Sequence record: MW349129.1
Length of the DNA stretch: 64,000 bases
Strand: one strand, 5' to 3'
Part shown: one piece after another, positions 1 through 64,000 of the stretch
Numbering within the stretch: the stretch's first letter is position 1
Layout: the number at the start of each line of letters is the position of its first letter
Program-made: the position numbers and the translations under genes
The notes under the pieces: model-generated
The model's input: only the letters and a program-made list of their open reading frames with translations
Databases searched by the model: none
Told to the model about the DNA's origin: nothing

Positions 1-7
1 AAAAAAC

Positions 8-46
8 GATCTATCACAGAGATAATCTGTGATGGATCTATTTTTA
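8..46 (+). terminator. Intrinsic terminator of the upstream unit
   Basis: GATCTATCACAGA / TCTGTGATGGATC inverted repeat followed by TATTTTT. Confidence 0.7.
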
Positions 47-76
47 ACGAAAAATTTTATATTTGGAGAGATTTAA

Positions 77-481
77 ATGAAATTACTTTATTTCTCATTA
101 ACAGGAAATAGTAAAAAATTTGCTGAGAAATTAGATAGCTCTATAGTAGGAGAACCTATTGAACTTAATAGAGATAATTGCGATGATATTAAAATGAATG
201 AAGAGTATGTATTAGTATGTGGTTCTTACAATACTCCTCACGCTATTTACAATCATGTAGAAAAATTTTTTAATAATGGTAATAATTTAGAATTATGTAA
301 AGGTATAATTGGCTCAGGAAATAGAAACCTAAATTATCAATTCTTAACTACACCTAAAAGATTATGTAGTGATTTTAATTTAGAATTGATTGCAGGAGTA
401 GAGTTGTTTGGAATTAAAGATGAACATTTAGAAGTGAATAAAAAATTAAAAGAGTTATCTAACTCTAGTATTATAAATTAA
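77..481 (+). CDS. nrdI: NrdI flavodoxin-like protein of class Ib RNR
   Basis: YFSLTGNSKKFAEKL N-terminus, GIIGSGNRN motif, directly upstream of nrdE. Confidence 0.92.
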   Translation: MKLLYFSLTGNSKKFAEKLDSSIVGEPIELNRDNCDDIKMNEEYVLVCGSYNTPHAIYNHVEKFFNNGNNLELCKGIIGSGNRNLNYQFLTTPKRLCSDFNLELIAGVELFGIKDEHLEVNKKLKELSNSSIIN

Positions 482-507
482 TATATCATAAGGAGACTTT
501 TAATAAA

Positions 508-2709
508 ATGCCAAAAGAAATAGACTTAAATTCAGAAAAATTTAAAGATTATTCATATAATGAATTAAACTCAAGAGGTTCACAATTAAAAGATGGTAAT
601 TTAGATTTAGAATTTGAATTAGCTTCAACTAACAAATACTTTTTAGATAAGGTAAACAAAAATGTAAGATACTTCAAAACATATAAAGAAAAAATTAATT
701 ATTTAGTTGATAATGATTATATTGATGGAGATATGATCAATAATTATGATTTTGAATTTATTAAAGGATTAATGAAAGAATTGATGGCTTATAAACATAG
801 ATTTACTCGTTTATTAGGAGCTAAAAAATTCTATGAACAGTATGCAATGAAAGACGATGCAGGAGAAATCTTATTAGAACTATATGAAGATAGAATTTTA
901 TTTGTAGCTTTATATTTAGCCGATGGTGATGAAGAATTAGCTAGAAATATTGCTAATGAAATTATTACAGGTACTTTCCAACCTGCTACACCAACATTCC
1001 TTAATGCAGGTAGAGTACGTTCTGGAGAATTAGTAAGTTGTTTCTTATTAACTATGGAAGATTCTTTATCATCTATTTATAGAAATATTTCTAATGTAGC
1101 TCAATTGAGTAAACGTGGTGGAGGAATTGGAGTATCTTTAAGTAATTTACGTGCTGATAATGATCCAATTAAAGGTGTTGAAGGTGCAGCTTCAGGAGTA
1201 GTTCCAGTTATGAAAGTATTTGAAGACACTTTATCATATGTAAATCAATTGGGTCAACGTAATGGTGCAGGTGCACTTTACTTAAACATCTTCCATAAAG
1301 ATGTAGTGAAATTCTTAGATACTAAGAAAGAAAATGCTGATGAAAAAGTAAGATTAAAAACTATTTCATTAGGTTTAACAGTTCCAGATAAATATTATCA
1401 ATTAGTTAAAGAAAATAAATCATTATATACATTTAGTCCATATGATATTAAAAAATATTATGATTTAGATTTCGATAGTATTGACTTTAATACTTACTAT
1501 GATATCTTTGTAGATGATAAACGTATTGGTAAAGAAAAAATGTATGCTCGTGATTTAGAAACTACTATTAGTAAATTACAACAAGAATCTGGTTATCCTT
1601 ATATCATTAATATTGATACTGCTAATAGAGCTAATCCAATTAGTCACGGTAAGATTAAAATGAGTAACTTATGTTCAGAAATTTTACAAGTACAATATCC
1701 TTCATTAGTTGACGATAATCAACAATATGTTAAAACAGGAACAGATGTTTCATGTAACTTAGCTTCAACTATCGTACCTGGTTTAATGAAATCAGAAGAC
1801 TTTGGTAAATCAGTTGGAACTATGTTAAGAAGTTTAAATTCAGTAGCAGAAAAATCTAATATTGAAGCTGTACCTACAGTTAAGAAAGCTAATGATCTAT
1901 TCCATACAGTTGGATTAGGTGCAATGGGATTACACACTTTCTTAGCTGAAAATCATATTCAATATGGATCAGAAGAATCTAAAGATTTCACTAATATTTA
2001 TTTCATGTTATTAAACTATTGGACATTAGTTGAATCAAATAAAATTGCTAAGGAGAAAGATGAATCATTCTATTTATTTGAGAAAACTGAATATGCTGAT
2101 GGTTCTTACTTTGATAAACGTTATATTGGTAAAAATATTCAACCACGTACTGAAAAAGTTAAAGAATTATTTGAAGATATCTTTATTCCATCTGATAGTG
2201 ATTGGGAACAATTAAGAAATAATATCGTTATGGATGGTTTATACAATCAAAATAGATTAGCTGTAGCACCTAATGGTTCTATTGGTTATGTTAGAGAAGT
2301 ATCACCTTCAATTCACCCTATTGTTGAATTAATTGAAGAACGTGTAGAAGGTAAAACAGGTACTACTTTCTATCCAGCACCAGGTATTACACCAGACAAC
2401 TTCGAATACTTTAAGAAAAATGCCTATCAATTAGATATGAGAGATATGATTGATTTATATTCAGAAGCTCAATATCATGTGGACCAAGGTATTTCTATGA
2501 ATATTTATTTAATGAATGAACTTGATCCAGATCTTTATGAATGGAAAAAAGATTCTCTAGATAAAGAAACAACTACAAGAGATATTAGTAGATTACGTAA
2601 CTATGCTTATAGCAAAGGTATTAAATCTATGTATTATACTCGTATTTATTCACCAGACCATGATGAGAACTCTCAAGGTATTGTTGAATGTGAATCATGT
2701 TCAATTTAA
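508..2709 (+). CDS. nrdE: Class Ib ribonucleotide reductase alpha subunit
   Basis: PATPTFLNAGR, LVSCF, SNLCSEI, SCNLAS, APNGSI, KSMYY and C-terminal CESC; no ATP cone; no intron or intein seen. Confidence 0.97.
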   Translation: MPKEIDLNSEKFKDYSYNELNSRGSQLKDGNLDLEFELASTNKYFLDKVNKNVRYFKTYKEKINYLVDNDYIDGDMINNYDFEFIKGLMKELMAYKHRFTRLLGAKKFYEQYAMKDDAGEILLELYEDRILFVALYLADGDEELARNIANEIITGTFQPATPTFLNAGRVRSGELVSCFLLTMEDSLSSIYRNISNVAQLSKRGGGIGVSLSNLRADNDPIKGVEGAASGVVPVMKVFEDTLSYVNQLGQRNGAGALYLNIFHKDVVKFLDTKKENADEKVRLKTISLGLTVPDKYYQLVKENKSLYTFSPYDIKKYYDLDFDSIDFNTYYDIFVDDKRIGKEKMYARDLETTISKLQQESGYPYIINIDTANRANPISHGKIKMSNLCSEILQVQYPSLVDDNQQYVKTGTDVSCNLASTIVPGLMKSEDFGKSVGTMLRSLNSVAEKSNIEAVPTVKKANDLFHTVGLGAMGLHTFLAENHIQYGSEESKDFTNIYFMLLNYWTLVESNKIAKEKDESFYLFEKTEYADGSYFDKRYIGKNIQPRTEKVKELFEDIFIPSDSDWEQLRNNIVMDGLYNQNRLAVAPNGSIGYVREVSPSIHPIVELIEERVEGKTGTTFYPAPGITPDNFEYFKKNAYQLDMRDMIDLYSEAQYHVDQGISMNIYLMNELDPDLYEWKKDSLDKETTTRDISRLRNYAYSKGIKSMYYTRIYSPDHDENSQGIVECESCSI

Positions 2710-2725
2710 ACAGGGGGTATTTAAT

Positions 2726-2944
2726 ATGACATTAAAAGAAAAATTTGAAAGTAAATATAGAAATTTAAATAAAGAACCAGAAATTTTAATTGTAGTTATA
2801 AGTTTACCTAGTGGAGCTAAGGAAGTAATTTCCAATAGCTCCGATCTAGATAATAAAGTACATTATTATCTGGAAACATATGATAAATTTTTTAGACATA
2901 ATAGAGATCATAATGTCAAAATAATTGATTTTATATTAGTATAG
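2726..2944 (+). CDS. Small hypothetical phage protein (72 aa)
   Basis: GGGGGT SD then ATG at 2726 (MTLKEKF...); the track start at 2603 overlaps nrdE. Confidence 0.75.
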   Translation: MTLKEKFESKYRNLNKEPEILIVVISLPSGAKEVISNSSDLDNKVHYYLETYDKFFRHNRDHNVKIIDFILV

Positions 2945-2965
2945 AGAATAAGGAGAGTTAATTAG

Positions 2966-4033
2966 ATGACAGTAAAAGGAAGTTTTTTAACAAGTAATAA
3001 AGATGGGAACTATATTCCAATGAACTGGAATAATGTCGATGATTATGTAGATATCATGACATTTGATACATTGGTATCACAATTCTGGACTTCAACACGT
3101 ATCCCTGTTTCAAATGATATTAAAGCTTGGAATGGTTTAGACGATAATACAAGAGATGTAGTTAATAAAGTATTTTCAGAATTAACTATTCTTGATACAC
3201 TTCAATCACGTGAAGGTGCAGATGCTTTAGTACATCATGCTCTTACACCTATGGAAGAAGATGTTTTAAATAATATTAGATTTATGGAAACAATTCATGC
3301 TAGATCTTATTCTACTATCTTTACTACATTATGTAGTTCTAAACAAGTTGACGAGAATTTTAAATGGGCTAGAGAAAATAAATATGTACAAAAAAAGATT
3401 AAATTAATCAATGATGCATATCAATCTGATGATATTATGAAAGTGCAAGCTGCTTCAGTATTCTTAGAATCATTCTTATTCTATTCAGGTTTCTATACTC
3501 CATTAAGATTAAAAGACAGTCTTAAATCAGTACTTGAAATTATAAAACTTATTCTTAGAGATGAGTCAATGCATGGTACTTATATTGGATATAAATTTGG
3601 AAAACGTTTTGAAAGATTAGAAGAAAATGAACAACAAGAAATTAAAATGTGGGTTACTTCTTTATTATTTGAATTATATCAAGTAGAATGCGAATTTATT
3701 GAAGAAGTATACACTGAAATTGGATGGGCTGAAGATGTTAAAATCTTTGCTCAATATAACGCAAATAAAGCTTTATCAAATCTTAAATTAGATCCTATTT
3801 TTGAGACTACTGAAGAAGATGTAAATCCTATTGTAATGGCAGGACTGAAAACTTCTACAGGAAACCATGATTTCTTCTCTCAAGAAGGTAATGGTTATTT
3901 AATTGGTAAAGCAGAAAATACTAGAGAAGAAGATTATGATTCAATTGATGTTAATGAACTTAATAAGAATATCATTGATTCATATAAAGATAAAGCAGAC
4001 GATAGATTTAGTCATAGTTATTATATAGATTAA
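2966..4033 (+). CDS. nrdF: Class Ib ribonucleotide reductase beta subunit
   Basis: LDTLQ, METIHARSY (radical Tyr), LESFLFYSGFY, RDESMHG, NHDFFS. Confidence 0.96.
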   Translation: MTVKGSFLTSNKDGNYIPMNWNNVDDYVDIMTFDTLVSQFWTSTRIPVSNDIKAWNGLDDNTRDVVNKVFSELTILDTLQSREGADALVHHALTPMEEDVLNNIRFMETIHARSYSTIFTTLCSSKQVDENFKWARENKYVQKKIKLINDAYQSDDIMKVQAASVFLESFLFYSGFYTPLRLKDSLKSVLEIIKLILRDESMHGTYIGYKFGKRFERLEENEQQEIKMWVTSLLFELYQVECEFIEEVYTEIGWAEDVKIFAQYNANKALSNLKLDPIFETTEEDVNPIVMAGLKTSTGNHDFFSQEGNGYLIGKAENTREEDYDSIDVNELNKNIIDSYKDKADDRFSHSYYID

Positions 4034-4117
4034 TAAAAATTTTATTAAATGATTAACAAGTATAATATAATAAAAATATAAAAGGTAATTTTTTTATTAT
4101 GATTAATTTGCATATAT

Positions 4118-4155
4118 TCCCTAACATTCTTAATTGATTGTTAGGGGATTTTTTA
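4118..4155 (+). terminator. Intrinsic terminator after nrdF
   Basis: TCCCTAACA / TGTTAGGGGA stem then T-run. Confidence 0.75.
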
Positions 4156-4173
4156 CGCCAAATTTTGATCTGT

Positions 4174-4185
4174 AACAAAGATATA
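4174..4185 (+). promoter_or_regulatory. Putative late promoter (AACA-N6-TA)
   Basis: AACA-AAGATA-TA; resembles the AR9 non-virion RNAP late consensus as recalled. Confidence 0.55.
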
Positions 4186-4219
4186 TTAATTCAATTAATG
4201 GGAAAGGAGATAAAATGGA

Positions 4220-4966
4220 TTGAAACTTAAAGAACTTAAAAGAGATGGAAATTCTATTATATTCACTGGTGAAATATTAGACATTTACATTCCAAGAGAA
4301 CAATTCAAAAAAGGTCTATCAGAACATCGTGGTGAGTACATTAACACGTATGGAATGTTTCAATTTGAAATAAAAACTGAGAAGCAAGCTGAAGAAGGTA
4401 AACAAGGTGTTCTAAGAAAAATGAAATATCCTAACCCTATCGATTTTAACTATGTAGAGAATTTTAAGTTTGATGGAAAACTGTCAGATAACATGGATTC
4501 AATACAGTATGAAGTCTTTAGATTAAGAACTGGATGTCAATTTGTAGCTAACGTTAATATAGAACAATCAGCTGAAACTGTTAAGAATTTCTTATTCTTA
4601 TTCCATGCAGGTAAATTACCTACTTTTATAGATTATAATGATATTATTAAACTTCATTATGATGTATTGGATAGTAATAAAGTAAACCTCAAATCTAATT
4701 CATTAACTTATGAATTGATTATTGCTGAATTATGTAGATATAAAGAAAATGTAGAAACACCGTATAGAATAGCTTTAAATAAAAAACAGAATGTTGGTCC
4801 TTTGGATTATATTAATTACAATCTTAAAAAATTACCTAACCTTAATTCTACATTTGCTTCATTTACATTTGAAGGCATGGATGATACTATTGTAACATCT
4901 ATAGGTAGAACTGCTAAAGGTGGAACAGAAAAACGTTCACCATTAGAAGACGTAATGAAATATTAA
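4220..4966 (+). CDS. Putative RNA polymerase beta-prime C-terminal fragment (split phage RNAP)
   Basis: KVNLKSNSLTYELIIAELCR and NSTFASFTFEGMDDTIVTSI resemble GVKINDKHIEVIVRQMLR and [20 protein letters not shown] of RpoC; TTG start with AAGGAG SD. Confidence 0.5.
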   Translation: MKLKELKRDGNSIIFTGEILDIYIPREQFKKGLSEHRGEYINTYGMFQFEIKTEKQAEEGKQGVLRKMKYPNPIDFNYVENFKFDGKLSDNMDSIQYEVFRLRTGCQFVANVNIEQSAETVKNFLFLFHAGKLPTFIDYNDIIKLHYDVLDSNKVNLKSNSLTYELIIAELCRYKENVETPYRIALNKKQNVGPLDYINYNLKKLPNLNSTFASFTFEGMDDTIVTSIGRTAKGGTEKRSPLEDVMKY

Positions 4967-4989
4967 TAAGAAAGGATGAATCTAATAAA

Positions 4990-5184
4990 ATGTTCTGGAA
5001 AGTATCAAAGAATCTCTTAAAGTTATCTAGAAGTATTTTGACATTCATTGAACTTAATTCAAATAAAAAGAAATATCCACCCTATTTAGCTTTTTTAGTA
5101 TTTCAGAATAGTATAACAATAGATCAAGTTCCTGATGAATTTAAAGAAGAAGTTCAATATTTATTGGATGAAAGTTTTAAATAA
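4990..5184 (+). CDS. Small hypothetical protein, CD1375-like C-terminus
   Basis: AAAGGA SD; ITIDQVPDEFKEEV. Confidence 0.65.
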   Translation: MFWKVSKNLLKLSRSILTFIELNSNKKKYPPYLAFLVFQNSITIDQVPDEFKEEVQYLLDESFK

Positions 5185-5222
5185 ATTATGATTGGTATCA
5201 TTGTATATACTTTTCTAAATTA

Positions 5223-5234
5223 AACATACTATTA
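5223..5234 (+). promoter_or_regulatory. Putative late promoter for the tail sheath gene
   Basis: AACA-TACTAT-TA. Confidence 0.6.
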
Positions 5235-5312
5235 TAAAATTTAATTATAATATAAAATCTATTGAAATTAATCACATAGATGTAAATATTCGAAAGGAAG
5301 GTTACAAAACAT

Positions 5313-8300
5313 ATGGCAGACTTTATGTATCTCCATCCTTCTGTACAAACACAAATCAACTCTTATCAAAATAATTACCCTACAGCTGAAGGTCCTGTAA
5401 CATTATTTGCTGCAGACACTTTTGAAAAAGGTAAAGATGGAGTTATTGATTTTGTTGGTACTGAAGAAGAATTTATTTTTAAATATGGTGAACCAAACTA
5501 TACGAAATACGGTCAAGCCGCTTATAACGTCATGAACTGGTTACGTTCTGGTGGACAAGCTTATGTATTACGTGTATTACCTAAAAATGCAACTTACTCT
5601 CATGCTATATTAAACGTACAAAGTAGAGTACAAAAAGATGGTAAAAAAGTTTTAACAGATGCAAATGAATTAGTTAAAATTGATGACGTTAAAATTCGTC
5701 CAACAATCGCATTTGTTAAGAAAAATAATAGAAATATCGAAGAATTAGTTAACGAAATCACTTTAGATCGTGGTAATGAACAAACAGTAGACGGTTATAA
5801 TAATAACTTCTTACTTTTAGCTTATCCAAATGGTCGTGGTGAATCTTATAATGATTTAGGTATTCGTTTAACTTTAAATACTTCATATGACACTAGTGGT
5901 CGTACTGAACGTGTTTATAACTTAGAAGTACTTGAATTTGATGAATTCAGTAACGTTAATGTAATTGATGGACCATTCTTAGTTACATTTGATCCAGATT
6001 CAATTTCAGATACTGGTGAATCAATGTTCATTGAGGAAGTTGTTAATCGTTATTCTAAATACGTTAATATCAAATTTAATTTAGAAAACTTCCAAAATTT
6101 AGCTAAAGAAATTAACCCTAATGTACATCCTGCAAGTATTGATGTTATCTCTGGTAAATCTAAAGTTAATATTGATGGAACTCCTGAAACTTTCTATTCA
6201 GAAAAAACTAAACAATCTGAAGATATTCATATCGCTTTACACCGTTACAATAATAAAGGTGTACCAGTAACTATTAGTAGTAAACCTGTATTGAATAAGC
6301 CTGATTTTAACGATCCAGTTGAAAATGCATTAATCTCATTAGATAATGGTATGCGTGAAAAAACTTTCGTTACAGATTCAGATCGTCTTTCTTACATGAG
6401 AGATCAATACAAAACTTTACGTTCTGATAGCTTTACAGAATTTAAATCATTATTAAATAAAATTATTGTACCGGCTAATGGTTTATTTGAAGATGATGCA
6501 GGTGACTTGCCTAAAACTATTAAAGAAAATTTAGTTTCTGCAAAATTAACTCAAGAAGATGTAACTGCAGATATCAGTGATGAAGAAGCAGTTGAAGAAG
6601 AATTAGCTGGAAAATTCAAACCTTCTGAAATTAATTTTGGTGGTACACCTGCTGGAGCGGCTGAACGTTTAGTTCAAGATTATAACACTTATTTTGAAGA
6701 TTCAAATGAAGAAAATCTTTCTGCAGTACTTTCAGGTACAGAAGAAATTGGTTCTTTATTATTAAATGAATTTTTAGATAATGGTAATAGACTTAATGCT
6801 GCTTACGAATTAGTATATAAATCTAATTCAGGTATTTCTTCAAATCCTAAATATCAAGCTGATGTTAAAGAATTACGTGACGTATTGTCTCAAAAAGACC
6901 AAATCCGTATCTTTGGTATTCAACATAAATCTAATATCTTAGATATTACAAATGATATTGCTGAATTACGTATTGGTATGAAATCAGTTACTAATTTAGA
7001 AGGTATGTCTAAAGTATTAAATGATACTGAAACAGAATTACGTTATGTAATTGATAACTTAATGCCAGCAGTTCGTGAAGGACTTCCTGAAGAAGCAGTT
7101 AACTTTATTAATACTGTTCCTGATGGTGACGATGAAGACACAGAACGTGACTTAGTTTCTCCAGAAGCTATGTTAAACTCATTAGCTGACAAACAAATGT
7201 TAGTTGACGATATTAGCTTAGGATTAATGGAAGATAATGCGGCTAACCGTGAAGAAGTATTTGTAGCTTGTAATGAAATAGCTAACCAATTAGTTGATTT
7301 AATTAACCGAGCTGTTTCAGTAGCTTCTGTATACAAAGTTGCTCGTGCAGTACGTATTGCAGCTAATACAATCTATTATGATATTTCTATCTTCCGTAAA
7401 AATATTGATGAAATGATTCAAACTCGTTCTAACTACACAGAAAGAGATATTACATTGAATGCTCATCAAAATATTGAATTAGCTGTTGCTAACTTGAATA
7501 AAGCTAACTCTAAATACTTCAATACAAATCTTATTGATGTATCTAGTCCAGTTAAATTCTTATTCGGTTCTGATGGCGACTTCTCATATGCTGAAGATAT
7601 TTCATATAAAGATCGTAAAAACTCTGTTAATCGTGAATTAATTAAAGCTTATAAAGGTTTAGTAGATGAAGAAATTACAAATACTAAAGCTTATCCATTT
7701 GATGTTGTTCTTGATGCTCGTTATTCTAACGAAGTTAAGTTCGCTATCTCTGAATTAGCTAAAAGTGTTCGTAAAGACTTTGTATTCTTAGCTGATACGG
7801 TTACTGATCGTTACCCAGTTAGTCCTGAAGATGCAATTAGATGGAGAAAAGAAGAATTTGCTGTTTCTTCTGAGTATACAGCTATTTACTCTCAAGATTT
7901 AACTTACTATGATGAGTACACTGGTAGAGACATTCGTTTCACACCAACTTATCGTTTAGCTTCAATGATTCCTTATCAAGCTGTTAACTCTGGTTTACAC
8001 TTCCCAATTGCAGGACCTAGACGTGGATTAGTTGAAGGACATAAAGCTTTATCTTGGGCTCCTAATGAACCTTATAAAGAAAAACTTTATACTTCTAAAA
8101 TTAACTACATTGAAAAAGATATTGATAGAACTAAATTTGGTGCACAAATGACTTCTATTAAATCTGATGGTCCTTTATCTAACTTGAACAACATCTTTAC
8201 ATTAAATCAAATTAAACGTGATGCAGAAACTCTTGTTTCTGATTACCAATTTGAATTAAATGATGATGAAACTCGTTCAATTATGGGTACAGAGTTGAAT

Positions 8301-8465
8301 TCTTATCTTACTCGTTATGTATCTAACCGTAGCTGTGAAACTATTCAAGCTGAAGTTAGTGCAGATGAATATGATAAATCTCAACGTATTGTGCGTGTTA
8401 AAATTTCTGTTAAATTCAACAATGTTATTGAACGTATCTTCATTGACATTAATGTTGAAAAATAA
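5313..8465 (+). CDS. Contractile tail sheath protein (1050 aa)
   Basis: N-terminal FIFKYGEPN..YNVMNWLRSGG and C-terminal PIAGPRRG, FELNDDETR, RIVRVKISVKF..IERIFIDINVE; large central insertion. Confidence 0.88.
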   Translation: MADFMYLHPSVQTQINSYQNNYPTAEGPVTLFAADTFEKGKDGVIDFVGTEEEFIFKYGEPNYTKYGQAAYNVMNWLRSGGQAYVLRVLPKNATYSHAILNVQSRVQKDGKKVLTDANELVKIDDVKIRPTIAFVKKNNRNIEELVNEITLDRGNEQTVDGYNNNFLLLAYPNGRGESYNDLGIRLTLNTSYDTSGRTERVYNLEVLEFDEFSNVNVIDGPFLVTFDPDSISDTGESMFIEEVVNRYSKYVNIKFNLENFQNLAKEINPNVHPASIDVISGKSKVNIDGTPETFYSEKTKQSEDIHIALHRYNNKGVPVTISSKPVLNKPDFNDPVENALISLDNGMREKTFVTDSDRLSYMRDQYKTLRSDSFTEFKSLLNKIIVPANGLFEDDAGDLPKTIKENLVSAKLTQEDVTADISDEEAVEEELAGKFKPSEINFGGTPAGAAERLVQDYNTYFEDSNEENLSAVLSGTEEIGSLLLNEFLDNGNRLNAAYELVYKSNSGISSNPKYQADVKELRDVLSQKDQIRIFGIQHKSNILDITNDIAELRIGMKSVTNLEGMSKVLNDTETELRYVIDNLMPAVREGLPEEAVNFINTVPDGDDEDTERDLVSPEAMLNSLADKQMLVDDISLGLMEDNAANREEVFVACNEIANQLVDLINRAVSVASVYKVARAVRIAANTIYYDISIFRKNIDEMIQTRSNYTERDITLNAHQNIELAVANLNKANSKYFNTNLIDVSSPVKFLFGSDGDFSYAEDISYKDRKNSVNRELIKAYKGLVDEEITNTKAYPFDVVLDARYSNEVKFAISELAKSVRKDFVFLADTVTDRYPVSPEDAIRWRKEEFAVSSEYTAIYSQDLTYYDEYTGRDIRFTPTYRLASMIPYQAVNSGLHFPIAGPRRGLVEGHKALSWAPNEPYKEKLYTSKINYIEKDIDRTKFGAQMTSIKSDGPLSNLNNIFTLNQIKRDAETLVSDYQFELNDDETRSIMGTELNSYLTRYVSNRSCETIQAEVSADEYDKSQRIVRVKISVKFNNVIERIFIDINVEK

Positions 8466-8473
8466 TTAAATTT

Positions 8474-8510
8474 ATAGGATACGGCTTAATATAAAGTCGT
8501 ATCCTATTTT
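8474..8510 (+). terminator. Intrinsic terminator after the sheath gene
   Basis: ATAGGATACG / CGTATCCTAT then TTT. Confidence 0.75.
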
Positions 8511-8619
8511 ATTATATAAATAAAAGATCTTATATTAAATTATGCTTATGGAGACAATATATAAACTTCTATAATATACATTTATGTAAATAAGATTAAT
8601 GAAAAGGAGAAAATAATAT

Positions 8620-9426
8620 ATGATTTTACCAAGTAAAAATCAGCGTGTGTTTGATAGTAACATCGCTAAGAATAAATGGTTCTATAATGGACATATGAAC
8701 TTGCAAACTCTTGAATTTGATCCATTTGTAACTGGTTATTCATTCATAGTATGGACTAAAGTTCCTTCTTGGGTTGAAAAGCAATTCCCTGGATTTAAAT
8801 CTATGACTCAAAAGAACTTTAAATCATTCCAAGGTTTAGAAAACATTGAAATGACTACAAATGATTATATGCATACATTTAACGGTAATAACTATCGTAC
8901 AGCTGCTAGTATTACAAAAGGAAACACTGGTTTCCAAATGACTCACCAAGAATTCTCTGGTAGTCCAATTAAGAATATGTATCAATATTGGGTATCTGGT
9001 ATCCGTGATCCTCGTACTGGTATTGCAACTTATCCTAAAATTCATAATTTAGAATATGCTGCTAAAAACCATACAGGTGAATTATTATACATTCAAACTC
9101 GTCCAGATGCTAATAATACATCTAAAAATAATATTGAATTCGCTGCTTACTACACTGCAGTAATGCCTACTCGTATTTCTCTTGATCACCATAACTACAC
9201 TATGGAAACTCATGAAGAAGCACAAATTGAGCAAGACTTTGCAGGTAATATGGAAATTTCAGCTCGTGTTAATGATTTCGCTAAATCTAAACTTAATGAA
9301 ATTTACAGCTTTACTGAACAAGGTATGTTTGATCCATCTGCACCTAAAACTGCTGGTGACAACTTATCTGATTTCGACTATAATAAAGGTGGAATCACTG
9401 GTTCAGGTAACGGAGATCTTAAATAA
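8620..9426 (+). CDS. Probable tail tube protein
   Basis: Directly after sheath; YQYWVSGIRDPRTG and YYTAVMPT beta-rich pattern of gp19-like tube proteins. Confidence 0.65.
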   Translation: MILPSKNQRVFDSNIAKNKWFYNGHMNLQTLEFDPFVTGYSFIVWTKVPSWVEKQFPGFKSMTQKNFKSFQGLENIEMTTNDYMHTFNGNNYRTAASITKGNTGFQMTHQEFSGSPIKNMYQYWVSGIRDPRTGIATYPKIHNLEYAAKNHTGELLYIQTRPDANNTSKNNIEFAAYYTAVMPTRISLDHHNYTMETHEEAQIEQDFAGNMEISARVNDFAKSKLNEIYSFTEQGMFDPSAPKTAGDNLSDFDYNKGGITGSGNGDLK

Positions 9427-9445
9427 TAGATTTTCTCAAATAAAA

Positions 9446-9477
9446 TCCCCTAATACTATTAATTTAGTATTAGGGGA
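9446..9477. terminator. Bidirectional terminator between convergent genes
   Basis: TCCCCTAATACTA-TTAATT-TAGTATTAGGGGA. Confidence 0.8.
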
Positions 9478-9488
9478 ATATTTTTGAA

Positions 9489-11654
9489 TTATTTATTAAT
9501 TCTACTGTATATATGGCAAAATGTTATGTCATCTAAATTTACTGTTTCATTTAATAATCTTTCTTTCCAGTTCTCTCCAAGATCATATATCATTTCTGAT
9601 AATAATTTCTCTGTGTAGTTCTGTAAAGGAACTAGTTTAGCATCATATTTACTGAATTTTTGTATATAGTTTTCATAACTTAAATCATCAGATACATATT
9701 TAATAGATTCAAATATATAAGGTTTAAATATCATATATCTATCAAAGTCCATATCATCATGAATCATTAATAATTTAGGTAAATAATAAGATTCAATAGG
9801 TACTTTAATTTCTAATCCTTGAATATTATTTTTATAATGAACTTCATATTTTAATTTTCTATCTTTCCAATCAAAATTATTAAGAGCATAATGTATAGGT
9901 TCTTCTTCAATATAATAATCAATTCCATCATTACTATATAATTGAACACTATCAAATGATCTAGGATCATTATCTGAATCAATATTATTTAACTCATTAT
10001 TTTCATTAGTCATTACATAATCTTCATATATAAAATAATAATTTTTAATATTAGGATATACTAAAGCTTTTTTATTAACGTCTGAATGTTTCTTAACTGT
10101 ATTTGAATTTATGATAAGTGAATCAAATAAGAAATTATTTTCATCAGGTGTAGTTATTTGTATATCATTTTCTTTTCTAAGATATACTTCATTGATATAC
10201 TCGTCTATATTCATTTCTGGAAATCTCTTATATAAACCTAATGTACATAAATTATTATGATCTTCATGAACTTTAGCAATATAATTTTTACCATTAATAT
10301 TTACTACAGCTTCTTCTTGTTTAAAATTCTTTATTTGATTGTTATTAAATTTTCTTCTAAATAATATTTTGAAATCATACATTCCAGATTCAGATAAAGA
10401 AACACTATTTTTAATAGTTCCTGTAGTTAAAGAAAACTTATCAGATAAACTACTAACTTCTTCTATATTTGTGACTCTATTATCTATTCTAAAGGTTTCT
10501 AAAGTTTTACCAGTTCCCTGATTGTAAGAATCATTATCTATATAGAAATCTTTAATAGGTACTATAGTTCTGGTTCCTACTTTGAAGTAATTTTCTTGTT
10601 TAGAATAGAAAGGATTTTTGGCTTCAGGAACTTCAACTTCTTCTAGTAATATAACGTTTATATCATTTTCTTTAGTAGAGAAGTTTTTATCATATTCAAA
10701 TTTAAATGTATGAGTTCCTTCCTCCAAGTATATTGGTGGCTCTTCAAAATATTCATCTTTATCATCATCATATTTTTCTAATATAGATCTAAACCATAAT
10801 AAACTTTTATTCGTAGGAGTTCTAAAATAACTTCCCACATTATCTATAAACACTTTATTCACTGTACCATTATTATAATGATTTCCAGCTTTAAATCTTA
10901 CTTCATAATGGGATGATTTAGGAATATTAATTTTCATTTCTAATATTCCATCTTCTATAGTCACATATCCTTTTCCTAAGAATCTGTCATAACCTGAATC
11001 TCTCTTATAAGCTCCATCAAATTCACTTTCTCTAGTTCTATAAACATCACCTAAATATGCATCATAGAATATTCTTCCATCTTCTACTAATCCATTATAT
11101 ATAATACCATCTATTAATTCAGATTCTTTTAATATTTTTTGATTAAACGCATAGTCTTTAGGATAATTATTATTATCTTTATAGACTGGTGGATAAGGTT
11201 CAATTTTCACCTCACTTTCTACCAGATTGTTAAAATTTAAATCTTCATACTCAATATTACCTATATAATTGGTATCATATATTCTTTCCATTTTACCTAA
11301 ATAATTATAATATATTGTAAATAGATCATACTTTAATTCACCAATTAATTCATAAGGTCTTTCTTCATATACTAAAACATCTTTAGTTAATTCATTTTGA
11401 TTTAATATAGGATTTTCAATCCCATATTCTTTTTTAATATATGAAGCTGATTCAAATAAATTAACCTCACCATCTTCTTTAAAAGATAATTTATTATATT
11501 CATCAGAATCAAATTCTATTTTTAATAATAATTTTTCTTTCTTTTTAGTTTTAGTTGTAATTAATGGTCTATTTTCATTATCTTTAATTTTAGTAATGAC
11601 AATTTCACCATTATTATTTTTATCAATTAATTCTTCTATTCTATAAAGCTTCAT
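9489..11654 (-). CDS. Probable virion/baseplate protein with CBM6/35-like beta-sandwich domains
   Basis: INIPKSSHYEVRFKAG..PIYLEEGTHTFKFEY and a second SLSESGMYDFKILF..YLRKENDIQI unit; last gene of the minus-strand tail operon. Confidence 0.5.
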   Translation of the reverse strand: MKLYRIEELIDKNNNGEIVITKIKDNENRPLITTKTKKKEKLLLKIEFDSDEYNKLSFKEDGEVNLFESASYIKKEYGIENPILNQNELTKDVLVYEERPYELIGELKYDLFTIYYNYLGKMERIYDTNYIGNIEYEDLNFNNLVESEVKIEPYPPVYKDNNNYPKDYAFNQKILKESELIDGIIYNGLVEDGRIFYDAYLGDVYRTRESEFDGAYKRDSGYDRFLGKGYVTIEDGILEMKINIPKSSHYEVRFKAGNHYNNGTVNKVFIDNVGSYFRTPTNKSLLWFRSILEKYDDDKDEYFEEPPIYLEEGTHTFKFEYDKNFSTKENDINVILLEEVEVPEAKNPFYSKQENYFKVGTRTIVPIKDFYIDNDSYNQGTGKTLETFRIDNRVTNIEEVSSLSDKFSLTTGTIKNSVSLSESGMYDFKILFRRKFNNNQIKNFKQEEAVVNINGKNYIAKVHEDHNNLCTLGLYKRFPEMNIDEYINEVYLRKENDIQITTPDENNFLFDSLIINSNTVKKHSDVNKKALVYPNIKNYYFIYEDYVMTNENNELNNIDSDNDPRSFDSVQLYSNDGIDYYIEEEPIHYALNNFDWKDRKLKYEVHYKNNIQGLEIKVPIESYYLPKLLMIHDDMDFDRYMIFKPYIFESIKYVSDDLSYENYIQKFSKYDAKLVPLQNYTEKLLSEMIYDLGENWKERLLNETVNLDDITFCHIYSRINK

Positions 11655-11684
11655 TGTAATAGCTCAACTCTCTTCTATAATATT

Positions 11685-13136
11685 TTATGATAATAAACTT
11701 CCAATAGGACTGTTAGGATGAGGGTTTGCTTTAGACTTATAACCATAAATAGTATCATCTATTTGTTGTTTAAATACTCTTCCTTTTAATACTTGCATAC
11801 TTCTTGAATATTGATTTTGCATATTAATTTGAGCTTTATCTATAATTGATAGTTGATCTCTTCTAATACCTGCTAAACAATCAATGTAAGAGATTAAACC
11901 TGTATTAAATTTCATACGTTGGAATGATTTTGATGCCATTAAGTTAGGATACATATCTCTTATATTTAGTGATATTGTTATTTCTCTAGGAAAACCATCA
12001 GCTGTCCATGTACCTTCTTCTCCACGAACTATATTCATTGAAGTTATAATCCCTGTATGACATTCAAATCTGCCAGGACAATTTGCTCTAACAATGAATG
12101 GTTGTTTATATGAGAAAATAGAATCTTGTAAAGGTAAAGCTAATACTAATAATGACATGAATGGTAGATATACATTTTCAAAGATAGATTGAGGATCTCC
12201 ATACGCACTGTAGAATTTAAATTCTAAATTATAAGTACGATCAAAAGTTGAGTTCATCCAAACATCAGGGTAATACATTGATGCACCATCTAAATTTTCC
12301 ATAAAGTTACCAACTATACCACCTAATACTGGCATACTTGAAACCATGTCATTAATACTATCTTTAATAGATCTTGTAATTTTACCTAAAATAGAAGCTC
12401 CTCCAATACGAGCCATTTCTTTTTCTTCACGTATTTCTTGGTTTTTATTATTAATTTGAGAAGCTATATCAGATTGATTATACTCATGCATTGCTGATTC
12501 AGATACACTAGTTGCCTTATCTGCATAATAAGCTAAACCGTAGTTTTTATCATCTAAAGATCCACCCAGATCAAATGATCCTTTTAGTCCCATAGATGCG
12601 TGTAGTTGACTTCCCATAGTTTGTACATATTTATAGTACTCACTCATTTTAGGTTCAAAACTAACCATACGTCCATCTTTAGTATTACCTATACCGACTA
12701 AACCAGCTGTAGTGTTTGCTAATTTATCTAAACCTTCTCCAAAACTCCATAGTTTACCTTCTCCCGGTTTACCAAATAGTTTACCATTTAGTTTAGGCAT
12801 ACCTGGCATTATAAATACTAAAGGTAAATCCAATTCAAATGTTCTTTTATATATTCTTCTATTAGGATCATCTAAACTAGAATAATACATTGGCATTCCA
12901 AATACATCTAGTTCACCTTTAACATTTCTTAATTGAGTTTTATCAGAAGCTCCATATTCAGAAATATCACGAGTATTACCTGTGGCATCTTTAAATACAC
13001 CTAAATCATTTTGACTAGGATCATATTCTTGAAAATCATAATCGCCTTTAGTTTCATCGGGTTTAGGTATTAAAGCCATATCATCGTCACTAATATCTAA
13101 TGGTTTCGTATCATTTTTTTCTTTTTCCTCTGCCAA
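11685..13136 (-). CDS. Baseplate/tail-tube initiator-like protein (T4 gp48/gp54-like)
   Basis: RTYNLEFKF..LALP..QPFIVR..GIITSMNIVRG..W..DGFPREITISLNIRDM pattern. Confidence 0.55.
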   Translation of the reverse strand: MAEEKEKNDTKPLDISDDDMALIPKPDETKGDYDFQEYDPSQNDLGVFKDATGNTRDISEYGASDKTQLRNVKGELDVFGMPMYYSSLDDPNRRIYKRTFELDLPLVFIMPGMPKLNGKLFGKPGEGKLWSFGEGLDKLANTTAGLVGIGNTKDGRMVSFEPKMSEYYKYVQTMGSQLHASMGLKGSFDLGGSLDDKNYGLAYYADKATSVSESAMHEYNQSDIASQINNKNQEIREEKEMARIGGASILGKITRSIKDSINDMVSSMPVLGGIVGNFMENLDGASMYYPDVWMNSTFDRTYNLEFKFYSAYGDPQSIFENVYLPFMSLLVLALPLQDSIFSYKQPFIVRANCPGRFECHTGIITSMNIVRGEEGTWTADGFPREITISLNIRDMYPNLMASKSFQRMKFNTGLISYIDCLAGIRRDQLSIIDKAQINMQNQYSRSMQVLKGRVFKQQIDDTIYGYKSKANPHPNSPIGSLLS

Positions 13137-13177
13137 TATTATTCACTTCCTTTAATTTCATTTATTTTGAAATAATA

Positions 13178-13217
13178 TATGCGGATATGACATATAATAA
13201 ACTGTCATATCCGCATA
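13178..13217 (-). terminator. Stem-loop/terminator between two tail genes
   Basis: Perfect 15-bp inverted repeat TATGCGGATATGACA / TGTCATATCCGCATA. Confidence 0.7.
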
Positions 13218-13267
13218 ATCTTTACTATATAAAAGAGATGTTCTTCTATTTATTCAAATCATTAACT

Positions 13268-16200
13268 TTATTTACCTGAAAATACTGGTATAGCAGATCT
13301 CACGTCAATATTGAATTGATCTCCATAAGCTCTATTAATAGCTTCTTGAAGATCAGAATCTCCTTGTGAAGGTCCATTATTATTACCAGGGTTGATAATA
13401 ATAGTATCTCCATTTCCATTATTGCCACCTGTACCAGGATTATATGGATCATTAGGATTAACAATGACATTTCCATTATTTCCGTTATTACCATTGTTTC
13501 CATTTTGTCCGTTATTACTATTATTGCCATTTTGTCCGTTATTACCGTTGCTACCATTATTTCCATTTGCACCATTGATAATATCTGGATTATTTTGTAA
13601 ATTATCTTTAATGATTTTATCAATTTCTTTATTAATTTCTTTGATAATTACATTACCTTTAGAATCAACTAAGTCACCTTTATTATTGATAGTTGTGTTA
13701 TTAAAGATATTGTCACCTTTATTAATAGTAGTGTTATTACCTTTAAATGACATTTTTCTAAGTTGATCTAACATCTTAGCTGTATTCTTATCAATATTAC
13801 TTGTATGCTTAGTAATTTCATCTAAATCCATACGTTTTTGCTTATCAACTTTCATAGGTCCATTTTTGTAAGATACTGTAGAGTTATTATAATTATTAGT
13901 AATGTTATAAATATTTCTTACAGTATTATTATCACCTTGAATTGTTTGATGAGTAGTAGAATTGTTGGTTGTAGTTCCCGGTGAAGTATAGTTATTATTA
14001 ACTATGGTAGAATTAGTATTCCCCCCATTATTAATTACAGTACTTCCGCCAGAAGAACTTCCTGATCCTTGTTGTTGAGATTGACCTGGCATTGATGAAG
14101 ATGATCCATCTTGACCAGTTGCACCAGATTGACCATCAGAACCACTAGATCCTGATGAACCTGATGAACCAGAGTCTCCTGATTCACCATCTTCTCCATC
14201 AGATCCTGATGAACCTGATTCAGATTTCTTCTTACCAGCTTCAGATTTAAGCTTTTCTTGTTGTTCTTGATCTATTTTTTTGGCTTCTTCGTAATCAATA
14301 CCATATATTTGAGCGTAACGTTTCATTAAACGATCATTTAATGCTTCTTGTTCTTCTTCATCCATACGGTTATCGTCACGTCCAGTAATGGATCCGTACC
14401 AAGTACCATTTTTGAAACTATATTCTGAAGCTCCTGGTGAACCTCCTGATTCTGAACCTTCATCACTTGAGCTTCCGCTATCAGAACCTCCTTCACCATA
14501 TCTCATATATCCATCAATTCCCCATTTAGGGTTTTTATATTTATTAGCGCTGTTAATAACAACACCATCAACGCCATTAGCTTCTACTTGTTTACCTCCA
14601 CCAATGTACATTGTAACGTGTTCTATATTATCACATAAAATAATGTCACCTGGTTTAAGGTCTTTGGGACTTTTAGCTTTAATTTTTTCAAAAGGCGTAT
14701 CTCCATTCCAGAATGAATGAGTAGTGGCGTTTTTATCCATATCTAAACCAGCTTTTACATAAGCTCTAGCTATCAAACTAGAACAGTCAAAAGAATTAGC
14801 TCCTTGTCTGTTAGGTTGTGAATATTTTGCACCAACCTGTTTCTTAGCCCATGCAACAGCTTTATCAATTTTGGCTTTTTGACTTCCGCCACCGCCACCG
14901 CCTCTTTGTATAGGTGGATTGCCTTTAATTATTCCTGTTCTACGTGAGCTTTTGTTTTTTCCTGATGTAGATGAAACCATGTTAGAAAATTTACTAATAT
15001 CATTTGTATCAGCTATAACTGAACCGGCTCCACCTCCGCCAGCTCCTCCACCTTTTTTCTTAGTAGATTTTTTACCAGAACCACTGAATTGTTTGATAAA
15101 AGCATTACCAGAAGAAATACGTGACCCTAAAGCAGGAACACCAGCTCTTTCATATTTACTTACCCAAGAAGCAGCTGCTTGTTCTACTGTTTTAGTAGTT
15201 TTAAGGTGAGATAAGGCAGCACTTTCTGATCCACTTAATTCTTTCCATAAATAATCTAATTGTAAGTCTAAATCAGACCATTTTTTACCTTTTTCTTTAG
15301 CATATTTCATTAAACCTTGTCTACGAGTATTATCCCATTGAGCAATACCAATACCATAACCAGAAATAGCACTATTAGCTTTTGCTTCATCAAATTTGGC
15401 ATCTCCTTGAACACGATCAGCTTTCATTCCAGATTCATGTGCAAAGTTACCTAAAACACCAGCAGTTTGTTCATCAGAAAGTCCTTTATCTTTAAGGAAA
15501 TTCCAAATTTTCTCTGCACCTTCACCTTCAATTCCGGCTGCATCACTTCCTGAAGATGATGCTGAACTTGATGAAGATGATCCAGAGCCAGCCATAAAAC
15601 CAGCCATGATATCATTCATCATTCCTCCGAGCTTGTCAAACCAGTCTCCAATAGTGTTAACTACTTCTCCACCTGGTTCATTTATATCTAATTTAGATTT
15701 TTTCTTTTTCTTCTTACTTAGTAGAGAATAAAAAGGAGACATACGCATCATAGTTTCTGCTAATTTCTTAGGAGCCTTTTTAAGTTTACTCATAAGATTT
15801 TTAGGCATTAATTTATTCATTTGATGACCAATTCTACCCATTACTGATAATGGTGAATTTTTCATAGCTCCGTCTACATCTTTTTTAATGTCGTCTCTAG
15901 TTTTTCCTGCTGATTCTTCTACTTGTTTCTTAGCATCTTTGTTAGCTTTATCTGACATACCTTGCATTTCTGCTATTTCTTTTTTAGCTCTATCAGATGC
16001 TTCACTTTCAATACCTTCTTGATATGAACCTAATTCTTCTTTACTAGCTTCAGTCATTTCTTTACTCATATTTCCCATTTCTTCTTCATGACTAGAGAAT
16101 TTATCTTTTAACCATCCCCAACCAGATTTAATTAATCCAGTTCCTCCTTGAAGAAGCATAGAAGTCATACCAGTTAAATTACTTAAACCTTTACCGGCTA

Positions 16201-19159
16201 ATGCTAAAGGAGCCATCATTAACATGGAAGCTCCACCAACAACTTTCTTAATTAATCCACCAAAGCCGCTTGATTTTTCTTCCATAGCCATATCAGTTTG
16301 ATCTCCAAAACTTTTAGCCATACCAGTAGTTTTCTGAACCATATTCATACCTAAACCAAATGCTGGTTTTACAATTGATTTATATAATCCCACACCAGCC
16401 AATCCTAATAAAGGAGTAGAAGCTAATAATGGATTATCTTTAATAAATCCTCCTATAATTGAAGATTTATCTGTAGAACCATTCATTTTAGTATCAACTG
16501 AAGGATCAACTGCAAAGTTTTCTCCACCAGGTTGAGTTGAATCTAATTTTTCTTGTTCCTTTTTAGTTTTAGAAGGATGATCATTGAATCCAATAATACT
16601 ACCTAATGTTTTAATTGGATGTTTTAATGAGTCTATAGGATTAGTTATTGTTCTAATAATATCTGGACCAGCTAATGCCAATGATGCAATCTGTCCAATT
16701 CCAGGGATAGCATTTACTCCAACACGAGCACCTACTTTAGCTCCTGCTTTAAGTAATCCTTTACCTACAGCTTTTTTAGCACCTTTTCCAGCAGCCATTT
16801 TAGCAGCTCTAGCTTTAAGTTTTCCTTTAAGTTTACTACCTGCACCGGCCATTAAAGCACCGCCAGCAGCAAATTTACCAGTTAAAGAACCACCTGCACT
16901 AGTTATTTTACTACCTAATTTAGTATTAGATAATTTCCCTATTTTTTCTTTAGCAAAGTCTTTACCTTTGTTTTTATATTTATCAAATTTTTCTTTGACA
17001 TGTTTATTACTATCAATAAGATCTTGAGCATCTTCCATTCTATCTACAAGATCTTTATCATCTGAATTGTCAGAAGGTTTTGCTTGTCCATTTTCTAAAG
17101 TTTGTTCATTAGGAATAATAGTAGATCTATTATCATCATCTTTAATATTATCATTTCTTGTATTATCAGATTGTCTACTTTGATTTGGACTAGAAGATGT
17201 TGTAGAAGTATTTTTATTTAAAGTTTGTTCTCTAGGATCTATTTCTCTAGAAATATTATCATTAGGTTGATTTACATCACTAATAATACCACTTGAATTA
17301 CTATCACTAGAATTTCCGCTATATCTTCTCTCAGGTATTTTATTATTTATTCTAGATACAATTTCTTTAATTTCACTTATATCTTTATTAACGATATTAA
17401 AGTTAATATTATCGTATAATGCATCTTTGTTAGTGCTAAGAATACCACTTCTATTTTCATTATTTAATTTAGAAGTAATGTTTTTAGAAGTGCCTTTTCT
17501 TTCATTTTCATCATTAAGAGCATTTATAGAACTACTAGATAATTTTTTCTTAATATCTTTAGATTCTTTATTTAATTGCATTCTAGTTTTAGTTAAACTA
17601 GTTTTAGCTTCTTTATCATTAAATAATTTATCTAAAAGAATATTAAATGGATCATTCGGATCATTTGATTTAACTTGATCAAGTTCATTACTGTTATTAA
17701 TATTTTTAGAAATGATTTCTTTAATTTTAGATGTAGCTTTATTTTTATTATTTTCATTACTAAAAAGATCAATACCTATTTCAGAAGCTATATTTTCAAA
17801 TTCTTTAGTAAAACTAGATTCCTTAATAGTTTTACTAACTTTTTCTTCTATATCATCTTTAATTGACTTAGAAGTTTTAAATGAACCTGAATCATAGTCA
17901 TAATGAATTTCTTGTCCATCTTCTGAAGTTAAACCAACTATTTTAGATAAATAACCAGGTATAACTGTATTAAGTGTATTATGAGTTTCTACATCAAAAG
18001 CAACTTTTTGATGTCTATCTTTTCTGTTAGCAGTTGATATACCACCAGTTACACTATCAAATATTTTATCAATTAATTTACTTTTACCTGATTTAACATC
18101 TTCAAGAAGATCATCTCTTCTTTTATCTCTTTTTATTTGTTTATCTTTATCGTTTCCATCACTAAAAGGATTAAATTTTTTATTAGCAAATTTACCGACT
18201 GCTTTTTCTATGAAAGTATTTTCATTATTAAGAAAATCAAAAGCTTTACCTTTAGCTACATCAACTAATCCTAAACTTTTAATTCCTTGTTTTTTAGAAC
18301 CAATAACTTCTTTAAGCAATTCAGTTCCTTGTGTTTTAATAAAGTCTTTAGCTTTATCTTTAAATCCTTCTTCTTGAGATCCTTCCAATATATTTGATAA
18401 AGTTATATTAGATAGGAATAAATCTTCTAATGAATTACTATTTTTAATTTCAGATATATTTTTAATTTTAGTATTCTGTCTAATAGCATTACTAGTTTGA
18501 ATTAAACCATTTAAGTTCTGGAACATACTTTCTCTAATACTATCATTAGCTTCTCTCATTAAATTAAGATTATCAATCATAGAAGTAAATCCGGTAGTAT
18601 TTATTTGAGAAAGATTAGACACAGAAGAAGTTAATAAAGCTGTAGATTTAGCAGAAGAACCACCATCATTAATAACAGTTGTAGAAGATACTATTTTAGA
18701 TTTATTATTATCTTCTTCATCAAAGTCATCAAATTCAAAATCTCCATCTAAAGAATCATCCATTTCAGAGTCCATATCTGAAAAACTATCGTCAAAACCA
18801 AAATCTTCAAAATCACCACCGACATCCATACCCATGTTATTGAAGTCTTTTAATGATCCTTTATCTTGAATTGTTTCTCCAGTTTTAAAGGTATTTTTAG
18901 TAGATTCTAAAGCTTCTTTAGATAAATCTTTAGTAGATTCACTTATCTTTTGTAATTGTTTTTTCTTTTTATTCTTTAATTCTTTAACAGCTTTTAATGG
19001 ATTATTTTGATCCATAATGCGTTTCATGTCATTAGACTTCATGTTATTTAAATTTTTATTAAATTCATTATCTATATATTTTCTAGAAGATTTAGAGGAG
19101 GAGTTATTTCTAAACTCCTTCTCTATCTTGCTAGTACTAAATTTATTATCTTTAGCCAA
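13268..19159 (-). CDS. Giant tail (tape-measure-like) protein with phage tail lysozyme and NlpC/P60 domains
   Basis: KIWNFLKDKGLSDEQTAGVLGNFAHESG (about 15086-15518); FDCSSL..PGDII..HVTMYIG (about 14498-14876); A/G/K-rich tape-measure-like region; TTG start. Confidence 0.8.
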   Translation of the reverse strand: MAKDNKFSTSKIEKEFRNNSSSKSSRKYIDNEFNKNLNNMKSNDMKRIMDQNNPLKAVKELKNKKKKQLQKISESTKDLSKEALESTKNTFKTGETIQDKGSLKDFNNMGMDVGGDFEDFGFDDSFSDMDSEMDDSLDGDFEFDDFDEEDNNKSKIVSSTTVINDGGSSAKSTALLTSSVSNLSQINTTGFTSMIDNLNLMREANDSIRESMFQNLNGLIQTSNAIRQNTKIKNISEIKNSNSLEDLFLSNITLSNILEGSQEEGFKDKAKDFIKTQGTELLKEVIGSKKQGIKSLGLVDVAKGKAFDFLNNENTFIEKAVGKFANKKFNPFSDGNDKDKQIKRDKRRDDLLEDVKSGKSKLIDKIFDSVTGGISTANRKDRHQKVAFDVETHNTLNTVIPGYLSKIVGLTSEDGQEIHYDYDSGSFKTSKSIKDDIEEKVSKTIKESSFTKEFENIASEIGIDLFSNENNKNKATSKIKEIISKNINNSNELDQVKSNDPNDPFNILLDKLFNDKEAKTSLTKTRMQLNKESKDIKKKLSSSSINALNDENERKGTSKNITSKLNNENRSGILSTNKDALYDNINFNIVNKDISEIKEIVSRINNKIPERRYSGNSSDSNSSGIISDVNQPNDNISREIDPREQTLNKNTSTTSSSPNQSRQSDNTRNDNIKDDDNRSTIIPNEQTLENGQAKPSDNSDDKDLVDRMEDAQDLIDSNKHVKEKFDKYKNKGKDFAKEKIGKLSNTKLGSKITSAGGSLTGKFAAGGALMAGAGSKLKGKLKARAAKMAAGKGAKKAVGKGLLKAGAKVGARVGVNAIPGIGQIASLALAGPDIIRTITNPIDSLKHPIKTLGSIIGFNDHPSKTKKEQEKLDSTQPGGENFAVDPSVDTKMNGSTDKSSIIGGFIKDNPLLASTPLLGLAGVGLYKSIVKPAFGLGMNMVQKTTGMAKSFGDQTDMAMEEKSSGFGGLIKKVVGGASMLMMAPLALAGKGLSNLTGMTSMLLQGGTGLIKSGWGWLKDKFSSHEEEMGNMSKEMTEASKEELGSYQEGIESEASDRAKKEIAEMQGMSDKANKDAKKQVEESAGKTRDDIKKDVDGAMKNSPLSVMGRIGHQMNKLMPKNLMSKLKKAPKKLAETMMRMSPFYSLLSKKKKKKSKLDINEPGGEVVNTIGDWFDKLGGMMNDIMAGFMAGSGSSSSSSASSSGSDAAGIEGEGAEKIWNFLKDKGLSDEQTAGVLGNFAHESGMKADRVQGDAKFDEAKANSAISGYGIGIAQWDNTRRQGLMKYAKEKGKKWSDLDLQLDYLWKELSGSESAALSHLKTTKTVEQAAASWVSKYERAGVPALGSRISSGNAFIKQFSGSGKKSTKKKGGGAGGGGAGSVIADTNDISKFSNMVSSTSGKNKSSRRTGIIKGNPPIQRGGGGGGSQKAKIDKAVAWAKKQVGAKYSQPNRQGANSFDCSSLIARAYVKAGLDMDKNATTHSFWNGDTPFEKIKAKSPKDLKPGDIILCDNIEHVTMYIGGGKQVEANGVDGVVINSANKYKNPKWGIDGYMRYGEGGSDSGSSSDEGSESGGSPGASEYSFKNGTWYGSITGRDDNRMDEEEQEALNDRLMKRYAQIYGIDYEEAKKIDQEQQEKLKSEAGKKKSESGSSGSDGEDGESGDSGSSGSSGSSGSDGQSGATGQDGSSSSMPGQSQQQGSGSSSGGSTVINNGGNTNSTIVNNNYTSPGTTTNNSTTHQTIQGDNNTVRNIYNITNNYNNSTVSYKNGPMKVDKQKRMDLDEITKHTSNIDKNTAKMLDQLRKMSFKGNNTTINKGDNIFNNTTINNKGDLVDSKGNVIIKEINKEIDKIIKDNLQNNPDIINGANGNNGSNGNNGQNGNNSNNGQNGNNGNNGNNGNVIVNPNDPYNPGTGGNNGNGDTIIINPGNNNGPSQGDSDLQEAINRAYGDQFNIDVRSAIPVFSGK
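14217..14437. repeat. 221-bp direct repeat, copy 1
   Basis: Colinear with 19697-19917; 22 mismatches counted by hand (about 90% identity). Confidence 0.95.
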
Positions 19160-19182
19160 TTATTAGTTCCACCTCCTGCTAT

Positions 19183-22100
19183 CTATTTCAATTCTTCTAA
19201 TAAACGGTCTAATTCTTTAGTAGATGCTAATGTATTTCTATCTATATTAGCTAACATTCTTACTAAATCATCTGAATACCATAATTTTTCATAATCATAA
19301 GTATAACCAGAGTTACCATTTTCAATTTTAGAATTTTTATAATTGTTTACAATTTTATTATAATGGTTAGTTACTCGGTTTTTACCTTTTATAAATTCTT
19401 TATTCACATTTTCATTATTAATGACATTACTTTGTCCATTTTGATAGTTGTTATTAACTGTTTGAGTATTTTTACTACCTTGATTATTGACATTGTTATT
19501 ACCTTTATTAATATTAGAGAAACCACTATTATTTAATGTTGGTAATTGGAATACCGGAGGATTTCCGATATTCTTATTATTAGTTATTTGAGAACTTGAT
19601 TCTTGTGGTTTAGATGGCGATGCTGAAGAATCAGAACTATCTGAAGATTCTTTATCTCCAGAATCTTCACTTCCAGATCCTGATGAACCTGATCCGGATT
19701 CAGATTTCTTCTTACCGGCTTCAGATTTTTTCTTTTCTTGTTGTTCTTGATCGATCTTTTTAGCTTCTTCATAGTCAATACCATATATCTGAGCATAACG
19801 TTTCATTAATCTATCATTTAATTCTTCTTGCTCGTCTTCATCCATACGATTATCATCACGACCAGTTATTGAACCGTACCAAGTACCATTTTTGAAACTA
19901 TATTCTGAAGCTCCTGGACCTGATTCACTATTTCCTTCTTGCTCGTCTTCATCACTTTTAGAAGCAGAAGAACTAGATCCTCCTCCGCCAATAGTCTCTT
20001 TAATTGTACTTGCTAAAGCTTTCTTACCTTTACTATTCGGATGAACACCTAAACCATCATTTTCAATCATATCAGAACTGGCTTTACTATTCCAGTCTAT
20101 TACTTTTGAATCTGAACTTTCAATAGCTTTGTTAGTTGCTTCAATAATATCAGAAATATCAGATCCTTTTCTCTTTTCAGGATCTACATACGTATTAACA
20201 AAGTATACATCTGCTTTGTCATACATATCTTCTATTTCTTTAACATTACCTGTAGTTAATCCTCCATTAGTACCTAATTGTACTATAATTGCATTTTTAT
20301 CTTTATTGTATTTCTTTTTGTTGGATTCTAATACATTTTTACCATTAGGCGAAGGACCTCCACTTGAATAAGTTCTTGAAGGAACTGCATTAATTTGAAT
20401 TTTACTAACTGATTTTCTTATTTCAGAAGCAGCTCCTGCACCTATGGAGTCACCTACCATAAATACTTTATTGTAGGATTTACCTCCACCGCCTCCACCA
20501 GTTACTGTTTTAGCTATTTTTCTAATGGCTTCAGGAGTATTACTGAATGGAAATCTATCTTTAACAAAATTATCAACTCGTTTTTTAATCTTCTTAATAT
20601 TGTATATATCTGAATTGTAAATCTTAGTTTTTTCTTTTTCTGCCTTTTCTTCAGTTTTCTTCTGATTATTTTCTAATTTATTTAAAAGAGCTCTATCATT
20701 TCTTACTTCTTTAGCTCTTTGTCTTTTAGCTTCTTTGACTTCTTGTGATTTATAACCACCGTCTACCATTTTTACAGTAGGATCAAATGCAGCTCCACCT
20801 TTTTTACCTTTTTTAGATTTTCCAGCTTTACTACCTTTGTCTTCATCACTACCGCCTTTAGAACCTTTTAAAGGAGCTTTAATCCAAGGTGATGGATCTA
20901 CAGAGTTTTTCTCCATAGCCCAACCGCCTGGTTTACCTTTATTTATTTGGAAGTGAAGGTGACCTGAACCAGCAGTATTAGCACCAGTGTTACCTGAGAT
21001 TGCTATAACTTGTCCAATTTTAACTTTATCGCCCTTTTTAACTAATTGTTTAGATAAATGCATATACGTACTATAGATGTTACCAGGTGATTTAACTTGA
21101 ACAACATTACCTCCACCCGGATCGGTGTCTGATCTAATAACTGTACCTTCTACCATACATTTAACTTTTTGACCTGGAAGCATACCTATATCAATACCAT
21201 AGTGCTTTCCTCCGTTAAATGATAAACCAGAGTAGTTACCATATGGTTGCCAAATCGCAGCACTTGGTATTTTTTTCATCCAAGCACCAACTGTACCATC
21301 TGGTATTTGATTAATAGAACCAGGTACAATTTTCTTAGTATTCATATCTACTTCGCCAGCTTCACCTGAAACTTCAGGTTCACCGTCTCCACCAGAATCG
21401 CCACCACTAGAATTTTTCATTTTAGACATTGCAACAACCATTTCTTCCATTTTAACTAAGAAACGACTGAACCAGTCTCCAATTTCACCTTTACCATATT
21501 TAGAGAAATCAATTCCACCCTTAGCTATTTGATACAAACTACCTAGAGGTGTACTCATGAACATATCTTTTTGAATATTTTCTTCAGCCTTCGGTCCTGA
21601 TTTCATTTTATTATCGGTAACTGTTTTAAACATATCTCCGCCAACTTTAGCTAGTGGGAACATAGGAGATGTTCTAAACATTAGTTTAGAAGTACTTAAT
21701 ATTAATCTACCTAGACCTGTTTCATCTTCAGTATGTTTTTCTTCTTTACTTTTAGCTTCATCCTCTATTTTATCACCGGGATGCTCTCCAATTCCAAAGA
21801 AGCTACCTAATGTTTTAATTGGATGTTTTAATGATTCTATAGGATGTTTAATAGTCTTAATAATATCAGGAGCCCACAATGCTGCACCAATTACTGGTCC
21901 AACGAATGGTATGAATGGTAATGCTGTTTTCAATCCTGCTTTTAATGCAAATTTTCCTCCAGCTTTCGCTGCACCTTTACCAAATAATTTATTTTTAGCT
22001 TTACCTATAGCACCAAAAGCTTTTCCTCCAAGTTTCTTAGCTCCGCCAAATAAACCTTTACCGATAGATTTAACTCTGTTAAAGCCATTAGAAGCAAATT

Positions 22101-25100
22101 TACTTAATCCCTTAGTAGCAGCTGAAGCATTCTTTTTATTAAATATTTTAGATATACCACTTTTAGCTACGTTCCCTATAGTTTTACCAACACTTAATCC
22201 TTTTTTGACTAATCCTGCACCTTTACCGATAACCATTTTGCCTAAAGCTTTAACAGTAGGTATTTTACCTTTAGCAAATTTCCCAATACCTTTAAATACG
22301 TTACCTATCTTTTTAGGAACACCTGTAATACCTTTAAATAATTTTCCTAATCCAAATTTTCCAGCTATATTTTTAATTCCGCCACCTATTTTACCTAACA
22401 TTCCAGGCATACCAGTAAAGAATTTACCTATTCCACCCGGTAATAATTTAGATAATAATTTAGGTCCAAATTTAGCAGCTAAGAACCCTCCAGCACCTAG
22501 CATAGCAGCGTTACCTAAGAACCCTCCAGCAGATGCTAAGAATCCTTTCTTACCAGGTTCTAGGTCTTTTTTACCATTTCTACCTTTCATTAATGAACCT
22601 AATACAGCTGCAGAAGTTCCAGCAAATAAAACTGGTCCCATTTTACTAAAATCAAGCATACCATTCATCATTTTTTTAGCACCAATGGATTTTTCAGCTT
22701 CTCCACCTTTTCCAAAGTTTATATTACCTCTAATGGATTCAGCAATTTCTTTTTTATTGGAACCTGTTATTTTAGACATAACATCTTCCCCAGATTTTCC
22801 TGCATCGGCAGTTGAAAGGCCTTGTTTCATTCTTTCTAAAGCTCCAGCATCTTGAGAATCTTCCATATCTTTTTTAATAGTTGGATCATTGCCAAAAGCA
22901 GTTTTAACTAAATCGATTATTGTACTCTTAGCTTTCTTTTCTTTTTCCTCTCTAGTTAAATCATCTATTGTTTTGCTTGGTTCTTTAGTGTAAGTATCTT
23001 TATTAGCCTCATTATTATTAATTGATAATTTATTTAAACCAGGAATATTCTTCATTAAATCCATTAATGGATTATTATCTATAATACTAGATTGATTTAT
23101 ATTCTGATAAGGATATTCATCATCTTGATCTGGTTGAGTATTTTCTTGAGTTGAATTAACTCTACTAGATGCAGAAGAAACCATATCTTTAATAGCACTT
23201 GTAGGGTTTTCTTTGTATTCTTTAGCTTTATTAACTGCATTAGAAAGACTATTTAATTTATCCATTACAGAAGCATGAGCTTCATTACTTCCATTATTTC
23301 CACTTAGAATAGGGAAATTTTTACCTTTATCTATGATATTATTGATCGTATTAACTTTATTATTAATAAATTCTTTATTATTATTAATATTATCATTACT
23401 GAAATTATTGTCTAATTTTCTTTCTATTTCTAAGAAAATATTTTTAATTTCTTCTAAATCACTATTTTCCCAGTTAATATTACCAAAATCTTTAATCTGA
23501 TTAATATTATCATTATTATTAGATCTAGAATAAGTCGAATTAGATTTATTTAAACCTTCTATTTCAGTAAATGCCATTATTCTTGAATTATCTTTTTTAT
23601 CAAGTGTTTTTGAAATAGATTTCTTAATATTGAATAAATCAGTATTAAATTTAGCTGAATTCTTTTCAAACACTTCAGATAATGACTCAGTATTAACATT
23701 TATATTTTTCTGATTAACTATTTCTTTAAGTTTAGAAGTTTTTTGGATAGGTTTGTCTATTTTAGTTAATTCAGCTAAAACTTCTTTAGTTCTTTCTTCA
23801 TCATTATCTAATTTAGATAATAATTCTTTACCTAAATAAGTATCTTTAAAATTAAATAAAGAATCTGATTTAATCTTATCCAAGTCTTTTTTCTTAGCCG
23901 AACCTCGATTTTCCCAAACGCCTTTTCGGTAATTATAGATACTACCTAATTCAGCATTATCTGCTAATCCACCTGAACGACCTTCTTTTTTGGCTATCAA
24001 ATTACCTTGAAGTCTAGATAAGAAGTCTGGTATAACTTTATTAATAGACGTATGAGATTCCATATCAAATTGAACAGGAGTATCTTTTTTACGTTTATTT
24101 TTTAGAGAAATACCGCCTTTACCATCACCTAATAACTCTTCTTTAAATTGATCTAATCTACCTGAAAGAGCATTTCCTAAATTAGATATATACTTATTAT
24201 CATTGCCAGTTAATCTTTCTAAACCTTTAGTAAGTTTACTATCTTCATCAAGATTTCTATTAATAAGCATAGAACCTATATTTTGTGGATCAAATCTTTT
24301 ATTCAATCTATTAAATATATTTTTATTATCGCCTTCAGGATCATAACCACCAATATCACCGTAAAGAAGTTTATTAAATGCAATTTTAGCTCCTTGAGTT
24401 GCAGCAAATTCAATAGGATTTTTAGCTACACCCATCAGCATTGATTTAAGTTGGTCTCCGGACATCATACCCATTAATAAATTTTCAGGATTAGTTTTCT
24501 CATCCAAATATTTTAATAAACTAACATTTCCATTTAATATGGAATGTAATTTATTTTGTTTATCTCTTTTGGTATTTTCTTCCATTATCGTATTCTGGTA
24601 TATACCATCTTGTATTGTACTTAAATTTGATAAAGCTGAATCTACGAGACTATTAGTTGCTTGCATTGATAAAGAATAATTATTCAGTGCAATATTTGTT
24701 CCAACAAATCCTCTTTGATTTATCTCAGCTAAATTATTCATTGCTACTAGAGGTGAATTTGTTATTCTAGATTTCTTTTTATCTGATAAACTAACAATTT
24801 CAGATTTAGTTCCATCAGGATTATCGATATATTCTGTTACTGATTCATATTCAGGTTTTTCATTAGATAATTTTTCATTACTACTTGAAAAAAGATCATT
24901 TTCATTAGATTTATTTTTTAGTGTTTTTAATAAATCATTAGTAGAACCTTTAACTTCAGAAAATTTTTTTAATCTTCTTTCATCATTGTTGAATAATTTT
25001 AAACCTGAATCTCCCACTATAGCATCTAATGATGGATTAGATTTTATAAACGCATTAAAAAGAATACGACCAGTATTTTTAGAAGCATTTTTAATGACAG

Positions 25101-25161
25101 TTGATTTATTATTATTTTCTAATTGTCTAATATTCTTTTTATTTCTATTATTTTTAGCCAA
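19183..25161 (-). CDS. Giant tail (tape-measure-like) protein with M23 peptidase and OatA-like SGNH hydrolase domains
   Basis: HYGID..YMHLS..GNTG..HLHF (about 20880-21250); VGDSI..QLGTNG..VIDW..DGLGVHP (about 19988-20475); paralogous to 13268-19159. Confidence 0.8.
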   Translation of the reverse strand: MAKNNRNKKNIRQLENNNKSTVIKNASKNTGRILFNAFIKSNPSLDAIVGDSGLKLFNNDERRLKKFSEVKGSTNDLLKTLKNKSNENDLFSSSNEKLSNEKPEYESVTEYIDNPDGTKSEIVSLSDKKKSRITNSPLVAMNNLAEINQRGFVGTNIALNNYSLSMQATNSLVDSALSNLSTIQDGIYQNTIMEENTKRDKQNKLHSILNGNVSLLKYLDEKTNPENLLMGMMSGDQLKSMLMGVAKNPIEFAATQGAKIAFNKLLYGDIGGYDPEGDNKNIFNRLNKRFDPQNIGSMLINRNLDEDSKLTKGLERLTGNDNKYISNLGNALSGRLDQFKEELLGDGKGGISLKNKRKKDTPVQFDMESHTSINKVIPDFLSRLQGNLIAKKEGRSGGLADNAELGSIYNYRKGVWENRGSAKKKDLDKIKSDSLFNFKDTYLGKELLSKLDNDEERTKEVLAELTKIDKPIQKTSKLKEIVNQKNINVNTESLSEVFEKNSAKFNTDLFNIKKSISKTLDKKDNSRIMAFTEIEGLNKSNSTYSRSNNNDNINQIKDFGNINWENSDLEEIKNIFLEIERKLDNNFSNDNINNNKEFINNKVNTINNIIDKGKNFPILSGNNGSNEAHASVMDKLNSLSNAVNKAKEYKENPTSAIKDMVSSASSRVNSTQENTQPDQDDEYPYQNINQSSIIDNNPLMDLMKNIPGLNKLSINNNEANKDTYTKEPSKTIDDLTREEKEKKAKSTIIDLVKTAFGNDPTIKKDMEDSQDAGALERMKQGLSTADAGKSGEDVMSKITGSNKKEIAESIRGNINFGKGGEAEKSIGAKKMMNGMLDFSKMGPVLFAGTSAAVLGSLMKGRNGKKDLEPGKKGFLASAGGFLGNAAMLGAGGFLAAKFGPKLLSKLLPGGIGKFFTGMPGMLGKIGGGIKNIAGKFGLGKLFKGITGVPKKIGNVFKGIGKFAKGKIPTVKALGKMVIGKGAGLVKKGLSVGKTIGNVAKSGISKIFNKKNASAATKGLSKFASNGFNRVKSIGKGLFGGAKKLGGKAFGAIGKAKNKLFGKGAAKAGGKFALKAGLKTALPFIPFVGPVIGAALWAPDIIKTIKHPIESLKHPIKTLGSFFGIGEHPGDKIEDEAKSKEEKHTEDETGLGRLILSTSKLMFRTSPMFPLAKVGGDMFKTVTDNKMKSGPKAEENIQKDMFMSTPLGSLYQIAKGGIDFSKYGKGEIGDWFSRFLVKMEEMVVAMSKMKNSSGGDSGGDGEPEVSGEAGEVDMNTKKIVPGSINQIPDGTVGAWMKKIPSAAIWQPYGNYSGLSFNGGKHYGIDIGMLPGQKVKCMVEGTVIRSDTDPGGGNVVQVKSPGNIYSTYMHLSKQLVKKGDKVKIGQVIAISGNTGANTAGSGHLHFQINKGKPGGWAMEKNSVDPSPWIKAPLKGSKGGSDEDKGSKAGKSKKGKKGGAAFDPTVKMVDGGYKSQEVKEAKRQRAKEVRNDRALLNKLENNQKKTEEKAEKEKTKIYNSDIYNIKKIKKRVDNFVKDRFPFSNTPEAIRKIAKTVTGGGGGGKSYNKVFMVGDSIGAGAASEIRKSVSKIQINAVPSRTYSSGGPSPNGKNVLESNKKKYNKDKNAIIVQLGTNGGLTTGNVKEIEDMYDKADVYFVNTYVDPEKRKGSDISDIIEATNKAIESSDSKVIDWNSKASSDMIENDGLGVHPNSKGKKALASTIKETIGGGGSSSSASKSDEDEQEGNSESGPGASEYSFKNGTWYGSITGRDDNRMDEDEQEELNDRLMKRYAQIYGIDYEEAKKIDQEQQEKKKSEAGKKKSESGSGSSGSGSEDSGDKESSDSSDSSASPSKPQESSSQITNNKNIGNPPVFQLPTLNNSGFSNINKGNNNVNNQGSKNTQTVNNNYQNGQSNVINNENVNKEFIKGKNRVTNHYNKIVNNYKNSKIENGNSGYTYDYEKLWYSDDLVRMLANIDRNTLASTKELDRLLEELK
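19697..19917. repeat. 221-bp direct repeat, copy 2
   Basis: Offset of 5480 bp from copy 1, no indels. Confidence 0.95.
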
Positions 25162-25194
25162 ACTTCAAATTCACCCCTAACATGATTTTCTTAA

Positions 25195-25206
25195 TACATA
25201 TATGTT
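25195..25206 (-). promoter_or_regulatory. Putative late promoter for the tail operon
   Basis: Minus strand AACA-TATATG-TA, upstream of the RBS of 25161. Confidence 0.6.
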
Positions 25207-25239
25207 TCTATCAGATTCATATAGATTAAATTAAAAGAT

Positions 25240-25307
25240 AAAAAAAAAATAAAATATTCACCCTAACACAAATAATCCAATTAAGGACTAAATGTGTTAG
25301 GGTGAAT
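25240..25307 (-). terminator. Intrinsic terminator
   Basis: ATTCACCCTAACACA / TGTGTTAGGGTGAAT 15-bp stem; long U-tract on the minus strand (A-run near 25240-25253). Confidence 0.8.
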
Positions 25308-25312
25308 TAATA

Positions 25313-25966
25313 TTATTTATTCTTGACTACATCTTGTATCTTATTCAATACACTATCTAAATTTTTAGTATAAACTAAATTAGTAAATAATACATCTAAT
25401 AAAAATACTATAGTTTTATGTGTAATGTAAAATAAATTATTAACTATTTTATCTTGTTCTTCTTCGCTAATTTCTTCTTTATCTTGATGATATTTTCTAT
25501 TAGGTAATGAACGTCTACTTAATCCCATATATTCAACTAAATATTCATTTAATTTCGTTTTAATATCATCAAGTCTATCATAATCACTAATACTCTTATC
25601 GTTAGCTAAAAGAAGAGTTTTGTTATAATCGATATTACTTGTTTGAAGAAATTTATTGTCCATATATTTACTTAATAATGTTGAATTGATAGATATTAAG
25701 TAAAGAATAATGTCTAATAATTCTTTTGATGCATTATTAATATATTCAAACTTCTGAGACTGATTGTATTCAGGATTATTAGTAATTTGATTTATTTCAT
25801 AATTAAATTCATGAATTTCTTCAACTATTTGAGGTATGAATCTATCTACCATTTGATGTAATTCCTCATTACCAAAATCGTAACGAGAAATTACATTTAC
25901 ATGATTTATATACATAGCACTTATATCTAATTCAATAGATTCTCTTTTCTTATAAAAATGTTTCAT
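25313..25966 (-). CDS. Putative all-alpha NTP pyrophosphohydrolase (MazG/dUTPase-like)
   Basis: IVEEIHEF (ExxE) and SKELLDII (ExxD); start moved to ATG 25966 behind a GGAGG SD. Confidence 0.45.
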   Translation of the reverse strand: MKHFYKKRESIELDISAMYINHVNVISRYDFGNEELHQMVDRFIPQIVEEIHEFNYEINQITNNPEYNQSQKFEYINNASKELLDIILYLISINSTLLSKYMDNKFLQTSNIDYNKTLLLANDKSISDYDRLDDIKTKLNEYLVEYMGLSRRSLPNRKYHQDKEEISEEEQDKIVNNLFYITHKTIVFLLDVLFTNLVYTKNLDSVLNKIQDVVKNK

Positions 25967-25995
25967 TGACAATTCCTCCATGTTTTTAATTGGTC

Positions 25996-26916
25996 TTATC
26001 TAAAACGTTTTTTGTATTCTTCTTCATATTTAGCATTGATATCTGAAACTTTAATATCTTTACCATCATCTGTTTTAAAGTTATCTTTATCAATTTCTTC
26101 ACCTTTAATTACTTCTTTATCTTCATTTTCTACTTTAGCTACCATAGCAATATGAGGTGGTACAAATGATGCTTGTTTAATTGTTTCCATTTTAGCATTA
26201 TGAATACGACCTTTAATTAATTTACGAGAGAAATGTACATTTTTCATAGTTATTGTTTTACCTTTAACTAATGCACTTTCTCTAAGTTCATCAATTTTAT
26301 TAATAATATCACTTAATTCTTTTTTAGAATATCTATTATCTTCTAGATTTGCTACTAAGTCATTAATAAGTTCTTCTTTAGTATAAGATTTCTCACTGAA
26401 TTTTTTAACATTTTTCTTTTTATTAGTCATTTTCTTTTTACCATCCTTTTGATTTGATTTAGTTTTTGTACTTTGTTTTTTCTCTTTTAATACTGGATTC
26501 TTAACTTCTTCTTTAGTCTCTTCTTGCTTAGTTTCTACTTTATCTTCTTCTTCTTGTTTCGTTTCTTTTTGCTTAATTTCTTTTGCCTTTTCTGGATTTA
26601 TACCTGAAGCTGTCATAGTTACTTTATCATAGGAACTTTCTGTTGGAATATCTTTAAGATTAATTTCAACATCTTTAAGTTCATCTGAATTGATGAAAAT
26701 TTCTTTTTTATCATAATTAATCTTAATAACATTATCATCTTCAGGAATTAAAACTAAATTCTTTCTGTCATATTTCTCTGGAATAGTTTCGATATCAAAT
26801 GTAATTGTATCTCCTTCATATCCTTGTTCTTCTGATAATTTAATCTTAGCTGACTCTAATACAGTTAAATCCTCTTTTTCTTTTGTAACTTTCTTTCTTG
26901 TAATTGCCATATCCAA
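25996..26916 (-). CDS. Protein with a C-terminal HU/IHF-like DNA-binding domain
   Basis: TKEELINDLV..YSKKELSDII..ALVKGKTITM..FSRKLIKGR pattern; charged N-terminal half. Confidence 0.55.
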   Translation of the reverse strand: MDMAITRKKVTKEKEDLTVLESAKIKLSEEQGYEGDTITFDIETIPEKYDRKNLVLIPEDDNVIKINYDKKEIFINSDELKDVEINLKDIPTESSYDKVTMTASGINPEKAKEIKQKETKQEEEDKVETKQEETKEEVKNPVLKEKKQSTKTKSNQKDGKKKMTNKKKNVKKFSEKSYTKEELINDLVANLEDNRYSKKELSDIINKIDELRESALVKGKTITMKNVHFSRKLIKGRIHNAKMETIKQASFVPPHIAMVAKVENEDKEVIKGEEIDKDNFKTDDGKDIKVSDINAKYEEEYKKRFR

Positions 26917-26963
26917 ATCTCTCCTTATATAAAATAATTTGAAGCTAATATTCTTACTAACTT

Positions 26964-26983
26964 CATTAAAATAATATATATTT
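26964..26983 (-). promoter_or_regulatory. Putative early promoter
   Basis: Minus strand AAATATATATTAT-TTTAAT-G followed by hairpin GAAGTTAGT/ATTAGCTTC. Confidence 0.7.
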
Positions 26984-26999
26984 ATATTATTAATTGAAG

Positions 27000-27180
27000 T
27001 TTATAAATTTTTATTATTAGAGTTTTTCTATGATCCAGAGTATTAATATATTTTATTAATTAAAAATATATTTATTAATAATATTTATATTAATATTAAT
27101 TATTAAATTTATAATTACTTACTAATATAAGTAATATATTAATACAAAATTTTAAAAATTTATAAATAAAAATTTTATAA
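27000..27180. other. Extreme A/T region with nested inverted repeats (candidate origin)
   Basis: 27041-27117 is A/T only; inverted repeats at 27000-27013/27153-27166 and 27040-27052/27133-27145. Confidence 0.4.
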
Positions 27181-27262
27181 AATCTGAATAACCAATTTAT
27201 ATTAATTAAAAAATCAATGACGTTTAAAAATATAATAAATTTGATTGAGGTGTATTAAGATA

Positions 27263-28471
27263 ATGGGTTTAAATAAAAAACAAGAAGAAGGATTAAGATT
27301 AGCTAAAGAATGGTATAATAATGATAGTCATAGGCCTTTTGTATTATCAGGTATTGCTGGAAGTGGGAAGTCATTTACAATGACTAAAATAATTGATTCT
27401 TTAGGCTTACATGAAGCTAATGTTTCTTTTATAGCATATACAGGAATGGCTGCAGGCGTGTTAGTCAAAAGAGGTTTGAATGCTACTACAATCCATAGAA
27501 CTATTTATAATCATTTTATGGATGAAAAAACTGGTAAAGTGAATTTTAGATTAAAAGATGAATTACCGAGAGATATTAAATTAATAATTATAGACGAAGT
27601 TTCAATGGTTCCTATGAAGATGATAGAAGAAATTCAAAGTTTTGGAATACCTATACTATGTTTAGGAGATCCAGCACAGCTTAAAAGTTTATCAGGAAGA
27701 AATGAATTATTAGATAAACCTGATATATTCTTAGATGAACCAGTAAGACAATCATTAGATAATCCTATACTTGTTGCAGCTAATTTAGTTCGTAATGGTA
27801 AAGATTTAGAATATGGTTCATATGGAGATAATGTACATGTAATTACTTCAGATGAATTGACTTTAGATATGTACCAGAATGCAGATCAAGTTCTAATGAG
27901 TTATAATAGAACGGTGGATCAATTTAATAGATTCTATAGAAGTCAAATATTAAATATTGATGTTGAAAATAATCCATTTCCTAAAGAAGATGAAAAAATT
28001 ATTTGTCTAAAAAATAATTGGTCTAAAGTAGTTAATGAAGGTAATATAACTCAATACTTAACTAATGGTTTGATTGGTAATATAACTAGATCTGGTAAAA
28101 AGAAACCTATGACTAAATCAACTCAGTTGGATTTTAAACCTAAAGGTTTTGAAATGGAAAGATTTAGTAGAATATATTACGATGATTTAATTTTTGAAGG
28201 TACTATTGGAGATCAACAAGAACTATTTGATTTAAGATTCAAAGATAATGAAATTAATAAAATATTTAAGAAACGATATGTAACCGAAATGTCTGATTTT
28301 GGTATGAAAGTAAATCCATTTAATTTTGCATACGGAATTACTATTCATAAATCTCAAGGTTCTGAATTTGATAATGTAATAGTATTTAGTGAAAATATGA
28401 GTAAAGATAGATTCAAGTCATTATATACAGCTATTACTCGTGCTAAAAAGAATTTAATTGTAGTTCAATAA
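27263..28471 (+). CDS. RecD2/Dda-like SF1B helicase
   Basis: GIAGSGKS, IIIDEVSMV, LGDPAQL, TIHKSQGSEF, LYTAITRA; GAGGTG SD favours ATG 27263. Confidence 0.9.
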   Translation: MGLNKKQEEGLRLAKEWYNNDSHRPFVLSGIAGSGKSFTMTKIIDSLGLHEANVSFIAYTGMAAGVLVKRGLNATTIHRTIYNHFMDEKTGKVNFRLKDELPRDIKLIIIDEVSMVPMKMIEEIQSFGIPILCLGDPAQLKSLSGRNELLDKPDIFLDEPVRQSLDNPILVAANLVRNGKDLEYGSYGDNVHVITSDELTLDMYQNADQVLMSYNRTVDQFNRFYRSQILNIDVENNPFPKEDEKIICLKNNWSKVVNEGNITQYLTNGLIGNITRSGKKKPMTKSTQLDFKPKGFEMERFSRIYYDDLIFEGTIGDQQELFDLRFKDNEINKIFKKRYVTEMSDFGMKVNPFNFAYGITIHKSQGSEFDNVIVFSENMSKDRFKSLYTAITRAKKNLIVVQ

Positions 28472-28491
28472 TATGTATAAGGATGATATAA

Positions 28492-28746
28492 GTGGATAAT
28501 AATAATAATGTAAGTAGTAAAATCAATAAAAATCAATTACAAACAGCAATGAATAATATGACTAAAAATATAAATGGTATAAGTAGAAAGATAACAGGAC
28601 AAGATAAAATTGATGAAATTAATAAACTTAAAAGAGAAAATGAAGAATTACATCGTTTTCTCTTTAAGATCTATCAAGATGATGATTTTGATAGAAGAGA
28701 ATTGAAGAAAATTATATTTAAAGATGTAAATAAAAAATTTAAATAA
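28492..28746 (+). CDS. Small coiled-coil protein with C-terminal tag (VNKKFK)
   Basis: SD, GTG start, operon packing. Confidence 0.75.
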   Translation: MDNNNNVSSKINKNQLQTAMNNMTKNINGISRKITGQDKIDEINKLKRENEELHRFLFKIYQDDDFDRRELKKIIFKDVNKKFK

Positions 28747-28748
28747 GG

Positions 28749-28955
28749 GTGATTAATTTGAATTCAGATATCCGAATAGATAGAAGTGGTCTTTATATAC
28801 AATCTAATGAGAAGCAGATGAAGGGGCAAATTAAAATTATAGAAGAGAACAAAAAATTAAAAGATTTTATTATTGGTATTAAAAATAATGGTGGTTATGA
28901 TGAAAAGGAATTAAATAAAATAGTAAATGAAATTGTTAAGGAGAATTTAAAATAA
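28749..28955 (+). CDS. Small protein with C-terminal tag (VKENLK)
   Basis: Tightly packed ORF. Confidence 0.7.
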   Translation: MINLNSDIRIDRSGLYIQSNEKQMKGQIKIIEENKKLKDFIIGIKNNGGYDEKELNKIVNEIVKENLK

Positions 28956-29410
28956 TGTCAAATGAAAAAGTTATTGCTAAAGAATTAACTTTAGATCAAA
29001 AAATTAAAATGTTAGAACCAAAGATAGATGAAGAGACTTATTTAAGACCATTAAGTCAAGTAGATGAATCTTTTTATAATGAGGTTATTAAAGATGAATT
29101 AATTGAGAAAATTAATAATGAAGACCATAAATTTGAAAATAATTTTGATTATCATATATTTAAAAACGGACCAATACAATTACTAGGTTTCATTTATAAA
29201 TTTGAATTTAATGAAAATGCAGTAAACGTTAAAAAAGAAAAACCTAATGAAGGTAATATCTATTTTGGAAGCTTTATATTAAATAATAAAAATAAAAAAG
29301 ATGATTCAATATATTTACTTAGAGTTGATAGCAGCTTAGTTGATTTCAGTATATTAGAAAATAAAAAATATAAAGAATTTGGTAGAAACTTATTTAAATT
29401 AATTAAATAG
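28955..29410 (+). CDS. Hypothetical protein (ends RNLFKLIK)
   Basis: TAATG coupling with the previous gene. Confidence 0.8.
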   Translation: MSNEKVIAKELTLDQKIKMLEPKIDEETYLRPLSQVDESFYNEVIKDELIEKINNEDHKFENNFDYHIFKNGPIQLLGFIYKFEFNENAVNVKKEKPNEGNIYFGSFILNNKNKKDDSIYLLRVDSSLVDFSILENKKYKEFGRNLFKLIK

Positions 29411-29421
29411 GAGTGATATAA

Positions 29422-29700
29422 ATGGATAAAGAAATCGAAGATTTAGCAGGAAAAATAAATAATCTAGAAATTGACCTTAAAGGGATGAATTACAGATTAT
29501 CTAATGATAAACAAGTTATTGATTTTGAAATAAATAAAATTAATGAATATATTAAATTTTTACATGAAGAAAATCAAAGCATCAAAAAAGAAAATATGTT
29601 GTTAAAAGAAGCAATAGTGTCTATTTCTAAACATACAGAATTTAAGAATGATTATATAAATAAATTGTCTAAAGAAATTGTTAAAGAAAATTTTAAATAA
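29422..29700 (+). CDS. Small coiled-coil protein with C-terminal tag (VKENFK)
   Basis: AGGAG SD. Confidence 0.8.
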   Translation: MDKEIEDLAGKINNLEIDLKGMNYRLSNDKQVIDFEINKINEYIKFLHEENQSIKKENMLLKEAIVSISKHTEFKNDYINKLSKEIVKENFK

Positions 29701-29720
29701 TAAAGAGATGTGATTTTATT

Positions 29721-29996
29721 TTGAATAATGAAAAAAGTTTAATTAATCGTATGGAAGAATTAGAAGAACGTACTAGAATGAATGAAATTAAATTAAATAC
29801 TATGAAAGATAATTATCATTATTTAAATGACATTATAGGTACATTAATTAATAGAATAGAAAATTCTAATCAAACTAATGAAAAGAAATTGGATGAAGTA
29901 AGATTAGAATTAGTTCGTCTTTCTAACGAATTAAATTCACATTCTGAAGTAACTAAAAAGTATCTAAAGAATTTTATCAGAGATAATCTTAAGTAA
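29721..29996 (+). CDS. Small coiled-coil protein with C-terminal tag (IRDNLK)
   Basis: ORF within the packed array. Confidence 0.7.
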   Translation: MNNEKSLINRMEELEERTRMNEIKLNTMKDNYHYLNDIIGTLINRIENSNQTNEKKLDEVRLELVRLSNELNSHSEVTKKYLKNFIRDNLK

Positions 29997-30001
29997 AGGG
30001 A

Positions 30002-30283
30002 ATGAAGTGTATGAATGCTATTAAAAGAATAATTGGTTCAGATGAATTTATTAATACTGTAAAGAAAACTATAGCTAGAACTAAGAAAGCAGAAGAGAAA
30101 TTTTATGATTTAAATAATAGAGTTGATAAAGCTTTATCTTTGGCTAATAAAGTTGTTGAAGATAATAAAGAAAAAGAAAGACAAATTAAAGAACTAAAAG
30201 AAGCTTTATCTAAAGAGAAAATTAATAACAGAAGTATAAAATCTCGATATAATAATCTACTATATAAAAATGGGGGAAAATAA
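30002..30283 (+). CDS. Small coiled-coil protein
   Basis: AAAGGG SD; heptad pattern. Confidence 0.75.
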   Translation: MKCMNAIKRIIGSDEFINTVKKTIARTKKAEEKFYDLNNRVDKALSLANKVVEDNKEKERQIKELKEALSKEKINNRSIKSRYNNLLYKNGGK

Positions 30284-30288
30284 TAATT

Positions 30289-30516
30289 ATGAATCCAGAT
30301 ATCAATTTTAATGATAATGGTAAATCTATGGATGAACTATATTCAAGGATACAACTTAGAGCAGCTAAACAAGTAGAAAAAGATATATTGAAAGATAATG
30401 AAGAATATTTTCTAGAAAAAGAAGTAAAAGAACTTAGAGAGCTTGTTTTTGAAGTAGCTAAAAAATATGACGTTAAAGAAATAAAAGATTATTTAGTTAG
30501 AAAAAATATGAAATAA
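30289..30516 (+). CDS. Small protein with C-terminal tag (IKDYLVRKNMK)
   Basis: GGGGGA SD. Confidence 0.8.
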   Translation: MNPDINFNDNGKSMDELYSRIQLRAAKQVEKDILKDNEEYFLEKEVKELRELVFEVAKKYDVKEIKDYLVRKNMK

Positions 30517-30542
30517 AGATTTAAGAAAAGAGTTGAATAAAA

Positions 30543-30734
30543 ATGGCTGAAAACGAACCTGATATTCTTAAAACAATTGAGAAAGTAACCAATGAAATTC
30601 TAGATAAAAATAAAGAATTAAAAAATGAGAATTTGGAACTTAAAGAATTGATATTGGATATTTCTAAAGATCATAATATAGTAGACAAACGTATAACTGA
30701 AATAAAAGTTGATCTAGCAAAAAATATGAGGTAA
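30543..30734 (+). CDS. Small coiled-coil protein with C-terminal tag (LAKNMR)
   Basis: ORF ends at a bidirectional terminator. Confidence 0.75.
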   Translation: MAENEPDILKTIEKVTNEILDKNKELKNENLELKELILDISKDHNIVDKRITEIKVDLAKNMR

Positions 30735-30758
30735 TGACATTAATTTGTCATTACCTCA
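30727..30758. terminator. Bidirectional terminator
   Basis: TGAGGTAATGACA-TTAATT-TGTCATTACCTCA between convergent genes. Confidence 0.8.
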
Positions 30759-30770
30759 ATTATACTGCTT

Positions 30771-32999
30771 TTAGTTATCATATTTATCTTTGTATTCATA
30801 GTAGCTATCAAATTGAACTTCTAAACCTGAGAAAGCTGAAATGAATCCCATTCTGCCTTCCATATTGATGTTTTCAATATCTTTAAAATCAACATCTGGT
30901 TTACGATAATTGAAATTCTTATTTTTGTCTATAAATATTCTAATTCTATTTTCATTTTTAATAATCTTAATATACTTGTTATTAATATCTAATGGAACAT
31001 GATTAGTTAAGAATAATTGTTTTTCTGATTCATCTTGGAATATTTCTTTAGGTTTCCCAAATACTTTATCAATTTCATAGAATCCAGTTTTCATGATACG
31101 GTCAGGATCTGTCATTACATCTTCATCATTCAAATCAAAGTAAGGAACATCCCAATTTTCTTGTTGAGAGGCTATCCAAAGCATATAACCTGAATTGAGT
31201 TGAGTGTTATAATCGAATACGATTCCCGCTCCACCAGTTTTATTTTTATTAATTACTTTAAATGTCATAATGTAATTTTTAGGGAATTTAAAGTTCTGGC
31301 TATAAACATAGTTCAATGCATCGTCATCAAATTTAGTTGTTCCTTCTATGAAGCTAATATAACCATAATTACCTAACGATTGTTTAGATAAAGTTTTATT
31401 ATAAAATCCGGTATAAGTTTGAGTTTCCACAGGAAACGTACCGTATGATCTTAATGCAACTATCATAGGATTAAAGTATATTCCTGATCTACTTTCATCA
31501 TAGAAATAATCAGAACCATCTGGATTTTTAAGTGAATAATTATACTCCAACTCAACTGTATACCAATCTTCTTTAGTTACAATAAATGTATTATCAAATT
31601 CTTCATGACTAATTCCAGCTATTTCAAATTCATCTAAACTAACTTGAATTATTTCATTTGGATCAACGTCATCAACAAAATTTGTTAATTTGACTTCTAT
31701 TTCCATTTTCTTAATATTCTTCATATTGTACATCATATGTTTAAGATATGATTTTTGACCTTGAGTATTATAATTTTTATTATTTGAAGGGAATATATTT
31801 TCTACTTTTCTGACTTTACCTGTATTTGATGTTAATGTGATATCATAAACTAATTTAGCTGTAGGATGATTATTATCTTTAAAGTTAGTTGAATATCCCA
31901 TATTAAACGCAAAGAAATCATAATTTAATAAACGTTTAATATTCATTCTAGGATTTTCATTTTCATCATCTAAAGTTATCTTAACAAATGATGCAGAATT
32001 TTCATCTTCTTTATCAGATTTACTTAAAATATCTCCTTTAACTTCATATAATCCAGTTTCTTGATTAAAGCTTACTGAAGATAATCTTGTTGATTCAAGA
32101 TTAGAATGACTTACATCTTCATCATTAGCTTTTCTTAAGTCAAATATAGCTGTAGGTGCTTTAAATTGATAGTTCTCTGTAGCATTGATTATATTAAAAC
32201 CTTTTCTGTCTGTTATTTTTAATTTAGATGTACCATTTTGTAAAGGTGCAAATAAATATTTCTCTCCTGGTTTAAAGTACATTTTACCCTGAAATTTACG
32301 TGAAAAACCTTTTTTGTAAAATAAGTGTGGTAGAGTTTTCAAGCCATCATTATTAAGTGTAAATGGTTCTACTAAATCTTTATTATCTGTATCAGGTCTA
32401 TAGAATTTATGCTCATGAACTTCATGTCTTTCTCTTAGATATCTATCAGAAGTGATATTCTCTAATTTATCTTCAAAATCTGTTTCAGGTACAAATGGTA
32501 TAATTCTAGGATCGTTATATCCCGGAGTAACTCTACCTGATTTTTCTTCAGTACTTTTCATCATGTGTTTAAAAATAGGTTTAGGATTATTTTCAGTACC
32601 TAATATTTCATTTTCTTCATTAATAATCTTATTTAAATTATTAATGACAGTCTCTGGAAAAATTTTTACAGTATCTGTATTAAATTGATCTACTGTTTGC
32701 ATATCATTAACGAAAAGTAAAAGATACCAAAGATCAGTAGTACCATATAATTCATTAGATAAATATTCAGGTCTATAGTGATATGATTTTGATAAATCAT
32801 AATCTATTAAATCTCGTTTAAGTACATTTTCATATTTTTTTAGTAATGGTAAACTAAAGACAGCTTGTTTTTCAAATAAATACCATTCTGATATATTATT
32901 AAGTAATATTTTATTCGTCTTGGAGTATCCTATTTCATCAGACATTTCAGGTACATCATTTCTACCCATATTGTTATTTCCTACGTCACGAATAAGCAA
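30771..32999 (-). CDS. Baseplate wedge (T4 gp53/LysM-like) protein with a C-terminal lectin-like beta-sandwich
   Basis: YRPEYLSNELYGTTDLWYLLLFVN; C-terminal GAGIVF..RIRIFID..GRMGF..VQFDS. Confidence 0.65.
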   Translation of the reverse strand: MLIRDVGNNNMGRNDVPEMSDEIGYSKTNKILLNNISEWYLFEKQAVFSLPLLKKYENVLKRDLIDYDLSKSYHYRPEYLSNELYGTTDLWYLLLFVNDMQTVDQFNTDTVKIFPETVINNLNKIINEENEILGTENNPKPIFKHMMKSTEEKSGRVTPGYNDPRIIPFVPETDFEDKLENITSDRYLRERHEVHEHKFYRPDTDNKDLVEPFTLNNDGLKTLPHLFYKKGFSRKFQGKMYFKPGEKYLFAPLQNGTSKLKITDRKGFNIINATENYQFKAPTAIFDLRKANDEDVSHSNLESTRLSSVSFNQETGLYEVKGDILSKSDKEDENSASFVKITLDDENENPRMNIKRLLNYDFFAFNMGYSTNFKDNNHPTAKLVYDITLTSNTGKVRKVENIFPSNNKNYNTQGQKSYLKHMMYNMKNIKKMEIEVKLTNFVDDVDPNEIIQVSLDEFEIAGISHEEFDNTFIVTKEDWYTVELEYNYSLKNPDGSDYFYDESRSGIYFNPMIVALRSYGTFPVETQTYTGFYNKTLSKQSLGNYGYISFIEGTTKFDDDALNYVYSQNFKFPKNYIMTFKVINKNKTGGAGIVFDYNTQLNSGYMLWIASQQENWDVPYFDLNDEDVMTDPDRIMKTGFYEIDKVFGKPKEIFQDESEKQLFLTNHVPLDINNKYIKIIKNENRIRIFIDKNKNFNYRKPDVDFKDIENINMEGRMGFISAFSGLEVQFDSYYEYKDKYDN

Positions 33000-33032
33000 G
33001 ATTATTTCACTTCCATTCTTATTTTGTTATAA

Positions 33033-33044
33033 TAAATGCATGTT
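33033..33044 (-). promoter_or_regulatory. Putative late promoter
   Basis: Minus strand AACA-TGCATT-TA. Confidence 0.6.
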
Positions 33045-33096
33045 AAAGTTCAAGTGACCATATTAATAAAAAACTAAAAATTTCAACTAATAATTT

Positions 33097-33116
33097 AAAT
33101 ATATATTATTTTAATG
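33097..33116 (+). promoter_or_regulatory. Putative early promoter
   Basis: AAATATATATTAT-TTTAAT-G plus hairpin. Confidence 0.7.
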
Positions 33117-33182
33117 AGATTGAGATAAATTAATCTTAATACTCAAAAATAAAAATTGTTAATTATAAGGAGAGATTTGGAT

Positions 33183-34727
33183 ATGGCAAAAGTAAAATAC
33201 TCACAAACAAAATTATTGGTAAGAGCAGCATTTAGATCAGATGAAATTATCAACGTAGTTGGTGATGGAGGAATTGGTAAAACACAAATGATGAGAGATA
33301 TTGCTGAAGAAGATAATATGAACTTCATTACAATTGCTGCAAATAACTTAAAAGAAGGGGAATTATCTTTACCAATGTTATCACAAAAAGATAATGAAGT
33401 TATCTATGCTCCAATGGATAAAATTAAGTTAGCTAATAGTCTTTTTGATAGATATAAAGAATATCAAAGAGAAGGTGGAAAACAATATTCACGTAAAGAC
33501 CTTTCTTTAAAATCTGTTGATGAATTAAAAGAAATTTATGTGAAATTGACTGGTAAAGATATTGTTGATTATTATGAGGATACTCATGAAAACTATGTTA
33601 ATAAAGTATTTAACAAAGCTAGAGTTAAAAATGTTAAATATAGTAAAAATGATTTAATGAAAAAATCATTTGACGAGTTAGATGAAATTTATACAGAATT
33701 AACAGGTAAAGAATTAAGAGATAAAATTGGTAAAGGTTTCTATATCAAAGAAATTTTAGAAGCAGTTCCAAGACCTTATACTCTATTATTCATTGATGAG
33801 ATTGGTCGTACAGACCAACAAGTACAATCAGAGTTAATGAACTTCTTATTAGAACGTCAAGTAAACGGTTATCATTTACCACCTAATGTTAAAATCGCAC
33901 TAGCACAAAACCCATCTTCAGATATGCCGGGATTTGAAGATTCAGAATATGCAGCAACTTCTATGGATAACGCTGTAAGTTCACGTATCACATTTGTGCA
34001 CATGATTCCAGATATTGAAAGTTGGGTAGACTTTGCTACTAAATATAAAGATGGTTCAGAAAAGCAAAATATTCATCCATCTATTGTTGAGTTTGTAACT
34101 GAAAAAGAGAGTACTGAATACTTATTCAGACCTCAAAAAGAAGCTGGTAAAGATTTCAATGATACGAATCCACGTTCTTGGGAAATGATCTCTAACATGC
34201 TATATGTATTAGAAGAAGATGACATGTTTAAATTCTCTAATAGAGAAGAAGAGAAACGTAAGAAGAAAGATACTTTACAATTCTTCACTGAAGGTAAAAT
34301 TAATAGTGATTTAGCAAACTTATTTGTTAAATTCTATATTGAGAAACAAGCTAAATTACCTCGTCCAAGTGATATTCTATTTGAATATGATAAAGGTAAA
34401 ATGGTTCCTCGTAAAGAATTAGCTAAACAGCATATTGAAGTTATTGAAAGTCAATCAACTATTAGACAGTTAACATTGAAAACTTCAATGATTAACTACT
34501 TAAAAAATAATCCTGATTTAGCTGAAGAGCAAGTTATTCAAATTGCTGTAGAAGCTTTATTATTAGGTAAAGTTGAAACTAATGCTACACCAATTAGATT
34601 AATTTCTAGACTTTCAGAATCTACTGAAGAGTCAGACCAAGAATTATATGAGAAATTCACTGATAACGAACTATACAGTGACAAAGCATTTGCACTATAC
34701 GAACAAATGGTAGGAAGTTTAGGATAA
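33183..34727 (+). CDS. MoxR-like AAA+ ATPase
   Basis: GDGGIGKT, LLFIDE, SSRITF, NPRSWE; AAGGAG SD favours ATG 33183. Confidence 0.85.
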   Translation: MAKVKYSQTKLLVRAAFRSDEIINVVGDGGIGKTQMMRDIAEEDNMNFITIAANNLKEGELSLPMLSQKDNEVIYAPMDKIKLANSLFDRYKEYQREGGKQYSRKDLSLKSVDELKEIYVKLTGKDIVDYYEDTHENYVNKVFNKARVKNVKYSKNDLMKKSFDELDEIYTELTGKELRDKIGKGFYIKEILEAVPRPYTLLFIDEIGRTDQQVQSELMNFLLERQVNGYHLPPNVKIALAQNPSSDMPGFEDSEYAATSMDNAVSSRITFVHMIPDIESWVDFATKYKDGSEKQNIHPSIVEFVTEKESTEYLFRPQKEAGKDFNDTNPRSWEMISNMLYVLEEDDMFKFSNREEEKRKKKDTLQFFTEGKINSDLANLFVKFYIEKQAKLPRPSDILFEYDKGKMVPRKELAKQHIEVIESQSTIRQLTLKTSMINYLKNNPDLAEEQVIQIAVEALLLGKVETNATPIRLISRLSESTEESDQELYEKFTDNELYSDKAFALYEQMVGSLG

Positions 34728-34735
34728 CAATTATA

Positions 34736-34764
34736 GATAATGGAGATTATTAGTCTCCATTATC
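34736..34764 (+). terminator. Intergenic stem-loop
   Basis: GATAATGGAGA / TCTCCATTATC. Confidence 0.6.
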
Positions 34765-34791
34765 TTCATTTATTTTTTTATAATTAGGAGA

Positions 34792-36729
34792 GTGAATTTG
34801 ATAATGAATGATAATAGAACAATTAAAGTAATTAGAAAAGAAATATTAGATGAGGTACAGGAATCAATTGTAAATGATAGACAATTAGATAAAAAGAAAT
34901 TAACGAAGCTTGGAGAAGAATTAATTGAAAATAGTATTTTTGTTTTGTATACTTCTGATGTTGATATTTATGGAGTAATGTTAATGACTGTAGAAAAGAT
35001 CATTGATATTGAAATTCCAGAACCAACTTTCTCAGTATTTGATGAAGAAAAAGGTTATAAGATTGGTATTAATCCAGTATTATTAGCTACTATGGTTGAT
35101 AAAGATGAAGAAATAGTTTCTATGTTCCTGCATGAAGTTATACATGTAGCTCATGGACATTTAATTGAATTTAGAATGTTAAGAAATAAAGAAGACTCTC
35201 AATTAAAAATGTTAAGTCATTTGGGAATGGATTTATCAGTATTTGAAATTGAAGAGGACTTCCAATTAGGTAAACGTGAAGCTAATACAAGTAAGAAAGT
35301 TTTACCTGAAATTGCACCTAATGTAGATAAGATTGAAAAATATATTCAAGATAGATTTAATAAAACAGATTTTAAATTAAATCATAATGATGCTTCTCAT
35401 TATTATATTAAACAATTAGTAGATATCTACAAAGAGAATAATGAAGAAGATATGTTTGATTCTATGGGTGAATCTATGCAAAATATGATTCAAGAGGCTT
35501 CAGAAAAACAAAATGAACGTGATGAAGATTCATTGAATGAAGAAAACGAAATGTTGAAAGGTATGTTAGAAGATTTAAAAGATATTGAAGATAAAAATGA
35601 TTTATCTAGTAAATTAGAAGATAACAAACTAGAAGAAAATAAAGTTGATGATTTTGAAAATAAAGCTCAAGAGTATATCAATAAATTAGATGAAATGAAT
35701 CAAAATGATGAAGATAACAGTAATGATACTCAAAATCAAAAAGATATAGAAGAGAAAATGAATGATTTACTAGATTTAATGAGAAATAATACTTCAGATA
35801 ATAAATTTAATAATAAAGATAATAGTGATTTATCTGATAAAATACAAGAAATGAAATCAGATATACTAAATCAAATGATTCAGAATAATATGCAACAAGG
35901 TTCTCAAGGTATGCAAGGTGAAGATGGTGGAATGCAAGGAGGACAAAATGTATCTGATATGGGAAGTAATATGACTATGTCATCTTCTTTAGATGGAAAT
36001 TCTAAACATGCAGATAAGTTTGATTCTAATCCTCTTGAAGGAGACGCTACAGAGGAAAGAATGAAAGACCAATTGTACGACTTATTAGAAAGTGCTAGTA
36101 GTAATAGTCGTGGTGACACACCTGCTCATATTAAAGAACAAATTGAAATTCTAAAACGTAAACCTAAGATTAAATGGCAAGATTATCTTAAAGCTAAAGT
36201 AGGTAAAAAACGTTCTTCTAGTACGAAAACTATTCTAAGAAGAAATAGAAGACAACCTTATCGTAGTGATGTACGTGGAACTTTACCTGGTAGAAAATTA
36301 GGTAAAGTATTTGCAGCTATCGATACTTCAGGTTCAATGGGTAGAAATGAGATTGAAGAAATTATTGCTGAATTGTATTATATTAGTAGTGATATGAAAA
36401 TTGATTTAGTTTTATTATTCTTCTCAACTGATGTTGAAGAAGTAGTTGAAGTAACTAGACCAAATCAATTTAATGATTATGTAATGGGTCGTGGTGGAAC
36501 TTACTTCAGTTCTGTATTTAACTTCTTAAATGAAACTGATAACAAACGTAAATATTCAGTATCAAAAGATGATACATTATTATTCTTCTCAGATGGGTTT
36601 GGAGAACCTGAAGTAGAATACGGTGTATTAACTGATGTTGTTTGGGTTATCACTGAAGATGAAAATAATCTTTCAGTCAGAGATCCAAAAGGTAAAGTAT
36701 TGAAATTAGAAGTAGACAATAATAGATAA
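34792..36729 (+). CDS. vWA-domain protein with N-terminal HExxH metallopeptidase-like domain (DUF2201-like)
   Basis: LHEVIHVAHGH; AIDTSGSM MIDAS; GRGGT; FFSDGFG; the true start may be a few codons downstream. Confidence 0.82.
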   Translation: MNLIMNDNRTIKVIRKEILDEVQESIVNDRQLDKKKLTKLGEELIENSIFVLYTSDVDIYGVMLMTVEKIIDIEIPEPTFSVFDEEKGYKIGINPVLLATMVDKDEEIVSMFLHEVIHVAHGHLIEFRMLRNKEDSQLKMLSHLGMDLSVFEIEEDFQLGKREANTSKKVLPEIAPNVDKIEKYIQDRFNKTDFKLNHNDASHYYIKQLVDIYKENNEEDMFDSMGESMQNMIQEASEKQNERDEDSLNEENEMLKGMLEDLKDIEDKNDLSSKLEDNKLEENKVDDFENKAQEYINKLDEMNQNDEDNSNDTQNQKDIEEKMNDLLDLMRNNTSDNKFNNKDNSDLSDKIQEMKSDILNQMIQNNMQQGSQGMQGEDGGMQGGQNVSDMGSNMTMSSSLDGNSKHADKFDSNPLEGDATEERMKDQLYDLLESASSNSRGDTPAHIKEQIEILKRKPKIKWQDYLKAKVGKKRSSSTKTILRRNRRQPYRSDVRGTLPGRKLGKVFAAIDTSGSMGRNEIEEIIAELYYISSDMKIDLVLLFFSTDVEEVVEVTRPNQFNDYVMGRGGTYFSSVFNFLNETDNKRKYSVSKDDTLLFFSDGFGEPEVEYGVLTDVVWVITEDENNLSVRDPKGKVLKLEVDNNR

Positions 36730-36737
36730 TTTAAATT

Positions 36738-36769
36738 ACGTCAATGGATATTAATTTATCCATTGACGT
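36738..36769 (+). terminator. Stem-loop/terminator
   Basis: ACGTCAATGGATA-TTAATT-TATCCATTGACGT. Confidence 0.75.
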
Positions 36770-36806
36770 TTATATTTAAAATTTTTTACTTAAAGGAGAT
36801 TAAACA

Positions 36807-38876
36807 ATGTTAAAAAAGACTACAGAAAATGAATTAGAAAAGTTATTTAATGTCACTATTTATAATAAAGAATTTTCTAATTTGAAACCTATGTATAATA
36901 GAAAAGATACAGAAACTAGAACTAAATTAAATGATAATCAAAACTCTAGAGTGTATGAGAATTTAATAAATTTCATTAATTATTCTAAAGCAGGAATGAC
37001 TCATATGTTTTTAACTCGTTCTAATAAATATAAAGGTAAATATATTGATTTCCTAAAAAATAGACTTGGTAAAGAAGATTTATTATATAAGAATGAATAT
37101 GACTATACAGATAGATTTTTCAGATCTTTTATATACAATATAGATATAATTAGTAGAAGTGAATATCAAACACATCAATCTATAGAAAATGACTCTAAAT
37201 TAGAAGATTCTTTCTTATTAAGAAATGGAAATTCAAGTATTGACAGTTTTAAAACAGATAATGGATTATCTATAGAATTTTTAGATAAAGATGTAAAGAA
37301 AGATTTCTTAGACAAAAACAAGCAAATTAGTTTAGAATCTTTACTAGCTATTGATACAATGGTATCTAATTCATTAAGAAAGAAATGGATAAAATCAATT
37401 GAACGTGAAGAATTACCTGATATGAATATTATATTTAAAGAAGTTCCAGAAGTTGTAATTATATTAGCTAATAGTATATATGATGGATCAGGCTTCAGAT
37501 TATCACACATAGATAGAAGTGTTATTAATATAAATGAAGATGTTTCAGATGTTTTAAAACCAATATTAACTTTAACATCTAATATCAATTATAAATTAAT
37601 ATTGGATTTAATGAATAAAGATCATTTAGACGAAAAATCAAAACATTTAAAAAATAATGAATTTTGTTTATTTGACGATGATGATATTGATGCCGCATTT
37701 ACTATAATCGGAAATATTAAAAGACAAACAGATCACATTAATAATTTTATAGAAGAAGGTAAATCAGATAATCTAGAAGATAATATTAATTTAATAATTA
37801 AAGAAAATGAAAATGAAGTAGATGATAATTTTGGAGAAATAATAAAAGTTTATATTGATAGAGTATTATCTAAATTTAGAGAATATGTTAAAGATGATAC
37901 CGATATATTAAAAAATTCATCTAAGATTTTAATAGGTGAAGATTTATTTGATTTCCTTATGAAATTAGATGACCTCGAAATTTTGATGGTTAGAAATATA
38001 TACAGAGTTTTAGATAATAATTTATATAATCCTGTAATCAGAGATGTTAGAGAATCAAAAGAAGAAGTTATGAATGAAATAACAGATTATTTTAAAAATA
38101 ACACTAAGAAATTATATTTAGATTTATCTAATATCGATATAAGTAAATTGAAAGATAGTTCTTTTGCATTATTAAATGATTTCATAACAAATGGAGAAGT
38201 AAATAACCTTCGTATGAAGCCTAATGAATTTAATATGGAGTATTTCTATCAATTAAGTATGGGTAAAGAATTAAACCGTGACATATTAAATAGTAATATA
38301 CAATATATGAAGCAAGAATTATTAGAAAATTTTAATGTTGAATCTAAAACAACTTCCAATGCTATTATTGAATTTGATAGCTTTAATATTAATTTTGCTG
38401 TAATAGAAAATAATTCATATAATAATGAAGTAGAAATAATGATGCAAGGAGTTACTTTTAAGAAAAAATTAACTGATGAAGATATTGCTACTATCTTTTT
38501 ATATTCACATAAAGAAGTTAGTATATACCACGACAAAAAATTGGTTATCATGGATAGAAATTATTACTCTAGAAGAGGTATAAATAAATTTATAAATAAT
38601 ATGAATAATATCTTTACTGATTTAGATGGGGAAAGTTTATCTAAATATATGTCTTTAATTTATGATTTGTTATCTTTATCAGATAATTCTCTTGAAGAAA
38701 ATAAAGAAATTTATAATACTTTATATTATAATAAATTTGAATATATTAATGAAGAAAATGAATTAAAAATCGATAGTTATATTAATATAATTAATAATAA
38801 AGATATAACATCTGATTTTAAAAAGAAATTTAAAAAGGTAAGATCTAAGTATTTAGTTTCTAGAATATTTATTTAA
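36807..38876 (+). CDS. Hypothetical protein (689 aa), tag-like end VSRIFI
   Basis: AAAGGAG SD, long ORF. Confidence 0.85.
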   Translation: MLKKTTENELEKLFNVTIYNKEFSNLKPMYNRKDTETRTKLNDNQNSRVYENLINFINYSKAGMTHMFLTRSNKYKGKYIDFLKNRLGKEDLLYKNEYDYTDRFFRSFIYNIDIISRSEYQTHQSIENDSKLEDSFLLRNGNSSIDSFKTDNGLSIEFLDKDVKKDFLDKNKQISLESLLAIDTMVSNSLRKKWIKSIEREELPDMNIIFKEVPEVVIILANSIYDGSGFRLSHIDRSVININEDVSDVLKPILTLTSNINYKLILDLMNKDHLDEKSKHLKNNEFCLFDDDDIDAAFTIIGNIKRQTDHINNFIEEGKSDNLEDNINLIIKENENEVDDNFGEIIKVYIDRVLSKFREYVKDDTDILKNSSKILIGEDLFDFLMKLDDLEILMVRNIYRVLDNNLYNPVIRDVRESKEEVMNEITDYFKNNTKKLYLDLSNIDISKLKDSSFALLNDFITNGEVNNLRMKPNEFNMEYFYQLSMGKELNRDILNSNIQYMKQELLENFNVESKTTSNAIIEFDSFNINFAVIENNSYNNEVEIMMQGVTFKKKLTDEDIATIFLYSHKEVSIYHDKKLVIMDRNYYSRRGINKFINNMNNIFTDLDGESLSKYMSLIYDLLSLSDNSLEENKEIYNTLYYNKFEYINEENELKIDSYINIINNKDITSDFKKKFKKVRSKYLVSRIFI

Positions 38877-38894
38877 ATATATATTATATAATTG
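38875..38894 (+). promoter_or_regulatory. Putative early promoter
   Basis: AAATATATATTAT-ATAATT-G plus hairpin GAGTTGAT/ATCAACTC. Confidence 0.7.
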
Positions 38895-38951
38895 AGTTGA
38901 TGATTAGATTTATCAACTCAATTTAATTTTAATTAATATGAGGAGAGTGAA

Positions 38952-40133
38952 ATGGATATGAGTAAAGCAATGAAAGATTTCTTTATCAATTATGATATTT
39001 CTTATATTGATATTAATGAGAATCATGAACTTAATGAAATTGAAAAAGAAGAATTATTAAAATTAATGGATATCAATATTACATCTGAAGGGGTTGATAT
39101 TTTAATAAGTGATAATGTTAAATTAATTAATTTTAATGGTAATTATTTAAAAAATTTCGTATTTAATTATTACTATACAAATAATGAATCACTAAAAGTA
39201 TTTTTAAAAGATGTTATCAAAGATATTATTATGTATGGATATAAAGAAGATAGAAAAATAAGTCTAAATATAAATCAATTACCTTTAATATTCTATATAA
39301 ATAAATTTTGTAAAGATAATGGTATTAAAAATATTAAATTCTTTTATACTTTTAAAAATTCATATGGAAATTTTTCATTTGGTTTATTAAAAGAAGAACA
39401 TCTAGATGAATTTATCAATGATATGGATGAAATAAGTAATAATAAATTTTTCAATTTAAATAGAGAATTTTTAGATACTAAATTATTGATTAATGGAAAT
39501 AAAAAGAAATTTATGAAACTAATGTCTAGTTTAATAGATTTGGATATGTCACATAAGAGTAATATATTTAAATTAACAATGATAAATTATTTTTATAAAT
39601 TATTCAATAGACATATTGATAGTAAAGAAGATTTGGAATATGCAGATGAATTAATGAAGTCTAAAATAGATAGCGTTAAATATGATGAATTTAATAAATA
39701 CTATCTATTTGAAAGATCCATAATTGGTATAGATACATTATATGAACTCCTAGGATACAATAAGATAACAAATTATAATTATTTTACTGAAAAAATACAA
39801 AGAGTTGAAGATGAAGATAAAGTTAAACACCTTTCAAAAATCAATTTCTTTAAATCAATAGATGATATTTATAAGGAAGCATCATTCTTGTTATCCTTTG
39901 AAACAGCCAATGAATATACAGACATTGCAGTTAAAGAAATATTAAGATTAATTGAAAATAATTTTACAGAAAATCAGAAAAAACAATTTGTTAAAGCATA
40001 TATGAGTATCAAAGATAGTTCATTTAACATTTCAAATGATAAATATAATCAAACATCTACACTTGTTAAAATGTCTAAAGGAAAATTAAAGAAATTAATT
40101 ATGAATGAAACAGTTAAAAAGACATTTATTTAA
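38952..40133 (+). CDS. Hypothetical protein, tag end VKKTFI
   Basis: GAGGAG SD. Confidence 0.85.
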   Translation: MDMSKAMKDFFINYDISYIDINENHELNEIEKEELLKLMDINITSEGVDILISDNVKLINFNGNYLKNFVFNYYYTNNESLKVFLKDVIKDIIMYGYKEDRKISLNINQLPLIFYINKFCKDNGIKNIKFFYTFKNSYGNFSFGLLKEEHLDEFINDMDEISNNKFFNLNREFLDTKLLINGNKKKFMKLMSSLIDLDMSHKSNIFKLTMINYFYKLFNRHIDSKEDLEYADELMKSKIDSVKYDEFNKYYLFERSIIGIDTLYELLGYNKITNYNYFTEKIQRVEDEDKVKHLSKINFFKSIDDIYKEASFLLSFETANEYTDIAVKEILRLIENNFTENQKKQFVKAYMSIKDSSFNISNDKYNQTSTLVKMSKGKLKKLIMNETVKKTFI

Positions 40134-40147
40134 AGGAGAATCCACTT

Positions 40148-40861
40148 ATGTTAGTTAAAAAAGAAAAATTAAAGAATAGAAATGATATTAGAATAGATCA
40201 TATTATAAGTATTAATTTAGATGATCCTTCTTCACTTAATATGGTTTCTTTTCAATTATTAATAGAAAGTAATATTCTGAGTTGTTATATTAATAACAAC
40301 TTGGATACTACTTTATTTACTAAAAAAGAATTAGATAAATATAATAAATTCATAGATTTTGCTATTGATAATTTTGAATCAAATGGTTTATTTATAAATA
40401 AAAAACCAGATGAATTTCTAACTGGTTTAATAAGAAAAGCTTCTATTTCTAGATTATTTAAAATGATTGACCCAATTGATAAAACTATCAGTAATGAAAA
40501 TTTATTTATTACTAGATTAAAAAATATTAGATATAATATAAATGAGACTGATAGTAAAGATTTAGCTTACTTCTTATATACTAATTTTAGAGAAGATATA
40601 CCATTAGATAGATTAAAAGGTTTAATGTATAATCCACATTTAACATCATTATTTGAGTATTTAATGAATGGTAATTTAATAATGGAGATTGATGAGCAAT
40701 TATTAAATAAATGGATTATGTTTATTGATTATGAAATAGATGCTATTAAGGGACCTAATTATTATAGATTAAGACATAGTTTAGTTAATGTAATTAATAA
40801 GTATAATAATATACAAGAAGCTAAAGGTTATTTAGGATATGAAAGATTAGAATTAGAATAA
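40148..40861 (+). CDS. Hypothetical protein
   Basis: AAAGGAG SD. Confidence 0.85.
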   Translation: MLVKKEKLKNRNDIRIDHIISINLDDPSSLNMVSFQLLIESNILSCYINNNLDTTLFTKKELDKYNKFIDFAIDNFESNGLFINKKPDEFLTGLIRKASISRLFKMIDPIDKTISNENLFITRLKNIRYNINETDSKDLAYFLYTNFREDIPLDRLKGLMYNPHLTSLFEYLMNGNLIMEIDEQLLNKWIMFIDYEIDAIKGPNYYRLRHSLVNVINKYNNIQEAKGYLGYERLELE

Positions 40862-40890
40862 ACTTGAAGTTTAGTGAAGGGAAATTTTGA

Positions 40891-41550
40891 ATGGAGAAAT
40901 TTAGAAATGAATTAATAAACCATTATACTGATTTGCTAAGATTTAAAGATGATTCTTATTATTATTATAGATTAAAAATTAATTATTTGAATTTCGATTT
41001 TTCTAAAAATGTAAATTTAAGAAAAAGTAATGTGTTTAAATTAAATGATAAAATCAGCTTTTTCTTATATTTTAAAATTTTAATCCAAGATTTTATTTCA
41101 AATAGTTTAGATGAAAGTAGCGTGTCATTAATATTTTCAAGTGATTTTGATAATAATAATTTTATTTCTATATTATTCACTAAGTATGGTTCTGATATTG
41201 AATTGAAATTAGATTTAGGTGTATATTATGATTTACATGCAACTAAAATAGCTTTAATAGATTTAAATGAAGAGTTTCATACAGAATATTCGGACGATAG
41301 TGTTATAATTCATACAGATGAAGATAATTTTGAAAATGTAGTTTATTCTCTTCTAAACAAAATTAAATTCATTTTAGGAAATATATATTTATTTAATTTA
41401 TCTTTATTTAAAAATGGAGTGATAGAAGATAGTAATATATTTTATTTAGAAGAGATCGAAAATGTATTTAATGTCAGAAAGAATAGTATAATTGAAGAAC
41501 TTTCTGAAAGTGAAGTTAAAAAATATAAAATCAAAGAAGGGTTTAAATAA
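40891..41550 (+). CDS. Hypothetical protein, tag end EVKKYKIKEGFK
   Basis: AAGGG SD. Confidence 0.85.
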   Translation: MEKFRNELINHYTDLLRFKDDSYYYYRLKINYLNFDFSKNVNLRKSNVFKLNDKISFFLYFKILIQDFISNSLDESSVSLIFSSDFDNNNFISILFTKYGSDIELKLDLGVYYDLHATKIALIDLNEEFHTEYSDDSVIIHTDEDNFENVVYSLLNKIKFILGNIYLFNLSLFKNGVIEDSNIFYLEEIENVFNVRKNSIIEELSESEVKKYKIKEGFK

Positions 41551-41609
41551 AATATAATAGACTAAAAGTTATTTAGCTTACAAAAGATTAGAAATGGAGT
41601 GATATTTTA

Positions 41610-42254
41610 ATGGAAGAGAGTTATCTTGATAAAAGATTTGATAGTGAATATTTTAAAATAAAAACTAGAGATATGATAAACACTGCAAGATTTACTAAAG
41701 AACCAAACTTTGATTTAATTATAAATAACCGTAAAGAAGAAAAAATTTTATATACTAAAAATGACAGTATTAGAAATTTATTTATTGAATCTTTTATCTT
41801 ATATTTAAAAAATAATATTACAGACGTTTATACATTTAGTATATCAAGCAGTGATATTAAGTTAATTTTTAGTTTAAGATACAATCATACGAATAACGAT
41901 ACCAAATTTTTAATTTATATAATAGAAAATGATAAATTTAATTATGAAAAAGATGTATCTGAATTAGAAAAAATATTAAATGACATATCTTCTTTAGTAA
42001 ATAAAGAATACTATATATCTAAAGGTAGTTTTATAATAGACTATTTAGATATTGAAAAAATTGATAAAATATTGTATTACATTAATAAATTAGATGATCT
42101 TTATATACTATTAGATAATTCAGAAAAAGAAGGAAAATCGTATTTAAGTTACAATTCTTTTCTTAAAGAACTTTATTTAAAAAGAAACCTATATTCTAAA
42201 AGTATTACTAAAAAGGAATATACTGATAATTTAGTTAAAGAAAATTTCAAATAA
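41610..42254 (+). CDS. Hypothetical protein, tag end LVKENFK
   Basis: GGAG SD. Confidence 0.85.
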   Translation: MEESYLDKRFDSEYFKIKTRDMINTARFTKEPNFDLIINNRKEEKILYTKNDSIRNLFIESFILYLKNNITDVYTFSISSSDIKLIFSLRYNHTNNDTKFLIYIIENDKFNYEKDVSELEKILNDISSLVNKEYYISKGSFIIDYLDIEKIDKILYYINKLDDLYILLDNSEKEGKSYLSYNSFLKELYLKRNLYSKSITKKEYTDNLVKENFK

Positions 42255-42258
42255 TATA

Positions 42259-42293
42259 ATCCCAATACCTATTAACTCAATAGGTATTGGGAT
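42259..42293. terminator. Bidirectional terminator
   Basis: ATCCCAATACCTATT-AACTC-AATAGGTATTGGGAT. Confidence 0.8.
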
Positions 42294-42309
42294 AAATTTA
42301 AATTATTTT

Positions 42310-42585
42310 TTATTTCTTACTGTCTAATTCAGCTAATTTTAATTTAGCTTTAGTTGCATATTTTTGACGAATTATTTCACGCCATTTTTTACGAGCACGA
42401 GCAGCTTTTTGATATTTAAAGTAAATTGGATCTTGAGCTTCTTTAGCTGCAACTAATGCTAATTGGTTCAATCTACGTTTACGTTTAGTACGTTCATCTA
42501 AACGCATGATATTTTGTTCACGTAAAAGAGCTTCATCAGTTGCTTGCATAATTTGCTCTTCTAGTGGAGTAATATTATTTTTCAT
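42310..42585 (-). CDS. Small basic helical protein, possibly virion-associated
   Basis: LALVAAKEAQDPIYFKY..IRQKYATKA; AAAGGAAG SD favours ATG 42585; near-match late promoter at 42639-42649. Confidence 0.7.
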   Translation of the reverse strand: MKNNITPLEEQIMQATDEALLREQNIMRLDERTKRKRRLNQLALVAAKEAQDPIYFKYQKAARARKKWREIIRQKYATKAKLKLAELDSKK

Positions 42586-42734
42586 AATGGAAGATCTTCC
42601 TTTCAAAATTATTTTTGTTATTCATTATAATGATTATAAGAAATATGTTTTATTTAAGAAATGTGAAAAAATTATTGAATCATAATAACTTATCTTATAT
42701 AAGTATGATTTTATAAGGAGATGAGAATTTATTT

Positions 42735-43968
42735 ATGTCTAATCAAGATAATAAATATGAACGTAAAAGAGCTATAACAGGTTATTTAGAGAATTTAATC
42801 AAATTAATTAAAATAAGAAAACCTGATATTGATAATGAAAAATTAATTAATGCTTGTAGAGAGTATATTAAAAAACATGTAGATCCAGCTTTAATAGAAA
42901 TATCTGGACAAAAAATGAATGTGGATACAACCTTAAGACAAATTATTGATAATAATTTAATTGTAACTGGGTCTGGTTCTATTTATCAACCTCAATCACA
43001 AAGAAAAAATTTAAATGCAGATATGTTAAAAGACTTTATAGATTCTCGTAAAGTAGCTAAGCACAATATGTTTATTTATAAAGGTAAAGATGATGTTTTA
43101 CATGATAAATATATGAATGAACAAAAAACAATTAAGATCTTAGCTAATAGTTATTACGGTGCTATGATTCAGAAGAATAGTACATTCTATGATTCTAATT
43201 CAGGTCCAGCAACTACTTATAGTGGTGTTGATATTGTAACTACTTCAGCAATAGCTTTAGAAAGATTTATTGGTGGTAAAATCTTCTTTATGAATATTGC
43301 TGAAATATATCATTATATATTAAGAATAATTAATGAGAAATATGAAGATCATGATATTAAGATAAAATCAATTCCGACTGATAGAAAAATTCTAGAAGAT
43401 TTAGTTTCTAATATTGAAGAAGATTATAGTGAAGAAGAGTTTCTTAAATTAGAAGATGTATTTAGTAAATTAAGTCAAGAAGATAAAAATAAAGTATATT
43501 TCAAAAATAATTTATCTGGATTAATTGATCATACCGATATATTTGAGAATAAAATTAGCAAAATGACTGGTAGAGAAGATTTCTTAGATCCAAACGAACC
43601 ACCTGAAGATTTGATTCCATTATTAGATGAATTATTTGAGATATTAAAAGATTGGGTTATATATAATTATCAAGATTACAATAGAATGTATAGAATGAAT
43701 TACAAGAAACGTAGAAGTGTTCTCACAATTGACACAGATTCAAATTTCGTTCACTTAGATCCATTATATGAAAAAATGAAATCATTAAAACCTGAAGATT
43801 TCCCTATTGCAGAAAATGGTTTAGAAGATAAATTAGAACAACGTGTAGGTAATATATCTATTATTAACTATCAAATAACTAAATTATTAGAATTATCTTA
43901 CTATAGATTCTGTAAAGATGTAGGATTAGAAGAAGAACATTTAGGTTTAATATCAATGAAAAATGAGT
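42735..43968 (+). CDS. Family B DNA polymerase (split type), exon 1
   Basis: KILANSYYG (motif B), TIDTDS (motif C); joins 44155-44855 to give a 644-aa protein. Confidence 0.88.
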
Positions 43969-44154
43969 ATTATCAAGTTAATGCTCCGTTGTATAGTGAT
44001 ATACAGAAAGACAAATTTATTAATTGCTGGGATAATTCATTAATTAAATCAGCATCTTAAGAAATTAAGTTCAACGACTAAATATAAATATACTTAATAT
44101 AAAGTATAAGATATAGTCTAATCTTTGTTAAATTAATAAAGACTAATAAAAATG
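43969..44154 (+). ncRNA. ORF-less group I intron (186 nt)
   Basis: AATTGCTGG (P), AATCAGCA (Q), GTTCAACGACTA (R), AAGATATAGTCT (S); P1 GAGU/GCUC with U.G pair; terminal G; splicing restores MKNE-F-LLDKQ..KKKTYAS. Confidence 0.9.
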
Positions 44155-44855
44155 TTTTACTTGATAAACAATTAACAACTGATAAAAAGAAAACTTATGC
44201 ATCATCAGTAATTCAACAAGAAGGTAATTTAGTTCAACCACCAGATTTAGATGTTAAAGGTATGGCTATCAGAAAAGTAAATACTAATAAACGTATTAGA
44301 GAATTATTTACTGAAATATTACAAAAAGATATTTTAGAAAATAAAACTGGTGTAGATCGTATTAAGATAATACGTAAATTTAAAGATATTGAAGAAATGA
44401 TTAAGAAATCATTAGATAATGGAGAAATTGAATTCTTAAAACCATTTAAGGCTAATAATGCTGAGGTATATAAAGATCCTTACTCTCAAATGGCATATAG
44501 AGCTGCTTTAGCATGGAATATAATGTACCCAGAAAAAGAAATAGCACTACCTGCTAAGATATTAGCAGTTAAATTAAATATTAGTACATTTGGAGATATT
44601 AAAAATAAGATAACTGATGAAGATACTTTAAATAGATTTAGAGAAGTATTTAAGAATGAAAGTTTAGTTAAAAATGGTTTAAATGTAATTGCAGTTGAAG
44701 GTAATACAATTCCTGAAGAGTTTAGACCTTTTATTGACTATGATAGTATGATTGAAGATCATATTAAACCAGGTAAAGATATTATTGAATCTATAGGAGT
44801 TAGAGTATTGGAATCTTCAAATAGCTCATTTGTATCTAATATGATTAAATTCTAA
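44155..44855 (+). CDS. Family B DNA polymerase, exon 2
   Basis: KKKTYAS..QEG..LDVKGMAIRK (KxY motif, thumb); open in frame upstream of the track ATG at 44262. Confidence 0.88.
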
Positions 44856-44878
44856 ATAATTAATCGAGGTATTTAATT

Positions 44879-45454
44879 ATGGAAAAATACTATAAATTTA
44901 ATTTATTTGAATGCATACTGAAAAGTATTGGTATGCATTCAGATGAATATGAAAATGTGATAAGAAATATAAATAAAAATTTTACATCTTTATATTTTTA
45001 TGACTATGAAGTTAATAATAGCAATATAGATGAGTTGATATATAACAATATACATGAACAATTAATTGACAACGGATATTTTTTATTTGAAGTTAATGAA
45101 GAAGAAAAAATATTAATTGATTTTGAAAATAATCTTTTATATGATAAATATAATGAGAAAATAGGAATGGTTTCTTTAAATAGAATTACTTCTTCTAGAG
45201 TAAATTTATTTTCAGATTTTGAGAATAAATATAGAGATCTAATATTTATGGAGAAAGAAGATATAAAATATGAAAATCTAATTGATATGGGTTTTAATAT
45301 TGTTCCTACTTTTGAAACTTCTATTGTATGTAAAAATAAAATAAATAATTTTGGTTTTTATAGTTTTGATATTAAAAATATTAAATATAAACTATTAATT
45401 GAATGTGATGAAAAAGAATTCAAGCTTAATAAGATTAAAGATAATTTTATATAA
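44879..45454 (+). CDS. Hypothetical protein, tag end IKDNFI
   Basis: GAGG SD. Confidence 0.8.
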   Translation: MEKYYKFNLFECILKSIGMHSDEYENVIRNINKNFTSLYFYDYEVNNSNIDELIYNNIHEQLIDNGYFLFEVNEEEKILIDFENNLLYDKYNEKIGMVSLNRITSSRVNLFSDFENKYRDLIFMEKEDIKYENLIDMGFNIVPTFETSIVCKNKINNFGFYSFDIKNIKYKLLIECDEKEFKLNKIKDNFI

Positions 45455-45513
45455 TTAGAAAAATCTACCAACTTTTATGTAAAATTTCTTGCATAAATTT
45501 TTAATTTGCGTTA

Positions 45514-45533
45514 AAATATATATTATAGAATTG
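45514..45533 (+). promoter_or_regulatory. Putative early promoter
   Basis: AAATATATATTAT-AGAATT-G plus hairpin TGTATCTT/AAGATACA. Confidence 0.7.
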
Positions 45534-45578
45534 TGATAGAAGTGTATCTTTTTTAAGATACATTTTTAAATAAATGAA

Positions 45579-46901
45579 ATGGAGTATATTAACACTATGG
45601 CAAAACAATCAGATGTAAAAGGACAAAATGAAAATTTGTACCGAAAAAATGGCAGAAAAATACCGGCAAAACAAAGGAAAATGGATGATAATGGTACATG
45701 GTTTTACAGATTTGACCAAAATAGATTTATAATTGATAATATTATGAGATTCAATGAAGATAAAGAATTAGTGAAGCTATTAAAAGAATATAGAAAAAAT
45801 AATAAAGATTACTTTAATAACAATGCTTATTTCTTTAAATTTAATAGAGATGTAACTATTTTTAATGATTATCAAATTTCAATATTTTTAAGTGATATTA
45901 TTAAAGAACATGTTGGAAAAGACTTCTTAAAAGATATTACTTTAAGTGATAATTCTAAATTAATGATAAAAGATACAGGTGATATGGAAGTATGGGCAAG
46001 AGAACCTGAAACTAAAAATTTGTATGATCCACATAAACTTGATTTGGATTTATATAAAATAATATCATATGTGGACTATGAAAGAGATTTAATTATTATT
46101 AATATGATTGAAAATGAAAGTCCTAAGATGTTTAGCTTAGTTATTAAATCTTTAGATCGTATTGATGAAGAAGATATTAGATATAATGAAGAAGAGAAAG
46201 AAATTCAAATCAAATTCACAAAGTCTAATTTAAGAAAAGTATTGACTAGATGTAATAGTAAAACTTTTAAGACTATTTTACCTTTTACGTATAATTATGA
46301 AGGGTTTGATGAAGAACATTCTATCGTATTAGATAAATTTAGTAAAACATATATTAAACAGATTGAAAAAGAAGAATATGATACAAGACAAAAAATTGGT
46401 GGTCAACCATATCATTTAAGACCTGAAAATAGACCTTATTTTGCTAAACGTAGAAAAATAAAAGATTGGGAAGTACTTGAAGTATTTGATGAAAATAAAG
46501 ACGGTTATAAATTGTTTAGTGTTAAAGATAAATCCAGTGGAGTTATTTATTTAGTTTATTATACTGGTAAGGATTATCATGGTAAAGGTATTTTAAAACA
46601 AGGTAAGGATGTGCCAAGATTACAAGATCCTTCCAATTATAGAAAAGCAGTAAAAATAAAAGATATTTATTATTCTGTATTAATGACACAAGCAAAATAT
46701 AATTTAATGAAGAAGAATAAATTTGATTTGTATACATCATTTGATTCATCAAAATTAAAATACTTAACTGTGGTTGATGAAGATAATAATGACTCAACAG
46801 ATTTTCTAGATAATTCTACAGTATTTAAAATAAGACAGATTACTTTTGATGAAAATAAATTAGAACCATTAAAAGATAAATTTATCAAGGATTATGAATA
46901 A
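45579..46901 (+). CDS. Hypothetical protein (about 435 aa)
   Basis: Long ORF; the start may be ATG 45597 behind GGAG. Confidence 0.8.
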   Translation: MEYINTMAKQSDVKGQNENLYRKNGRKIPAKQRKMDDNGTWFYRFDQNRFIIDNIMRFNEDKELVKLLKEYRKNNKDYFNNNAYFFKFNRDVTIFNDYQISIFLSDIIKEHVGKDFLKDITLSDNSKLMIKDTGDMEVWAREPETKNLYDPHKLDLDLYKIISYVDYERDLIIINMIENESPKMFSLVIKSLDRIDEEDIRYNEEEKEIQIKFTKSNLRKVLTRCNSKTFKTILPFTYNYEGFDEEHSIVLDKFSKTYIKQIEKEEYDTRQKIGGQPYHLRPENRPYFAKRRKIKDWEVLEVFDENKDGYKLFSVKDKSSGVIYLVYYTGKDYHGKGILKQGKDVPRLQDPSNYRKAVKIKDIYYSVLMTQAKYNLMKKNKFDLYTSFDSSKLKYLTVVDEDNNDSTDFLDNSTVFKIRQITFDENKLEPLKDKFIKDYE

Positions 46902-46917
46902 GGAGACTTTGAATTTT

Positions 46918-47637
46918 ATGTATAAAGAAGATGAAATGAATACAGGTCATATAGTTGCTGATTGTGATGAAGTTTTAGTAAATATTTCCCCTAAGATAGT
47001 TCAATTAATGCATGAAGATTTTGATTATTACAATCAATTCTTCAGACTATCTCCAGAATATAATTATAGCAATCATTATAATACAGTTCTTAATCGTCCT
47101 GAATATTATATTGACCAATGGTTAGTAAGAAAAGATGTTTATGAAAAATTTTCTGAAGACGAAGTTAATGAGGCTAGAAATAGATTACAAAATGAAATTA
47201 TATTTAAAAAAGATTTATACGATACATTAGAACCAACAAATTTAGCTAAAAGTTTGTCATATACAATTAATACACCTTTAATGAATAAATTATCAATTGT
47301 AACTAAAACTTCTGATAATAACTTAAAATCTAAAGAGAAATTTTTGAAAACTTTATTTAGAGGAAGTATGGAAAAGGTTGATATTTATTATCTTGAATCA
47401 GATGAGAAGAAATCAGATGTAATCAATACACTAGGATATGTTACTAGAATATATGAGGATGAAGTTAGTAATATTAAAGACATTATTATGAATTGTGATA
47501 ATGTTATGCAAACTGGCATCGATATTCCTTCATTAGGATATAACCAAAAATTAGATGAAGCAACTATTATGAAAGCTAAAGAAAAAGAGATAGACTTAAA
47601 TTATTTCAGTTATATGAGTAATAGTTTAGTTAATTAA
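46918..47637 (+). CDS. Putative HAD-family 5-prime-nucleotidase
   Basis: IVADCDEVLVN (DxD motif I), IVTK, late EDEVSN acidic motif; AGGAG SD favours ATG 46918. Confidence 0.55.
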   Translation: MYKEDEMNTGHIVADCDEVLVNISPKIVQLMHEDFDYYNQFFRLSPEYNYSNHYNTVLNRPEYYIDQWLVRKDVYEKFSEDEVNEARNRLQNEIIFKKDLYDTLEPTNLAKSLSYTINTPLMNKLSIVTKTSDNNLKSKEKFLKTLFRGSMEKVDIYYLESDEKKSDVINTLGYVTRIYEDEVSNIKDIIMNCDNVMQTGIDIPSLGYNQKLDEATIMKAKEKEIDLNYFSYMSNSLVN

Positions 47638-47645
47638 TAATTATT

Positions 47646-47678
47646 GCCATGTTAAGTTTATAGCTTAACATGGCTTTT
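47646..47678 (+). terminator. Intrinsic terminator overlapping a near-match late promoter
   Basis: GCCATGTTAAG / CTTAACATGGC then TTTT; AACA-TGGCTT-T at 47667. Confidence 0.7.
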
Positions 47679-47724
47679 ATATATTTATTTTTTTTATAAA
47701 ATAAGATTGGAAGTGAAATGTTAG

Positions 47725-49077
47725 ATGAAAATAGATATGATCAACGTTGATCAAATTATTACAGCTTATGAAGCTAAAGAAGTTACAAACCCTATTTTCT
47801 TTGATTCAGGAACTTTACCTAAAGAAGACGGTTTATTCTCATATGAAATATTTGGTTTAATAGGTACTGATGAAAGAAAGAATAATGTAGGTTGGATTAA
47901 TCTAGGCGGTAAATACCTAAATCCTGTAGCTTATAAATCTATGAAAGAATTAGATAAAAATGTCGATTTATGTATTCAGGGATCTGATTACTTTAAAATT
48001 GAAAAAGGGCAATTAGTTCCAGATGAAAATGGAGAAACTGGGTTAAATTTCTTATACGATAATTATGAAAATCTTAAATTTAGAAAAAATGATTCTCGTA
48101 TCCGAAATGAAAAAATTGATATGCTTAAAAATACTCCTAAAGATAGAATATTTACAGATAAATGGCCCGTAATACCTGCTTTCTATCGTGACTTTAATCC
48201 TAATGAAACTTCAGGAGAAATTCAGGATACTGAAGAAATAAATGATATGTATGCAAGTATCTTAAGATCTGTAGATTCAATTAGTTTTAATTCATTTGAA
48301 TTTGTAGCTAATACGACTAAATATAATATTCAAAATAAATTATTTGAAATATATGTTAAATTAACTTCAGGTGAACTATCAGGTAAAACTGGTATGATGC
48401 AAAGAAATATTTTAGGTAAAACAGTAGATAATAGTACTCGTTCAGTTATTTCTTCACCTAAAATTAATTCAAATAAATGGAATGAAATGCAAATTGAATT
48501 CGGTCAATTAGGTGTTCCGTTAACTCAATTAATAACATTATTCTTACCTTTCTTTAGCAAATATATTATAGACTTTATTGAAATTCATAAAGATGCTTTC
48601 CAAACTGCTACTGGAACTGATGAAAAAGAATTATCGCTAGAAGAAGTATATGAACAATTTGATGATAAATCTATTAAGAATATGTTAGAATTCTTTATTA
48701 AAGATCCTAATGAAAGATTTAGTCCTATATATGTAAATGACAGACAAGGTAAACGTCATAAAGTTAAATTATTTGAAAATACTTTAGGCAGAACTTTTAC
48801 TGTAATTGATTTACTTTATATAGCTGCTACAGAGATATGTGAAGATAAGCATGTAGTTTATTCAAGATATCCGATTGAAAATTTCTTGAATGTGGCTCCC
48901 GCTAAAATTAAAATATTAACTACAGTTGATACAATTCCAGAAATTACTTTAGATGATATTGTACTTAAAGATTATCCTAAAGTTGTTCATGAATATCCTG
49001 TTGATGAAGATGTATTTATAGATACTGCTATTATACACAACAGTTATGCCGGAGCACTTGGAGCAGATTTTGACGGT
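47725..49077 (+). CDS. rpoC: Phage multisubunit RNA polymerase beta-prime N/M subunit, exon 1
   Basis: DGLFSYEIFG, PVIPAFYRD, GKTG..RNILGKTVD..RSVI, SRYP, GADFDG; no zinc-finger cysteines in the region A zinc-binding position. Confidence 0.9.
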
Positions 49078-49103
49078 AAAAAATTTCTTTCCATTCCCCA
49101 TGA

Positions 49104-49115
49104 AACATTAATCTA
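49104..49115 (+). promoter_or_regulatory. Intron-internal putative late promoter for the endonuclease
   Basis: AACA-TTAATC-TA, 16 nt before the SD. Confidence 0.55.
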
Positions 49116-49143
49116 TTAATAAATAGATATTGGAGAGATAAAA

Positions 49144-50280
49144 ATGGTAATAAAAACAATTGATGAAATTAATAAAGAATTAAATGATAAAAATCTATTT
49201 CTGCTAGAAGAGTACAAAGGAAAAGTTGCGTATGAGCATAAGTTAAAGTGTGGAATCTGTAATACAATATTTGATAAGAAACTTAATTATGTATTTAGAA
49301 ATGAATTAGGGTGTAACGTATGTGCAAAAGAGAAAAGATCTAATACTAGAAGAGGTAAGAATTATCTAGAAAATATGATTGGTAAAGATGAAAATTACAA
49401 GTGGTTGGAAAAATTACCAAAATATATTAAAGATATAAAAAAAGTTAAACTTCGTATATTGCATGAAGATTGTGGTAATGAGTATCTAGTTTCTGTCACA
49501 CAGTTTCAAAAGGGTAAAGGTCGTTGTAAGTTTTGTTATAAAATGAATAATGAAATTATAAATGCACCTTTAAATGAAAATTACCAAAATATCATTAATG
49601 AAAGAAAAGAAGAAAGAACCAAACAGAGAAATGATATTAAAAAAGATAACAGAAGATATAGTAAAGTAAATACTAATATTCTTGAAGAGTCTATTCAAAA
49701 AAGAATGGATGGAAATGAATATGAATGGCTAGAAGAATACTCATATAACAATAAAGATAAACACTTCATAAAGCATAAAAAATGTAATTATGTATACGAA
49801 GTACGTCCTAATGATTTTCAACAAGGTTACAGTTGTCCAAATTGTTCTCGTAAATCTAGTAAAATAGAAAGAAATATTGTAAAGTATCTATCAGAAAATT
49901 CTATTTCATTTGAATTAGAAAGAAAATTAGATGTATATAAATACGATATCTATTTACCTGAAGAAGAGCTTTACATTGAAATTGATGGAGAACAGCATTT
50001 TGACAAAGATAGTACTTGGAATCAGAAAAGTAAAGTAGTAGAAAATGATAAAAAGAAAAATGAATTGATTATTAAAAACAATTTAAAACTATTAAGAATA
50101 GCTTTTCATAGTAAAAAAGATAAAATCAAAGATACAATGGAATTATTTGATTCTTTTATGAATAATGGAAAATTAAATAATAAAAGAATATCTTTATTAA
50201 AAGAAAGTGAAGATGATTTATCAGATTACTATGAATTCAATAACCAAAGATCTATTAGAAATCTATATTGCCGTCATTAA
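49144..50280 (+). CDS. Intron-encoded homing endonuclease (zinc-ribbon repeats plus Vsr/DUF559-like EDxHD-type nuclease domain)
   Basis: Three C/H-x2-C..CxxC units; YDIYLP..YIEIDGEQH..NDKKKN..LLRI. Confidence 0.82.
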   Translation: MVIKTIDEINKELNDKNLFLLEEYKGKVAYEHKLKCGICNTIFDKKLNYVFRNELGCNVCAKEKRSNTRRGKNYLENMIGKDENYKWLEKLPKYIKDIKKVKLRILHEDCGNEYLVSVTQFQKGKGRCKFCYKMNNEIINAPLNENYQNIINERKEERTKQRNDIKKDNRRYSKVNTNILEESIQKRMDGNEYEWLEEYSYNNKDKHFIKHKKCNYVYEVRPNDFQQGYSCPNCSRKSSKIERNIVKYLSENSISFELERKLDVYKYDIYLPEEELYIEIDGEQHFDKDSTWNQKSKVVENDKKKNELIIKNNLKLLRIAFHSKKDKIKDTMELFDSFMNNGKLNNKRISLLKESEDDLSDYYEFNNQRSIRNLYCRH

Positions 50281-50549
50281 ACCTTTTGAACTGCTGGAAG
50301 TTTTCTATAATTTAATTAACTACAAAGTAACTGGAAACGGTAAGCTTGAATGTCTGAAAATAATTAAATTGAAATAATCAGCATCGAAGATCCTTTAAAA
50401 TGGATAACGTTCAACGACTATCGAAAAGTGAGCTTTATGTCGAGAGGACCTATTGCAATATAACTGAGTAGAGTAGGGATATGGGGAATCCCGAAGCGGA
50501 AGGGAGTATATAGTAACGCATATACTTATGATATAGTCTAATACAAATG

Positions 50550-50708
50550 GATATGATCTCTATAAGATCTCTTTGGACAGTAGAAGCAAATAAAGAAGCT
50601 AATAAACTTCTTAATAAGAAAACTAACTATCTAAACTACACTGGTAATTCAGTACGTAATTTGGGTAATGAGAGTGTACAAGCTTTATACTCTTTAACTA
50701 AAGAATAA
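50550..50708 (+). CDS. rpoC: RNA polymerase beta-prime subunit, exon 2
   Basis: DMISIRSLWTVEANKEA..ESVQALYSLTKE*; completes GADFDGD; spliced protein is 503 aa; absent from the ORF track. Confidence 0.88.
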   Translation, partial: DMISIRSLWTVEANKEANKLLNKKTNYLNYTGNSVRNLGNESVQALYSLTKE

Positions 50709-50719
50709 TTTAAAAAACT

Positions 50720-50750
50720 GAGGTAACGGACAATTATAGTTCGTTACCTC
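50720..50750 (+). terminator. Terminator after the RNAP gene
   Basis: GAGGTAACG / CGTTACCTC. Confidence 0.7.
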
Positions 50751-50784
50751 TATTATATTGCAAAAATGTATCTAATGATATTTT

Positions 50785-50804
50785 AAATATATATTATAAT
50801 TATG
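50785..50804 (+). promoter_or_regulatory. Putative early promoter
   Basis: AAATATATATTAT-AATTAT-G plus hairpin AGTTGAT/ATCAACT. Confidence 0.7.
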
Positions 50805-50854
50805 AAGTTGATAATTATTAATCAACTAATTTAAATAAAAAAGGATGATAAATT

Positions 50855-51151
50855 ATGACAATCAAAATTATTAAAAATGAAATGCTACAGGAAGCTGTAG
50901 AAGGAAAAGAGAATAACGGTGGAGGTTACGAACATACTCGTACTGTTTTCGAATTCCAAGGAAAACAAGGAGTTTTCGAAGACACTTCTTGTGGTGATTT
51001 CGGTAGCAGATTCTTCATGGAATGGGATGGAAAAATGGCTATGTGGGGAAGTATGATTGATGAAGAATTCGAATACAGTGAATTCGATGAACAAGAACAA
51101 TCAGAACTTCTAAAGCATTTTAGTGTTCCTGTTTTTGAAGAAACAATCTAG
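50855..51151 (+). CDS. Small acidic early protein (monocistronic)
   Basis: About 22 D/E versus 8 K/R in 98 aa; own promoter and terminator. Confidence 0.85.
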   Translation: MTIKIIKNEMLQEAVEGKENNGGGYEHTRTVFEFQGKQGVFEDTSCGDFGSRFFMEWDGKMAMWGSMIDEEFEYSEFDEQEQSELLKHFSVPVFEETI

Positions 51152-51176
51152 GACATTAATGTCCTAGATTTCTTTT
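51145..51176 (+). terminator. Intrinsic terminator
   Basis: AATCTAGGACA-TTAA-TGTCCTAGATT then T-run. Confidence 0.8.
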
Positions 51177-51209
51177 ATTTTTTTTCTAAAAATATTCTAT
51201 TTTATGATT

Positions 51210-51229
51210 AAATATATATTATAAAAATA
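51210..51229 (+). promoter_or_regulatory. Putative early promoter
   Basis: AAATATATATTAT-AAAAAT-A. Confidence 0.65.
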
Positions 51230-51308
51230 GATGCAATTAAATATATTGAAAGATGTTGTTTTATATGTAAAGTTTTAGAAGAATTTAATAAGGGAGCTGA
51301 AATAGATA

Positions 51309-51791
51309 ATGATATATTACAAAAATAAAGTAAATAATGAAATATATGAAGTTAATAATATTCATAGAAAGGATGATGCTTTTTATTATGTGTTTGGTAA
51401 TGAATTTAAAAAAGAAAGAATGGAATTATATGAATCAGTGGGTAAAAAAATTGATTTATTTGATAAAGATAAAGGACATAAAGAATTAAACTTCCAATTA
51501 AATTATGACTCATCTAGATTATTTTTAGTTACACATATGAAATATGATAATAATAATCCTTTTGCACCTAAAGTAGTAGATTTAAAGAATCAAAATCTTG
51601 TCTCATCTGATTCTTCAGAAGATCTTTACTATATATTATATAAAAGAATGTGTAATGCAATAGATATACCTTTATTAAATTATAATATATTATTAAAAGA
51701 ATTTAATTTTGATAATGAAGACATATTTAAAATAATACCAGAAGATTGTAAAGAAGTAAAAGATTTTAAAATTAGAAATCTTTTTAAATAA
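51309..51791 (+). CDS. Tag-family protein (paralog of 52519-53010)
   Basis: MIYYKNKVNNEIYEV...IRNLFK. Confidence 0.85.
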   Translation: MIYYKNKVNNEIYEVNNIHRKDDAFYYVFGNEFKKERMELYESVGKKIDLFDKDKGHKELNFQLNYDSSRLFLVTHMKYDNNNPFAPKVVDLKNQNLVSSDSSEDLYYILYKRMCNAIDIPLLNYNILLKEFNFDNEDIFKIIPEDCKEVKDFKIRNLFK

Positions 51792-51806
51792 AAGGAGAAA
51801 TTTTAA

Positions 51807-52508
51807 ATGGAAAATATTAAATTGTATAAAAATCTAGAAAATGGTAATAAATTTACTTTATCTAAAGATGAAATTAATAATGGTAGATTTCTTTATAAAG
51901 TCATGAAACAAATAAAAAGTAATTTTTACCCATATTATAATTATGAAGACCAACCCATTACAACCAATGGAAACTCTTATTTAATTAATGAACAAATGAA
52001 TTTTCATTTTTATACACATTCAGATATTATTATAAATTTTAAAAATTTAATTGGAGTAGACGAAGATATAATAATTAAAATTAATGAAAATAAAGAAAGA
52101 AATAATTCAGCTTCAATTGTTTGTTTCTCTGATTCCAATACAGATAATGATGGAATTTATGAAAATATATTTCAAATTGTTTTAAATACAAAAAAGGCTA
52201 AGAAAATAAATCGTATGCTAAATAAATATGAAAGTGATAAATATAAAATATCTTCTCATACAATGGATAAAAATGAAGTAAATTTTAAAGTCAAATTTAA
52301 ACAAGATTATTTGTCTGATAAGAATAATGACGTTTATGATTCTCTAGATGAATTGATATATTATATATTAAAGGACCTTAGAATTAAGATCGACAATTCG
52401 TATATGTATTTTATGGATTATCTAAGATGGAATTTGGAATTTATTGCTGAAGAAATTACTGATGAGGAAGAAATTAAAAAATACTTAATTAAAGAAAAAT
52501 TTAAATAA
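51807..52508 (+). CDS. Tag-family protein
   Basis: Ends EEITDEEEIKKYLIKEKFK. Confidence 0.85.
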   Translation: MENIKLYKNLENGNKFTLSKDEINNGRFLYKVMKQIKSNFYPYYNYEDQPITTNGNSYLINEQMNFHFYTHSDIIINFKNLIGVDEDIIIKINENKERNNSASIVCFSDSNTDNDGIYENIFQIVLNTKKAKKINRMLNKYESDKYKISSHTMDKNEVNFKVKFKQDYLSDKNNDVYDSLDELIYYILKDLRIKIDNSYMYFMDYLRWNLEFIAEEITDEEEIKKYLIKEKFK

Positions 52509-52518
52509 GGAAGTGTAA

Positions 52519-53010
52519 ATGGATATGATATATTACAAAAATAAAGTAAATGGTGAAATATATGAAGTTAATAATATTCATAGAAAAGATGATGCATTTT
52601 ATTATGTATTCAATAATGAATTTAAAAAAGAGAATTCGTCTTTTTATAAATCTTATGGTAAAAAGATTGATTTATATGATGAAGACGTAGGAAGTATAAA
52701 ATTGGAGTTTTTCTTAATTTATGATTTTATTAATCTTCATTTAACTACACACTTTTCTTGGGATTTTAATAATATTCCTTTTATACCTAAAAATATAGAA
52801 TTAACAAATCAAAATCTTGTCATATCAGACTCTTCAATTGATCTTTATTATTTATTCTATAAAAGAATATGTGATGTGATAGATATAAATATGGCACATT
52901 ATAATATTCCATTAGGAAAATTTAATTTTGATAATGGAGATATATTTGAAATAATATCAGAAGATTGCAAAGAAGTAAAAGATCTTAAAGTTAGAAATCA
53001 TTTTAGATAA
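52519..53010 (+). CDS. Tag-family protein (paralog of 51309-51791)
   Basis: MIYYKNKVNGEIYEV...VRNHFR. Confidence 0.85.
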   Translation: MDMIYYKNKVNGEIYEVNNIHRKDDAFYYVFNNEFKKENSSFYKSYGKKIDLYDEDVGSIKLEFFLIYDFINLHLTTHFSWDFNNIPFIPKNIELTNQNLVISDSSIDLYYLFYKRICDVIDINMAHYNIPLGKFNFDNGDIFEIISEDCKEVKDLKVRNHFR

Positions 53011-53015
53011 GGAGA

Positions 53016-53201
53016 TTGATAAATATGAGAAAAGAAATTAGAAAAAATGAAAGTAAACAATTGACTTTACAAGAAAAATGGGAAATTGATGCAGAATTAT
53101 ACAGAGAGAAAAATAAAGACAAGAAAAAAATAAAAGGGCCAATTATAGGAAAGAAAGTTTCTAAAGAAGAAATGGAAAGAATCTTAAAAGGAGAAGAATA
53201 A
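53016..53201 (+). CDS. Small charged protein, no tag
   Basis: AAGGAG SD. Confidence 0.7.
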   Translation: MINMRKEIRKNESKQLTLQEKWEIDAELYREKNKDKKKIKGPIIGKKVSKEEMERILKGEE

Positions 53202-53202
53202 A

Positions 53203-53856
53203 ATGTTTAATCACAATATCTTACTATATAAACCTATTAGCATTGATTATAATGATTTTATTGAGTTAAACAAAGAAAAATATAAAAATGATAGAGAATA
53301 TATTAAAATGATAAATGTATTTAACTTAATGGAACTGTTAAAAATAGACTCTTTTAAAGATAAAACTTTCTTTGAAACTGAATGTAAATTAAAATTAAGA
53401 GGTTATGATGAATATAAAAATATAAAAGTGGTTTACAATCAATCATTAGACAGTGATCCAATATTCTCTAATTTAAAAAACTTTAATGCAGAATTAGATA
53501 TTATAAGTAAAGAAAGAGATAATACTTATATGACTGAAGAATTATTATATGAATACAATATGATGAAAATGAGCACATGTATAAATGATAAAGCTAACAC
53601 TATTACAATTAAAATAAAAAATTTCATTAATTCAAATAAAGAAAATTTTAATAACGATTTTGAATTCCTTATTAAAGAATTTGAAAATAATTTATTAAAG
53701 AATTTAACAGACCTCCATAAATATGAAGACTTACAACTTCTAATTAATAATGAATATCACAGTTTAAAAGATATTAGTGTATATAATGAAAAAATATTTA
53801 GACCTGCTACTGATAAAGAGTTTAAGAATTATTTAGTTAAAAAAGGATTTAGATGA
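53203..53856 (+). CDS. Tag-family protein
   Basis: Ends TDKEFKNYLVKKGFR. Confidence 0.85.
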   Translation: MFNHNILLYKPISIDYNDFIELNKEKYKNDREYIKMINVFNLMELLKIDSFKDKTFFETECKLKLRGYDEYKNIKVVYNQSLDSDPIFSNLKNFNAELDIISKERDNTYMTEELLYEYNMMKMSTCINDKANTITIKIKNFINSNKENFNNDFEFLIKEFENNLLKNLTDLHKYEDLQLLINNEYHSLKDISVYNEKIFRPATDKEFKNYLVKKGFR

Positions 53857-53867
53857 AAATATGTATT

Positions 53868-53887
53868 AAATATATATTATAAAAATG
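53868..53887 (+). promoter_or_regulatory. Putative early promoter
   Basis: AAATATATATTAT-AAAAAT-G; perfect 14-bp hairpin at 53887-53917. Confidence 0.75.
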
Positions 53888-53949
53888 AGATAATGAATTA
53901 ATATAATTCATTATCTCTATATTAATTTAATTAGGAGAGTGAAAAAGAT

Positions 53950-54558
53950 ATGGATTTAAAAGAGAATAAATTTTATTATAATAAAGATATTAATGAGCTT
54001 TTTATAATTGGTAAGGATGAAAGTGATATTAACGATAAGATAAATAAATTCTATTATAAAAAATTATTAGAAAAAAATTTAGATTATCATGGTTTAATTA
54101 ATAATCTTTATTATAATAGAAATATAAATTTTGATTTAATGGATGATGACGATATATATTTTAGTAATATGTATAATGGAATTAGAGAATATATTAAGGT
54201 GAGTTATGTAGAATTTTCATGTACAAATTTTGAAGATAATGAAGTAATATTACAGTTAGATACTTTTATTGATAAAAGCAATGATAAAAATCTTTTAGAA
54301 GTTCATAAAAATTCGCATGGTGTTACCATAACAATGGTAAAAGGTTTTTATGAAAAAGATCTTATAAATTATAATGAATACAAAAATATTTTAGACAAAT
54401 TATCTGGTCTGTTTGACACAATGCTTAAAGAAGAAAATGATGGAAATATTAAAATCTTTATAAATGATATTGATATATTTGAACCTTATGCATATTTTAG
54501 AGAGTTAGAAGACGAAAGAGGAATTAAAAATATTTTGGTTAAGAAAAATTTTATATAA
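53950..54558 (+). CDS. Tag-family protein
   Basis: Ends ELEDERGIKNILVKKNFI. Confidence 0.85.
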   Translation: MDLKENKFYYNKDINELFIIGKDESDINDKINKFYYKKLLEKNLDYHGLINNLYYNRNINFDLMDDDDIYFSNMYNGIREYIKVSYVEFSCTNFEDNEVILQLDTFIDKSNDKNLLEVHKNSHGVTITMVKGFYEKDLINYNEYKNILDKLSGLFDTMLKEENDGNIKIFINDIDIFEPYAYFRELEDERGIKNILVKKNFI

Positions 54559-54572
54559 AGGAGATAGATATA

Positions 54573-55193
54573 ATGGATGTAAATGAATATATAAATAATC
54601 ATGATTTTTATAGAGTTGGGAATGACGGTCAAGTATTTGTATTTAATAAAGATATATCAAAAGATGAATTAAATTCTAAAATATTTTCTAAATTATTTGC
54701 ATGCGAAAATATAGGAATTTTATTGTCTGAATATGGTTATTATGTAATAGATGAATATAATGTATTCTTAAGAAATAATGATAAAATATTATTAGTTGAA
54801 AATATGACTATTGATCTAAGTTTAATTAAAGATGATCTAATTGAATTAAATTTTACATTAATTATTAAATCTAGTCTTCCTTCAAAAATTGGCCCTTTTG
54901 AAAAAGATAATCATGATCCTTTTTATTATTATAATACTATTATTCAAATAGAAAATAAAGATAACTTTCAACATGAATTAATTTCTCATATAACAAATCA
55001 TTTTAATAAAATGAGCGATGTTGATTTAATGCTTTTAACTACTAAAAATGAAATTAAATTTAATAAAGATTATAGCGTTAATAAAAAATGTATTGATTTT
55101 AAATGTAATTTTAATGAAATTTATAAAATACTTAATAAATTAGAAGATGAAAAAGAAATTAAAAAATATCTAACTAAAGAAAATTTTAAATAA
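54573..55193 (+). CDS. Tag-family protein
   Basis: Ends LEDEKEIKKYLTKENFK. Confidence 0.85.
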   Translation: MDVNEYINNHDFYRVGNDGQVFVFNKDISKDELNSKIFSKLFACENIGILLSEYGYYVIDEYNVFLRNNDKILLVENMTIDLSLIKDDLIELNFTLIIKSSLPSKIGPFEKDNHDPFYYYNTIIQIENKDNFQHELISHITNHFNKMSDVDLMLLTTKNEIKFNKDYSVNKKCIDFKCNFNEIYKILNKLEDEKEIKKYLTKENFK

Positions 55194-55206
55194 GGATGAA
55201 ATAAAT

Positions 55207-55770
55207 ATGAATTTAGATAATATTGTAATATTAAAAAAGAAAAATGATGGTGAATTTGACAATAACAAATTTATAGAATTTAATCATAATAATATTAATA
55301 ATGATGAAATATTAAGTCTTTCTTTAATTACTCTATATACAAGCGTGTATGCATTTTATATAAAAAGTGATATGAAATATGACAATTTTGTTAGTTATTT
55401 AGCTAATTTTTATTTAGAAATAGATGGGTATTTAAAAGGACCTTTAAATATAACACATGATGAAAATAATAGAATGCTTATAATTTATAAAGGAAGACTA
55501 CCACAAGATATTTTCAAAGTTAGAGAATTTAACGTAAATACTAAATTATATGCGTATTTAATTAAAGGTGATAATTACGATACGGTAGAAGATGATCTAA
55601 TCAAATCAGTAATCAATGGATCAGAATATATAATAAACAGTGAAAGAATTAAACCAAAAATTATTATCAATGGATTATATAAGGATATTACAAATGTATT
55701 AAATTATTTTGAAAAACTTACCGATGAAAGAGAAATTAAAAATTACTTAGTTCAGAAAGGATTTATATAA
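55207..55770 (+). CDS. Tag-family protein
   Basis: Ends LTDEREIKNYLVQKGFI. Confidence 0.85.
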   Translation: MNLDNIVILKKKNDGEFDNNKFIEFNHNNINNDEILSLSLITLYTSVYAFYIKSDMKYDNFVSYLANFYLEIDGYLKGPLNITHDENNRMLIIYKGRLPQDIFKVREFNVNTKLYAYLIKGDNYDTVEDDLIKSVINGSEYIINSERIKPKIIINGLYKDITNVLNYFEKLTDEREIKNYLVQKGFI

Positions 55771-55787
55771 AATAAGGAGGATTAAAA

Positions 55788-56411
55788 TTGGATAAGACAT
55801 TATATGTATCAGATATATTAGATGAAAAAATTATAGGAAGAAAGGATCTTAATAAAGATGAACTTTTTGATTTGTCATTTAATACAATTTTAAATAATTC
55901 TGATGACAATAGATTTAATAAAGAAGGATTTAGTTTAATGTTAACGTTTTCAAAAGGATTAATTTTAAAATTTGATTATACAGACAAATATTTTTATGTG
56001 AAAGATTTTATATTTTTAATAGAAAAAGTTGATGGCAACTATGAATTTAATTTTACATTAAGTATTCCAGAATTTACAGACAGTAAAATTGAAATTGGAT
56101 TAGGAATTTTTGAATCTGAAAAAGGTCATAGAGAATTTTATTTTAATGATTTTTCTTGTTATAAAGAAGGAAAAACTTTATTAGAAAGAGCTAAAGAATA
56201 TTTAACGGATGATATTTTTAATAATTATGGATTAAGTATCAATATTTTTACATTGAAAAATAAAAATAGAATTTTGTCAGATTATGATTTTGTCATAAAT
56301 AATAATGATATAGATGAGATTTACAGTTTAAAAAATATAGACAAATTATTTAAAGAAGTAACAAATGAGAAAGAAATTAAAAACTATTTAACTAAAGAAA
56401 ATTTTAAGTAG
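55788..56411 (+). CDS. Tag-family protein
   Basis: Ends EVTNEKEIKNYLTKENFK; TTG start behind AAGGAGG. Confidence 0.85.
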   Translation: MDKTLYVSDILDEKIIGRKDLNKDELFDLSFNTILNNSDDNRFNKEGFSLMLTFSKGLILKFDYTDKYFYVKDFIFLIEKVDGNYEFNFTLSIPEFTDSKIEIGLGIFESEKGHREFYFNDFSCYKEGKTLLERAKEYLTDDIFNNYGLSINIFTLKNKNRILSDYDFVINNNDIDEIYSLKNIDKLFKEVTNEKEIKNYLTKENFK

Positions 56412-56456
56412 AGTGAAGTAAAAATAATTATTTAATTCAGAAAGGGTTTAGTTAAT

Positions 56457-57059
56457 ATGGAAATGAATTTAGATTCTTATGAATATTATTATAATGATGA
56501 TGAAAAAGTTTTAGCTAAAACACCAGTTGATATATCAAAAGAAACTACTAATAAAAAGATTTCAATTGAATACTATAAAAATATATTTAAAAAAGATTTT
56601 TATCTGTTTCGTAAACAAATTATTGGAACTCATGTAATATTCGACAGTGATTCTTTGCATAAAATAATTAATAAGAGTGATGGAACATCTGTACCAGGAT
56701 TTAATTTATTATTAGATTTTGAAGTTCTTAGTGTTTCAAGAGAAATTATCTTGAAACTAAGTTTTTCAATTAATGATTCTAAATTCTTTAAAACATTTGA
56801 TAAAAGTAAAGATATTTTAGAATTTTCAAAAATGAGTTCTATATATTACGATCATGTAGAGGATAACCTTGAAGATAAAATGGCATATTTATTAGCTAAA
56901 CTATTCTTTGATATGCATGTGAATGAGAATGAAGATATCGAAATTTATTTAGAGGATAAATTTAATGAAATGTTAGATATATCTAAACCGTATAAATACT
57001 TTAGATTGTTAAATGAAAAAGAAGTTAAAAAACACTTAACAAGAGAAGGATTTAAATAA
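56457..57059 (+). CDS. Tag-family protein
   Basis: Ends LNEKEVKKHLTREGFK. Confidence 0.85.
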   Translation: MEMNLDSYEYYYNDDEKVLAKTPVDISKETTNKKISIEYYKNIFKKDFYLFRKQIIGTHVIFDSDSLHKIINKSDGTSVPGFNLLLDFEVLSVSREIILKLSFSINDSKFFKTFDKSKDILEFSKMSSIYYDHVEDNLEDKMAYLLAKLFFDMHVNENEDIEIYLEDKFNEMLDISKPYKYFRLLNEKEVKKHLTREGFK

Positions 57060-57130
57060 ACATTTTTAATGAATTTAATTAACTTTCTTTTATATTAATA
57101 AATATAATGAAAGAGAGTTGAATAAGATAA

Positions 57131-57910
57131 ATGTCTGAAACTAATGAAATTGATTTAATATCACAAATCAATGATATGATGGATGAGTATAAAATGTTAG
57201 TTAAATTTAAAGATAAAATGGAAAATAAAGAAATTCAATTAGAAAATCGTATACAGGATTTAACTAAGAATCTGAAATATCCTAAACATACATTCGTATC
57301 TAATATGGAAGCTAATATTATCAGTGTAGAAAAAGAAATTAAAGATACTATTATGCAAATGAAAAATGTTAAAAAAGATATTATTGACTTAACTATGAAA
57401 GCTCAGAAAATGGCTGAAGATGATGAATCTGAAGATAATTACAAAACTCTTGCTAAAAATGTACTTAATGAGCTTAATAATATGTCTAATAAAGATATTC
57501 TAAACAGTATGATGGAACCTGAAGAAGTAAATGATGAAGATACTGATTTTAGTGAAGAATTGGATGCGAAATTATCACAATTAGATGAAGAAGAGAAATC
57601 TATTAATAAAGAAGTAGATCAAAAAGAAGAATTAAGCGAAGAAATTAATGAACTAGACCAACAAGATTTATCTTCTATATTAAAAGTCTATAAAGGCACA
57701 TTACAATTCTTTGTTATAGGAGATTCTCCTGAAGAATATGAATTAGTAGTTGCTGATATGGATATGAATATTATTGAAGAAGATGAAATGAAAGATGAAT
57801 ACCCAGAGTTATTTACTATGACTAGAGATCTATTATTTGAAGATGTTGAAGGTAATGATGAAATAGTTACAGATGATTTTGGAAATATTTATCAAAAAGC
57901 AGAATTTTAA
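57131..57910 (+). CDS. Acidic coiled-coil protein
   Basis: 259 aa, heptad N-terminal half, D/E-rich C-terminal half. Confidence 0.85.
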   Translation: MSETNEIDLISQINDMMDEYKMLVKFKDKMENKEIQLENRIQDLTKNLKYPKHTFVSNMEANIISVEKEIKDTIMQMKNVKKDIIDLTMKAQKMAEDDESEDNYKTLAKNVLNELNNMSNKDILNSMMEPEEVNDEDTDFSEELDAKLSQLDEEEKSINKEVDQKEELSEEINELDQQDLSSILKVYKGTLQFFVIGDSPEEYELVVADMDMNIIEEDEMKDEYPELFTMTRDLLFEDVEGNDEIVTDDFGNIYQKAEF

Positions 57911-57920
57911 ATTATTTTAC

Positions 57921-57951
57921 CCCATAATATATTAATACAATATATTATGGG
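57921..57951 (+). terminator. Stem-loop/terminator
   Basis: CCCATAATATATT / AATATATTATGGG. Confidence 0.7.
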
Positions 57952-57980
57952 TATTTATTATATAGGAGAGTGAAATAGAT

Positions 57981-58106
57981 ATGTTAAAAAGATTATACAA
58001 TTTATTAACTAAGAAAAAATTTGAAAAGAGATTATACGACTTTAGATTTAATTATCAAGATCATGAACATCTAAATCAAGTTCATAGAGATTCAAATAAT
58101 ATATAA
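57981..58106 (+). CDS. 41-aa microprotein missing from the ORF track
   Basis: AGGAG SD; MLKRLYNLLTKKKFEKRLYDFRFNYQDHEHLNQVHRDSNNI*. Confidence 0.6.
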   Translation: MLKRLYNLLTKKKFEKRLYDFRFNYQDHEHLNQVHRDSNNI

Positions 58107-58125
58107 TATGAAAGGATGATTATTA

Positions 58126-58527
58126 ATGTTATCAGAATATAGATTAAATTCAAGTAAAGAAAATATTAAACAGCTATTAAGAGATTATGGTTTTAAAAAG
58201 GACTCTTATACTAAAGCTTTATTATATAGAAAACGTGTAACTGATCCAAATGATATTTTATTCATAGTAGCTGAAGTAGTTATTGAAACTAATTCAGATC
58301 TAGTTAAATTAAATTACTATGATAGTAAACATAATAGATTTAATCCTTCTAATGAATCACCAGAAGTTCAAAAGGGATTAAGTATATTAGAAGATATGAA
58401 AGAAAAAGAATTATTAATTGAACCAGAATTAACTCGAAATGAAGAAGAAAAAGAAGTTCTTGATAAACTTAAAAAACAACGTGAAGAAATGGAAAATGGT
58501 CAAGTATCACCCAATTCTGAAAATTAG
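58126..58527 (+). CDS. Hypothetical protein
   Basis: GAAAGGA SD. Confidence 0.8.
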   Translation: MLSEYRLNSSKENIKQLLRDYGFKKDSYTKALLYRKRVTDPNDILFIVAEVVIETNSDLVKLNYYDSKHNRFNPSNESPEVQKGLSILEDMKEKELLIEPELTRNEEEKEVLDKLKKQREEMENGQVSPNSEN

Positions 58528-58530
58528 AAT

Positions 58531-58550
58531 AAATATATATTATAAAAATG
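58531..58550 (+). promoter_or_regulatory. Putative early promoter
   Basis: AAATATATATTAT-AAAAAT-G plus hairpin ATCCCAATACTA/TAGTATTGGGAT. Confidence 0.75.
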
Positions 58551-58595
58551 TTATCCCAATACTATTAAATTAGTATTGGGATTATTATACTAAAA

Positions 58596-59414
58596 TTGGA
58601 GATGAAATGGATAATGACAAAATATTTTATAGATAAAGAGAAAGATGAATTAATTGAAATTGATAGGAATTATCTTAACCGATATGAATATATTGCATAT
58701 GTATTAACTACTATGGATATTAATAATCTTTTAAGTAGTAAAGGATATGCTAAATCTTTCATAGATAATATTTCTAAAGAAGAAGATTATATGAATTTTC
58801 ATTATAAAGAAATTGATAATGATATTTATTTTATAGACAAACATAATAAAAATGATGCTCTTAAAAGATTTAATACTAATTTTCATATTAATTTTAATAC
58901 TAGTAGAATGGATAAAATTGAAAGTGGAGAATTTAAATTAGATTTTTATTTTGAAAATTCATTATATAAAAAATATTTCAATGTAATTACTAATGGTTTA
59001 GTAAATAAAAATAATTTAGTTAATGAAGGAATAAATGAAAAAACGAGAGCTTTTATACATGTTAAATCATTTGAAAAAGGTTTATATGATATCAAATATA
59101 GTAATGAATTATTTACGGACGTAAATTTTCCAATACCTGCATTTGAGAAAAATCCTATTATTAAATTTATAGAAGATTTTAAGGATTTATTCTTTATCAT
59201 ATTATATCAGAATAATCTTAGTGTATTAATGTCTCTTTATGAGATTAAATATATGTATAAAGATGATATAGAATTTTATATTAGTTTCTCCAGTAAGGGT
59301 GGCGGTTTAATTAATTTATTAGATCTAATAGAAAGTGATGAAAATGATTTATTTAAAGAAATTAAAACCGAAAAAGAAATGAAAGCTTTTAAAGTTAGAA
59401 AAGGATTCAAATAA
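58596..59414 (+). CDS. Tag-family protein
   Basis: Ends FKEIKTEKEMKAFKVRKGFK; the start may be a few codons downstream. Confidence 0.8.
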   Translation: MEMKWIMTKYFIDKEKDELIEIDRNYLNRYEYIAYVLTTMDINNLLSSKGYAKSFIDNISKEEDYMNFHYKEIDNDIYFIDKHNKNDALKRFNTNFHINFNTSRMDKIESGEFKLDFYFENSLYKKYFNVITNGLVNKNNLVNEGINEKTRAFIHVKSFEKGLYDIKYSNELFTDVNFPIPAFEKNPIIKFIEDFKDLFFIILYQNNLSVLMSLYEIKYMYKDDIEFYISFSSKGGGLINLLDLIESDENDLFKEIKTEKEMKAFKVRKGFK

Positions 59415-59435
59415 TATAAAGAAAGGATTTTCATA

Positions 59436-60176
59436 ATGGAATACAATAATTATTATAGATATAAATTAGATGGAAAAATACTTCACTTTGATATGGATAG
59501 AACTGATTTACGTAGAGATAAATTGGCTGAAATATTTACTAAAGTTAAGATGGAATATATTTATAAAGATGAAAAAATGATTAAAGAACCAAGAAACTTT
59601 ATTTACCGATCTAATCTTTCTTTAGAGTATTCTCATTTTAAAGATAAGGTATGTGAAATCAGACAAATTTCTAAAATAATGGGTAAAAACTATTTAAAAG
59701 ATTTATTAATTTACGATACAGATATTAGTTTAAGTTTTAATTCTATTTTAGATGGAGCTATATTTAAAAAAGATTTTCCAGAAGGATCTTTTCATGACAA
59801 AATAGAAAGTAATATGAATAGAAAATATTTAATTTTAAGTGATAATATAAGTCATACTAGTGAAAATTTTGTTGATTTAAATGATAAAGATTATATTTTA
59901 AATTTTGAAGAAGTAGAATTGCTGATCAAAGAATTTAATAGAACTCTTTTAAATTATCTTATGGATTTAATGAGCTATGGAGATTTAAAATTAAATGTTA
60001 GGAAATCAGATTTAGCATATTTTATGACAGGAATATATACAAAAATGGAAGAACACGAAGATAAATTATTCCCTATATTTGATTATAAATTTTTACTTAA
60101 TGAATCTGGATTATTTGAAGAGATTACAGATGAGAAAGTTATTAAAGAATATTTAGTGAAAAATAATTTTAAATAA
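59436..60176 (+). CDS. Tag-family protein
   Basis: Ends FEEITDEKVIKEYLVKNNFK. Confidence 0.85.
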   Translation: MEYNNYYRYKLDGKILHFDMDRTDLRRDKLAEIFTKVKMEYIYKDEKMIKEPRNFIYRSNLSLEYSHFKDKVCEIRQISKIMGKNYLKDLLIYDTDISLSFNSILDGAIFKKDFPEGSFHDKIESNMNRKYLILSDNISHTSENFVDLNDKDYILNFEEVELLIKEFNRTLLNYLMDLMSYGDLKLNVRKSDLAYFMTGIYTKMEEHEDKLFPIFDYKFLLNESGLFEEITDEKVIKEYLVKNNFK

Positions 60177-60192
60177 AAGGAGAAATAATATA

Positions 60193-60972
60193 ATGAGTAT
60201 AAATAAAAGTTATACAAAATATTTTTTAAGCAAAATGACAGACGAATTATTTTCAGTCACTAATTTATCCAGATATGGTATAAATGAAGATCATTTATAT
60301 CTACCTTATTTACTTCCTAACTTACAAATAAAAAGTGAAGAAATAACTATATCGTCTGAAGAGATTGTTGATAAAGGTGGCAATGGAAAGAATTTATATT
60401 CAGGAACTATATCAATTGGATATATTTTCCCAATTATCAAATATAGTGTTAATAATAAAAATTCAATGAATATGCTTATTATTGATTTTGATATTATTTT
60501 CAACGAAGAAATAGAAAATGAAAACTATTTAAAAGTTAAAATTGAAAGCCCATATGATTCAGATATAAATTCAATATTTTTTAATAACGTTATTGGTAAT
60601 ATATTAGACGAATCCAATTCTTTAAAAATACCTTTTAGATTGCATATAAATAGTATGGAAGACTTAATATCAGATTTTAATAATAGTAAAGAAAATAATT
60701 TTAAAAATAATAAAGATTTATATCAAATATTAGTTAAAGTGAATAGTTCTATATTGGAAATTTTATCACAAATTAGAGATCATTTTAATATAGAATTCTT
60801 TGTTTCAGATTCCTGTTTCTCACATATACCAATAATTGATAAGAGAAATAATAAGGATATGGATGATAAATATTATAATTTATTTGATGAGTATAGAATA
60901 TCTGGTGTATTTGAAGAAATTACGGATGAAAGAGTCATTAAAAAATACTTAGTGAAAAATAATTTTAAATAA
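60193..60972 (+). CDS. Tag-family protein
   Basis: Ends FEEITDERVIKKYLVKNNFK. Confidence 0.85.
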   Translation: MSINKSYTKYFLSKMTDELFSVTNLSRYGINEDHLYLPYLLPNLQIKSEEITISSEEIVDKGGNGKNLYSGTISIGYIFPIIKYSVNNKNSMNMLIIDFDIIFNEEIENENYLKVKIESPYDSDINSIFFNNVIGNILDESNSLKIPFRLHINSMEDLISDFNNSKENNFKNNKDLYQILVKVNSSILEILSQIRDHFNIEFFVSDSCFSHIPIIDKRNNKDMDDKYYNLFDEYRISGVFEEITDERVIKKYLVKNNFK

Positions 60973-60986
60973 AGGAGATCAATATA

Positions 60987-61784
60987 ATGAGTGCAATTAA
61001 AAGTGATAAAAAGTATTTCTTATGTAAAATAAATGATGAATTATTTGAAGTTGATAATAAAAATAATAGATGGCCATTTTTATATGATTATTTACCTTTA
61101 ATAATAGCTGAAAAAATAATTAATTCAGATGAAAAAGACTCATATGAAACTAGTGCATTAGATGTGCATTATAAAAAAGAAGATAATGTGATTACAGGAA
61201 ATTTAAGATTTTTATCAAGATGTTTACCTCCTGTCCTTTACAATGTTAATGATAAAAATTCATTTGAAACAATTATAACTCTTGCAGATTTTAAGTTTAA
61301 AAGAGATATCACTAAATCTCCATTTAGCATAGATAAGAATAGTGCTATTGACAAAATACTATTTACAATGGAACCTATACAAAATGAAATTGATGCAGCT
61401 TTATTTAATAGTATTATAAAAGATATTTTAAACGAAGAAGATGAAATAGAATTAGAAAGATTTATATTAGTTGATAATATTGAAAAATTATTAAATGAAA
61501 TTCAAGAACAGAATATAAAACATCATGATGAATTTAGAGGTTTAATTTCAGATATATTCAATAATTATCTTAATATATTAAAATCATTAAGACATCATTT
61601 TAATATTGAATTTTTCTTTGCTAAAACTTCTTTTTTAGATATGCTAAATATCTATGATTATGATGCCATTATTAATGATAGCTATAAAATAAATATTTTT
61701 GAAGGCGATTTAGATGTTATATTTGAAGAGATTACGGATGAGAAAGTTATTAAAAAATACTTAGTGAAAAATAATTTTAAATAA
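60987..61784 (+). CDS. Tag-family protein
   Basis: Ends FEEITDEKVIKKYLVKNNFK. Confidence 0.85.
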   Translation: MSAIKSDKKYFLCKINDELFEVDNKNNRWPFLYDYLPLIIAEKIINSDEKDSYETSALDVHYKKEDNVITGNLRFLSRCLPPVLYNVNDKNSFETIITLADFKFKRDITKSPFSIDKNSAIDKILFTMEPIQNEIDAALFNSIIKDILNEEDEIELERFILVDNIEKLLNEIQEQNIKHHDEFRGLISDIFNNYLNILKSLRHHFNIEFFFAKTSFLDMLNIYDYDAIINDSYKINIFEGDLDVIFEEITDEKVIKKYLVKNNFK

Positions 61785-61840
61785 AATTAAAAATTTATAG
61801 TAACGGAATTATATTTACCAATAGGAGTTGAAACTGGATA

Positions 61841-64000
61841 ATGAAGATTAAAAGATTAAAGTTAAAGAATTTTATCGGTATTTATGCTGGTATGGGGTTA
61901 AAAGAAGTTGAAATTGATTTTAGTAAAAGTAAAAATAATATGATAATGCTTCTTGGAGATAACGCTTCAGGTAAAACAACTATTATGTCTAACCTTAATC
62001 CGTACAGAGAAACTAATGATCAACGTAAAACTATAGTATTAGAAGATGAAAAAGGATTAAAAGAAATTGAGTATATTAAAGATAATGATGTTTATGAAAT
62101 TAAACATCATTATGGAAAAAATAGTTCTCAAAATAAATCATTCATCAAGAAGAATGGTGAAGAACTTAATGAAAATGGCGGTATTAAATTATTCAATGAA
62201 ATAGTGGATAAAGAATTAGGTGTATCTAAAGATTACTTTACTGTGGGACGTTTAGGTGATAATGTATCAAACTTTATCGATTATACTACAGGTGATCGTA
62301 AATCATACATTAATAAATTTGTACCTAATATTGATAGATATTTAGAAGCTTATAAAGTAGCTAATGAGAAATTAAAAATCATTACTAAAGATTTAAAATC
62401 ACTTAGGTTTGATTTAGATAAATATAAAGAATTTGATGAAATTAAAAAAGAAAAAGAGAATTTAGAAACTTTAATTGATCAATTACAAAATGAACTTGAT
62501 GAAGCTAATAAAGATAAAACAACTCATGAAACTAAAATGAACTCTATCATGGAAGATAAATACAAAGAGATTCATCCAACTGAATATAAAAATCAATTAA
62601 TTAATGAAGTTAATGAACTTAATCAAGAATTAGAAAAAGAAAGAAAGTTAAAAGAAGATAATGAGAATTTAAATAAATATACTATTGAATCTGCTAATGA
62701 GAAAAAAGATAAAATAGATACTATATTAAATAATACTAATAATGAGTTAACTTCTGTTGAAAAAGATAAAGAAAATAATCAAGATAAATTAGATGACTTA
62801 ATTAGTAGAAAATCTAAAATAGAATCTCGTATGAATGCTATCAAGTTTAATGAAGATTATGACGCTTCTGATGAAATTGATTCAATTCTTGAAGGTTATA
62901 AAGAGGATTTAGAAAGTATTAAAGATGATGTAGATATTTCTAGAGGGTCTTTTGTAAGTGAATTCGGTTTACAAATTAAAGATAATATTAAAGAGGATTC
63001 ATTAAGATTATATGTAAATGATTTAATTTCTAAAATAGATAACTTTAGAGAATTTATTAATGATAATGAGTTTAAATATGATTCTATTCGTGGAGATTTT
63101 GAAAGTGAAATTAAAGATAATAATGAAAAAATTTCTATGAACCAGAATGAATTTAATGAAATTAATACTAAGCTTAATCAAATTAAAGGTAAATCAGACT
63201 TATTAAAAATATTAGATCAAAAAGATCATGAACACTATAATGAATGTGTATTTGTTCCTTTAGTAGCTGACTTTAAAGATAATGAATTTGATTCAATCTC
63301 TGAATTAGAAAGTAAAGGTAATCAACTTTATAAAGATAATCAAGAATTAGAAAAAGATAATAAACTATTATCTAATCATATTGACTTATTACGTAAATTT
63401 AATGATATACTTACTAGTAGAAATAGTTTAATTGAATATATTGGATTTGAAATAATTGATATTGATAGTATTGAAGAAATATTCACTAATGGTAATACAT
63501 TCTCCAGTGAACTAAATAGTCTTAATTCATTAATTGAAAAGACAAATGAAATTCGTACTAATGAAACTAATAGAGACAGATTAACTATTGAATTAGAAAG
63601 AAAAGAAAATGCTCTTAAAGAAGATTATTCTAATAAGAAAATATTAGATCAATATAAAGAAGATAAAGAAGATTTAATTAAACAAATTGAAGGAATTAAA
63701 AATAAAAATAATGAGATTTCTGAAAATCTTAATTATCTTAATAGTCGTAAAGAAAAAGCTGTTACTAACTTAAATATTATTAATGAATTTATTAATCTAA
63801 CAGAGAGATCTGAAGAAATTAAATTAAAAATAAAAGATAAAAATGATATAGTTGATGATATTGATAAAGATCTTTCAAAATTAAGTAATTTGTACGAACT
63901 TAATCAAAAAGCAGACAATAAGATTCAATCTATTAAAGATAATTTAACTATGAAGAAGAATGATTTAGAATCTACTAAAGAAAAATACTTTGCAGTTAAT
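61841..64000 (+). CDS. sbcC: SbcC/Rad50-like ATPase (truncated by the window end)
   Basis: MKIKRLKLKNFIG..LLGDNASGKTT Walker A followed by a long coiled coil; AGGAG SD. Confidence 0.85.
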   Translation, partial: MKIKRLKLKNFIGIYAGMGLKEVEIDFSKSKNNMIMLLGDNASGKTTIMSNLNPYRETNDQRKTIVLEDEKGLKEIEYIKDNDVYEIKHHYGKNSSQNKSFIKKNGEELNENGGIKLFNEIVDKELGVSKDYFTVGRLGDNVSNFIDYTTGDRKSYINKFVPNIDRYLEAYKVANEKLKIITKDLKSLRFDLDKYKEFDEIKKEKENLETLIDQLQNELDEANKDKTTHETKMNSIMEDKYKEIHPTEYKNQLINEVNELNQELEKERKLKEDNENLNKYTIESANEKKDKIDTILNNTNNELTSVEKDKENNQDKLDDLISRKSKIESRMNAIKFNEDYDASDEIDSILEGYKEDLESIKDDVDISRGSFVSEFGLQIKDNIKEDSLRLYVNDLISKIDNFREFINDNEFKYDSIRGDFESEIKDNNEKISMNQNEFNEINTKLNQIKGKSDLLKILDQKDHEHYNECVFVPLVADFKDNEFDSISELESKGNQLYKDNQELEKDNKLLSNHIDLLRKFNDILTSRNSLIEYIGFEIIDIDSIEEIFTNGNTFSSELNSLNSLIEKTNEIRTNETNRDRLTIELERKENALKEDYSNKKILDQYKEDKEDLIKQIEGIKNKNNEISENLNYLNSRKEKAVTNLNIINEFINLTERSEEIKLKIKDKNDIVDDIDKDLSKLSNLYELNQKADNKIQSIKDNLTMKKNDLESTKEKYFAVN

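Follow-up and report, generated by a model that had tools for sequence, protein, structure and literature searches.

A candidate wall de-O-acetylase: an OatA-type SGNH module in the tail cassette of a Staphylococcus jumbo phage

Genes and features of the locus

The window, by which we mean the whole stretch of 64,000 nucleotides from record MW349129.1 that was analysed, is 99.4% identical in its DNA to phage Madawaska and encodes two giant paralogous proteins on the minus strand (Table 1). The larger of these, which has a TTG start, corresponds to CPT_Madawaska_087, annotated in that phage as 'tape measure protein', in agreement with the earlier note on this DNA, which had placed the feature studied here in a virion tail protein. 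Its gene lies between the genes for tail sheath and virion proteins and a baseplate wedge gene. The PHROG 'tape measure' match to this protein spans the M23 part only, and M23 is also the single domain that Pfam detects along its 1992 residues. By the rule of thumb of 0.15 nm per residue for tape measure length, the ~1250-1300 residues that precede the enzymatic cassette correspond to ~190 nm; the measured tail of PALS2 is 201 +/- 29 nm, and there are two paralogous candidates for the tape measure.

The paralog, a 'tail lysin', carries the PF18013 lysozyme domain that had been proposed for the adjacent protein, as well as an NlpC/P60 peptidase domain. It shares with the 1992-aa protein not only a nearly identical 71-aa module but also the hydrophobic segment and the motif that follows it. 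Shallow LC-MS of DC4 virions assigned 26 peptides to 15 proteins, and the parts of that report consulted mention neither giant protein.

Table 1. Coordinates of the two giant tail proteins and of the features within them
Feature	Position in window	Strand	Residues and basis
ORF of 1992 aa, putative tail tape measure protein	19183..25161	minus	ORF list, translation
Single strongly hydrophobic segment	21859..21933	minus	aa 1077-1101, past Gly/Lys-rich region; Kyte-Doolittle scan
Mosaic enzymatic cassette (M23, linker, SGNH)	19912..21411	minus	aa ~1251-1750
Peptidase_M23 domain	20935..21207	minus	aa 1319-1409; PF01551, E 6.6e-23
Poly-Gly linker, N-terminal edge of SGNH module	20482..20499	minus	aa 1555-1560
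OatA-C-like SGNH module	19990..20478	minus	aa 1561-1724; motif positions, PDB matches, AF2, Foldseek
Poly-Gly linker, C-terminal edge of SGNH module	19978..19989	minus	aa 1725-1728; invariant in all five aligned phages
71-aa module	19705..19917	minus	aa 1749-1819; 96% identical to paralog (pairwise BLASTP)
Paralogous ORF of 1963 aa, 'tail lysin'	13268..19159	minus	ORF list, Pfam, Madawaska annotation
PF18013 phage tail lysozyme domain of paralog	15086..15517	minus	aa 1215-1358; Pfam E 1.6e-35
NlpC/P60 peptidase domain of paralog	14540..14800	minus	aa 1454-1540; Pfam E 4.9e-11

The earlier note had quoted six peptides with an OatA-like layout from positions 19988-20475, leaving the strand unstated. 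All six are present, in order, in the 1992-aa protein, at residues 1566-1574, 1625-1633, 1649-1655, 1687-1695, 1702-1709 and 1712-1717 (window 20011-20466). A plus-strand reading of the same interval is riddled with stops, which places the feature on the minus strand. The 1992-aa protein contains only two runs of four or more glycines, one on each side of the SGNH module, and the ~165 residues that they bracket coincide almost exactly with the interval first proposed.

Detection and fold of the SGNH module

In Pfam searches of the isolated module, Lipase_GDSL reaches E 0.004 (17.8 bits) and DUF459 15.7 bits, under their respective cutoffs of 23.6 and 27.2; relatives of the module reach Lipase_GDSL_2 as well, again only under its cutoff. 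These sub-threshold scores account for the absence of the domain from public annotation. NCBIfam yielded no meaningful match; a word-indexed protein search with the whole protein returned the DC4 orthologue only, and one with a 401-aa context query returned nothing. Pattern scans recovered no relatives either from IMG/VR, using the phage alignment, or from a genome collection, using the single domain. An exhaustive HMMER search, by contrast in outcome, gave 192 matches at E<=1e-3 among 1.84 billion library proteins. Outside the staphylococcal phages, the nearest homologues are 31-44% identical (30 best matches), with E-values down to 1e-21.

Comparison with solved structures gives a consistent picture. 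In a phmmer search of the PDB, the only matches are chains of the Staphylococcus aureus OatA C-domain (6wn9/6vjp, E 3.8e-10), and a family profile matches the solved OatA domains with E 2.7e-53. The correspondence of GDS, LGTNG, DW and D..H with OatA, which the earlier note had recognized, is visible residue by residue in the phmmer alignment. The AF2 model of the module, built from an input alignment that left out the SA1 and LY01 translations, has a pLDDT of 92.8 and a pTM of 0.89, with five strands alternating with helices. Foldseek places OatA C-domains on top (E 3e-9, TM 0.79-0.82 on the target), in a comparison that the earlier note had proposed, and every PDB match at E<=1e-3 is a protein of the SGNH/GDSL fold. 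Model and matches together display the alpha/beta/alpha architecture with a five-stranded parallel sheet that distinguishes SGNH/GDSL proteins. On the basis of alignment and predicted structure, we conclude that the module is an OatA-type SGNH domain, belonging to the OatA-C/PatB branch of the superfamily.

The chance of a mere motif resemblance within a low-complexity giant protein is negligible: the Pfam models do stay under their gathering scores, but such a coincidence is ruled out by the confident SGNH model, the 192 library homologues and matches to solved OatA domains with E-values of 1e-10 to 1e-53. Recent capture of a host oatA gene was likewise rejected. In the Foldseek structural alignments the solved OatA domains are only 23-25% identical to the module, library relatives fused to AT3 appear only from E ~1e-9, and the higher-ranked non-phage relatives lie, where examined, in type IV secretion system (T4SS) or conjugative loci.

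Catalytic blocks and the expanded-Block-V subfamily

The module retains the nucleophile, the Asn and the His of OatA. In Block I, Ser1572 lies inside Gly-Asp-Ser and aligns with the OatA nucleophile. Block III is Gly-Thr-Asn, matching the OatA G(T/V)N, and its Asn1632 occupies a column that is invariant across alignments A1, A3 and A6. Ser, Asn and His are all retained in 141 of the 150 best library matches (of 192). Block II reads Pro1594-Ser-Arg and does not match the OatA-type (V/I)(G/S)(R/V). The position held by Gly in SGNH proteins is Ser1595 here, as in the Streptococcus pneumoniae enzyme SpOatA, in which a Ser at Block II accompanies a two-residue oxyanion hole (PMC5697884).

Two positions associated with transfer over hydrolysis differ from OatA. 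The Block II Val/Ile, invariant in OatA enzymes, has been tied to this preference through Val460 variants of SpOatA (PMC5697884), as has a water-holding Block I Asp of SaOatA (PMC9487903). The latter we take to be the Asp located four residues past the nucleophile in chain 6wn9; the module has Gly at this Ser+4 position.

In Block V, Asp1702 precedes His1707 by five residues, in place of the canonical Asp-x-x-His. The earlier note had called this spacing atypical; Asp at His-5 is common to a group of 57 library matches. From this distribution, the spacing is a conserved hallmark of a subfamily and not an anomaly or defect. About ten members of the subfamily lack an Asp anywhere within seven residues of the His.

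The 57-member group is further distinguished by its fusion partners. None of its members is fused to AT3, the N-terminal membrane domain that provides the acetyl group in OatA-type enzymes and that is confined to the DxxH forms (18 of 70), and Pfam likewise finds no AT3 (PF01757) in the 1992-aa protein. A PF18013 lysozyme domain is present in 38 of the 57, M23 in seven and CHAP in six, and glucosaminidase and VanY domains occur too. Block II Val/Ile is found in four members of the group. In a per-protein cross-tabulation of the two positions by fusion partner, 15 of 20 AT3-fused domains carry Val/Ile at Block II and 8 of 20 carry Asp at Ser+4. Among 64 lysozyme-fused domains, 11 carry Val/Ile and 47 have Gly at Ser+4. 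Some relatives are encoded in T4SS clusters of Saccharibacteria, and further ones in conjugative elements with a relaxase and a coupling protein. These patterns suggest that the subfamily has lost its link to a membrane acetyl donor and has been built into proteins that breach the cell wall.

Cassette exchange among sister phages

Phage LY01 and the window share 91% identity across residues 1-1250 of the protein and 86% after residue 1751, but only 22-56% inside the cassette, where LY01 is Machias-like. Judged by this mosaic pattern, the M23 and SGNH cassette is exchanged between phage lineages by recombination. Within the clade of the window the cassette is nearly invariant, synonymous sites included; the SGNH module differs there at no amino acid and at two synonymous sites, too few for dN/dS to gauge selection.

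In the aligned modules of Machias, AH12, SA1 and LY01, the catalytic Ser is replaced by Glu or Asp and the His by Met or Thr, and the Thr of Block III is changed too. PB50 is grouped with these phages by an equally good tblastn match and not by alignment. The degenerate Machias-type module is still predicted to fold (pLDDT 84.4). Its identity to the outgroup is 19-30%, versus 24-38% for the window type. The neighboring hydrolases are preserved in the same phages: all five phage lineages keep both His-containing metal motifs of M23 as well as the paralog's PF18013 lysozyme, and the lysozyme paralogs of SA1 and LY01 are 83-85% identical to that of the window.

Because the sister phages that carry a module devoid of Ser and His keep the lysozyme, catalysis by the module appears dispensable, and any such activity would be accessory rather than essential. 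The same modules point to some non-catalytic role, and the presence of inactive copies indicates that de-O-acetylation is no general requirement for these phages.

Predicted function

O-acetylation of MurNAc by OatA is the main cause of lysozyme resistance in pathogenic staphylococci. Our leading interpretation, which we consider evenly balanced between right and wrong, is that the module could serve as an accessory MurNAc de-O-acetylase in the tail cassette of an S6/Madawaska-type Staphylococcus jumbo phage. Since its nearest relatives are fused to wall-cutting enzymes, the module probably removes wall acetyl groups. Membership in a subfamily that lacks AT3, is largely fused to lysozyme, mostly lacks the Block II Val/Ile and is encoded in T4SS loci and conjugative elements favours a de-O-acetylase that would work together with M23 and the lysozyme of the paralog; the lysozyme and two peptidase domains encoded beside the SGNH module argue for the same assignment. 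Against it count the solved structures nearest to the module, which belong to transferases whose esterase activity is weak, the distance from the known de-O-acetylase Ape1, and the non-canonical place of the Block V Asp, which about ten subfamily members lack near the His.

Hydrolytic activity, substrate, order of events and location of the module in the virion are parts of a scheme that we infer as follows. After tail contraction, the C-terminal cassette would be presented to the wall. Ser1572 would then transfer the 6-O-acetyl group of MurNAc to water, with His1707 (backed by Asp1702) as its activator and Asn1632 contributing to the oxyanion hole. The glycan thus bared would become accessible to the PF18013 lysozyme of the paralog, and the M23 domain of the 1992-aa protein would cut the peptide cross-links. 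An enzyme of this kind, unlocking the wall for the lysozyme of the paralog, had been proposed in the earlier note; the choice of esterase over transferase is strengthened by the fusion partners, Block II and the Ser+4 residue, and the proposal as a whole is weakened by the sister modules that lack Ser and His.

Those sister modules raise an alternative that we think unlikely, namely that the module is a non-catalytic wall-binding domain or spacer, in which an OatA-like glycan-binding surface holds the tail-tip cassette on peptidoglycan and the intact Ser and His are an ancestral leftover. Four aligned sister phages, and PB50 by tblastn, keep a module that has lost both residues and is still predicted to fold, next to intact M23 and lysozyme domains. 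Recognition of O-acetylated peptidoglycan is itself plausible, as MurNAc O-acetylation aids adsorption of another staphylococcal phage (PMC4876445). Against this, where catalysis has been abandoned the Ser, the His and the Block III Thr have all changed, and the degenerate type lies farther from the outgroup. This joint loss and greater divergence make the catalytic positions of the window type look selected, and the retention of the Ser-Asn-His set by nearly all of the best relatives points in the same direction.

It is also conceivable, though rather improbable, that the module is an active esterase directed at another ester of the envelope, such as the D-alanyl groups of teichoic acid, O-acetyl groups of a capsule or other polysaccharide, or a lipid. 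Deacetylation of capsules or O-antigens is a common activity of SGNH domains in phage tail proteins, and in BFVD the structural matches that come next are generic phage proteins of this kind. The phi11 protein Tal has an uncharacterised SGNH domain as well (PMC4876445). However, the closest solved structures, OatA and PatB, act on the glycan strands of peptidoglycan, with lipases and capsule esterases farther away, and the fusion partners within the subfamily are all peptidoglycan hydrolases. A domain of a tape measure protein would, moreover, presumably reach the wall past any capsule.

We regard it as very improbable that the module is an O-acetyltransferase like the OatA C-domain, acetylating the host wall, for example to shield the infected cell from other phages or from host lysozyme. 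All of its nearest characterised relatives are indeed transferases, but the AT3/MBOAT donor partner is absent from the protein and from the whole subfamily, the module has neither of the transfer-associated residues (Block II Val/Ile, Block I Asp), and the partner domains are enzymes of wall degradation, not of wall synthesis. As no acetyl donor would be expected outside the cell, a transferase there would have no substrate.

Returning to de-O-acetylation, a broader proposal, about which we are doubtful, is that the expanded-Block-V subfamily as a whole may consist of dedicated de-O-acetylases of wall-piercing machines, derived from the transferase branch that installs the armour, and that the swapping of intact and degenerate cassettes may be an adaptation to hosts differing in wall O-acetylation. 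The machines in question would be phage tails, conjugation systems of monoderms and the T4SS of epibiotic Saccharibacteria, in each of which OatA-type armour would be stripped before a muramidase cuts.

In the literature searched, no enzyme that removes MurNAc O-acetyl groups from Gram-positive walls, phage-borne or otherwise, is described. If the proposed function is correct, the module is an instance of a mobile element countering a wall modification with the same fold that puts it in place, and it could explain what the unannotated N-terminal region of the T4SS-linked lysozyme proteins does in Saccharibacteria. In nature, tail proteins that otherwise hardly differ carry the module in either intact or degenerate form, which offers a ready comparison for structure and distribution.

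Comparison with known systems

The best match in both sequence and structure is the OatA C-domain (S. aureus 6VJP/6WN9; S. pneumoniae 5UFY; 'SGNH-AT3'). The two share the fold, a size of ~160 aa, the order of Blocks I, II, III and V and the aligned Ser, Asn and His, and the likely ligand in both is MurNAc C6. The module differs in its lack of the AT3 membrane domain, in Pro for the invariant Val/Ile, in Gly for the SaOatA Asp at Ser+4, in a Block V that is two residues longer, and in the proposed direction of the reaction, which would be removal rather than addition of acetyl groups.

Beyond staphylococcal phages, the nearest homologues are the T4SS-linked SGNH-lysozyme(-M23/CHAP) proteins of Saccharibacteria/Patescibacteria, e.g., QQS65290.1, together with giant proteins of conjugative elements. 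These have in common with the module the expanded Block V, a variable Block II and Gly at Ser+4. They too occur together with PF18013 lysozyme and M23, as part of machinery for crossing walls of the Gram-positive type. Unlike the phage module, they are encoded by cellular or plasmid genes and carry their domains on one polypeptide of 420-780 aa, of which the SGNH part is uncharacterised; the phage instead has its lysozyme on the paralog, with the SGNH domain set close to the C-terminus of the 1992-aa protein. In one strain of Saccharibacteria, epibiotic growth is reported to depend on the homologues of peptidase and lysozyme that lie downstream of virB4 (PMC12102498).

Ape1 of Neisseria and Campylobacter catalyzes the reaction proposed for the module, with an SGNH fold and a Ser-His-Asp triad. 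The earlier note had named it next to OatA as a structural comparison, and here the resemblance proves distant: it ranks 28-37 in Foldseek (E 2e-3 to 4e-3, TM 0.46-0.49 on the query), and chains 4k3u, 8gkd and 8gld give E 2e-3 to 8e-3 with TM 0.26-0.28 on the target. Neither phmmer against the PDB nor the family profile yields a sequence match between Ape1 and the module. With chains of 349-365 residues and an additional lobe at the N-terminus, Ape1 is about twice the size of the module and resides in Gram-negative periplasms; the two are not close homologues.

Wall-degrading domains in tail-tip proteins are documented, including those of T5 Pb2, TM4 Tmp, the muramidase of the phiIPLA35 TMP and phi29 gp13, in a review of virion-associated lysins that makes no mention of a peptidoglycan de-O-acetylase (PMC6116005). 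The SGNH domain of phi11 Tal (Gp44) resembles a CE2 carbohydrate esterase (PMC4876445). All five proteins share with the locus described here the principle of a wall enzyme at the tail tip, and in the papers cited an OatA-type SGNH domain is described for none of them. Among relatives of the module, it is the lysozyme part that matches phi29 gp13.

An OatA-type SGNH domain in a giant tail protein

All six peptides quoted in an earlier note on this DNA are found, in order, at aa 1566-1717 of a minus-strand 1992-aa ORF, a putative tape measure protein by annotation, position, and size; the interval assigned to them there (19988-20475), read on the plus strand, gives only stops. The protein contains just two poly-Gly runs (aa 1555-1560 and 1725-1728), and because they bracket this region we take them as the limits of the module.

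A Pfam search of the module returned nothing above threshold, an SGNH domain is annotated in none of the phage records inspected, and the papers on DC4, MarsHill, and SA1 make no mention of one. A phmmer search of all PDB sequences matched only 6wn9 and 6vjp (E 3.8e-10 and 1.7e-9), identified by Foldseek as the C-terminal catalytic domain of Staphylococcus aureus OatA (SaOatA-C), in a 158-residue alignment that superposes the Block I nucleophile, the Block III Gly-Thr-Asn, the Asp-Trp motif, and the Block V His. The AlphaFold2 model (pLDDT 92.8, pTM 0.89) likewise has SaOatA-C chains as its best Foldseek matches (E 3e-9, TM 0.79-0.82 on target), followed by S. pneumoniae OatA-C and PatB proteins and then generic SGNH esterases; the peptidoglycan esterase Ape1, the other comparator named in the earlier note, is distant (E ~2e-3). 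A profile built from the module and 37 relatives recovers SaOatA-C at 2.7e-53 and SpOatA-C at 1e-23. Sequence, profile, and structure thus bear out the proposed homology, and the module is certainly an SGNH domain of the OatA branch.

The lysozyme expected in the adjacent paralog is present, as PF18013. Both giant proteins share an N-terminal architecture, a hydrophobic segment (the only one in the 1992-aa protein, where it follows a Gly/Lys-rich stretch), and a nearly identical 71-aa module, while the rest is at most 25-44% identical; so local an identity points to gene conversion or to an element that both use for docking or assembly. Near its C-terminus (last ~100 codons of ORF 13268-19159) the paralog also has a region of Asn/Gly-rich repeats. 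By a rule of thumb of 0.15 nm per residue, the ~1250-1300 residues preceding the M23-SGNH cassette correspond to ~190 nm; the PALS2 tail measures 201 +/- 29 nm. LC-MS of DC4 virions assigned 26 peptides to 15 proteins, and neither giant protein is among those named in the portion covered.

Coordinates of the features discussed
Feature	Position	Strand	Basis or remark
1992-aa ORF with module	19183..25161	-	ORF list and translation
SGNH module, aa 1561-1724	19990-20478	-	Bounded by two poly-Gly runs
Peptidase_M23 domain of 1992-aa protein	aa 1319-1409		Pfam E 6.6e-23
M23+SGNH cassette, recombination block	19912-21411	-	Comparison with LY01 and Machias
1963-aa paralog (tail lysin)	13268..19159	-	PF18013 lysozyme, Pfam E 1.6e-35; NlpC/P60
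71-aa module shared by giant paralogs	19705-19917 and 14225-14437	-	96% identical
Collagen-like Gly-X-Y stretch, tail-lysin paralog	14099-14218	-	Pfam Collagen E 2.5e-6
ORFs flanking the giant tail genes (721/222/306 aa)	9489-11654, 25313-25981, 25996-26916	-	0 PHROG matches
HNH/homing endonuclease ORFs	34792-36729 and 49144-50280	+	Beside polymerase gene fragments
DNA polymerase fragment	42735-44060		Beside HNH/homing endonuclease ORFs
RNA polymerase beta subunit fragment	47725-49119		Beside HNH/homing endonuclease ORFs
Array of ~15 head-to-tail ORFs, 160-270 aa	51309-61784	+	Several paralogous pairs

A subfamily with an expanded Block V

Searched exhaustively with HMMER, 1.84 billion representatives yielded 192 matches at E<=1e-3, and the domain parts of the best 150 were aligned. 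Ser, Asn, and His are kept in 141 of these 150; the canonical spacing, with Asp three residues before His, occurs in 72, and a Block V two residues longer, as in the window, in 57. Members of the latter group mostly carry Asp at His-5, the remainder sharing the same Gly-Leu-Gly-Val-His loop. The Asp-His spacing described in the earlier note as atypical is therefore a hallmark of this 57-member group among the best 150 of 192 matches, and no lesion. In about 10 of the 57 the His has no Asp at a distance of seven residues or fewer, so the acid may not be needed or may come from elsewhere.

All four expanded-type proteins examined (metagenome contigs L006, L016, L017, and L018) lie in the same chromosomal cluster, in the order TrbL, PrgI, TraC-like, VirB4-type ATPase, a ~1000-aa protein, the SGNH-lysozyme protein, and recF-dnaN-dnaA; one matches QQS65290.1 of Candidatus Saccharibacteria bacterium in both length and cluster. 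The ~1000-aa protein of this T4SS-like cluster is VanY-like in Saccharibacteria, and the conserved cluster adjoins the replication origin region (recF-dnaN-dnaA). A pattern scan of species-representative genomes, confirmed by tblastn with the phage module, located 50 loci, nearly all in Saccharibacteria/Patescibacteria with a few in Actinomycetes; this list is biased towards Saccharibacteria, whose sequences served to derive the patterns. For one Saccharibacterium, the peptidase and lysozyme homologues that directly follow virB4 are reported to be indispensable for epibiotic growth (PMC12102498); the SGNH part of these proteins goes unmentioned in that study. The two nearest non-phage matches (1518 and 1662 aa; E 1e-21 and 1e-19) adjoin a MobL relaxase and a T4SS coupling protein. 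From these two settings, the module's family travels with machines that cross Gram-positive-type walls.

Exchange and inactivation among staphylococcal jumbo phages

Only ten records of the phage collection contain the module, every one of them a staphylococcal jumbo phage: identity is 100% in the five of the window's clade and 37-42% in Machias, PB50, AH12, SA1, and LY01. Four of these five divergent modules were aligned; in them the nucleophilic Ser is replaced by Glu/Asp, the His by Met/Thr, and the Block III Thr by a hydrophobic residue, with the M23 metal motifs intact. An SGNH fold is still predicted for the degenerate module (pLDDT 84.4). This module is much farther from the same outgroup proteins than is the window's (19-30% versus 24-38% identity), which marks it as a derived, inactivated form. 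The phages that carry it keep the lysozyme paralog, whose lysozyme domain in SA1 and LY01 is 83-85% identical to the window's. A catalytically dead module is thus enough for staphylococcal jumbo phages, and any esterase activity in the window's clade is accessory, not required.

The LY01 protein resembles the window's on both sides of the cassette (91% identity at aa 1-1250, 86% after aa 1751), but identity falls to 22-56% across aa 1251-1750, where it is Machias-like (its M23 is 89% identical to that of Machias); the M23-SGNH cassette is therefore exchanged as one unit. Among members of the window's clade, none of the 166 columns of the SGNH part varies in amino acid and 2 vary only synonymously; of the 820 columns of the N-terminal part, 40 and 88 do so, respectively. 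This near-invariance even at synonymous sites suggests a recent common origin of the cassette and makes selection tests uninformative.

Predicted function of the module

Every subfamily member was scanned against Pfam. In the expanded-Block-V group the predominant partner is the phage tail lysozyme PF18013 (38/57), followed by M23 (7/57), CHAP (6/57), and Peptidase_C39_2 (4/57), with GH3, glucosaminidase, or VanY in a few; the acetyl-donor AT3 domain was detected in none of the 57. The canonical-spacing group includes AT3 in 18/70 (true OatA-type proteins), PF18013 in 14/70, and M23 in 7/70. When matches were classified protein by protein and compared by fusion class, Block II has Val/Ile in 15 of 20 AT3-fused but 11 of 64 lysozyme-fused matches, and the Ser+4 residue is Asp in 8 of the former and Gly in 47 of the latter; the window module has Pro and Gly, respectively. 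Published work ties both positions to the balance between transfer and hydrolysis. When the invariant Val in Block II of SpOatA is replaced, transferase activity drops five- to ten-fold and esterase activity rises slightly (PMC5697884). In SaOatA-C, access of solvent is restricted by a water molecule that a conserved Asp of Block I keeps in place (PMC9487903); by alignment, this Asp probably corresponds to the Ser+4 position of 6wn9.

Hydrolysis is the module's most likely activity: a donor domain is missing, two positions carry this non-transferase signature, the fusion partners are wall-degrading enzymes, and an acetyl donor is not available outside the cell. Its substrate is most likely the 6-O-acetyl group of MurNAc, by analogy with solved relatives that bind that site and because its partners include a muramidase. 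The complete reading, in which the module would remove this group at the tail tip alongside M23, lysozyme, and NlpC/P60, we hold at even chances. A module that only binds, as the persistence of the degenerate form might suggest, is unlikely, the Ser, Asn, and His being so widely kept. Hydrolysis of another envelope ester is slightly less probable again, as the solved relatives point to MurNAc. A transferase, despite the OatA ancestry, is very improbable given the missing donor domain and the residue signature, and chance resemblance is negligible in view of the structural and profile matches.

The interpretation in the earlier note is supported in part: its esterase idea gains support from these fusion partners and signature residues; its homology and lysozyme partner stand, whereas "unlocking" of the wall cannot be obligatory, given the sister phages with a dead module, and the spacing is normal for the subfamily. 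Lytic domains in tail proteins and SGNH esterases in phages are already known. In the literature searched, we found no description of an OatA-type SGNH module in a tape measure protein, nor of the wider lysozyme-fused SGNH subfamily in T4SS loci.

Neighboring genes

The 64-kb window has a G+C content of ~25%. Across the finding, its DNA is 99.4% identical to that of Staphylococcus phage Madawaska and 97-98% identical to DC4, PALS_2, MarsHill, and S6, all jumbo myoviruses of ~265 kb. Nearby genes encode ribonucleotide reductase, a 1050-aa tail sheath, virion structural proteins, a RecD/Dda-like helicase, and a baseplate wedge protein. Farther along are DNA and RNA polymerase genes, split, with HNH endonucleases. 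AR9-like jumbo phages are known for split polymerase genes, with which these fragments beside endonuclease ORFs are consistent. The ORF array includes pairs at 51309-51791 and 52519-53010 (67% identical) and at 60193-60972 and 60987-61784 (33%); the one array ORF tested had no PHROG function. The two small ORFs upstream of the giant tail genes (222 and 306 aa), present in every sister phage, are candidate tail assembly chaperones. In Machias (16266-18510), the annotation assembles the virion protein gene that lies downstream of the tail lysin from two pieces on either side of a transposase ORF (TnpB/CasX-like); its window counterpart is an uninterrupted 483-aa ORF.

Follow-up and report, generated by a model that had tools for sequence, protein, structure and literature searches.

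AR9-type early promoters of Staphylococcus jumbo phages and 5'-terminal hairpins with a putative role in stabilizing early mRNA

Promoter sites in the Madawaska genome

The sequence analyzed here is a window of 64,000 nucleotides from the genome of Staphylococcus jumbo phage Madawaska (bases 62001-126000 of MW349129.1), a phage that has genes for a split multisubunit virion RNA polymerase (vRNAP), of which the annotated beta' gene lies within the window. Eight exact copies of the 13-mer AAATATATATTAT are present in the window, compared with 0.23 expected from shuffles, and none of 100 window shuffles reached eight copies. Each copy is located 51-80 nt upstream of an annotated gene start in the same sense, and is followed by six nucleotides ending in T and then by a purine, which is G at seven sites and A at one (51229). 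A preliminary description of this DNA had reported the eight copies, their orientation toward genes and the spacer rule, and all eight sites agreed in position, strand, co-orientation and spacer when examined again and counted against shuffles. Leader lengths for the window sites were taken from the gene annotation of the record, and the features, including the first gene behind each site, are listed in Table 1. In the whole 265-kb genome, 22 exact copies were found (18 on the plus and 4 on the minus strand), 21 of them with G at the predicted +1, and a reversed control pattern of the 13-mer had no copy across the same genome. The window was also scanned for further degenerate promoter-plus-hairpin sites, and none was found.

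Table 1. Early promoters with predicted start sites, associated hairpins and neighboring terminators in the window (window positions; genes are given with the first gene leading; z scores are against dinucleotide shuffles)
Feature	Position	Strand	Details	MFE (kcal/mol)	z score
Early promoter 1	26964..26983	-	13-mer 26971-26983; predicted +1 G 26964; gp089-gp088
5'-terminal hairpin of promoter 1	26941..26964	-	+1 to +24	-9.5	-3.9
Early promoter 2	33097..33116	+	predicted +1 G 33116; gp100 (ATP-binding protein)
5'-terminal hairpin of promoter 2	33116..33144	+	+1 to +29	-9.8	-5.0
Early promoter 3	38875..38894	+	overlaps gp102 stop; predicted +1 G 38894; gp103 and following genes
5'-terminal hairpin of promoter 3	38894..38919	+	+1 to +26	-13.0	-5.2
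Early promoter 4	45514..45533	+	predicted +1 G 45533; gp111
Hairpin of promoter 4	45537..45568	+	+5 to +36; with U-run	-13.8	-4.7
Early promoter 5	50785..50804	+	predicted +1 G 50804; gp116
Hairpin of promoter 5	50806..50827	+	+3 to +24	-6.3	-3.3
Early promoter 6	51210..51229	+	predicted +1 A 51229; without hairpin; 80-nt leader; gp117-121		+0.25
Early promoter 7	53868..53887	+	predicted +1 G 53887; gp122 and following genes
5'-terminal hairpin of promoter 7	53887..53917	+	+1 to +31	-15.3	-5.3
Early promoter 8	58531..58550	+	predicted +1 G 58550; gp130-133
Hairpin of promoter 8	58553..58582	+	+4 to +33	-16.9	-5.7
Canonical terminator-like hairpin	50720..50750	+	after vRNAP beta' gene, upstream of promoter 5
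Annotated terminator	51145..51170	+	after gp116, upstream of promoter 6

The early promoter of Bacillus phage AR9, AAATATATATTAT-(6N)-G(+1), has been mapped by dRNA-seq and primer extension, and its consensus rests on 41 mapped start sites of chloramphenicol-insensitive early transcription (Lavysh et al., 2017; PMC5312081). The preliminary description had cited a core of this promoter; since the entire 13-mer, the spacer and the G equal the AR9 consensus, the assignment of each 13-mer site as an AR9-type early promoter is strongly supported, the start sites in Madawaska being predicted from sequence, whereas those of AR9 were mapped. An early promoter with a G start that is independent of protein synthesis has been demonstrated only for AR9, and we infer the corresponding start in Madawaska. 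The promoter motif itself is already known, because in addition to AR9 it is known from the sister phage MarsHill, which shares clade and motif with Madawaska; a MEME analysis placed it upstream of 29 genes there, and it was predicted to be an early promoter (bioRxiv 10.1101/2020.12.14.422802). The MarsHill paper covers the AT-rich motif alone, and the words hairpin, stem-loop and terminator are absent from it.

Besides the identical 13-mer, 6-nt spacer and G start, AR9 and Madawaska have homologous virion polymerases (43% identity in the N-terminal part of beta'), sites located before co-oriented genes, and a similar genome-wide number of exact 13-mer copies (24 and 22, respectively). AR9 differs in its leaders: these measure only about 27-41 nt and lack structure (median z about 0). 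Of the eight first genes behind the window sites, a single one has a detectable AR9 homologue. Host sigma-70-type promoters were considered and rejected, because they are not enriched (136 found vs 144 expected), and a conserved -35 element was looked for upstream of the 13-mer and none was found.

Hairpins at the predicted mRNA 5' ends

At seven of the eight window sites, as the preliminary description had noted, a stem-loop is found near the predicted start (-6.3 to -16.9 kcal/mol, z -3.3 to -5.7), with the first paired base at +1 in four cases and at +3, +4 and +5 in the others. For comparison among genomes, a hairpin was called when MFE was <= -5 kcal/mol and the first pair was at +5 or earlier. 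By this definition, hairpins are present at 27 of 35 predicted early promoters of Madawaska (median z -3.5), and the other Staphylococcus jumbo phages gave 24/32 (S6), 21/31 (LY01), 19/32 (SA1) and 20/31 (Machias), corresponding to 59-77% in the five phages. In contrast, the share is 0-6% in AR9 (0/29), BpSp (1/33) and Listeria phage LPJP1 (1/17), and the pooled difference between Staphylococcus and other phages has a Fisher p of about 1e-25, with genomes and counts that are not independent. Such a hairpin was found in 6% of candidate late promoters (AACA-N6-T[AG], n=33). Among generic leader windows, the share with MFE <= -5 is 12%.

A pattern scan of IMG/VR gave mostly single chance matches, together with a complete 247-kb uncultivated AR9-like contig that has the same 13-mer, 36 predicted promoters and AR9-like leaders. 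Since +1 hairpins are present at 6 of these 36 promoters, the hairpin is not entirely confined to Staphylococcus phages. Yersinia phage phiR1-37 has just four copies of the 10-mer core. In the Staphylococcus phages, 23-41% of predicted early promoters, including 51210 in the window, have no hairpin, and a short leader (<=40 nt), which could instead place a ribosome near the 5' end, accompanies only about half of these. No mention of a hairpin behind early promoters was found in the literature searched, and its presence on most early messages of the Staphylococcus members appears to be undescribed.

A typical hairpin is about 29 nt long, with a median stem of 11 bp (range 6-15 bp, none of at least 18 bp) and an AT-rich loop of 3-9 nt. 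Given the predicted +1, pairing begins at +1 itself in 87 of 114 hairpins and between +1 and +4 in 109, and the median probability of being unpaired is 0.04 for nucleotides +1 to +4. The sense RNA is more stable than the antisense RNA in 69 vs 13 of 94 unique hairpins, and internal G·U pairs number 37 vs one A·C mismatch. The coding strand has an excess of G, which somewhat favors chance G·U pairs. Among 42 orthologues differing at three or more positions, the +1 hairpin is kept in 30, the mean MFE being -8.4 vs -3.7 for random substitutions (p 5e-11), and in orthologues double compensatory changes number 17 vs 6 double breaks. No loop motif is shared, and stem sequences vary freely among sites and orthologues; a search of the whole window against Rfam 15 at the gathering score gave no match. 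Structure rather than sequence is therefore maintained, and selection acts on pairing of the sense-strand RNA.

The distance from the 3' end of the hairpin to the start codon has a median of 31 nt (IQR 27-33), close to the length of the whole leader in the Bacillus and Listeria phages (median 35 nt); with the start-codon finder used beyond the window, leaders come out up to about 6 nt short if a TTG or another ATG lies before the annotated one. The Shine-Dalgarno sequence is predicted to be free (median unpaired probability 0.75) and is never paired with the hairpin, and its sequestration by the hairpin was rejected for this reason. Many early leaders share an extended initiation motif.

Proposed function and alternative roles

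In the mechanism that we propose, the multisubunit RNA polymerase that the virion carries and injects along with the DNA would recognize the 13-mer at -19 to -7 and would start transcription at the purine six bases past it (T at -1, G at +1). The Staphylococcus branch would have added a hairpin of about 29 nt ahead of a leader of about 31 nt that otherwise resembles those of AR9. Because the hairpin is at +1, the first bases of early mRNA would be base-paired, and this paired 5' end would most likely withhold single-stranded RNA from the 5'-end-dependent decay enzymes of the host, namely an RppH-type pyrophosphohydrolase and the RNase J1/J2 5'-exonuclease, so that the first phage messages would have a longer life. 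B. subtilis RppH requires at least 2-3 unpaired 5' nucleotides; the ompA mRNA of E. coli and the aprE mRNA of B. subtilis are stabilized by 5' stem-loops, and a 5' stem-loop protects the processed cspA mRNA of S. aureus from RNase J. Like these mRNAs and papA of E. coli, the phage leaders have a stem-loop at or a few nucleotides from the 5' end (within the range of about 0-3 unpaired nucleotides of known stabilizers, given the predicted +1), a free ribosome site and no sequence requirement, with structure kept rather than sequence, and the mechanism would likewise be that RppH and RNase E/J find no single-stranded 5' end. While ompA, papA, aprE and cspA are single genes, the stabilizing effect in the Staphylococcus phages would extend to a whole promoter class. 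The shielding idea, first put forward in the preliminary description, agrees with all the sequence tests run, and we consider it somewhat more probable than its negation that AR9-type early promoters are combined here with a 5'-terminal stem-loop blocking 5'-end-dependent decay. Phages of this type do not generally need such a shield, because B. subtilis shares RNase J1 and RppH, and AR9 and BpSp have no hairpins.

Among other roles, the nascent hairpin might act in transcription by the vRNAP of the Staphylococcus clade and be largely unrelated to RNA decay, for example by keeping the RNA 5' end from re-annealing to the uracil-containing template, or the polymerase from backtracking, during early elongation. 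Its association with the early (vRNAP) class and rarity behind late-type promoters, and its anchoring to +1, are in line with this, selection on the sense-strand RNA fits equally well, and the enzymes may differ between the Staphylococcus and Bacillus clades, with beta' being 43% identical. We regard such a role as unlikely, however, since AR9 uses the same promoter without hairpins, as do the 23-41% of hairpin-less promoters in the Staphylococcus phages themselves, and no conserved stem or loop sequence is available for polymerase contact. Help in promoter escape, which the preliminary description had offered as a second possibility, is improbable on geometric grounds: the 3' arm ends near +29, and folding of the hairpin would have to wait until the polymerase is beyond about +40 (a limit inferred from hybrid and exit-channel length), long after escape. 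The promoters of AR9, BpSp and LPJP1 without hairpins also make an escape role unlikely.

There is a small chance that the hairpin is a handle for an RNA-binding protein or nuclease of the phage or host, which might serve selective translation, sparing in host mRNA shut-off or timed destruction at late onset. Specificity for the early class, enrichment in one phage clade, the fixed place at the RNA end and the fairly constant start-codon distance would suit a handle, whereas the varied AT-rich loops without a shared motif and the freely varying stems would not, and no candidate protein has been identified. A canonical RNase III site needs roughly 20 bp, for which the stems are too short, and an RNase III site is unlikely. 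With similarly low probability, the hairpin may serve as a mark of self, exempting the phage's own first messages from a 5'-end-dependent attack on host mRNA that is triggered or brought by the Staphylococcus jumbo phages as infection begins. If this were true, the hairpin would be a required partner of host shut-off and not a simple half-life booster, and its restriction to early promoters and, for the most part, to a single phage clade would be explained.

Still less probable is a role in adjusting how the first gene is translated, with the hairpin serving, for instance, as a standby platform or spacer before the A-rich linker and strong Shine-Dalgarno sequence; the constrained distance to the start codon and the shared initiation motif point in this direction, but the Shine-Dalgarno sequence is free of the hairpin and AR9-type leaders of equal length work without one.

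That the hairpins are terminators or insulators against upstream read-through or antisense transcription is highly improbable, in support of the preliminary description, which had argued against termination. Promoters often lie directly behind a co-directional gene, and a terminator scan called 53887-53917 terminator-like on the plus strand and two hairpins on the minus strand, the latter owing to the T-rich tail that the A-rich spacer produces on that strand. However, in all 27 Madawaska hairpins the 8 nt behind the stem, which are rich in A, contain fewer than five T (on average 2.9 T and 4.9 A), so that the U-tract expected directly after the hairpin of an intrinsic terminator is absent; the one ambiguous case is 45537-45568, which, given its U-run, also resembles an intrinsic terminator or attenuator and could act as one. 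The divergent promoters at 26971 and 33097 have hairpins without an upstream co-directional gene, separate terminators lie upstream of promoters 5 and 6, with insulation at promoter 5 being provided by such an element, and anchoring to +1 would be meaningless for a terminator. An antisense function was rejected on the G·U asymmetry, as only the sense RNA contains such pairs.

Phage N4 virion RNA polymerase recognizes DNA hairpin promoters, but an action of the present inverted repeats as DNA (cruciform or single-strand hairpin) in an N4-like promoter, replication or packaging is scarcely credible, because they span +1 to about +29, outside the recognition region, which lies upstream of +1, AR9 has no such repeats, and the 37 internal G·T wobbles vs one A·C show that pairing is kept for one strand only, on which ground a cruciform was rejected.

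Implications for Staphylococcus jumbo phages

The promoter adds nothing new, and the novelty lies in the hairpin. Promoter and leader together provide a compact, sequence-flexible rule for annotating early operons in a therapeutically relevant phage group, and annotators are cautioned that such hairpins should not be labelled as terminators. Returning to the shielding function, the phages offer a natural contrast in which one vRNAP promoter is followed by unstructured leaders in the Bacillus and Listeria members and by structure-capped leaders in the Staphylococcus members. Through this contrast, the factors that limit how well the very first phage transcripts survive in S. aureus become open to testing.

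Predicted early promoters of Madawaska

The window is identical to bases 62001-126000 of the record of Staphylococcus phage Madawaska (MW349129.1), and a 12-kb piece of it agrees at 100% with positions 95000-107000. This 265-kb jumbo phage belongs to the AR9/PBS1 kind and has both a virion and a non-virion RNA polymerase, each split and multisubunit. Its close relatives are nine other Staphylococcus jumbo phages; next-nearest are the Bacillus phages BpSp, Goe21, AR9 and PBS1 and Listeria phage LPJP1 (about 43-44% identity in beta' of vRNAP, the virion RNA polymerase), and Yersinia phage phiR1-37 is more distant (32%).

The exact 13-mer is found in eight copies in the window, versus 0.23 expected, and in 22 across the Madawaska genome, and a reversed control pattern has no matches. 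Six bases ending in T follow every window copy, then G (seven copies) or A (one), and a co-oriented annotated gene lies 51-80 nt downstream of each. The places, gene orientation and spacer reported in the preliminary description were all recovered, and the likeness to AR9 that it had pointed out extends to the whole consensus, since the Madawaska string is letter-for-letter identical, including spacing and start base.

In AR9, 41 early start sites have been mapped by dRNA-seq and primer extension, the early promoter consensus is AAATATATATTAT-(6N)-G(+1), and early transcripts are present by 5 min and continue to accumulate in chloramphenicol (Lavysh et al. 2017, PMC5312081), which implies that they must be made by the injected virion polymerase. 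With MEME, the same motif was earlier detected upstream of 29 genes of the sister phage MarsHill by the authors who described MarsHill, Madawaska and Machias. Because of this mapped consensus and predicted motif, the promoter is already known for the phage group, and the 13-mer is very probably an early promoter of the AR9 type, with a predicted start site (+1) in Madawaska.

Predicted early promoters were taken to be matches to the 13-mer with no more than one mismatch and a purine at +1, followed within 150 nt by an ORF that has Shine-Dalgarno support. Their information profiles in Madawaska, Machias and AR9 are alike in the extent of conservation (13-mer, T at -1 and G at +1) and contain no -35 hexamer. 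An A at -30, 11 nt upstream of the 13-mer, is at least 80% conserved in the three phages and may give the virion polymerase an additional upstream contact. The early operons behind the promoters at 53868 and 58531 code for runs of similar-sized proteins annotated as hypothetical (about 187-207 aa and about 246-272 aa), which look like paralogue arrays.

Coordinates of promoters and associated features (window positions unless marked as record)
Feature	Position	Remark
13-mer	26971	minus strand
13-mer	33097
13-mer	38875
13-mer	45514	gp111 leader
13-mer	50785
13-mer	51210	leader region 51210-51309
13-mer	53868
13-mer	58531
Terminator	50720-50750	upstream of 50785
Terminator	51145-51170 (annotated as 51143-51185)	upstream of 51210
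Hairpin	45537-45568	behind 45514
Extended initiation motif	33168-33185
Extended initiation motif	38934-38954
Extended initiation motif	53934-53952
Extended initiation motif	58598-58616
Early operon	53950-57059	behind 53868
Early operon	58614-61784	behind 58531
Substituted stems (record)	14421, 43017, 262473	examples

A selected hairpin at the RNA 5' end

Folding of +1 to +45 confirmed the stem-loops that had been noticed near the start purine at seven of the eight window sites, with -6.3 to -16.9 kcal/mol and z-scores against dinucleotide shuffles of -3.3 to -5.7; four of them begin at +1 and the other three at +3, +4 and +5. The predicted promoter at 51210, the sole A-start one in the window, has an 80-nt unstructured leader with no hairpin and sits immediately behind an annotated terminator, an arrangement that is identical in phage S6.

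With a hairpin defined by a minimum free energy of -5 kcal/mol or lower and a first pair at +5 or earlier, 27 of 35 predicted Madawaska early promoters have one (median z -3.5), and near-matches of the 13-mer that lie within genes or have T or C at +1 show no such tendency. Five Staphylococcus phages together give 114 hairpins at -5 kcal/mol or lower. Pairing starts at +1 in 87 of these and between +1 and +4 in 109; their stems have a median of 11 bp, their loops 3-9 nt, and they end near +29. When whole leaders are folded, the first four nucleotides are nearly always paired (median unpaired probability 0.04) and the Shine-Dalgarno sequence is free (0.75). Given the predicted +1, the hairpin is tied to the RNA 5' end.

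Pairing of the sense-strand RNA is under selection. Of 94 unique hairpins, 69 are more stable as sense RNA than as the reverse complement and 13 are less stable (p about 1e-10), and helices contain 37 G·U pairs versus one A·C mismatch, while transitions generate the two equally. Orthologous hairpins with at least three differences average -8.4 kcal/mol, compared with -3.7 for equal numbers of random substitutions (p 5e-11), and the +1 hairpin is kept in 30 of 42 such orthologues; double compensatory changes outnumber double breaks by 17 to 6 among projected pairs. At some orthologous sites an unrelated stem is substituted, and hairpins of the Staphylococcus phages share no loop motif. We are confident that the hairpin is a real, selected RNA structure. 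No Rfam family matches in the window at the gathering score.

Possible functions of the hairpin

Decay that depends on the 5' end is classically blocked by a 5'-terminal stem-loop preceded by zero to three unpaired nucleotides. RppH of B. subtilis requires 2-3 or more unpaired nucleotides at the RNA 5' end. The ompA, papA and aprE mRNAs are stabilised by 5' stem-loops, and in processed S. aureus cspA mRNA a stem-loop at the new 5' end guards against RNase J. As its likeliest function, the early-leader hairpin would block such decay of early phage mRNA; we give this about an even chance. It fits the geometry, the sequence freedom, the selection on sense RNA and the free ribosome site. The model does not account for Bacillus phages, which manage without the hairpin in a host possessing these enzymes too. 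In them a short leader may bring a ribosome close to the 5' end, another known stabiliser; of the Staphylococcus-phage leaders lacking a hairpin, only about half are comparably short.

Intrinsic termination, which the preliminary description had set aside, is rejected with one exception. None of the 27 Madawaska hairpins has at least five T in the next 8 nt, flanks being A-rich; hairpins also occur at two divergent promoters (26971 and 33097), and ordinary terminators are separately present upstream of two others. The exception, in the gp111 leader, starts at +5, has a U-run in and after its 3' arm and resembles an intrinsic terminator or attenuator. LY01 has kept it, and Machias has a weak +1 hairpin instead. 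A role in promoter escape, proposed in the same description, is implausible because the polymerase must have passed about +40 before the stem can close, and because the same promoter works in AR9 without a hairpin. Translational repression is rejected with a Shine-Dalgarno sequence predicted free, and a DNA cruciform or N4-style promoter hairpin with a position downstream of +1 and pairing kept for one strand only.

Distribution among phages and promoter classes

The hairpin is specific to the early promoter class and, mainly, to the Staphylococcus clade. It is found behind 77% of predicted early promoters in Madawaska, 75% in S6, 68% in LY01, 59% in SA1 and 65% in Machias; the counts in AR9 (0/29), BpSp (1/33) and LPJP1 (1/17) are accompanied by z-scores centred on zero. 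Only 6% of candidate late promoters (AACA-N6-T[AG], whose distance from start codons peaks at 30-39 nt, as it does in AR9) have such a hairpin behind them, and of generic leader windows only 12% fold at -5 kcal/mol or lower. From the hairpin 3' end to the start codon the median is 31 nt (IQR 27-33), close to the complete Bacillus/Listeria leader (median 35), so that the Staphylococcus leader resembles an AR9 leader extended at its front by a hairpin. Early leaders also contain an extended initiation motif (GGAGA, optional G, TGAA, and some 8 nt that end in GATATG or GATAATG), with 22 copies in Madawaska, 20 in Machias and only two in AR9, half of them directly behind early promoters.

"Hairpin" and "stem-loop" are absent from the papers on the AR9 transcriptome, on MarsHill/Madawaska and on DC4 and from reviews of jumbo-phage polymerases and biology, and a further full-text search, within a limited searchable literature, gave nothing on point. 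We regard the early promoter as already known and the coupled 5' hairpin as a new variant of a known element type, for which selection on the RNA structure is well supported and the function is proposed.

The complete uncultivated jumbo phage IMGVR_UViG_3300046542_000248 (246,901 bp, 35% GC, vRNAP beta' 34% identical) carries exactly this 13-mer at 36 predicted promoters, with a T following in every case, short AR9-like leaders and +1 hairpins at only six of the 36. The frequencies across phages show that the hairpin is the norm in the Staphylococcus branch and turns up only now and then elsewhere, and the identical 13-mer in this phage means that the promoter has been widely kept despite strong divergence of the polymerase.

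Follow-up and report, generated by a model that had tools for sequence, protein, structure and literature searches.

The window analysed here comprises 64,000 nucleotides, bases 62001-126000 of the genome of the Staphylococcus jumbo phage Madawaska (MW349129.1), an AR9/PBS1-like uracil-DNA phage whose genome has 25% G+C and is dominated by K, N, F and I codons. Between positions 28492 and 61784, 24 of the 40 gene-like plus-strand open reading frames (ORFs) end in the loose C-terminal motif [ILVMT]xxx[FLM][KRI], 20 of them with F at position -2, which reproduces exactly the counts of an initial annotation. We call these proteins carriers and their common end the tag or module; carriers and promoter motifs are as follows.

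28492..28746 (+): small helical carrier, 84 aa, longer-helix module variant, loose motif, ends KKFK (SA1 orthologue KKFI)
28749..28955 (+): small helical carrier, 68 aa, annotated start 28758, module with 3-residue-longer helix, ends IVKENLK (SA1 orthologue IVKDNFK)
29422..29700 (+): small coiled-coil-like carrier, 92 aa, ends IVKENFK, terminal tag HMM match of 15.8 bits
29721..29996 (+): weak carrier, 91 aa, loose motif only, ends IRDNLK (SA1 orthologue KDNLN)
30289..30516 (+): small helical carrier, 75 aa, strong tag ending YLVRKNMK, conserved in SA1, tag HMM 26.9 bits
30543..30734 (+): weak carrier, 63 aa, loose motif only, ends LAKNMR (SA1 AKNKR)
36807..38876 (+): large protein, 689 aa, loose motif in tag-like tail YLVSRIFI, tail conserved in SA1; no match in family searches
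38877..38894 (+): AR9-type early promoter motif, exact ATATATATTAT-N6-R, before operon 38952-42254
38952..40133 (+): 393-aa protein, loose motif in tag-like tail ETVKKTFI, identical in SA1
40891..41550 (+): carrier, 219 aa, terminal tag HMM match of 21.8 bits
41610..42254 (+): carrier, 214 aa, tag HMM 22.0 bits
44879..45454 (+): carrier, 191 aa, immediately 3' of the split DNA polymerase gene, tag HMM 20.3 bits; 25-28% identical to the best-matching similar-length ORFs of the Machias and AH12 loci
51212..51229 (+): early promoter motif (AR9-type consensus) before operon 51309-53856
51309..51791 (+): carrier, 160 aa, paralogue of 52519, tag HMM match; N-terminal HMM E 5e-9
51807..52508 (+): carrier, 233 aa, tag HMM 22.1 bits
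52519..53010 (+): carrier, 163 aa, tag HMM match; N-terminal HMM E 3e-10
53203..53856 (+): carrier, 217 aa, tag HMM 26.4 bits
53870..53887 (+): early promoter motif (AR9-type consensus) before operon 53950-57910
53950..54558 (+): carrier, 202 aa, tag HMM 24.3 bits
54573..55193 (+): carrier, 206 aa, related to 55788, tag HMM 27.1 bits
55207..55770 (+): carrier, 187 aa, tag HMM 29.0 bits
55788..56411 (+): carrier, 207 aa, tag HMM 26.8 bits
56457..57059 (+): carrier, 200 aa, tag HMM 24.1 bits
58533..58550 (+): early promoter motif (AR9-type consensus) before operon 58596-61784
58596..59414 (+): carrier, 272 aa, annotated start 58614, tag HMM 21.3 bits
59436..60176 (+): carrier, 246 aa, tag HMM 26.9 bits
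60193..60972 (+): carrier, 259 aa, full-length paralogue of 60987, tag HMM 28.9 bits
60987..61784 (+): carrier, 265 aa, the modelled member (AlphaFold2 pLDDT 75.9, pTM 0.80)

Three regions of the Madawaska genome hold tandem arrays of carriers, with about two dozen carriers in the window and roughly 40 in all. With the AR9-type early-promoter consensus (PMC5312081), the exact motif occurs 8 times in the window against 0.86 expected, and exact matches lie ahead of the carrier operons that start at 38952 and beyond, in agreement with the earlier suggestion that most carriers lie downstream of early-type promoters. The module ending recurs in the two further Madawaska arrays and in each of the ten related Staphylococcus jumbo phages, and the family is confined to ten such phages and a few metagenomic contigs; none was found elsewhere in 1.84 billion representative proteins, IMG/VR, GTDB genomes or the Listeria relative LPJP1, whose syntenic slot holds four genes, all untagged. 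Turnover is rapid: identity to the best counterpart in the Machias and AH12 loci is 25-50% for most carriers and, for five, 69-88% with at least one of the two loci, against 76-92% for conserved non-carrier neighbours. Family searches revealed no recognisable enzyme or domain among the carriers, and the 15 virion proteins reported for phage DC4 include no evident carrier. None was detected at the end of a CDS in the structural and replication regions, all of which were covered by a strict DNA-pattern scan and two sub-stretches of which were covered by ORF translations. As first observed, the motif is absent from enzymes and tail proteins.

The ending is strongly enriched over the composition-matched shuffled null that the initial annotation had proposed alongside an HMM. 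Across 2000 shuffles of the last 20 residues of each protein, the loose motif appeared 0.53 times on average (maximum 4) against 24 observed, and the strict motif 0.012 times against 17; random internal hexamers gave 0.38 and 0, respectively, and the strict motif occurs inside proteins only twice in 19,027 positions. An 18-residue HMM scored 18 window proteins at 15-29 bits, and among 125 proteins every match above 8 bits finished at the last residue, as expected of a tag described as always terminal, with no internal match above 7 bits. Position-specific information reaches about 16-18 residues back from the C-terminus. Six of the 24 carriers are weaker: in 28492 and 28749 the helix of the module has three extra residues, and in 29721, 30543, 36807 and 38952 the likeness is confined to the last ~6 residues.

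Conservation of the motif lies at the level of the protein, not the DNA. Identical tag residues share a codon in 781 of 1069 cases against 750 expected, so that the remark that codons vary can be put in numbers: synonymous choice is as codon usage predicts. The DNA downstream of the tags has only a ribosome binding site in common. Across orthologue pairs the tag is 74% identical and the body 56% (tag higher in 25 of 31), and the tag is kept in orthologues whose bodies are 25-50% identical.

The module runs from a short beta-strand (F-x-E-I) through an N-capped helix (T-D-E-K-E-I-K-x-Y-L-V-K) to N/G-F-K-COOH, which from its sequence can be read as a Schellman-type C-cap. In the AlphaFold2 model of 60987, the sole confident carrier model, the tag is predicted as strand 246-249 and helix 252-263 within a continuous region of pLDDT about 85, with no flexible linker or drop in confidence ahead of the module; a low-confidence model of 51309 (pTM 0.42) has the same order of elements. 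The 60987 model had no fold match in the PDB, and its matches in BFVD were confined to apparent relatives, including a 206-aa protein (15% identity, TM 0.50, E 1e-4) that, judging from accession numbering and length, is probably a carrier of the ~200-aa group. The short amphipathic helix first proposed was not borne out, as the hydrophobic moment is no higher than that of shuffles (0.29 versus 0.30), with a mean hydrophobicity of -0.44. Carriers are acidic proteins with a pI of 4.7-6.0, and net charge is +1.7 on the tag and -8.7 on the remaining protein; the tag gives these strongly acidic proteins a basic tip, which suggests a functional surface. Besides hydrophobic and capping positions, helix lysines and glutamates are conserved across groups with wholly diverged cores.

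Once the last 20-22 residues were removed, iterative HMM and profile-profile comparisons did not link most carrier groups, and the median hhalign probability of carrier pairs (0.2%) equalled that of carriers paired with non-carriers. Links nevertheless exist: the tag-less cores of 58596 and 60193 match at 79% hhalign probability, 54573 is related to 55788 over 124 aa, BLASTP links the last 84 aa of 55788 to 60987, 60193 and 60987 are full-length paralogues, 51309 and 52519 are paralogues, and 29422 is related to 30543. A 32-aa N-terminal HMM of the 58596-61784 group finds 51309 (E 5e-9) and 52519 (E 3e-10), all 22 of its 22 matches are carriers, and the motif common to these two groups is a hairpin. 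The description of the carriers as otherwise dissimilar proteins holds for their bodies, which lack detectable sequence similarity, but is too strong in view of their tandem arrays, common size and acidity, the significant N-terminal motif in two groups and the one fold match.

The arrays, size, charge, N-terminal hairpin and fold match suggest that the module is the end that has stayed conserved in a single, hugely expanded gene family. We favour, at a probability of roughly 55%, a single clade-specific, tandemly expanded, fast-diverging acidic family in which the module is the conserved end and likely a shared interaction surface, and we infer common descent of all carriers. Against a single family, proteins of 63-92 aa (helical), 393 aa and 689 aa bear the module or a module-like tail and cannot share a fold of ~200-270 aa. 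The family and its terminal module are undescribed; we found no earlier account of either in the literature.

The initial annotation interpreted the tag as a phage-specific addressing signal; the enrichment, terminal position, protein-level conservation and lack of body similarity behind that interpretation have held, whereas the amphipathic helix and the dissimilarity of the proteins have not, and the module is not proven to be an address label. A self-contained docking peptide, acquired independently by unrelated proteins (for instance through swapping of gene 3' ends), would bring many different cargos to one receptor and would suit bodies without detectable similarity and a module that is always terminal, more conserved than the bodies and present on proteins of three or more classes of size and shape (small helical; ~150-290 aa alpha/beta; 393 or 689 aa); double capping would also suit an autonomously stable helix. 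The adjacent genes 59436, 60193 and 60987 have near-identical tag codons (the codon is the same at 40 of 50 sites, with 32.6 expected), a hint of local exchange, but over all pairs there is no DNA-level conservation to promote it. We consider such independent acquisition unlikely. The model has neither a linker nor a confidence drop before the module, two groups have an N-terminal motif conserved alongside the tag, and one fold match connects different groups; carriers are also uniform in size, acidity and arrangement in arrays, and include no recognisable enzyme or domain.

The same family could instead carry a purely structural module that nucleates folding or caps and stabilises the domain, kept for stability alone and without addressing or a common partner. 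Its conserved positions are compatible with an N-cap D/T-x-x-E and a Schellman C-cap with N/G, both classical helix-capping features, plus a hydrophobic F; the module has the highest prediction confidence within the fold, and its helix is not amphipathic as a surface docking helix would be. We find this doubtful, as helix lysines and glutamates are also conserved across diverged groups, small helical proteins without a large domain also bear the module, and the basic tip points to a functional surface. Terminal membrane-targeting, degron and clamp-binding peptides exist in bacteria and phages, and a terminal, lysine-rich module with a conserved aromatic residue resembles them, but these roles are disfavoured as very improbable: the hydrophobic moment and hydrophobicity argue against a membrane helix, K, R or I after F in place of a non-polar ssrA-like tail against a degron, the absence of a Q-L-x-L-F-like pattern against a clamp-binding tail, and a module predicted to be structured, not disordered, against all three. 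A nucleic-acid signal (terminator, translational coupling or recombination site) or compositional artefact, as a very A+T-rich genome dominated by K, N, F and I codons might suggest, is refuted by codon variation, unconserved downstream DNA beyond the ribosome binding site, the shuffle null (0.5 versus 24) and survival of the tag in orthologues with 25-50% body identity.

On the favoured reading of one expanded family, carrier genes would have arisen by repeated duplication in three arrays to ~30-40 copies per genome, with most members transcribed early; bodies would have diverged past sequence recognition under purifying selection that holds the terminal module, and a few short helical proteins would keep or share nothing but this terminal strand and helix. 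The module most likely serves as a common interaction surface, and a part in docking or oligomerisation is plausible: it may tether the variable acidic bodies to a single partner, from phage or host, or hold family members to one another, with the bodies supplying differing specificities in host takeover or counter-defence.

A lineage-specific expansion of comparable size has a precedent among jumbo phages, where Bacillus phage G has a zinc-ribbon family of ~35 copies (Iyer et al., 2021; PMC7824862). Both families comprise dozens of paralogues in one jumbo-phage lineage within a narrow clade, with functions unknown or regulatory. Unlike the phage G family, to which they are unrelated in sequence, carriers share just a terminal module of ~18-30 residues on bodies past profile detection, and have no metal-binding or other known domain. 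In the poxvirus ankyrin/PRANC (F-box-like) families, a C-terminal helical motif docks proteins onto one host hub. These too are large viral multigene families of fast-evolving, arrayed genes, whose products vary in their bodies and end in a short, conserved helical motif, but the likeness would be architectural only, with no sequence or fold relation, and the poxvirus system, unlike the carriers, needs eukaryotic ubiquitin machinery.

Encapsulin cargo-loading peptides and the T4 capsid-targeting sequence, which address unrelated cargos to one protein shell, are likewise short terminal peptides common to many proteins. Encapsulin peptides are joined to cargo by a flexible linker and the T4 sequence is N-terminal and cleaved, whereas the carrier module is C-terminal and, in the model, structured and contiguous with the fold; unlike shell-targeted cargos, carriers lie in operons with early-type promoters and are not evident among the DC4 virion proteins. 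The clamp-binding motifs of T4 gp43, gp33 and gp55 and the ClpX-binding tail of SspB are also short C-terminal peptides on different proteins, each binding one hub, but these tails are disordered and hydrophobic, whereas the carrier module is predicted to be a capped, charged helix with a different consensus.

The ending shared by proteins of this phage is a real and strong feature. The window is identical to bases 62001-126000 of Staphylococcus phage Madawaska (MW349129.1), a 265-kb AR9/PBS1-like jumbo phage for which uracil-DNA has been reported (PMC10303552), and has a G+C content of 25.5%. Our recount reproduced the initial annotation exactly: the loose pattern [ILVMT]xxx[FLM][KRI] closes 24 of the 40 gene-like plus-strand ORFs between 28492 and 61784, with F at position -2 in 20. 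Under the proposed null, in which the terminal 20 residues of every protein were shuffled, loose matches averaged 0.53 (at most 4 across 2000 trials) and matches to a strict form of the motif, observed 17 times, averaged 0.012; random internal hexamers gave 0.38 loose matches and no strict ones. We therefore reject chance or composition as the origin of the motif, since composition-matched shuffles fall far below the observed counts. With a profile built from the final 18 residues, 18 window proteins score 15-29 bits, and the ending proved strictly terminal, as had been claimed: all profile matches above 8 bits finish at the last residue, and none of 125 proteins (the window plus 1-50 kb of the record) contains an internal match above 7 bits. 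Six of the 24 carriers, as we call the proteins with this ending, are weaker; two are small proteins with the module plus one extra helical turn, and four match in the last ~6 residues only. The tails of the large weak carriers of 689 aa (36807) and 393 aa (38952) are kept in phage SA1. Outside this interval, a 64-aa ORF at 4990-5184 has a tag-like end, E-E-V-Q-Y-L-L-D-E-S-F-K, with identical hydrophobic spacing, and falls below the tag HMM listing.

Information content climbs from about position -18, and the module it delimits runs from a hydrophobic strand (F-x-E-I) through T/D-E-K-E, which caps the helix at its N-terminus, and the helical I-K-x-Y-L-V-K to N or G, then F, and a closing K, R or I. 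Such an N or G with a hydrophobic residue after it would form a classical Schellman C-cap. The helix is hydrophilic, and the module has a net charge of +1.7, as against an average of -8.7 for the remainder of the carriers. All carrier genes bear the annotation "hypothetical protein", and the motif is unmentioned in the comparative-genomics paper on these phages, in the DC4 and SA1 papers, and in a broad jumbo-phage survey; the carrier set is undescribed.

Carriers occur in tandem arrays at window 28492-30734, 40891-42254 and 51309-61784, and elsewhere on the record at 17.6-23.9 kb (seven tandem tagged genes) and ~253-263 kb, with about nine tagged genes across 226-263 kb. Across the structural and replication regions, a strict back-translated pattern found no CDS that ends in the tag, and the ORFs of two stretches of hypothetical genes within those regions also lack it. 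A piecewise tally gives approximately 30 robust and 40 loose carriers among ~275 genes genome-wide. Against 50,697 phage records, a 35-residue tag query matched ten Staphylococcus jumbo phages only, and nine significant matches came back when 1.84 billion representative proteins were searched exhaustively with a profile, each at the extreme C-terminus and each from these Staphylococcus phages or contigs. A search with one carrier alignment (A2) found no relatives in IMG/VR or in 185,579 species genomes (GTDB), and one near-identical contig in JGI metagenomes. The Listeria relative LPJP1 has four genes, none of them tagged, between those for virion RNA polymerase beta-prime and for the SMC-like virion protein; the equivalent Madawaska slot holds about twenty, of which thirteen are carriers. 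This restriction to ten Staphylococcus jumbo phages and a few contigs, together with copy turnover among relatives, fits a lineage-specific expansion.

Within one carrier array, the non-carrier at 57131-57910, an acidic (pI 4.1) and well-conserved protein, has weak collinear similarity (E 0.003) to the gene that immediately follows the RNA polymerase gene of LPJP1 (19531-20340 of the LPJP1 locus), a likeness that suggests insertion of the carriers around an older backbone. The gene at record 261052-261501 is a paralogue of the two tagged genes just after it (35520 and 36013 in L005 locus coordinates), with which it has the N-terminal start M-x-Y-Y-K-L in common; its own end has decayed, keeping T-E-K-E-Y-K and losing the terminal cap and F-K. 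A second, smaller early-region expansion comprises three tandem non-carrier paralogues (180, 155 and 158 aa; record 11835-13376), with hhalign probabilities of 97-99% across the first ~75 residues.

The carriers diverge quickly, their endings less so. Tags are retained in the Machias, AH12, PB50 and SA1 counterparts, and orthologue identity averages 74% in the tag versus 56% in the body, and in 25 of 31 pairs the tag is the more conserved part. Most carriers are 25-50% identical to their best Machias or AH12 counterparts (for five, identity to one or both of these rises to 69-88%), and neighboring conserved non-carriers are 76-92% identical in the same two phages.

The best-supported reading of these data is an expanded, fast-diverging early family with a conserved terminal module: a clade-specific, tandemly multiplied set of acidic, mostly early proteins, in which the C-terminal strand and capped basic helix are held by purifying selection and may provide a common interaction surface, for docking or oligomerization, with the bodies conferring specificity. 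The initial annotation had instead proposed an addressing system on unrelated proteins, a reading that the data bear out only in part, and a truly portable address label is one of two live rivals. In its favor, bodies are mostly unlinked by sequence: without the last 20-22 residues, carriers are scarcely connected by iterative HMM searches, by 1326 profile comparisons in pairs (52 families), by group profiles or by a comparison of two carrier alignments (A8 and A9), and the median hhalign probability of tag-less cores, 0.2%, is the same as for carrier versus non-carrier pairs. The small proteins at 28492-30734, helical and too short for the fold described below, nevertheless have the strand-helix end, which puts the module on two or more shape classes, among them a small helical one and an alpha/beta one of ~200-270 aa.

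The unrelatedness of the bodies did not hold up as fully. Sequence links join the ORFs starting at 58596 and 60193, 54573 and 55788, and 55788 and 60987 (the last across 84 residues), and a profile of the N-terminal 32 residues in the 58596-61784 group matches the 160-aa pair 51309/52519 at E 1e-9 to 1e-10, hitting carriers only. The carriers are also of similar length and uniformly acidic, and they lie in arrays. An AlphaFold2 model of 60987 (22-sequence alignment; pLDDT 75.9, pTM 0.80) places an N-terminal hairpin, a helix, a beta-meander, long helices, a strand at 246-249 and a helix at 252-263 in that order, with pLDDT 83-85 across residues 231-260. A portable peptide would be expected to follow a flexible, poorly conserved linker; in this model the strand runs straight into the helix with no linker. 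Foldseek found no neighbor of the model in the PDB (best E 0.13, TM <0.2) and five matches only in BFVD, all apparently Staphylococcus jumbo-phage proteins, one of them a 206-aa protein (15% identity, TM 0.50, E 1e-4) that is probably a member of the ~200-aa carrier group. A second model, of 51309 from a mixed-paralogue alignment, was poor (pTM 0.42) and its BFVD search uninformative, though its elements follow the order seen in 60987, and most carriers resemble this one architecture. Carriers fit no curated family or solved fold, with no match or borderline matches only in PHROGs, NCBIfam and PADLOC and nothing from sequence searches of the PDB. The published virion proteome of DC4 (15 proteins, shallow) includes no evident carrier; its UFVDC4_00019 (91 aa, pI 10.2) was rejected as one by inferred map position and length, and the basic gene 42310-42606 on the minus strand is its probable orthologue.

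A second live rival holds that the module is purely a structural cap. A bolder reading, which we judge unlikely, makes the module a phage-specific C-terminal docking code, in which some 30-40 early proteins with different bodies, small helical ones included, would use a common capped basic helix to dock on one hub, of phage or host origin, or to assemble together into a single structure of early infection, a bacterial-virus counterpart of poxvirus PRANC or encapsulin cargo; some acidic bodies could then be DNA mimics, among them the missing uracil-DNA glycosylase inhibitor. In architecture, the carriers are comparable to the poxvirus ankyrin/PRANC families. Encapsulin cargo-loading peptides differ in having a linker, which the 60987 model lacks. 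In kind, the carriers are akin to lineage-specific expansions, of which the zinc-ribbon family of phage G, with ~35 copies, is an example (PMC7824862).

Membrane targeting, a degron, clamp binding and a nucleic-acid signal are, like chance, disfavored or refuted. The amphipathic helix first proposed was not borne out: the mean hydrophobic moment is 0.29 against 0.30 in shuffles, with a mean hydrophobicity of -0.44. On this moment we reject an amphipathic membrane helix, for which a MinD/FtsA-type address would show a high moment and a non-polar face; membrane-span-like segments are likewise absent from all carriers. An ssrA-like degron is a disordered tail with small non-polar end residues, whereas these proteins end in F-[KRI] on a tail predicted to be helical. 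Sliding-clamp-binding motifs are Q-L-x-L-F-like penta- or hexapeptides, and positions -6 to -1, V-K-x-N-F-K, have no conserved Q or L-x-L-F. Finally, codons vary as had been noted, identical residues in tag pairs sharing a codon in 781 of 1069 cases versus 750 expected from codon usage, and the ribosome binding site is the sole common element in the DNA 3' of the stop codons; the signal is therefore in the protein, and a nucleic-acid signal is rejected.

Most carriers were also thought to lie behind early-type promoters. Searching for exact matches to the experimentally defined AR9 early consensus (PMC5312081), used as ATATATATTAT-N6-R, we found 8 in the window versus 0.86 expected, all intergenic and co-oriented with downstream genes:

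Early promoter motifs in the window
26964, minus strand, exact consensus match
33099, exact consensus match
38877, exact consensus match
45516, exact consensus match
50787, exact consensus match
51212, exact consensus match
53870, exact consensus match
58533, exact consensus match

Because such motifs stand upstream, the operons 38952-42254, 51309-53856, 53950-57910 and 58596-61784 are predicted to be early-type. The expectation thus stood for these four operons; neither the small-protein cluster (28492-30734) nor the ORF at 44879 has an exact motif. Of the 97 early genes of SA1, 90 lack a known function; an SA1 early-gene RT-qPCR primer had no match in the loci examined. At 53870-53917, 57921-57951 and 58533-58582, exact or near-exact early motifs lie beside or inside strong G+C-poor hairpins with stems of 12-14 bp, so that the next early transcript would begin with the terminator of the preceding operon.

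This set accounts for one in nine to one in seven genes in these Staphylococcus jumbo phages and marks the fastest-evolving part of the genome, and most carriers sit behind early promoters, where host-takeover and counter-defense functions are expected. As one family defined by its module, the carriers can be annotated with a simple terminal profile, and the family reading offers a concrete hypothesis of a single conserved basic helix serving many variable acidic bodies. A shared docking role for the module, if real, would make this the first phage system of its kind on such a scale. No uracil-DNA glycosylase inhibitor can be identified in the uracil-DNA Staphylococcus phages, an absence that has been called a paradox (PMC10303552), and the acidic early carriers, as candidate DNA mimics, are therefore natural candidates for that role.

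Elsewhere in the window, the giant adjacent minus-strand ORFs 13268-19159 and 19183-25161 (1963 and 1992 aa) are 94% identical over one stretch of 66 residues and more weakly similar elsewhere, a pattern that suggests paralogy between the two giant proteins and a recent exchange of a segment. Two genes are split by introns, those for the DNA polymerase catalytic subunit (42735-44855) and for virion RNA polymerase beta-prime (47725-50708), the latter containing a homing endonuclease ORF at 49144-50280.

Follow-up and report, generated by a model that had tools for sequence, protein, structure and literature searches.

Positions 43969-44154 of the DNA studied here very probably form a group I intron. 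Its host pre-mRNA encodes the catalytic subunit of the family-B DNA polymerase, which is essential to Madawaska, an AR9-like jumbo phage of Staphylococcus aureus. The window, meaning the whole stretch of 64,000 nt that was analysed, corresponds to bases 62001-126000 of the Staphylococcus jumbo phage Madawaska record MW349129.1, with 100% identity in the polymerase region. Window positions are record positions minus 62000, and intron base n lies at window position 43968 + n. Madawaska DNA is presumed to be uracil-substituted, as in AR9 (Korn et al., bioRxiv 10.1101/2020.12.14.422802).

An intervening sequence at this site is already on record. The GenBank CDS CPT_Madawaska_108 (DNA polymerase catalytic subunit) is annotated as two joined pieces, 'predicted based on alignment' with the protein of AR9. 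Korn et al. (bioRxiv 10.1101/2020.12.14.422802) inferred introns from protein alignments, giving no intron type or structure, in genes for DNA polymerase subunits, several RNA polymerase subunits, the prohead protease, terminase and gyrB. Since group I introns in phage polymerases are classical and the interruption had been annotated beforehand, the bare fact is ordinary. Apparently undescribed, by contrast, is the family to which it belongs, whose group I introns are very small (about 142-190 nt), lack an endonuclease and number 12-33 per genome in some Staphylococcus jumbo phages. The searchable literature contains no description of the polymerase intron as a complete group I core of less than 200 nt, of its membership in a multi-copy ORF-less family, of the 9- and 14-nt exons that separate neighbouring copies, or of the co-occurring orphan gene CPT_Madawaska_111. 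A literature search for the smallest known group I intron returned only the general statement that most exceed 200 nt (PMC3160393).

Host gene and insertion site

The features of the window that bear on the argument are:

42735..43968, + strand: exon 1 of the DNA polymerase catalytic subunit (family B), from the translation and the GenBank two-piece join
43969..44154, + strand: ORF-less probable group I intron, 186 nt, from alignment to S6, helices and covariation
43974-43986: internal guide sequence, in which G43983 pairs with U43968
44155..44855, + strand: exon 2 of the DNA polymerase catalytic subunit, starting FLLDKQLTTDKKKTYAS (KKxY motif)
45597..46901, + strand: orphan gene CPT_Madawaska_111, 434 aa, from its co-occurrence with the intron family
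49078-50549: second group I intron, 1472 nt, in the virion RNA polymerase beta' N-terminal gene

The open reading frame that begins at 42735 encodes motif B (KILANSYYG) and motif C (TIDTDS) in exon 1, meets stops from 44058, and reopens in the same frame further downstream. The preliminary description of this DNA had proposed that splicing removes in-frame stops. Joining 43968 to 44155 does remove four of them and reads MKNEFLLDKQLTTDKKKTYAS, and the intron-less allele of phage S6 matches the joined sequence. Such alleles, which that description had suggested looking for in relatives, exist in S6, PALS_2 and DC4, where a 2124-nt query aligns with 91% coverage in two pieces spanning 1938 bp, 186 fewer. 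The S6 sequence (...ATGAAAAATGAATTTTTACTTG...) equals the window with 43968 and 44155 joined, apart from one synonymous difference (GAA for GAG).

In a gapped alignment of Madawaska with S6, the 186-nt insertion occupies record positions 105969-106154 (window 43969-44154) with zero sliding freedom, and its flanks, with slashes at the junctions, are GAGT/ATTATC...AAAATG/TTTTAC. Thus, the 5' exon ends in U (...AAUGAGU, at 43968) and the intron in G (G44154). The final four bases of exon 1, GAGU, are the exon strand of P1, and exon 2 bases 44156-44163 are that of P10. The intron has a G+C content of 21%. Its lack of an endonuclease, stated in the preliminary description, is borne out: counting from 20 aa upward, the only ORFs overlapping it are the exon 1 run-on, one of 26 aa and an antisense one of 32 aa, the longest apart from the run-on.

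The polymerase of Madawaska is encoded by two genes about 21 kb apart, one for the catalytic subunit, in the window, and one for the exonuclease subunit (record 127205-129079). The latter gene has a 153-nt mini-intron of its own, which is without P2.

Core helices, the mini-intron family and probable splicing

In intron numbering, the helices of the polymerase intron are:

P1: exon GAGU plus AUUA (1-4) with UAAUGCUC (11-18), 8 bp, U-1 opposite G15
P2: 22-27 with 32-37, loop GUGA (L2, 43996-43999)
P3: 47-52 with 116-121
P4: 57-62 with 81-86
P5: 65-69 with 74-78
P6: 88-92 with 97-101, loop GAAA (L6, 44061-44064)
P7: 108-112 with 146-150 (window 44076-44080 with 44114-44118), C107 bulged, possible A106-U151 pair
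P8: 122-127 with 134-139
P9: 154-162 with 166-174
P10: exon +2, +3 and +5 to +9 with intron 13, 12 and 10 to 6

The complete P1-P10 core, the U.G pair at the 5' site and the terminal G had all been claimed before, and every helix listed then is legible in the sequence. P10 had been given as 5 bp; the helix is present but that length does not stand, since seven of nine positions pair in the canonical register adjoining P1, with two U.U mismatches. U43968 pairs with G43983 in P1, the omega-G is G44154 at a junction set by the intron-less S6 allele, and the P3-P9 core includes a P4-P6 domain and a P3/P7 pseudoknot. G108-C150 in P7, next to the bulged C107, has the sequence of a guanosine site. 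The P5abc, P7.1/7.2 and P9.1 extensions are absent. In the minimum-free-energy fold P1, P2 and P4-P9 all appear; its energy is -42.2 kcal/mol, compared with -26.9 +/- 3.5 for shuffled sequences (z = -4.4).

A scan with group I models had been recommended, and its outcome is divided. Rfam RF00028 aligns end to end on the intron and spans the conserved J3/4-P4, J6/7-P7 and J8/7-P7 motifs, with matches to AAUUGCUGGG, UCAGCA, GUUCAACGACUAAA and AAGAUAUAGUCUAA. However, the alignment reaches only 16.9 bits (E = 0.09 for 701 nt), where the gathering score is 50, and at the gathering threshold Rfam has no match anywhere in the 64,000-nt window. RF00028 also gives no match at E up to 1 over the clear 1472-nt HNH intron of the window, and is therefore insensitive to this lineage. 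As read from its sequence, the polymerase intron has every group I feature named above, the Rfam score alone excepted.

When the intron alone was used as a blastn query, matches were obtained in Madawaska (9), MarsHill (7), LY01 (16), Machias (14), AH12 (14) and PB50 (4) but not in S6, PALS_2, DC4 or SA1, and no similarity was found outside Staphylococcus jumbo phages. Copies in the Machias virion RNA polymerase beta' gene and the PB50 beta gene align along the entire intron, with compensatory changes in P2, P3, P6, P8 and P9. A covariance model (R1) was built from four copies and applied to the window, to genomes and to the Machias locus, with these results:

Window: 1 copy
Madawaska whole genome: 12 copies
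LY01 (OR836606.1): 33 copies
Machias polymerase gene: 2 copies
S6: none, apart from one 27-bit match

The weak S6 match, at 7939-8069 of an S6 piece, lies between S6_0080 and S6_0090, the locus at which Madawaska and LY01 carry prohead protease introns, and may be a degenerate or divergent intron. Compact relatives of 170-215 nt (42-63 bits) occur, several in each, in metagenomic viral contigs from IMG/VR whose size (270-384 kb) is that of jumbo phages.

Covariation was assessed in an alignment of 37 copies, with P7 entered as a pseudoknot. Standard pairs fill 97.3% of cells, compared with 71.6% after shuffling and 29-46% with slid partners; both partners vary in 34 of the 46 pairs, and P4 and P7 do not vary at all. 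A second set of 16 other copies is 96.6% paired (67.5% for its comparison). RNAalifold, run on a plain MAFFT alignment unfitted to the proposed structure, returned P2, P4, P7 and P8. Two motifs that fit the RF00028 consensus, GUUCAACGACUA and AAGAUAUAGUC, are near-invariant in the family (exceptions in 2/37 and 1/37 copies), and L2 is a GNRA loop in most copies. Bases 152 and 179 (window 44120 and 44147) covary as A-U (13), G-C (13) and G.U (3), and are predicted to link the 3' tail with the core in a contact resembling P9.0.

Orthologues of the polymerase intron behave in the same manner. In LY01 and an ENA metagenome contig all helix changes preserve pairing (P5 A-U to G.U, P8 A-U to G.U and P9 G.U to A-U, the last shared by a DNA metagenome run), and the other changes fall in loops, with L2 going from GUGA to GCGA, still GNRA. 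Machias carries an orthologous mini-intron at the exact same site (GAGT/AT...GTAAATGCTCC...AAACG/TTTTACTTG). Its P1 loop is without the CAAGU segment, yet P1 and P10 stay in the same register and P10 is kept with a different sequence (UUUAC/GUAAA); the exons of the two phages are about 83% identical and the introns about 70-77%. The exact presence/absence polymorphism, the Machias orthologue at the same site and the covariation in 37 paralogues together uphold the earlier proposal of a group I intron with its junction at 43968/44155.

Splice junctions elsewhere in the family were taken from gapped alignments of LY01 and Madawaska genes with intron-less S6 genes; a brute-force LY01-versus-S6 junction search was not used, as short seeds were drowned by chance matches in A+T-rich DNA. 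Every cleanly aligned copy follows a U and ends in G. In each of them, the conserved G of the guide is followed by three to seven bases complementary to the copy's own exon end, as in the exon/guide sets GAGU/GCUC, GUGGGU/GCUCAC, CUGGGU/GCUCAG, GACGGU/GCCGU and AUGGAAU/GUUCCAU. GGU closes 8 of the 11 cleanly defined 5' exons, a bias that would be compatible with spread to sites matched by an inherited guide, and AAAUG is the 3' end of most family members. The polymerase intron, at 186 nt, is the largest of the family in Madawaska, because the other lengths defined by S6 are 184, 178, 174, 171, 159, 155 and 153 nt; S6 alignments define LY01 members of 142-157 nt. In several short members P2 is absent and P8 is cut to a few bases. 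The copies lie in essential genes, at conserved catalytic motifs.

Because Rfam is blind to the mini-introns, the polymerase, RNA polymerase, terminase and gyrase genes of LY01 are annotated as fragments, and so is the one PB50 gene checked, that for RNA polymerase beta. The interrupted LY01 genes appear as separate hypothetical proteins. LY01 often has three or four family copies in one gene (e.g., record 176465-176811, 137548-138832 and 40374-41146), and in its beta' gene two introns have only a 9-nt exon (TTTGACGGT) between them. Three LY01 CDS of about 1.15 kb are annotated as transposase or mobile element protein (pieces 33010-34158, 12341-13483 and 30287-31435), one of them within the polymerase gene region, upstream of the mini-introns; these may be IStron-like or intron-borne elements.

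Further peculiarities were observed in Madawaska. The terminase large-subunit gene (record 56296-59741), which could not be reconstructed by Korn et al. (bioRxiv 10.1101/2020.12.14.422802), contains a homing-endonuclease CDS (57007-58029), directly after which come two family copies (58028-58190 and 58205-58363) separated by a 14-nt exon. For the intron in the gene of the C-terminal part of virion RNA polymerase beta (record about 156023-156200), a junction after U and after G would leave Madawaska with two codons more (HADS-PR-IGM) than intron-less S6 (HADSIGM).

We infer that the polymerase intron is spliced, since the phage has no second catalytic-subunit gene and is nevertheless viable; the Madawaska isolate forms plaques, as do MarsHill, LY01 and Machias, each with one such gene. 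By the standard chemistry of the group I pathway, the transcript would fold into the minimal P1-P10 core, with the guide UAAUGCUC paired to the end of exon 1 and U43968 held in a U.G wobble. A guanosine bound at G108-C150 of P7 would attack after U43968, P10 would hold the 3' exon, and the terminal G44154 would enter the same guanosine site before the exons are ligated. Ligation would restore one 646-codon frame between motif C (DTDS) and the KKxY motif. Unaided folding of this RNA is uncertain, because its G+C content is only 21%, the usual peripheral stabilisers are missing and L9 is not a GNRA loop.

The sequencing runs examined held no spliced product assignable to an intron-bearing phage. 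The single joined contig from an RNA-type library, 165 nt of bat metagenome cDNA (window 43832-44176), passes from 43966 to 44155 with AT between; it carries the S6-like GAA allele, and is therefore best read as an intron-less phage and was rejected as spliced RNA. The samples that contain relatives of Madawaska-type phages differ widely (bat, tick, food fermentation and chicken gut).

It is extremely improbable that the insert stays in the RNA and that the gene yields two polypeptides, is a pseudogene or is read by ribosome bypass. The downstream ORF does have an ATG of its own at 44262, and the Madawaska polymerase is already split into separate catalytic and exonuclease genes. However, a restart at 44262 would drop the KKxY motif, and the insert has a covariation-supported ribozyme fold with canonical U and G ends. 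Furthermore, viable phages carry this element in a dozen further essential genes, where it sits at conserved catalytic motifs. The bypass in T4 gene 60 covers 50 nt, and we know of no precedent for one of 186 nt.

Endonuclease-bearing relatives and inheritance

The group I intron reading extends to the second, 1472-nt intron of the window, which is inserted after TTTGACGGT (the ADFDGD catalytic motif) and likewise follows a U and ends in G. An HNH endonuclease ORF (49144-50280; phrog_559) lies in its P1 loop, and its guide, UUGCCGUC, lies where that ORF ends. Additional helices stand between its P7 and P8, its J8/7-P7 strand and 3' tail are common to the mini family, and neither Rfam nor the R1 family model detects it. 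At the same ADFDGD site LY01 has a 157-nt mini-intron.

The HNH-bearing intron in g270 of Bacillus phage AR9 also has the J8/7-P7 motif and 3' tail of the mini family, and experimentally determined mature mRNA sequences for AR9 are referred to by Korn et al. (bioRxiv 10.1101/2020.12.14.422802). Introns of this AR9-like HNH type (AR9 g270/g271 and window 49078-50549) resemble the mini-introns in belonging to the same phage group, in residing in RNA polymerase subunit genes, and in their GUUCAACGACUA and GAUAUAGUCU motifs and 3' tail ending in AAAUG. They differ in their length of 1.2-1.5 kb, their HNH ORF and the extra P7-P8 helices. Given the motifs shared with AR9 g270 and the 1472-nt intron, and the LY01 mini-intron at the same site as the latter, the mini-introns look, on sequence grounds, like reduced relatives of the endonuclease-bearing introns of AR9-like phages.

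How the mini-introns came to occupy so many sites is a separate matter. The family would have reached new sites through pairing of the guide sequence (reverse splicing) or through a factor acting in trans, and individual copies would afterwards have been inherited vertically or by recombination between co-infecting phages. The polymerase intron could instead be a passive passenger, gained once in an ancestor, vertically inherited since, lost precisely from S6, PALS_2, DC4 and SA1, and without current mobility, which we consider possible though somewhat unlikely. Orthologous copies occupy this site in both major lineages, the divergence from the Machias copy (about 70-77% identity) resembles that of the exons (83%), and the intron contains no endonuclease ORF. 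Paralogues within a genome are also old: those of Madawaska share 44-74% identity with one another (median 56%), and there has therefore been no recent burst.

Against a purely passive history stands the all-or-none distribution, 12-33 copies or zero in phages that do not form separate clades, which under vertical descent would need many independent precise losses. In addition, at the nearest informative exon sites, -2 and +26, Madawaska agrees with the intron-bearing LY01 and S6 differs. These sites, only two and not universal in their pattern, hint at a short co-conversion tract. A strict link between G at -2 (GAG) and the intron was rejected, an intron-less metagenomic allele also being GAG.

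The orphan gene and known systems

CPT_Madawaska_111 lies 1.4 kb downstream of the polymerase intron. By tblastn it is present in all six phages that have the intron family and absent from S6, PALS_2, DC4 and SA1. Only one other real gene is common to Madawaska and LY01 and lacking in S6, and in the wider set its presence does not follow that of the introns. The protein is fast-evolving, at 59-70% amino-acid identity where neighbouring genes have about 90%. It has no match in Pfam, PHROGs, NCBIfam, PDB sequences or the ESM Atlas, nor among 5.8 billion clustered proteins or 1.84 billion representatives.

This gene is a candidate intron-associated factor for splicing or mobility, on correlative evidence only. 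The preliminary description had speculated that the intron may need a protein or RNA helper and could be mobilised in trans, and for this idea the gene offers a single circumstantial lead. As a refinement of the group I intron reading, the mini-introns may depend on it, with the protein serving as cofactor in folding or splicing or promoting mobility in trans; we regard such dependence as unlikely on balance but worth stating. It is found in exactly the six family-bearing phages and in none of the four intron-free relatives. Judged by RNA polymerase protein identity to Madawaska (S6 group 99.3%, LY01 97.7%, SA1 94.3%, Machias group 88%), the intron-bearing phages do not form a single clade, and the pattern therefore requires at least two joint gains or losses of the gene and the introns. 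The sole other gene shared by Madawaska and LY01 to the exclusion of S6 fits the introns badly in the wider set, and in two metagenomic lineages homologues of the protein again adjoin a polymerase gene with a mini-intron. Furthermore, members of 142-159 nt with no P2 and almost no P8, in essential genes, are hard to square with robust unaided folding.

Against dependence, the link is correlative and covers ten genomes and two contig lineages, all related, and at a distance of 1.4 kb linkage alone could account for part of the pattern. The protein cannot be recognised as a member of any nuclease, maturase or RNA-binding family, and its AlphaFold2 model (pLDDT 42) is unusable. One metagenomic lineage has a homologue of the gene without an intron at the Madawaska polymerase site, which argues against a homing enzyme specific to that site. 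A phage reverse transcriptase was dropped as a mobility factor; it also occurs in the intron-free SA1, and therefore does not correlate with the introns.

The strongest form of the proposal is that these are the smallest natural group I ribozymes with a complete core (186 nt for the polymerase intron, about 142-184 nt for relatives without P2 and most of P8), that they have colonised 12-33 sites per genome in some jumbo phages, some with exons of only 9-14 nt between them, and that they depend on CPT_Madawaska_111 for splicing or spread. We hold this to be quite doubtful; the dependence, if true, would explain why a related phage has the whole family together with the protein, or neither.

The family is of wider use because its group I cores, supported by covariation, form a natural series that shrinks from 186 to about 142 nt. 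Comparison along it reveals which elements can be dropped (P2, P8 and loop contacts), and it offers a new minimal model below the size of the Azoarcus intron. Dozens of ORF-less copies with site-matched guides in one genome are a testbed for spread without an endonuclease of the intron's own, in which reverse splicing and a factor in trans can both be tested. The all-or-none pattern and the orphan protein point to a possible new kind of intron cofactor.

The group I intron of Azoarcus tRNA-Ile, at 205 nt, usually serves as the reference for how small a self-splicing group I intron can be. The preliminary description had placed the polymerase intron below it, and the exactly aligned ends put the difference at 19 nt, with relatives down to about 142-159 nt. 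The two are similar in size, are without an ORF and have a minimal P2-P9 core whose P2 is capped by a GNRA loop. However, the Azoarcus intron is G+C-rich and interrupts a tRNA anticodon loop, whereas the polymerase intron has 21% G+C and interrupts a protein-coding phage gene, its host RNA thus being an mRNA. L9 is GAAA in Azoarcus and a 3-nt AAU/AUU loop here, so the L9-P5 contact of subgroup IC3 is not evident. No sequence relationship between the two is detectable outside the universal core.

The ORF-less introns of phage Twort (orf142 I1-I3 and nrdE) are about 250 nt long and belong to subgroup IA2, with P7.1/P7.2. Twort is likewise a staphylococcal myophage with several short ORF-less group I introns, several of them in one gene. 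In the Madawaska intron, however, the gap from P7 to P3' (J7/3) is only 3 nt (AAU), with no room for P7.1/P7.2. The polymerase intron thus fits neither IA2 (P7.1/7.2 absent) nor IC3 (L9 not GNRA, host not a tRNA). The copy number of 12-33 per genome is far above that in Twort and the K-like phages, the latter cited as an intron precedent by Korn et al. (bioRxiv 10.1101/2020.12.14.422802).

In SPO1/SP82, Bastille (I-BasI) and the T7-like phage phiI, as in Madawaska, a group I intron lies in a conserved part of the phage DNA polymerase gene (references listed in PMC3984707). Those polymerases are of family A and most of their introns carry or adjoin a homing endonuclease, whereas the Madawaska polymerase is of family B and no recognisable endonuclease lies inside or next to its intron. 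In collaborative homing, a free-standing endonuclease acts together with an ORF-less intron at its target site (PMC3984707). The known cases (cyanophage S-PM2 psbA and phage phiI) share with Madawaska an ORF-less intron and a variably present gene close by. Unlike in those cases, the neighbour at 45597-46901 has no recognisable nuclease motif and, in one lineage, is present without an intron at the polymerase site.

Finally, degenerate putative group I introns of 56-81 nt are described in Phialophora rRNA genes (PMC3160393). They too fall far below the usual minimum of about 200 nt for group I introns, but they are without most of the catalytic core, whereas the Madawaska intron keeps every core helix.
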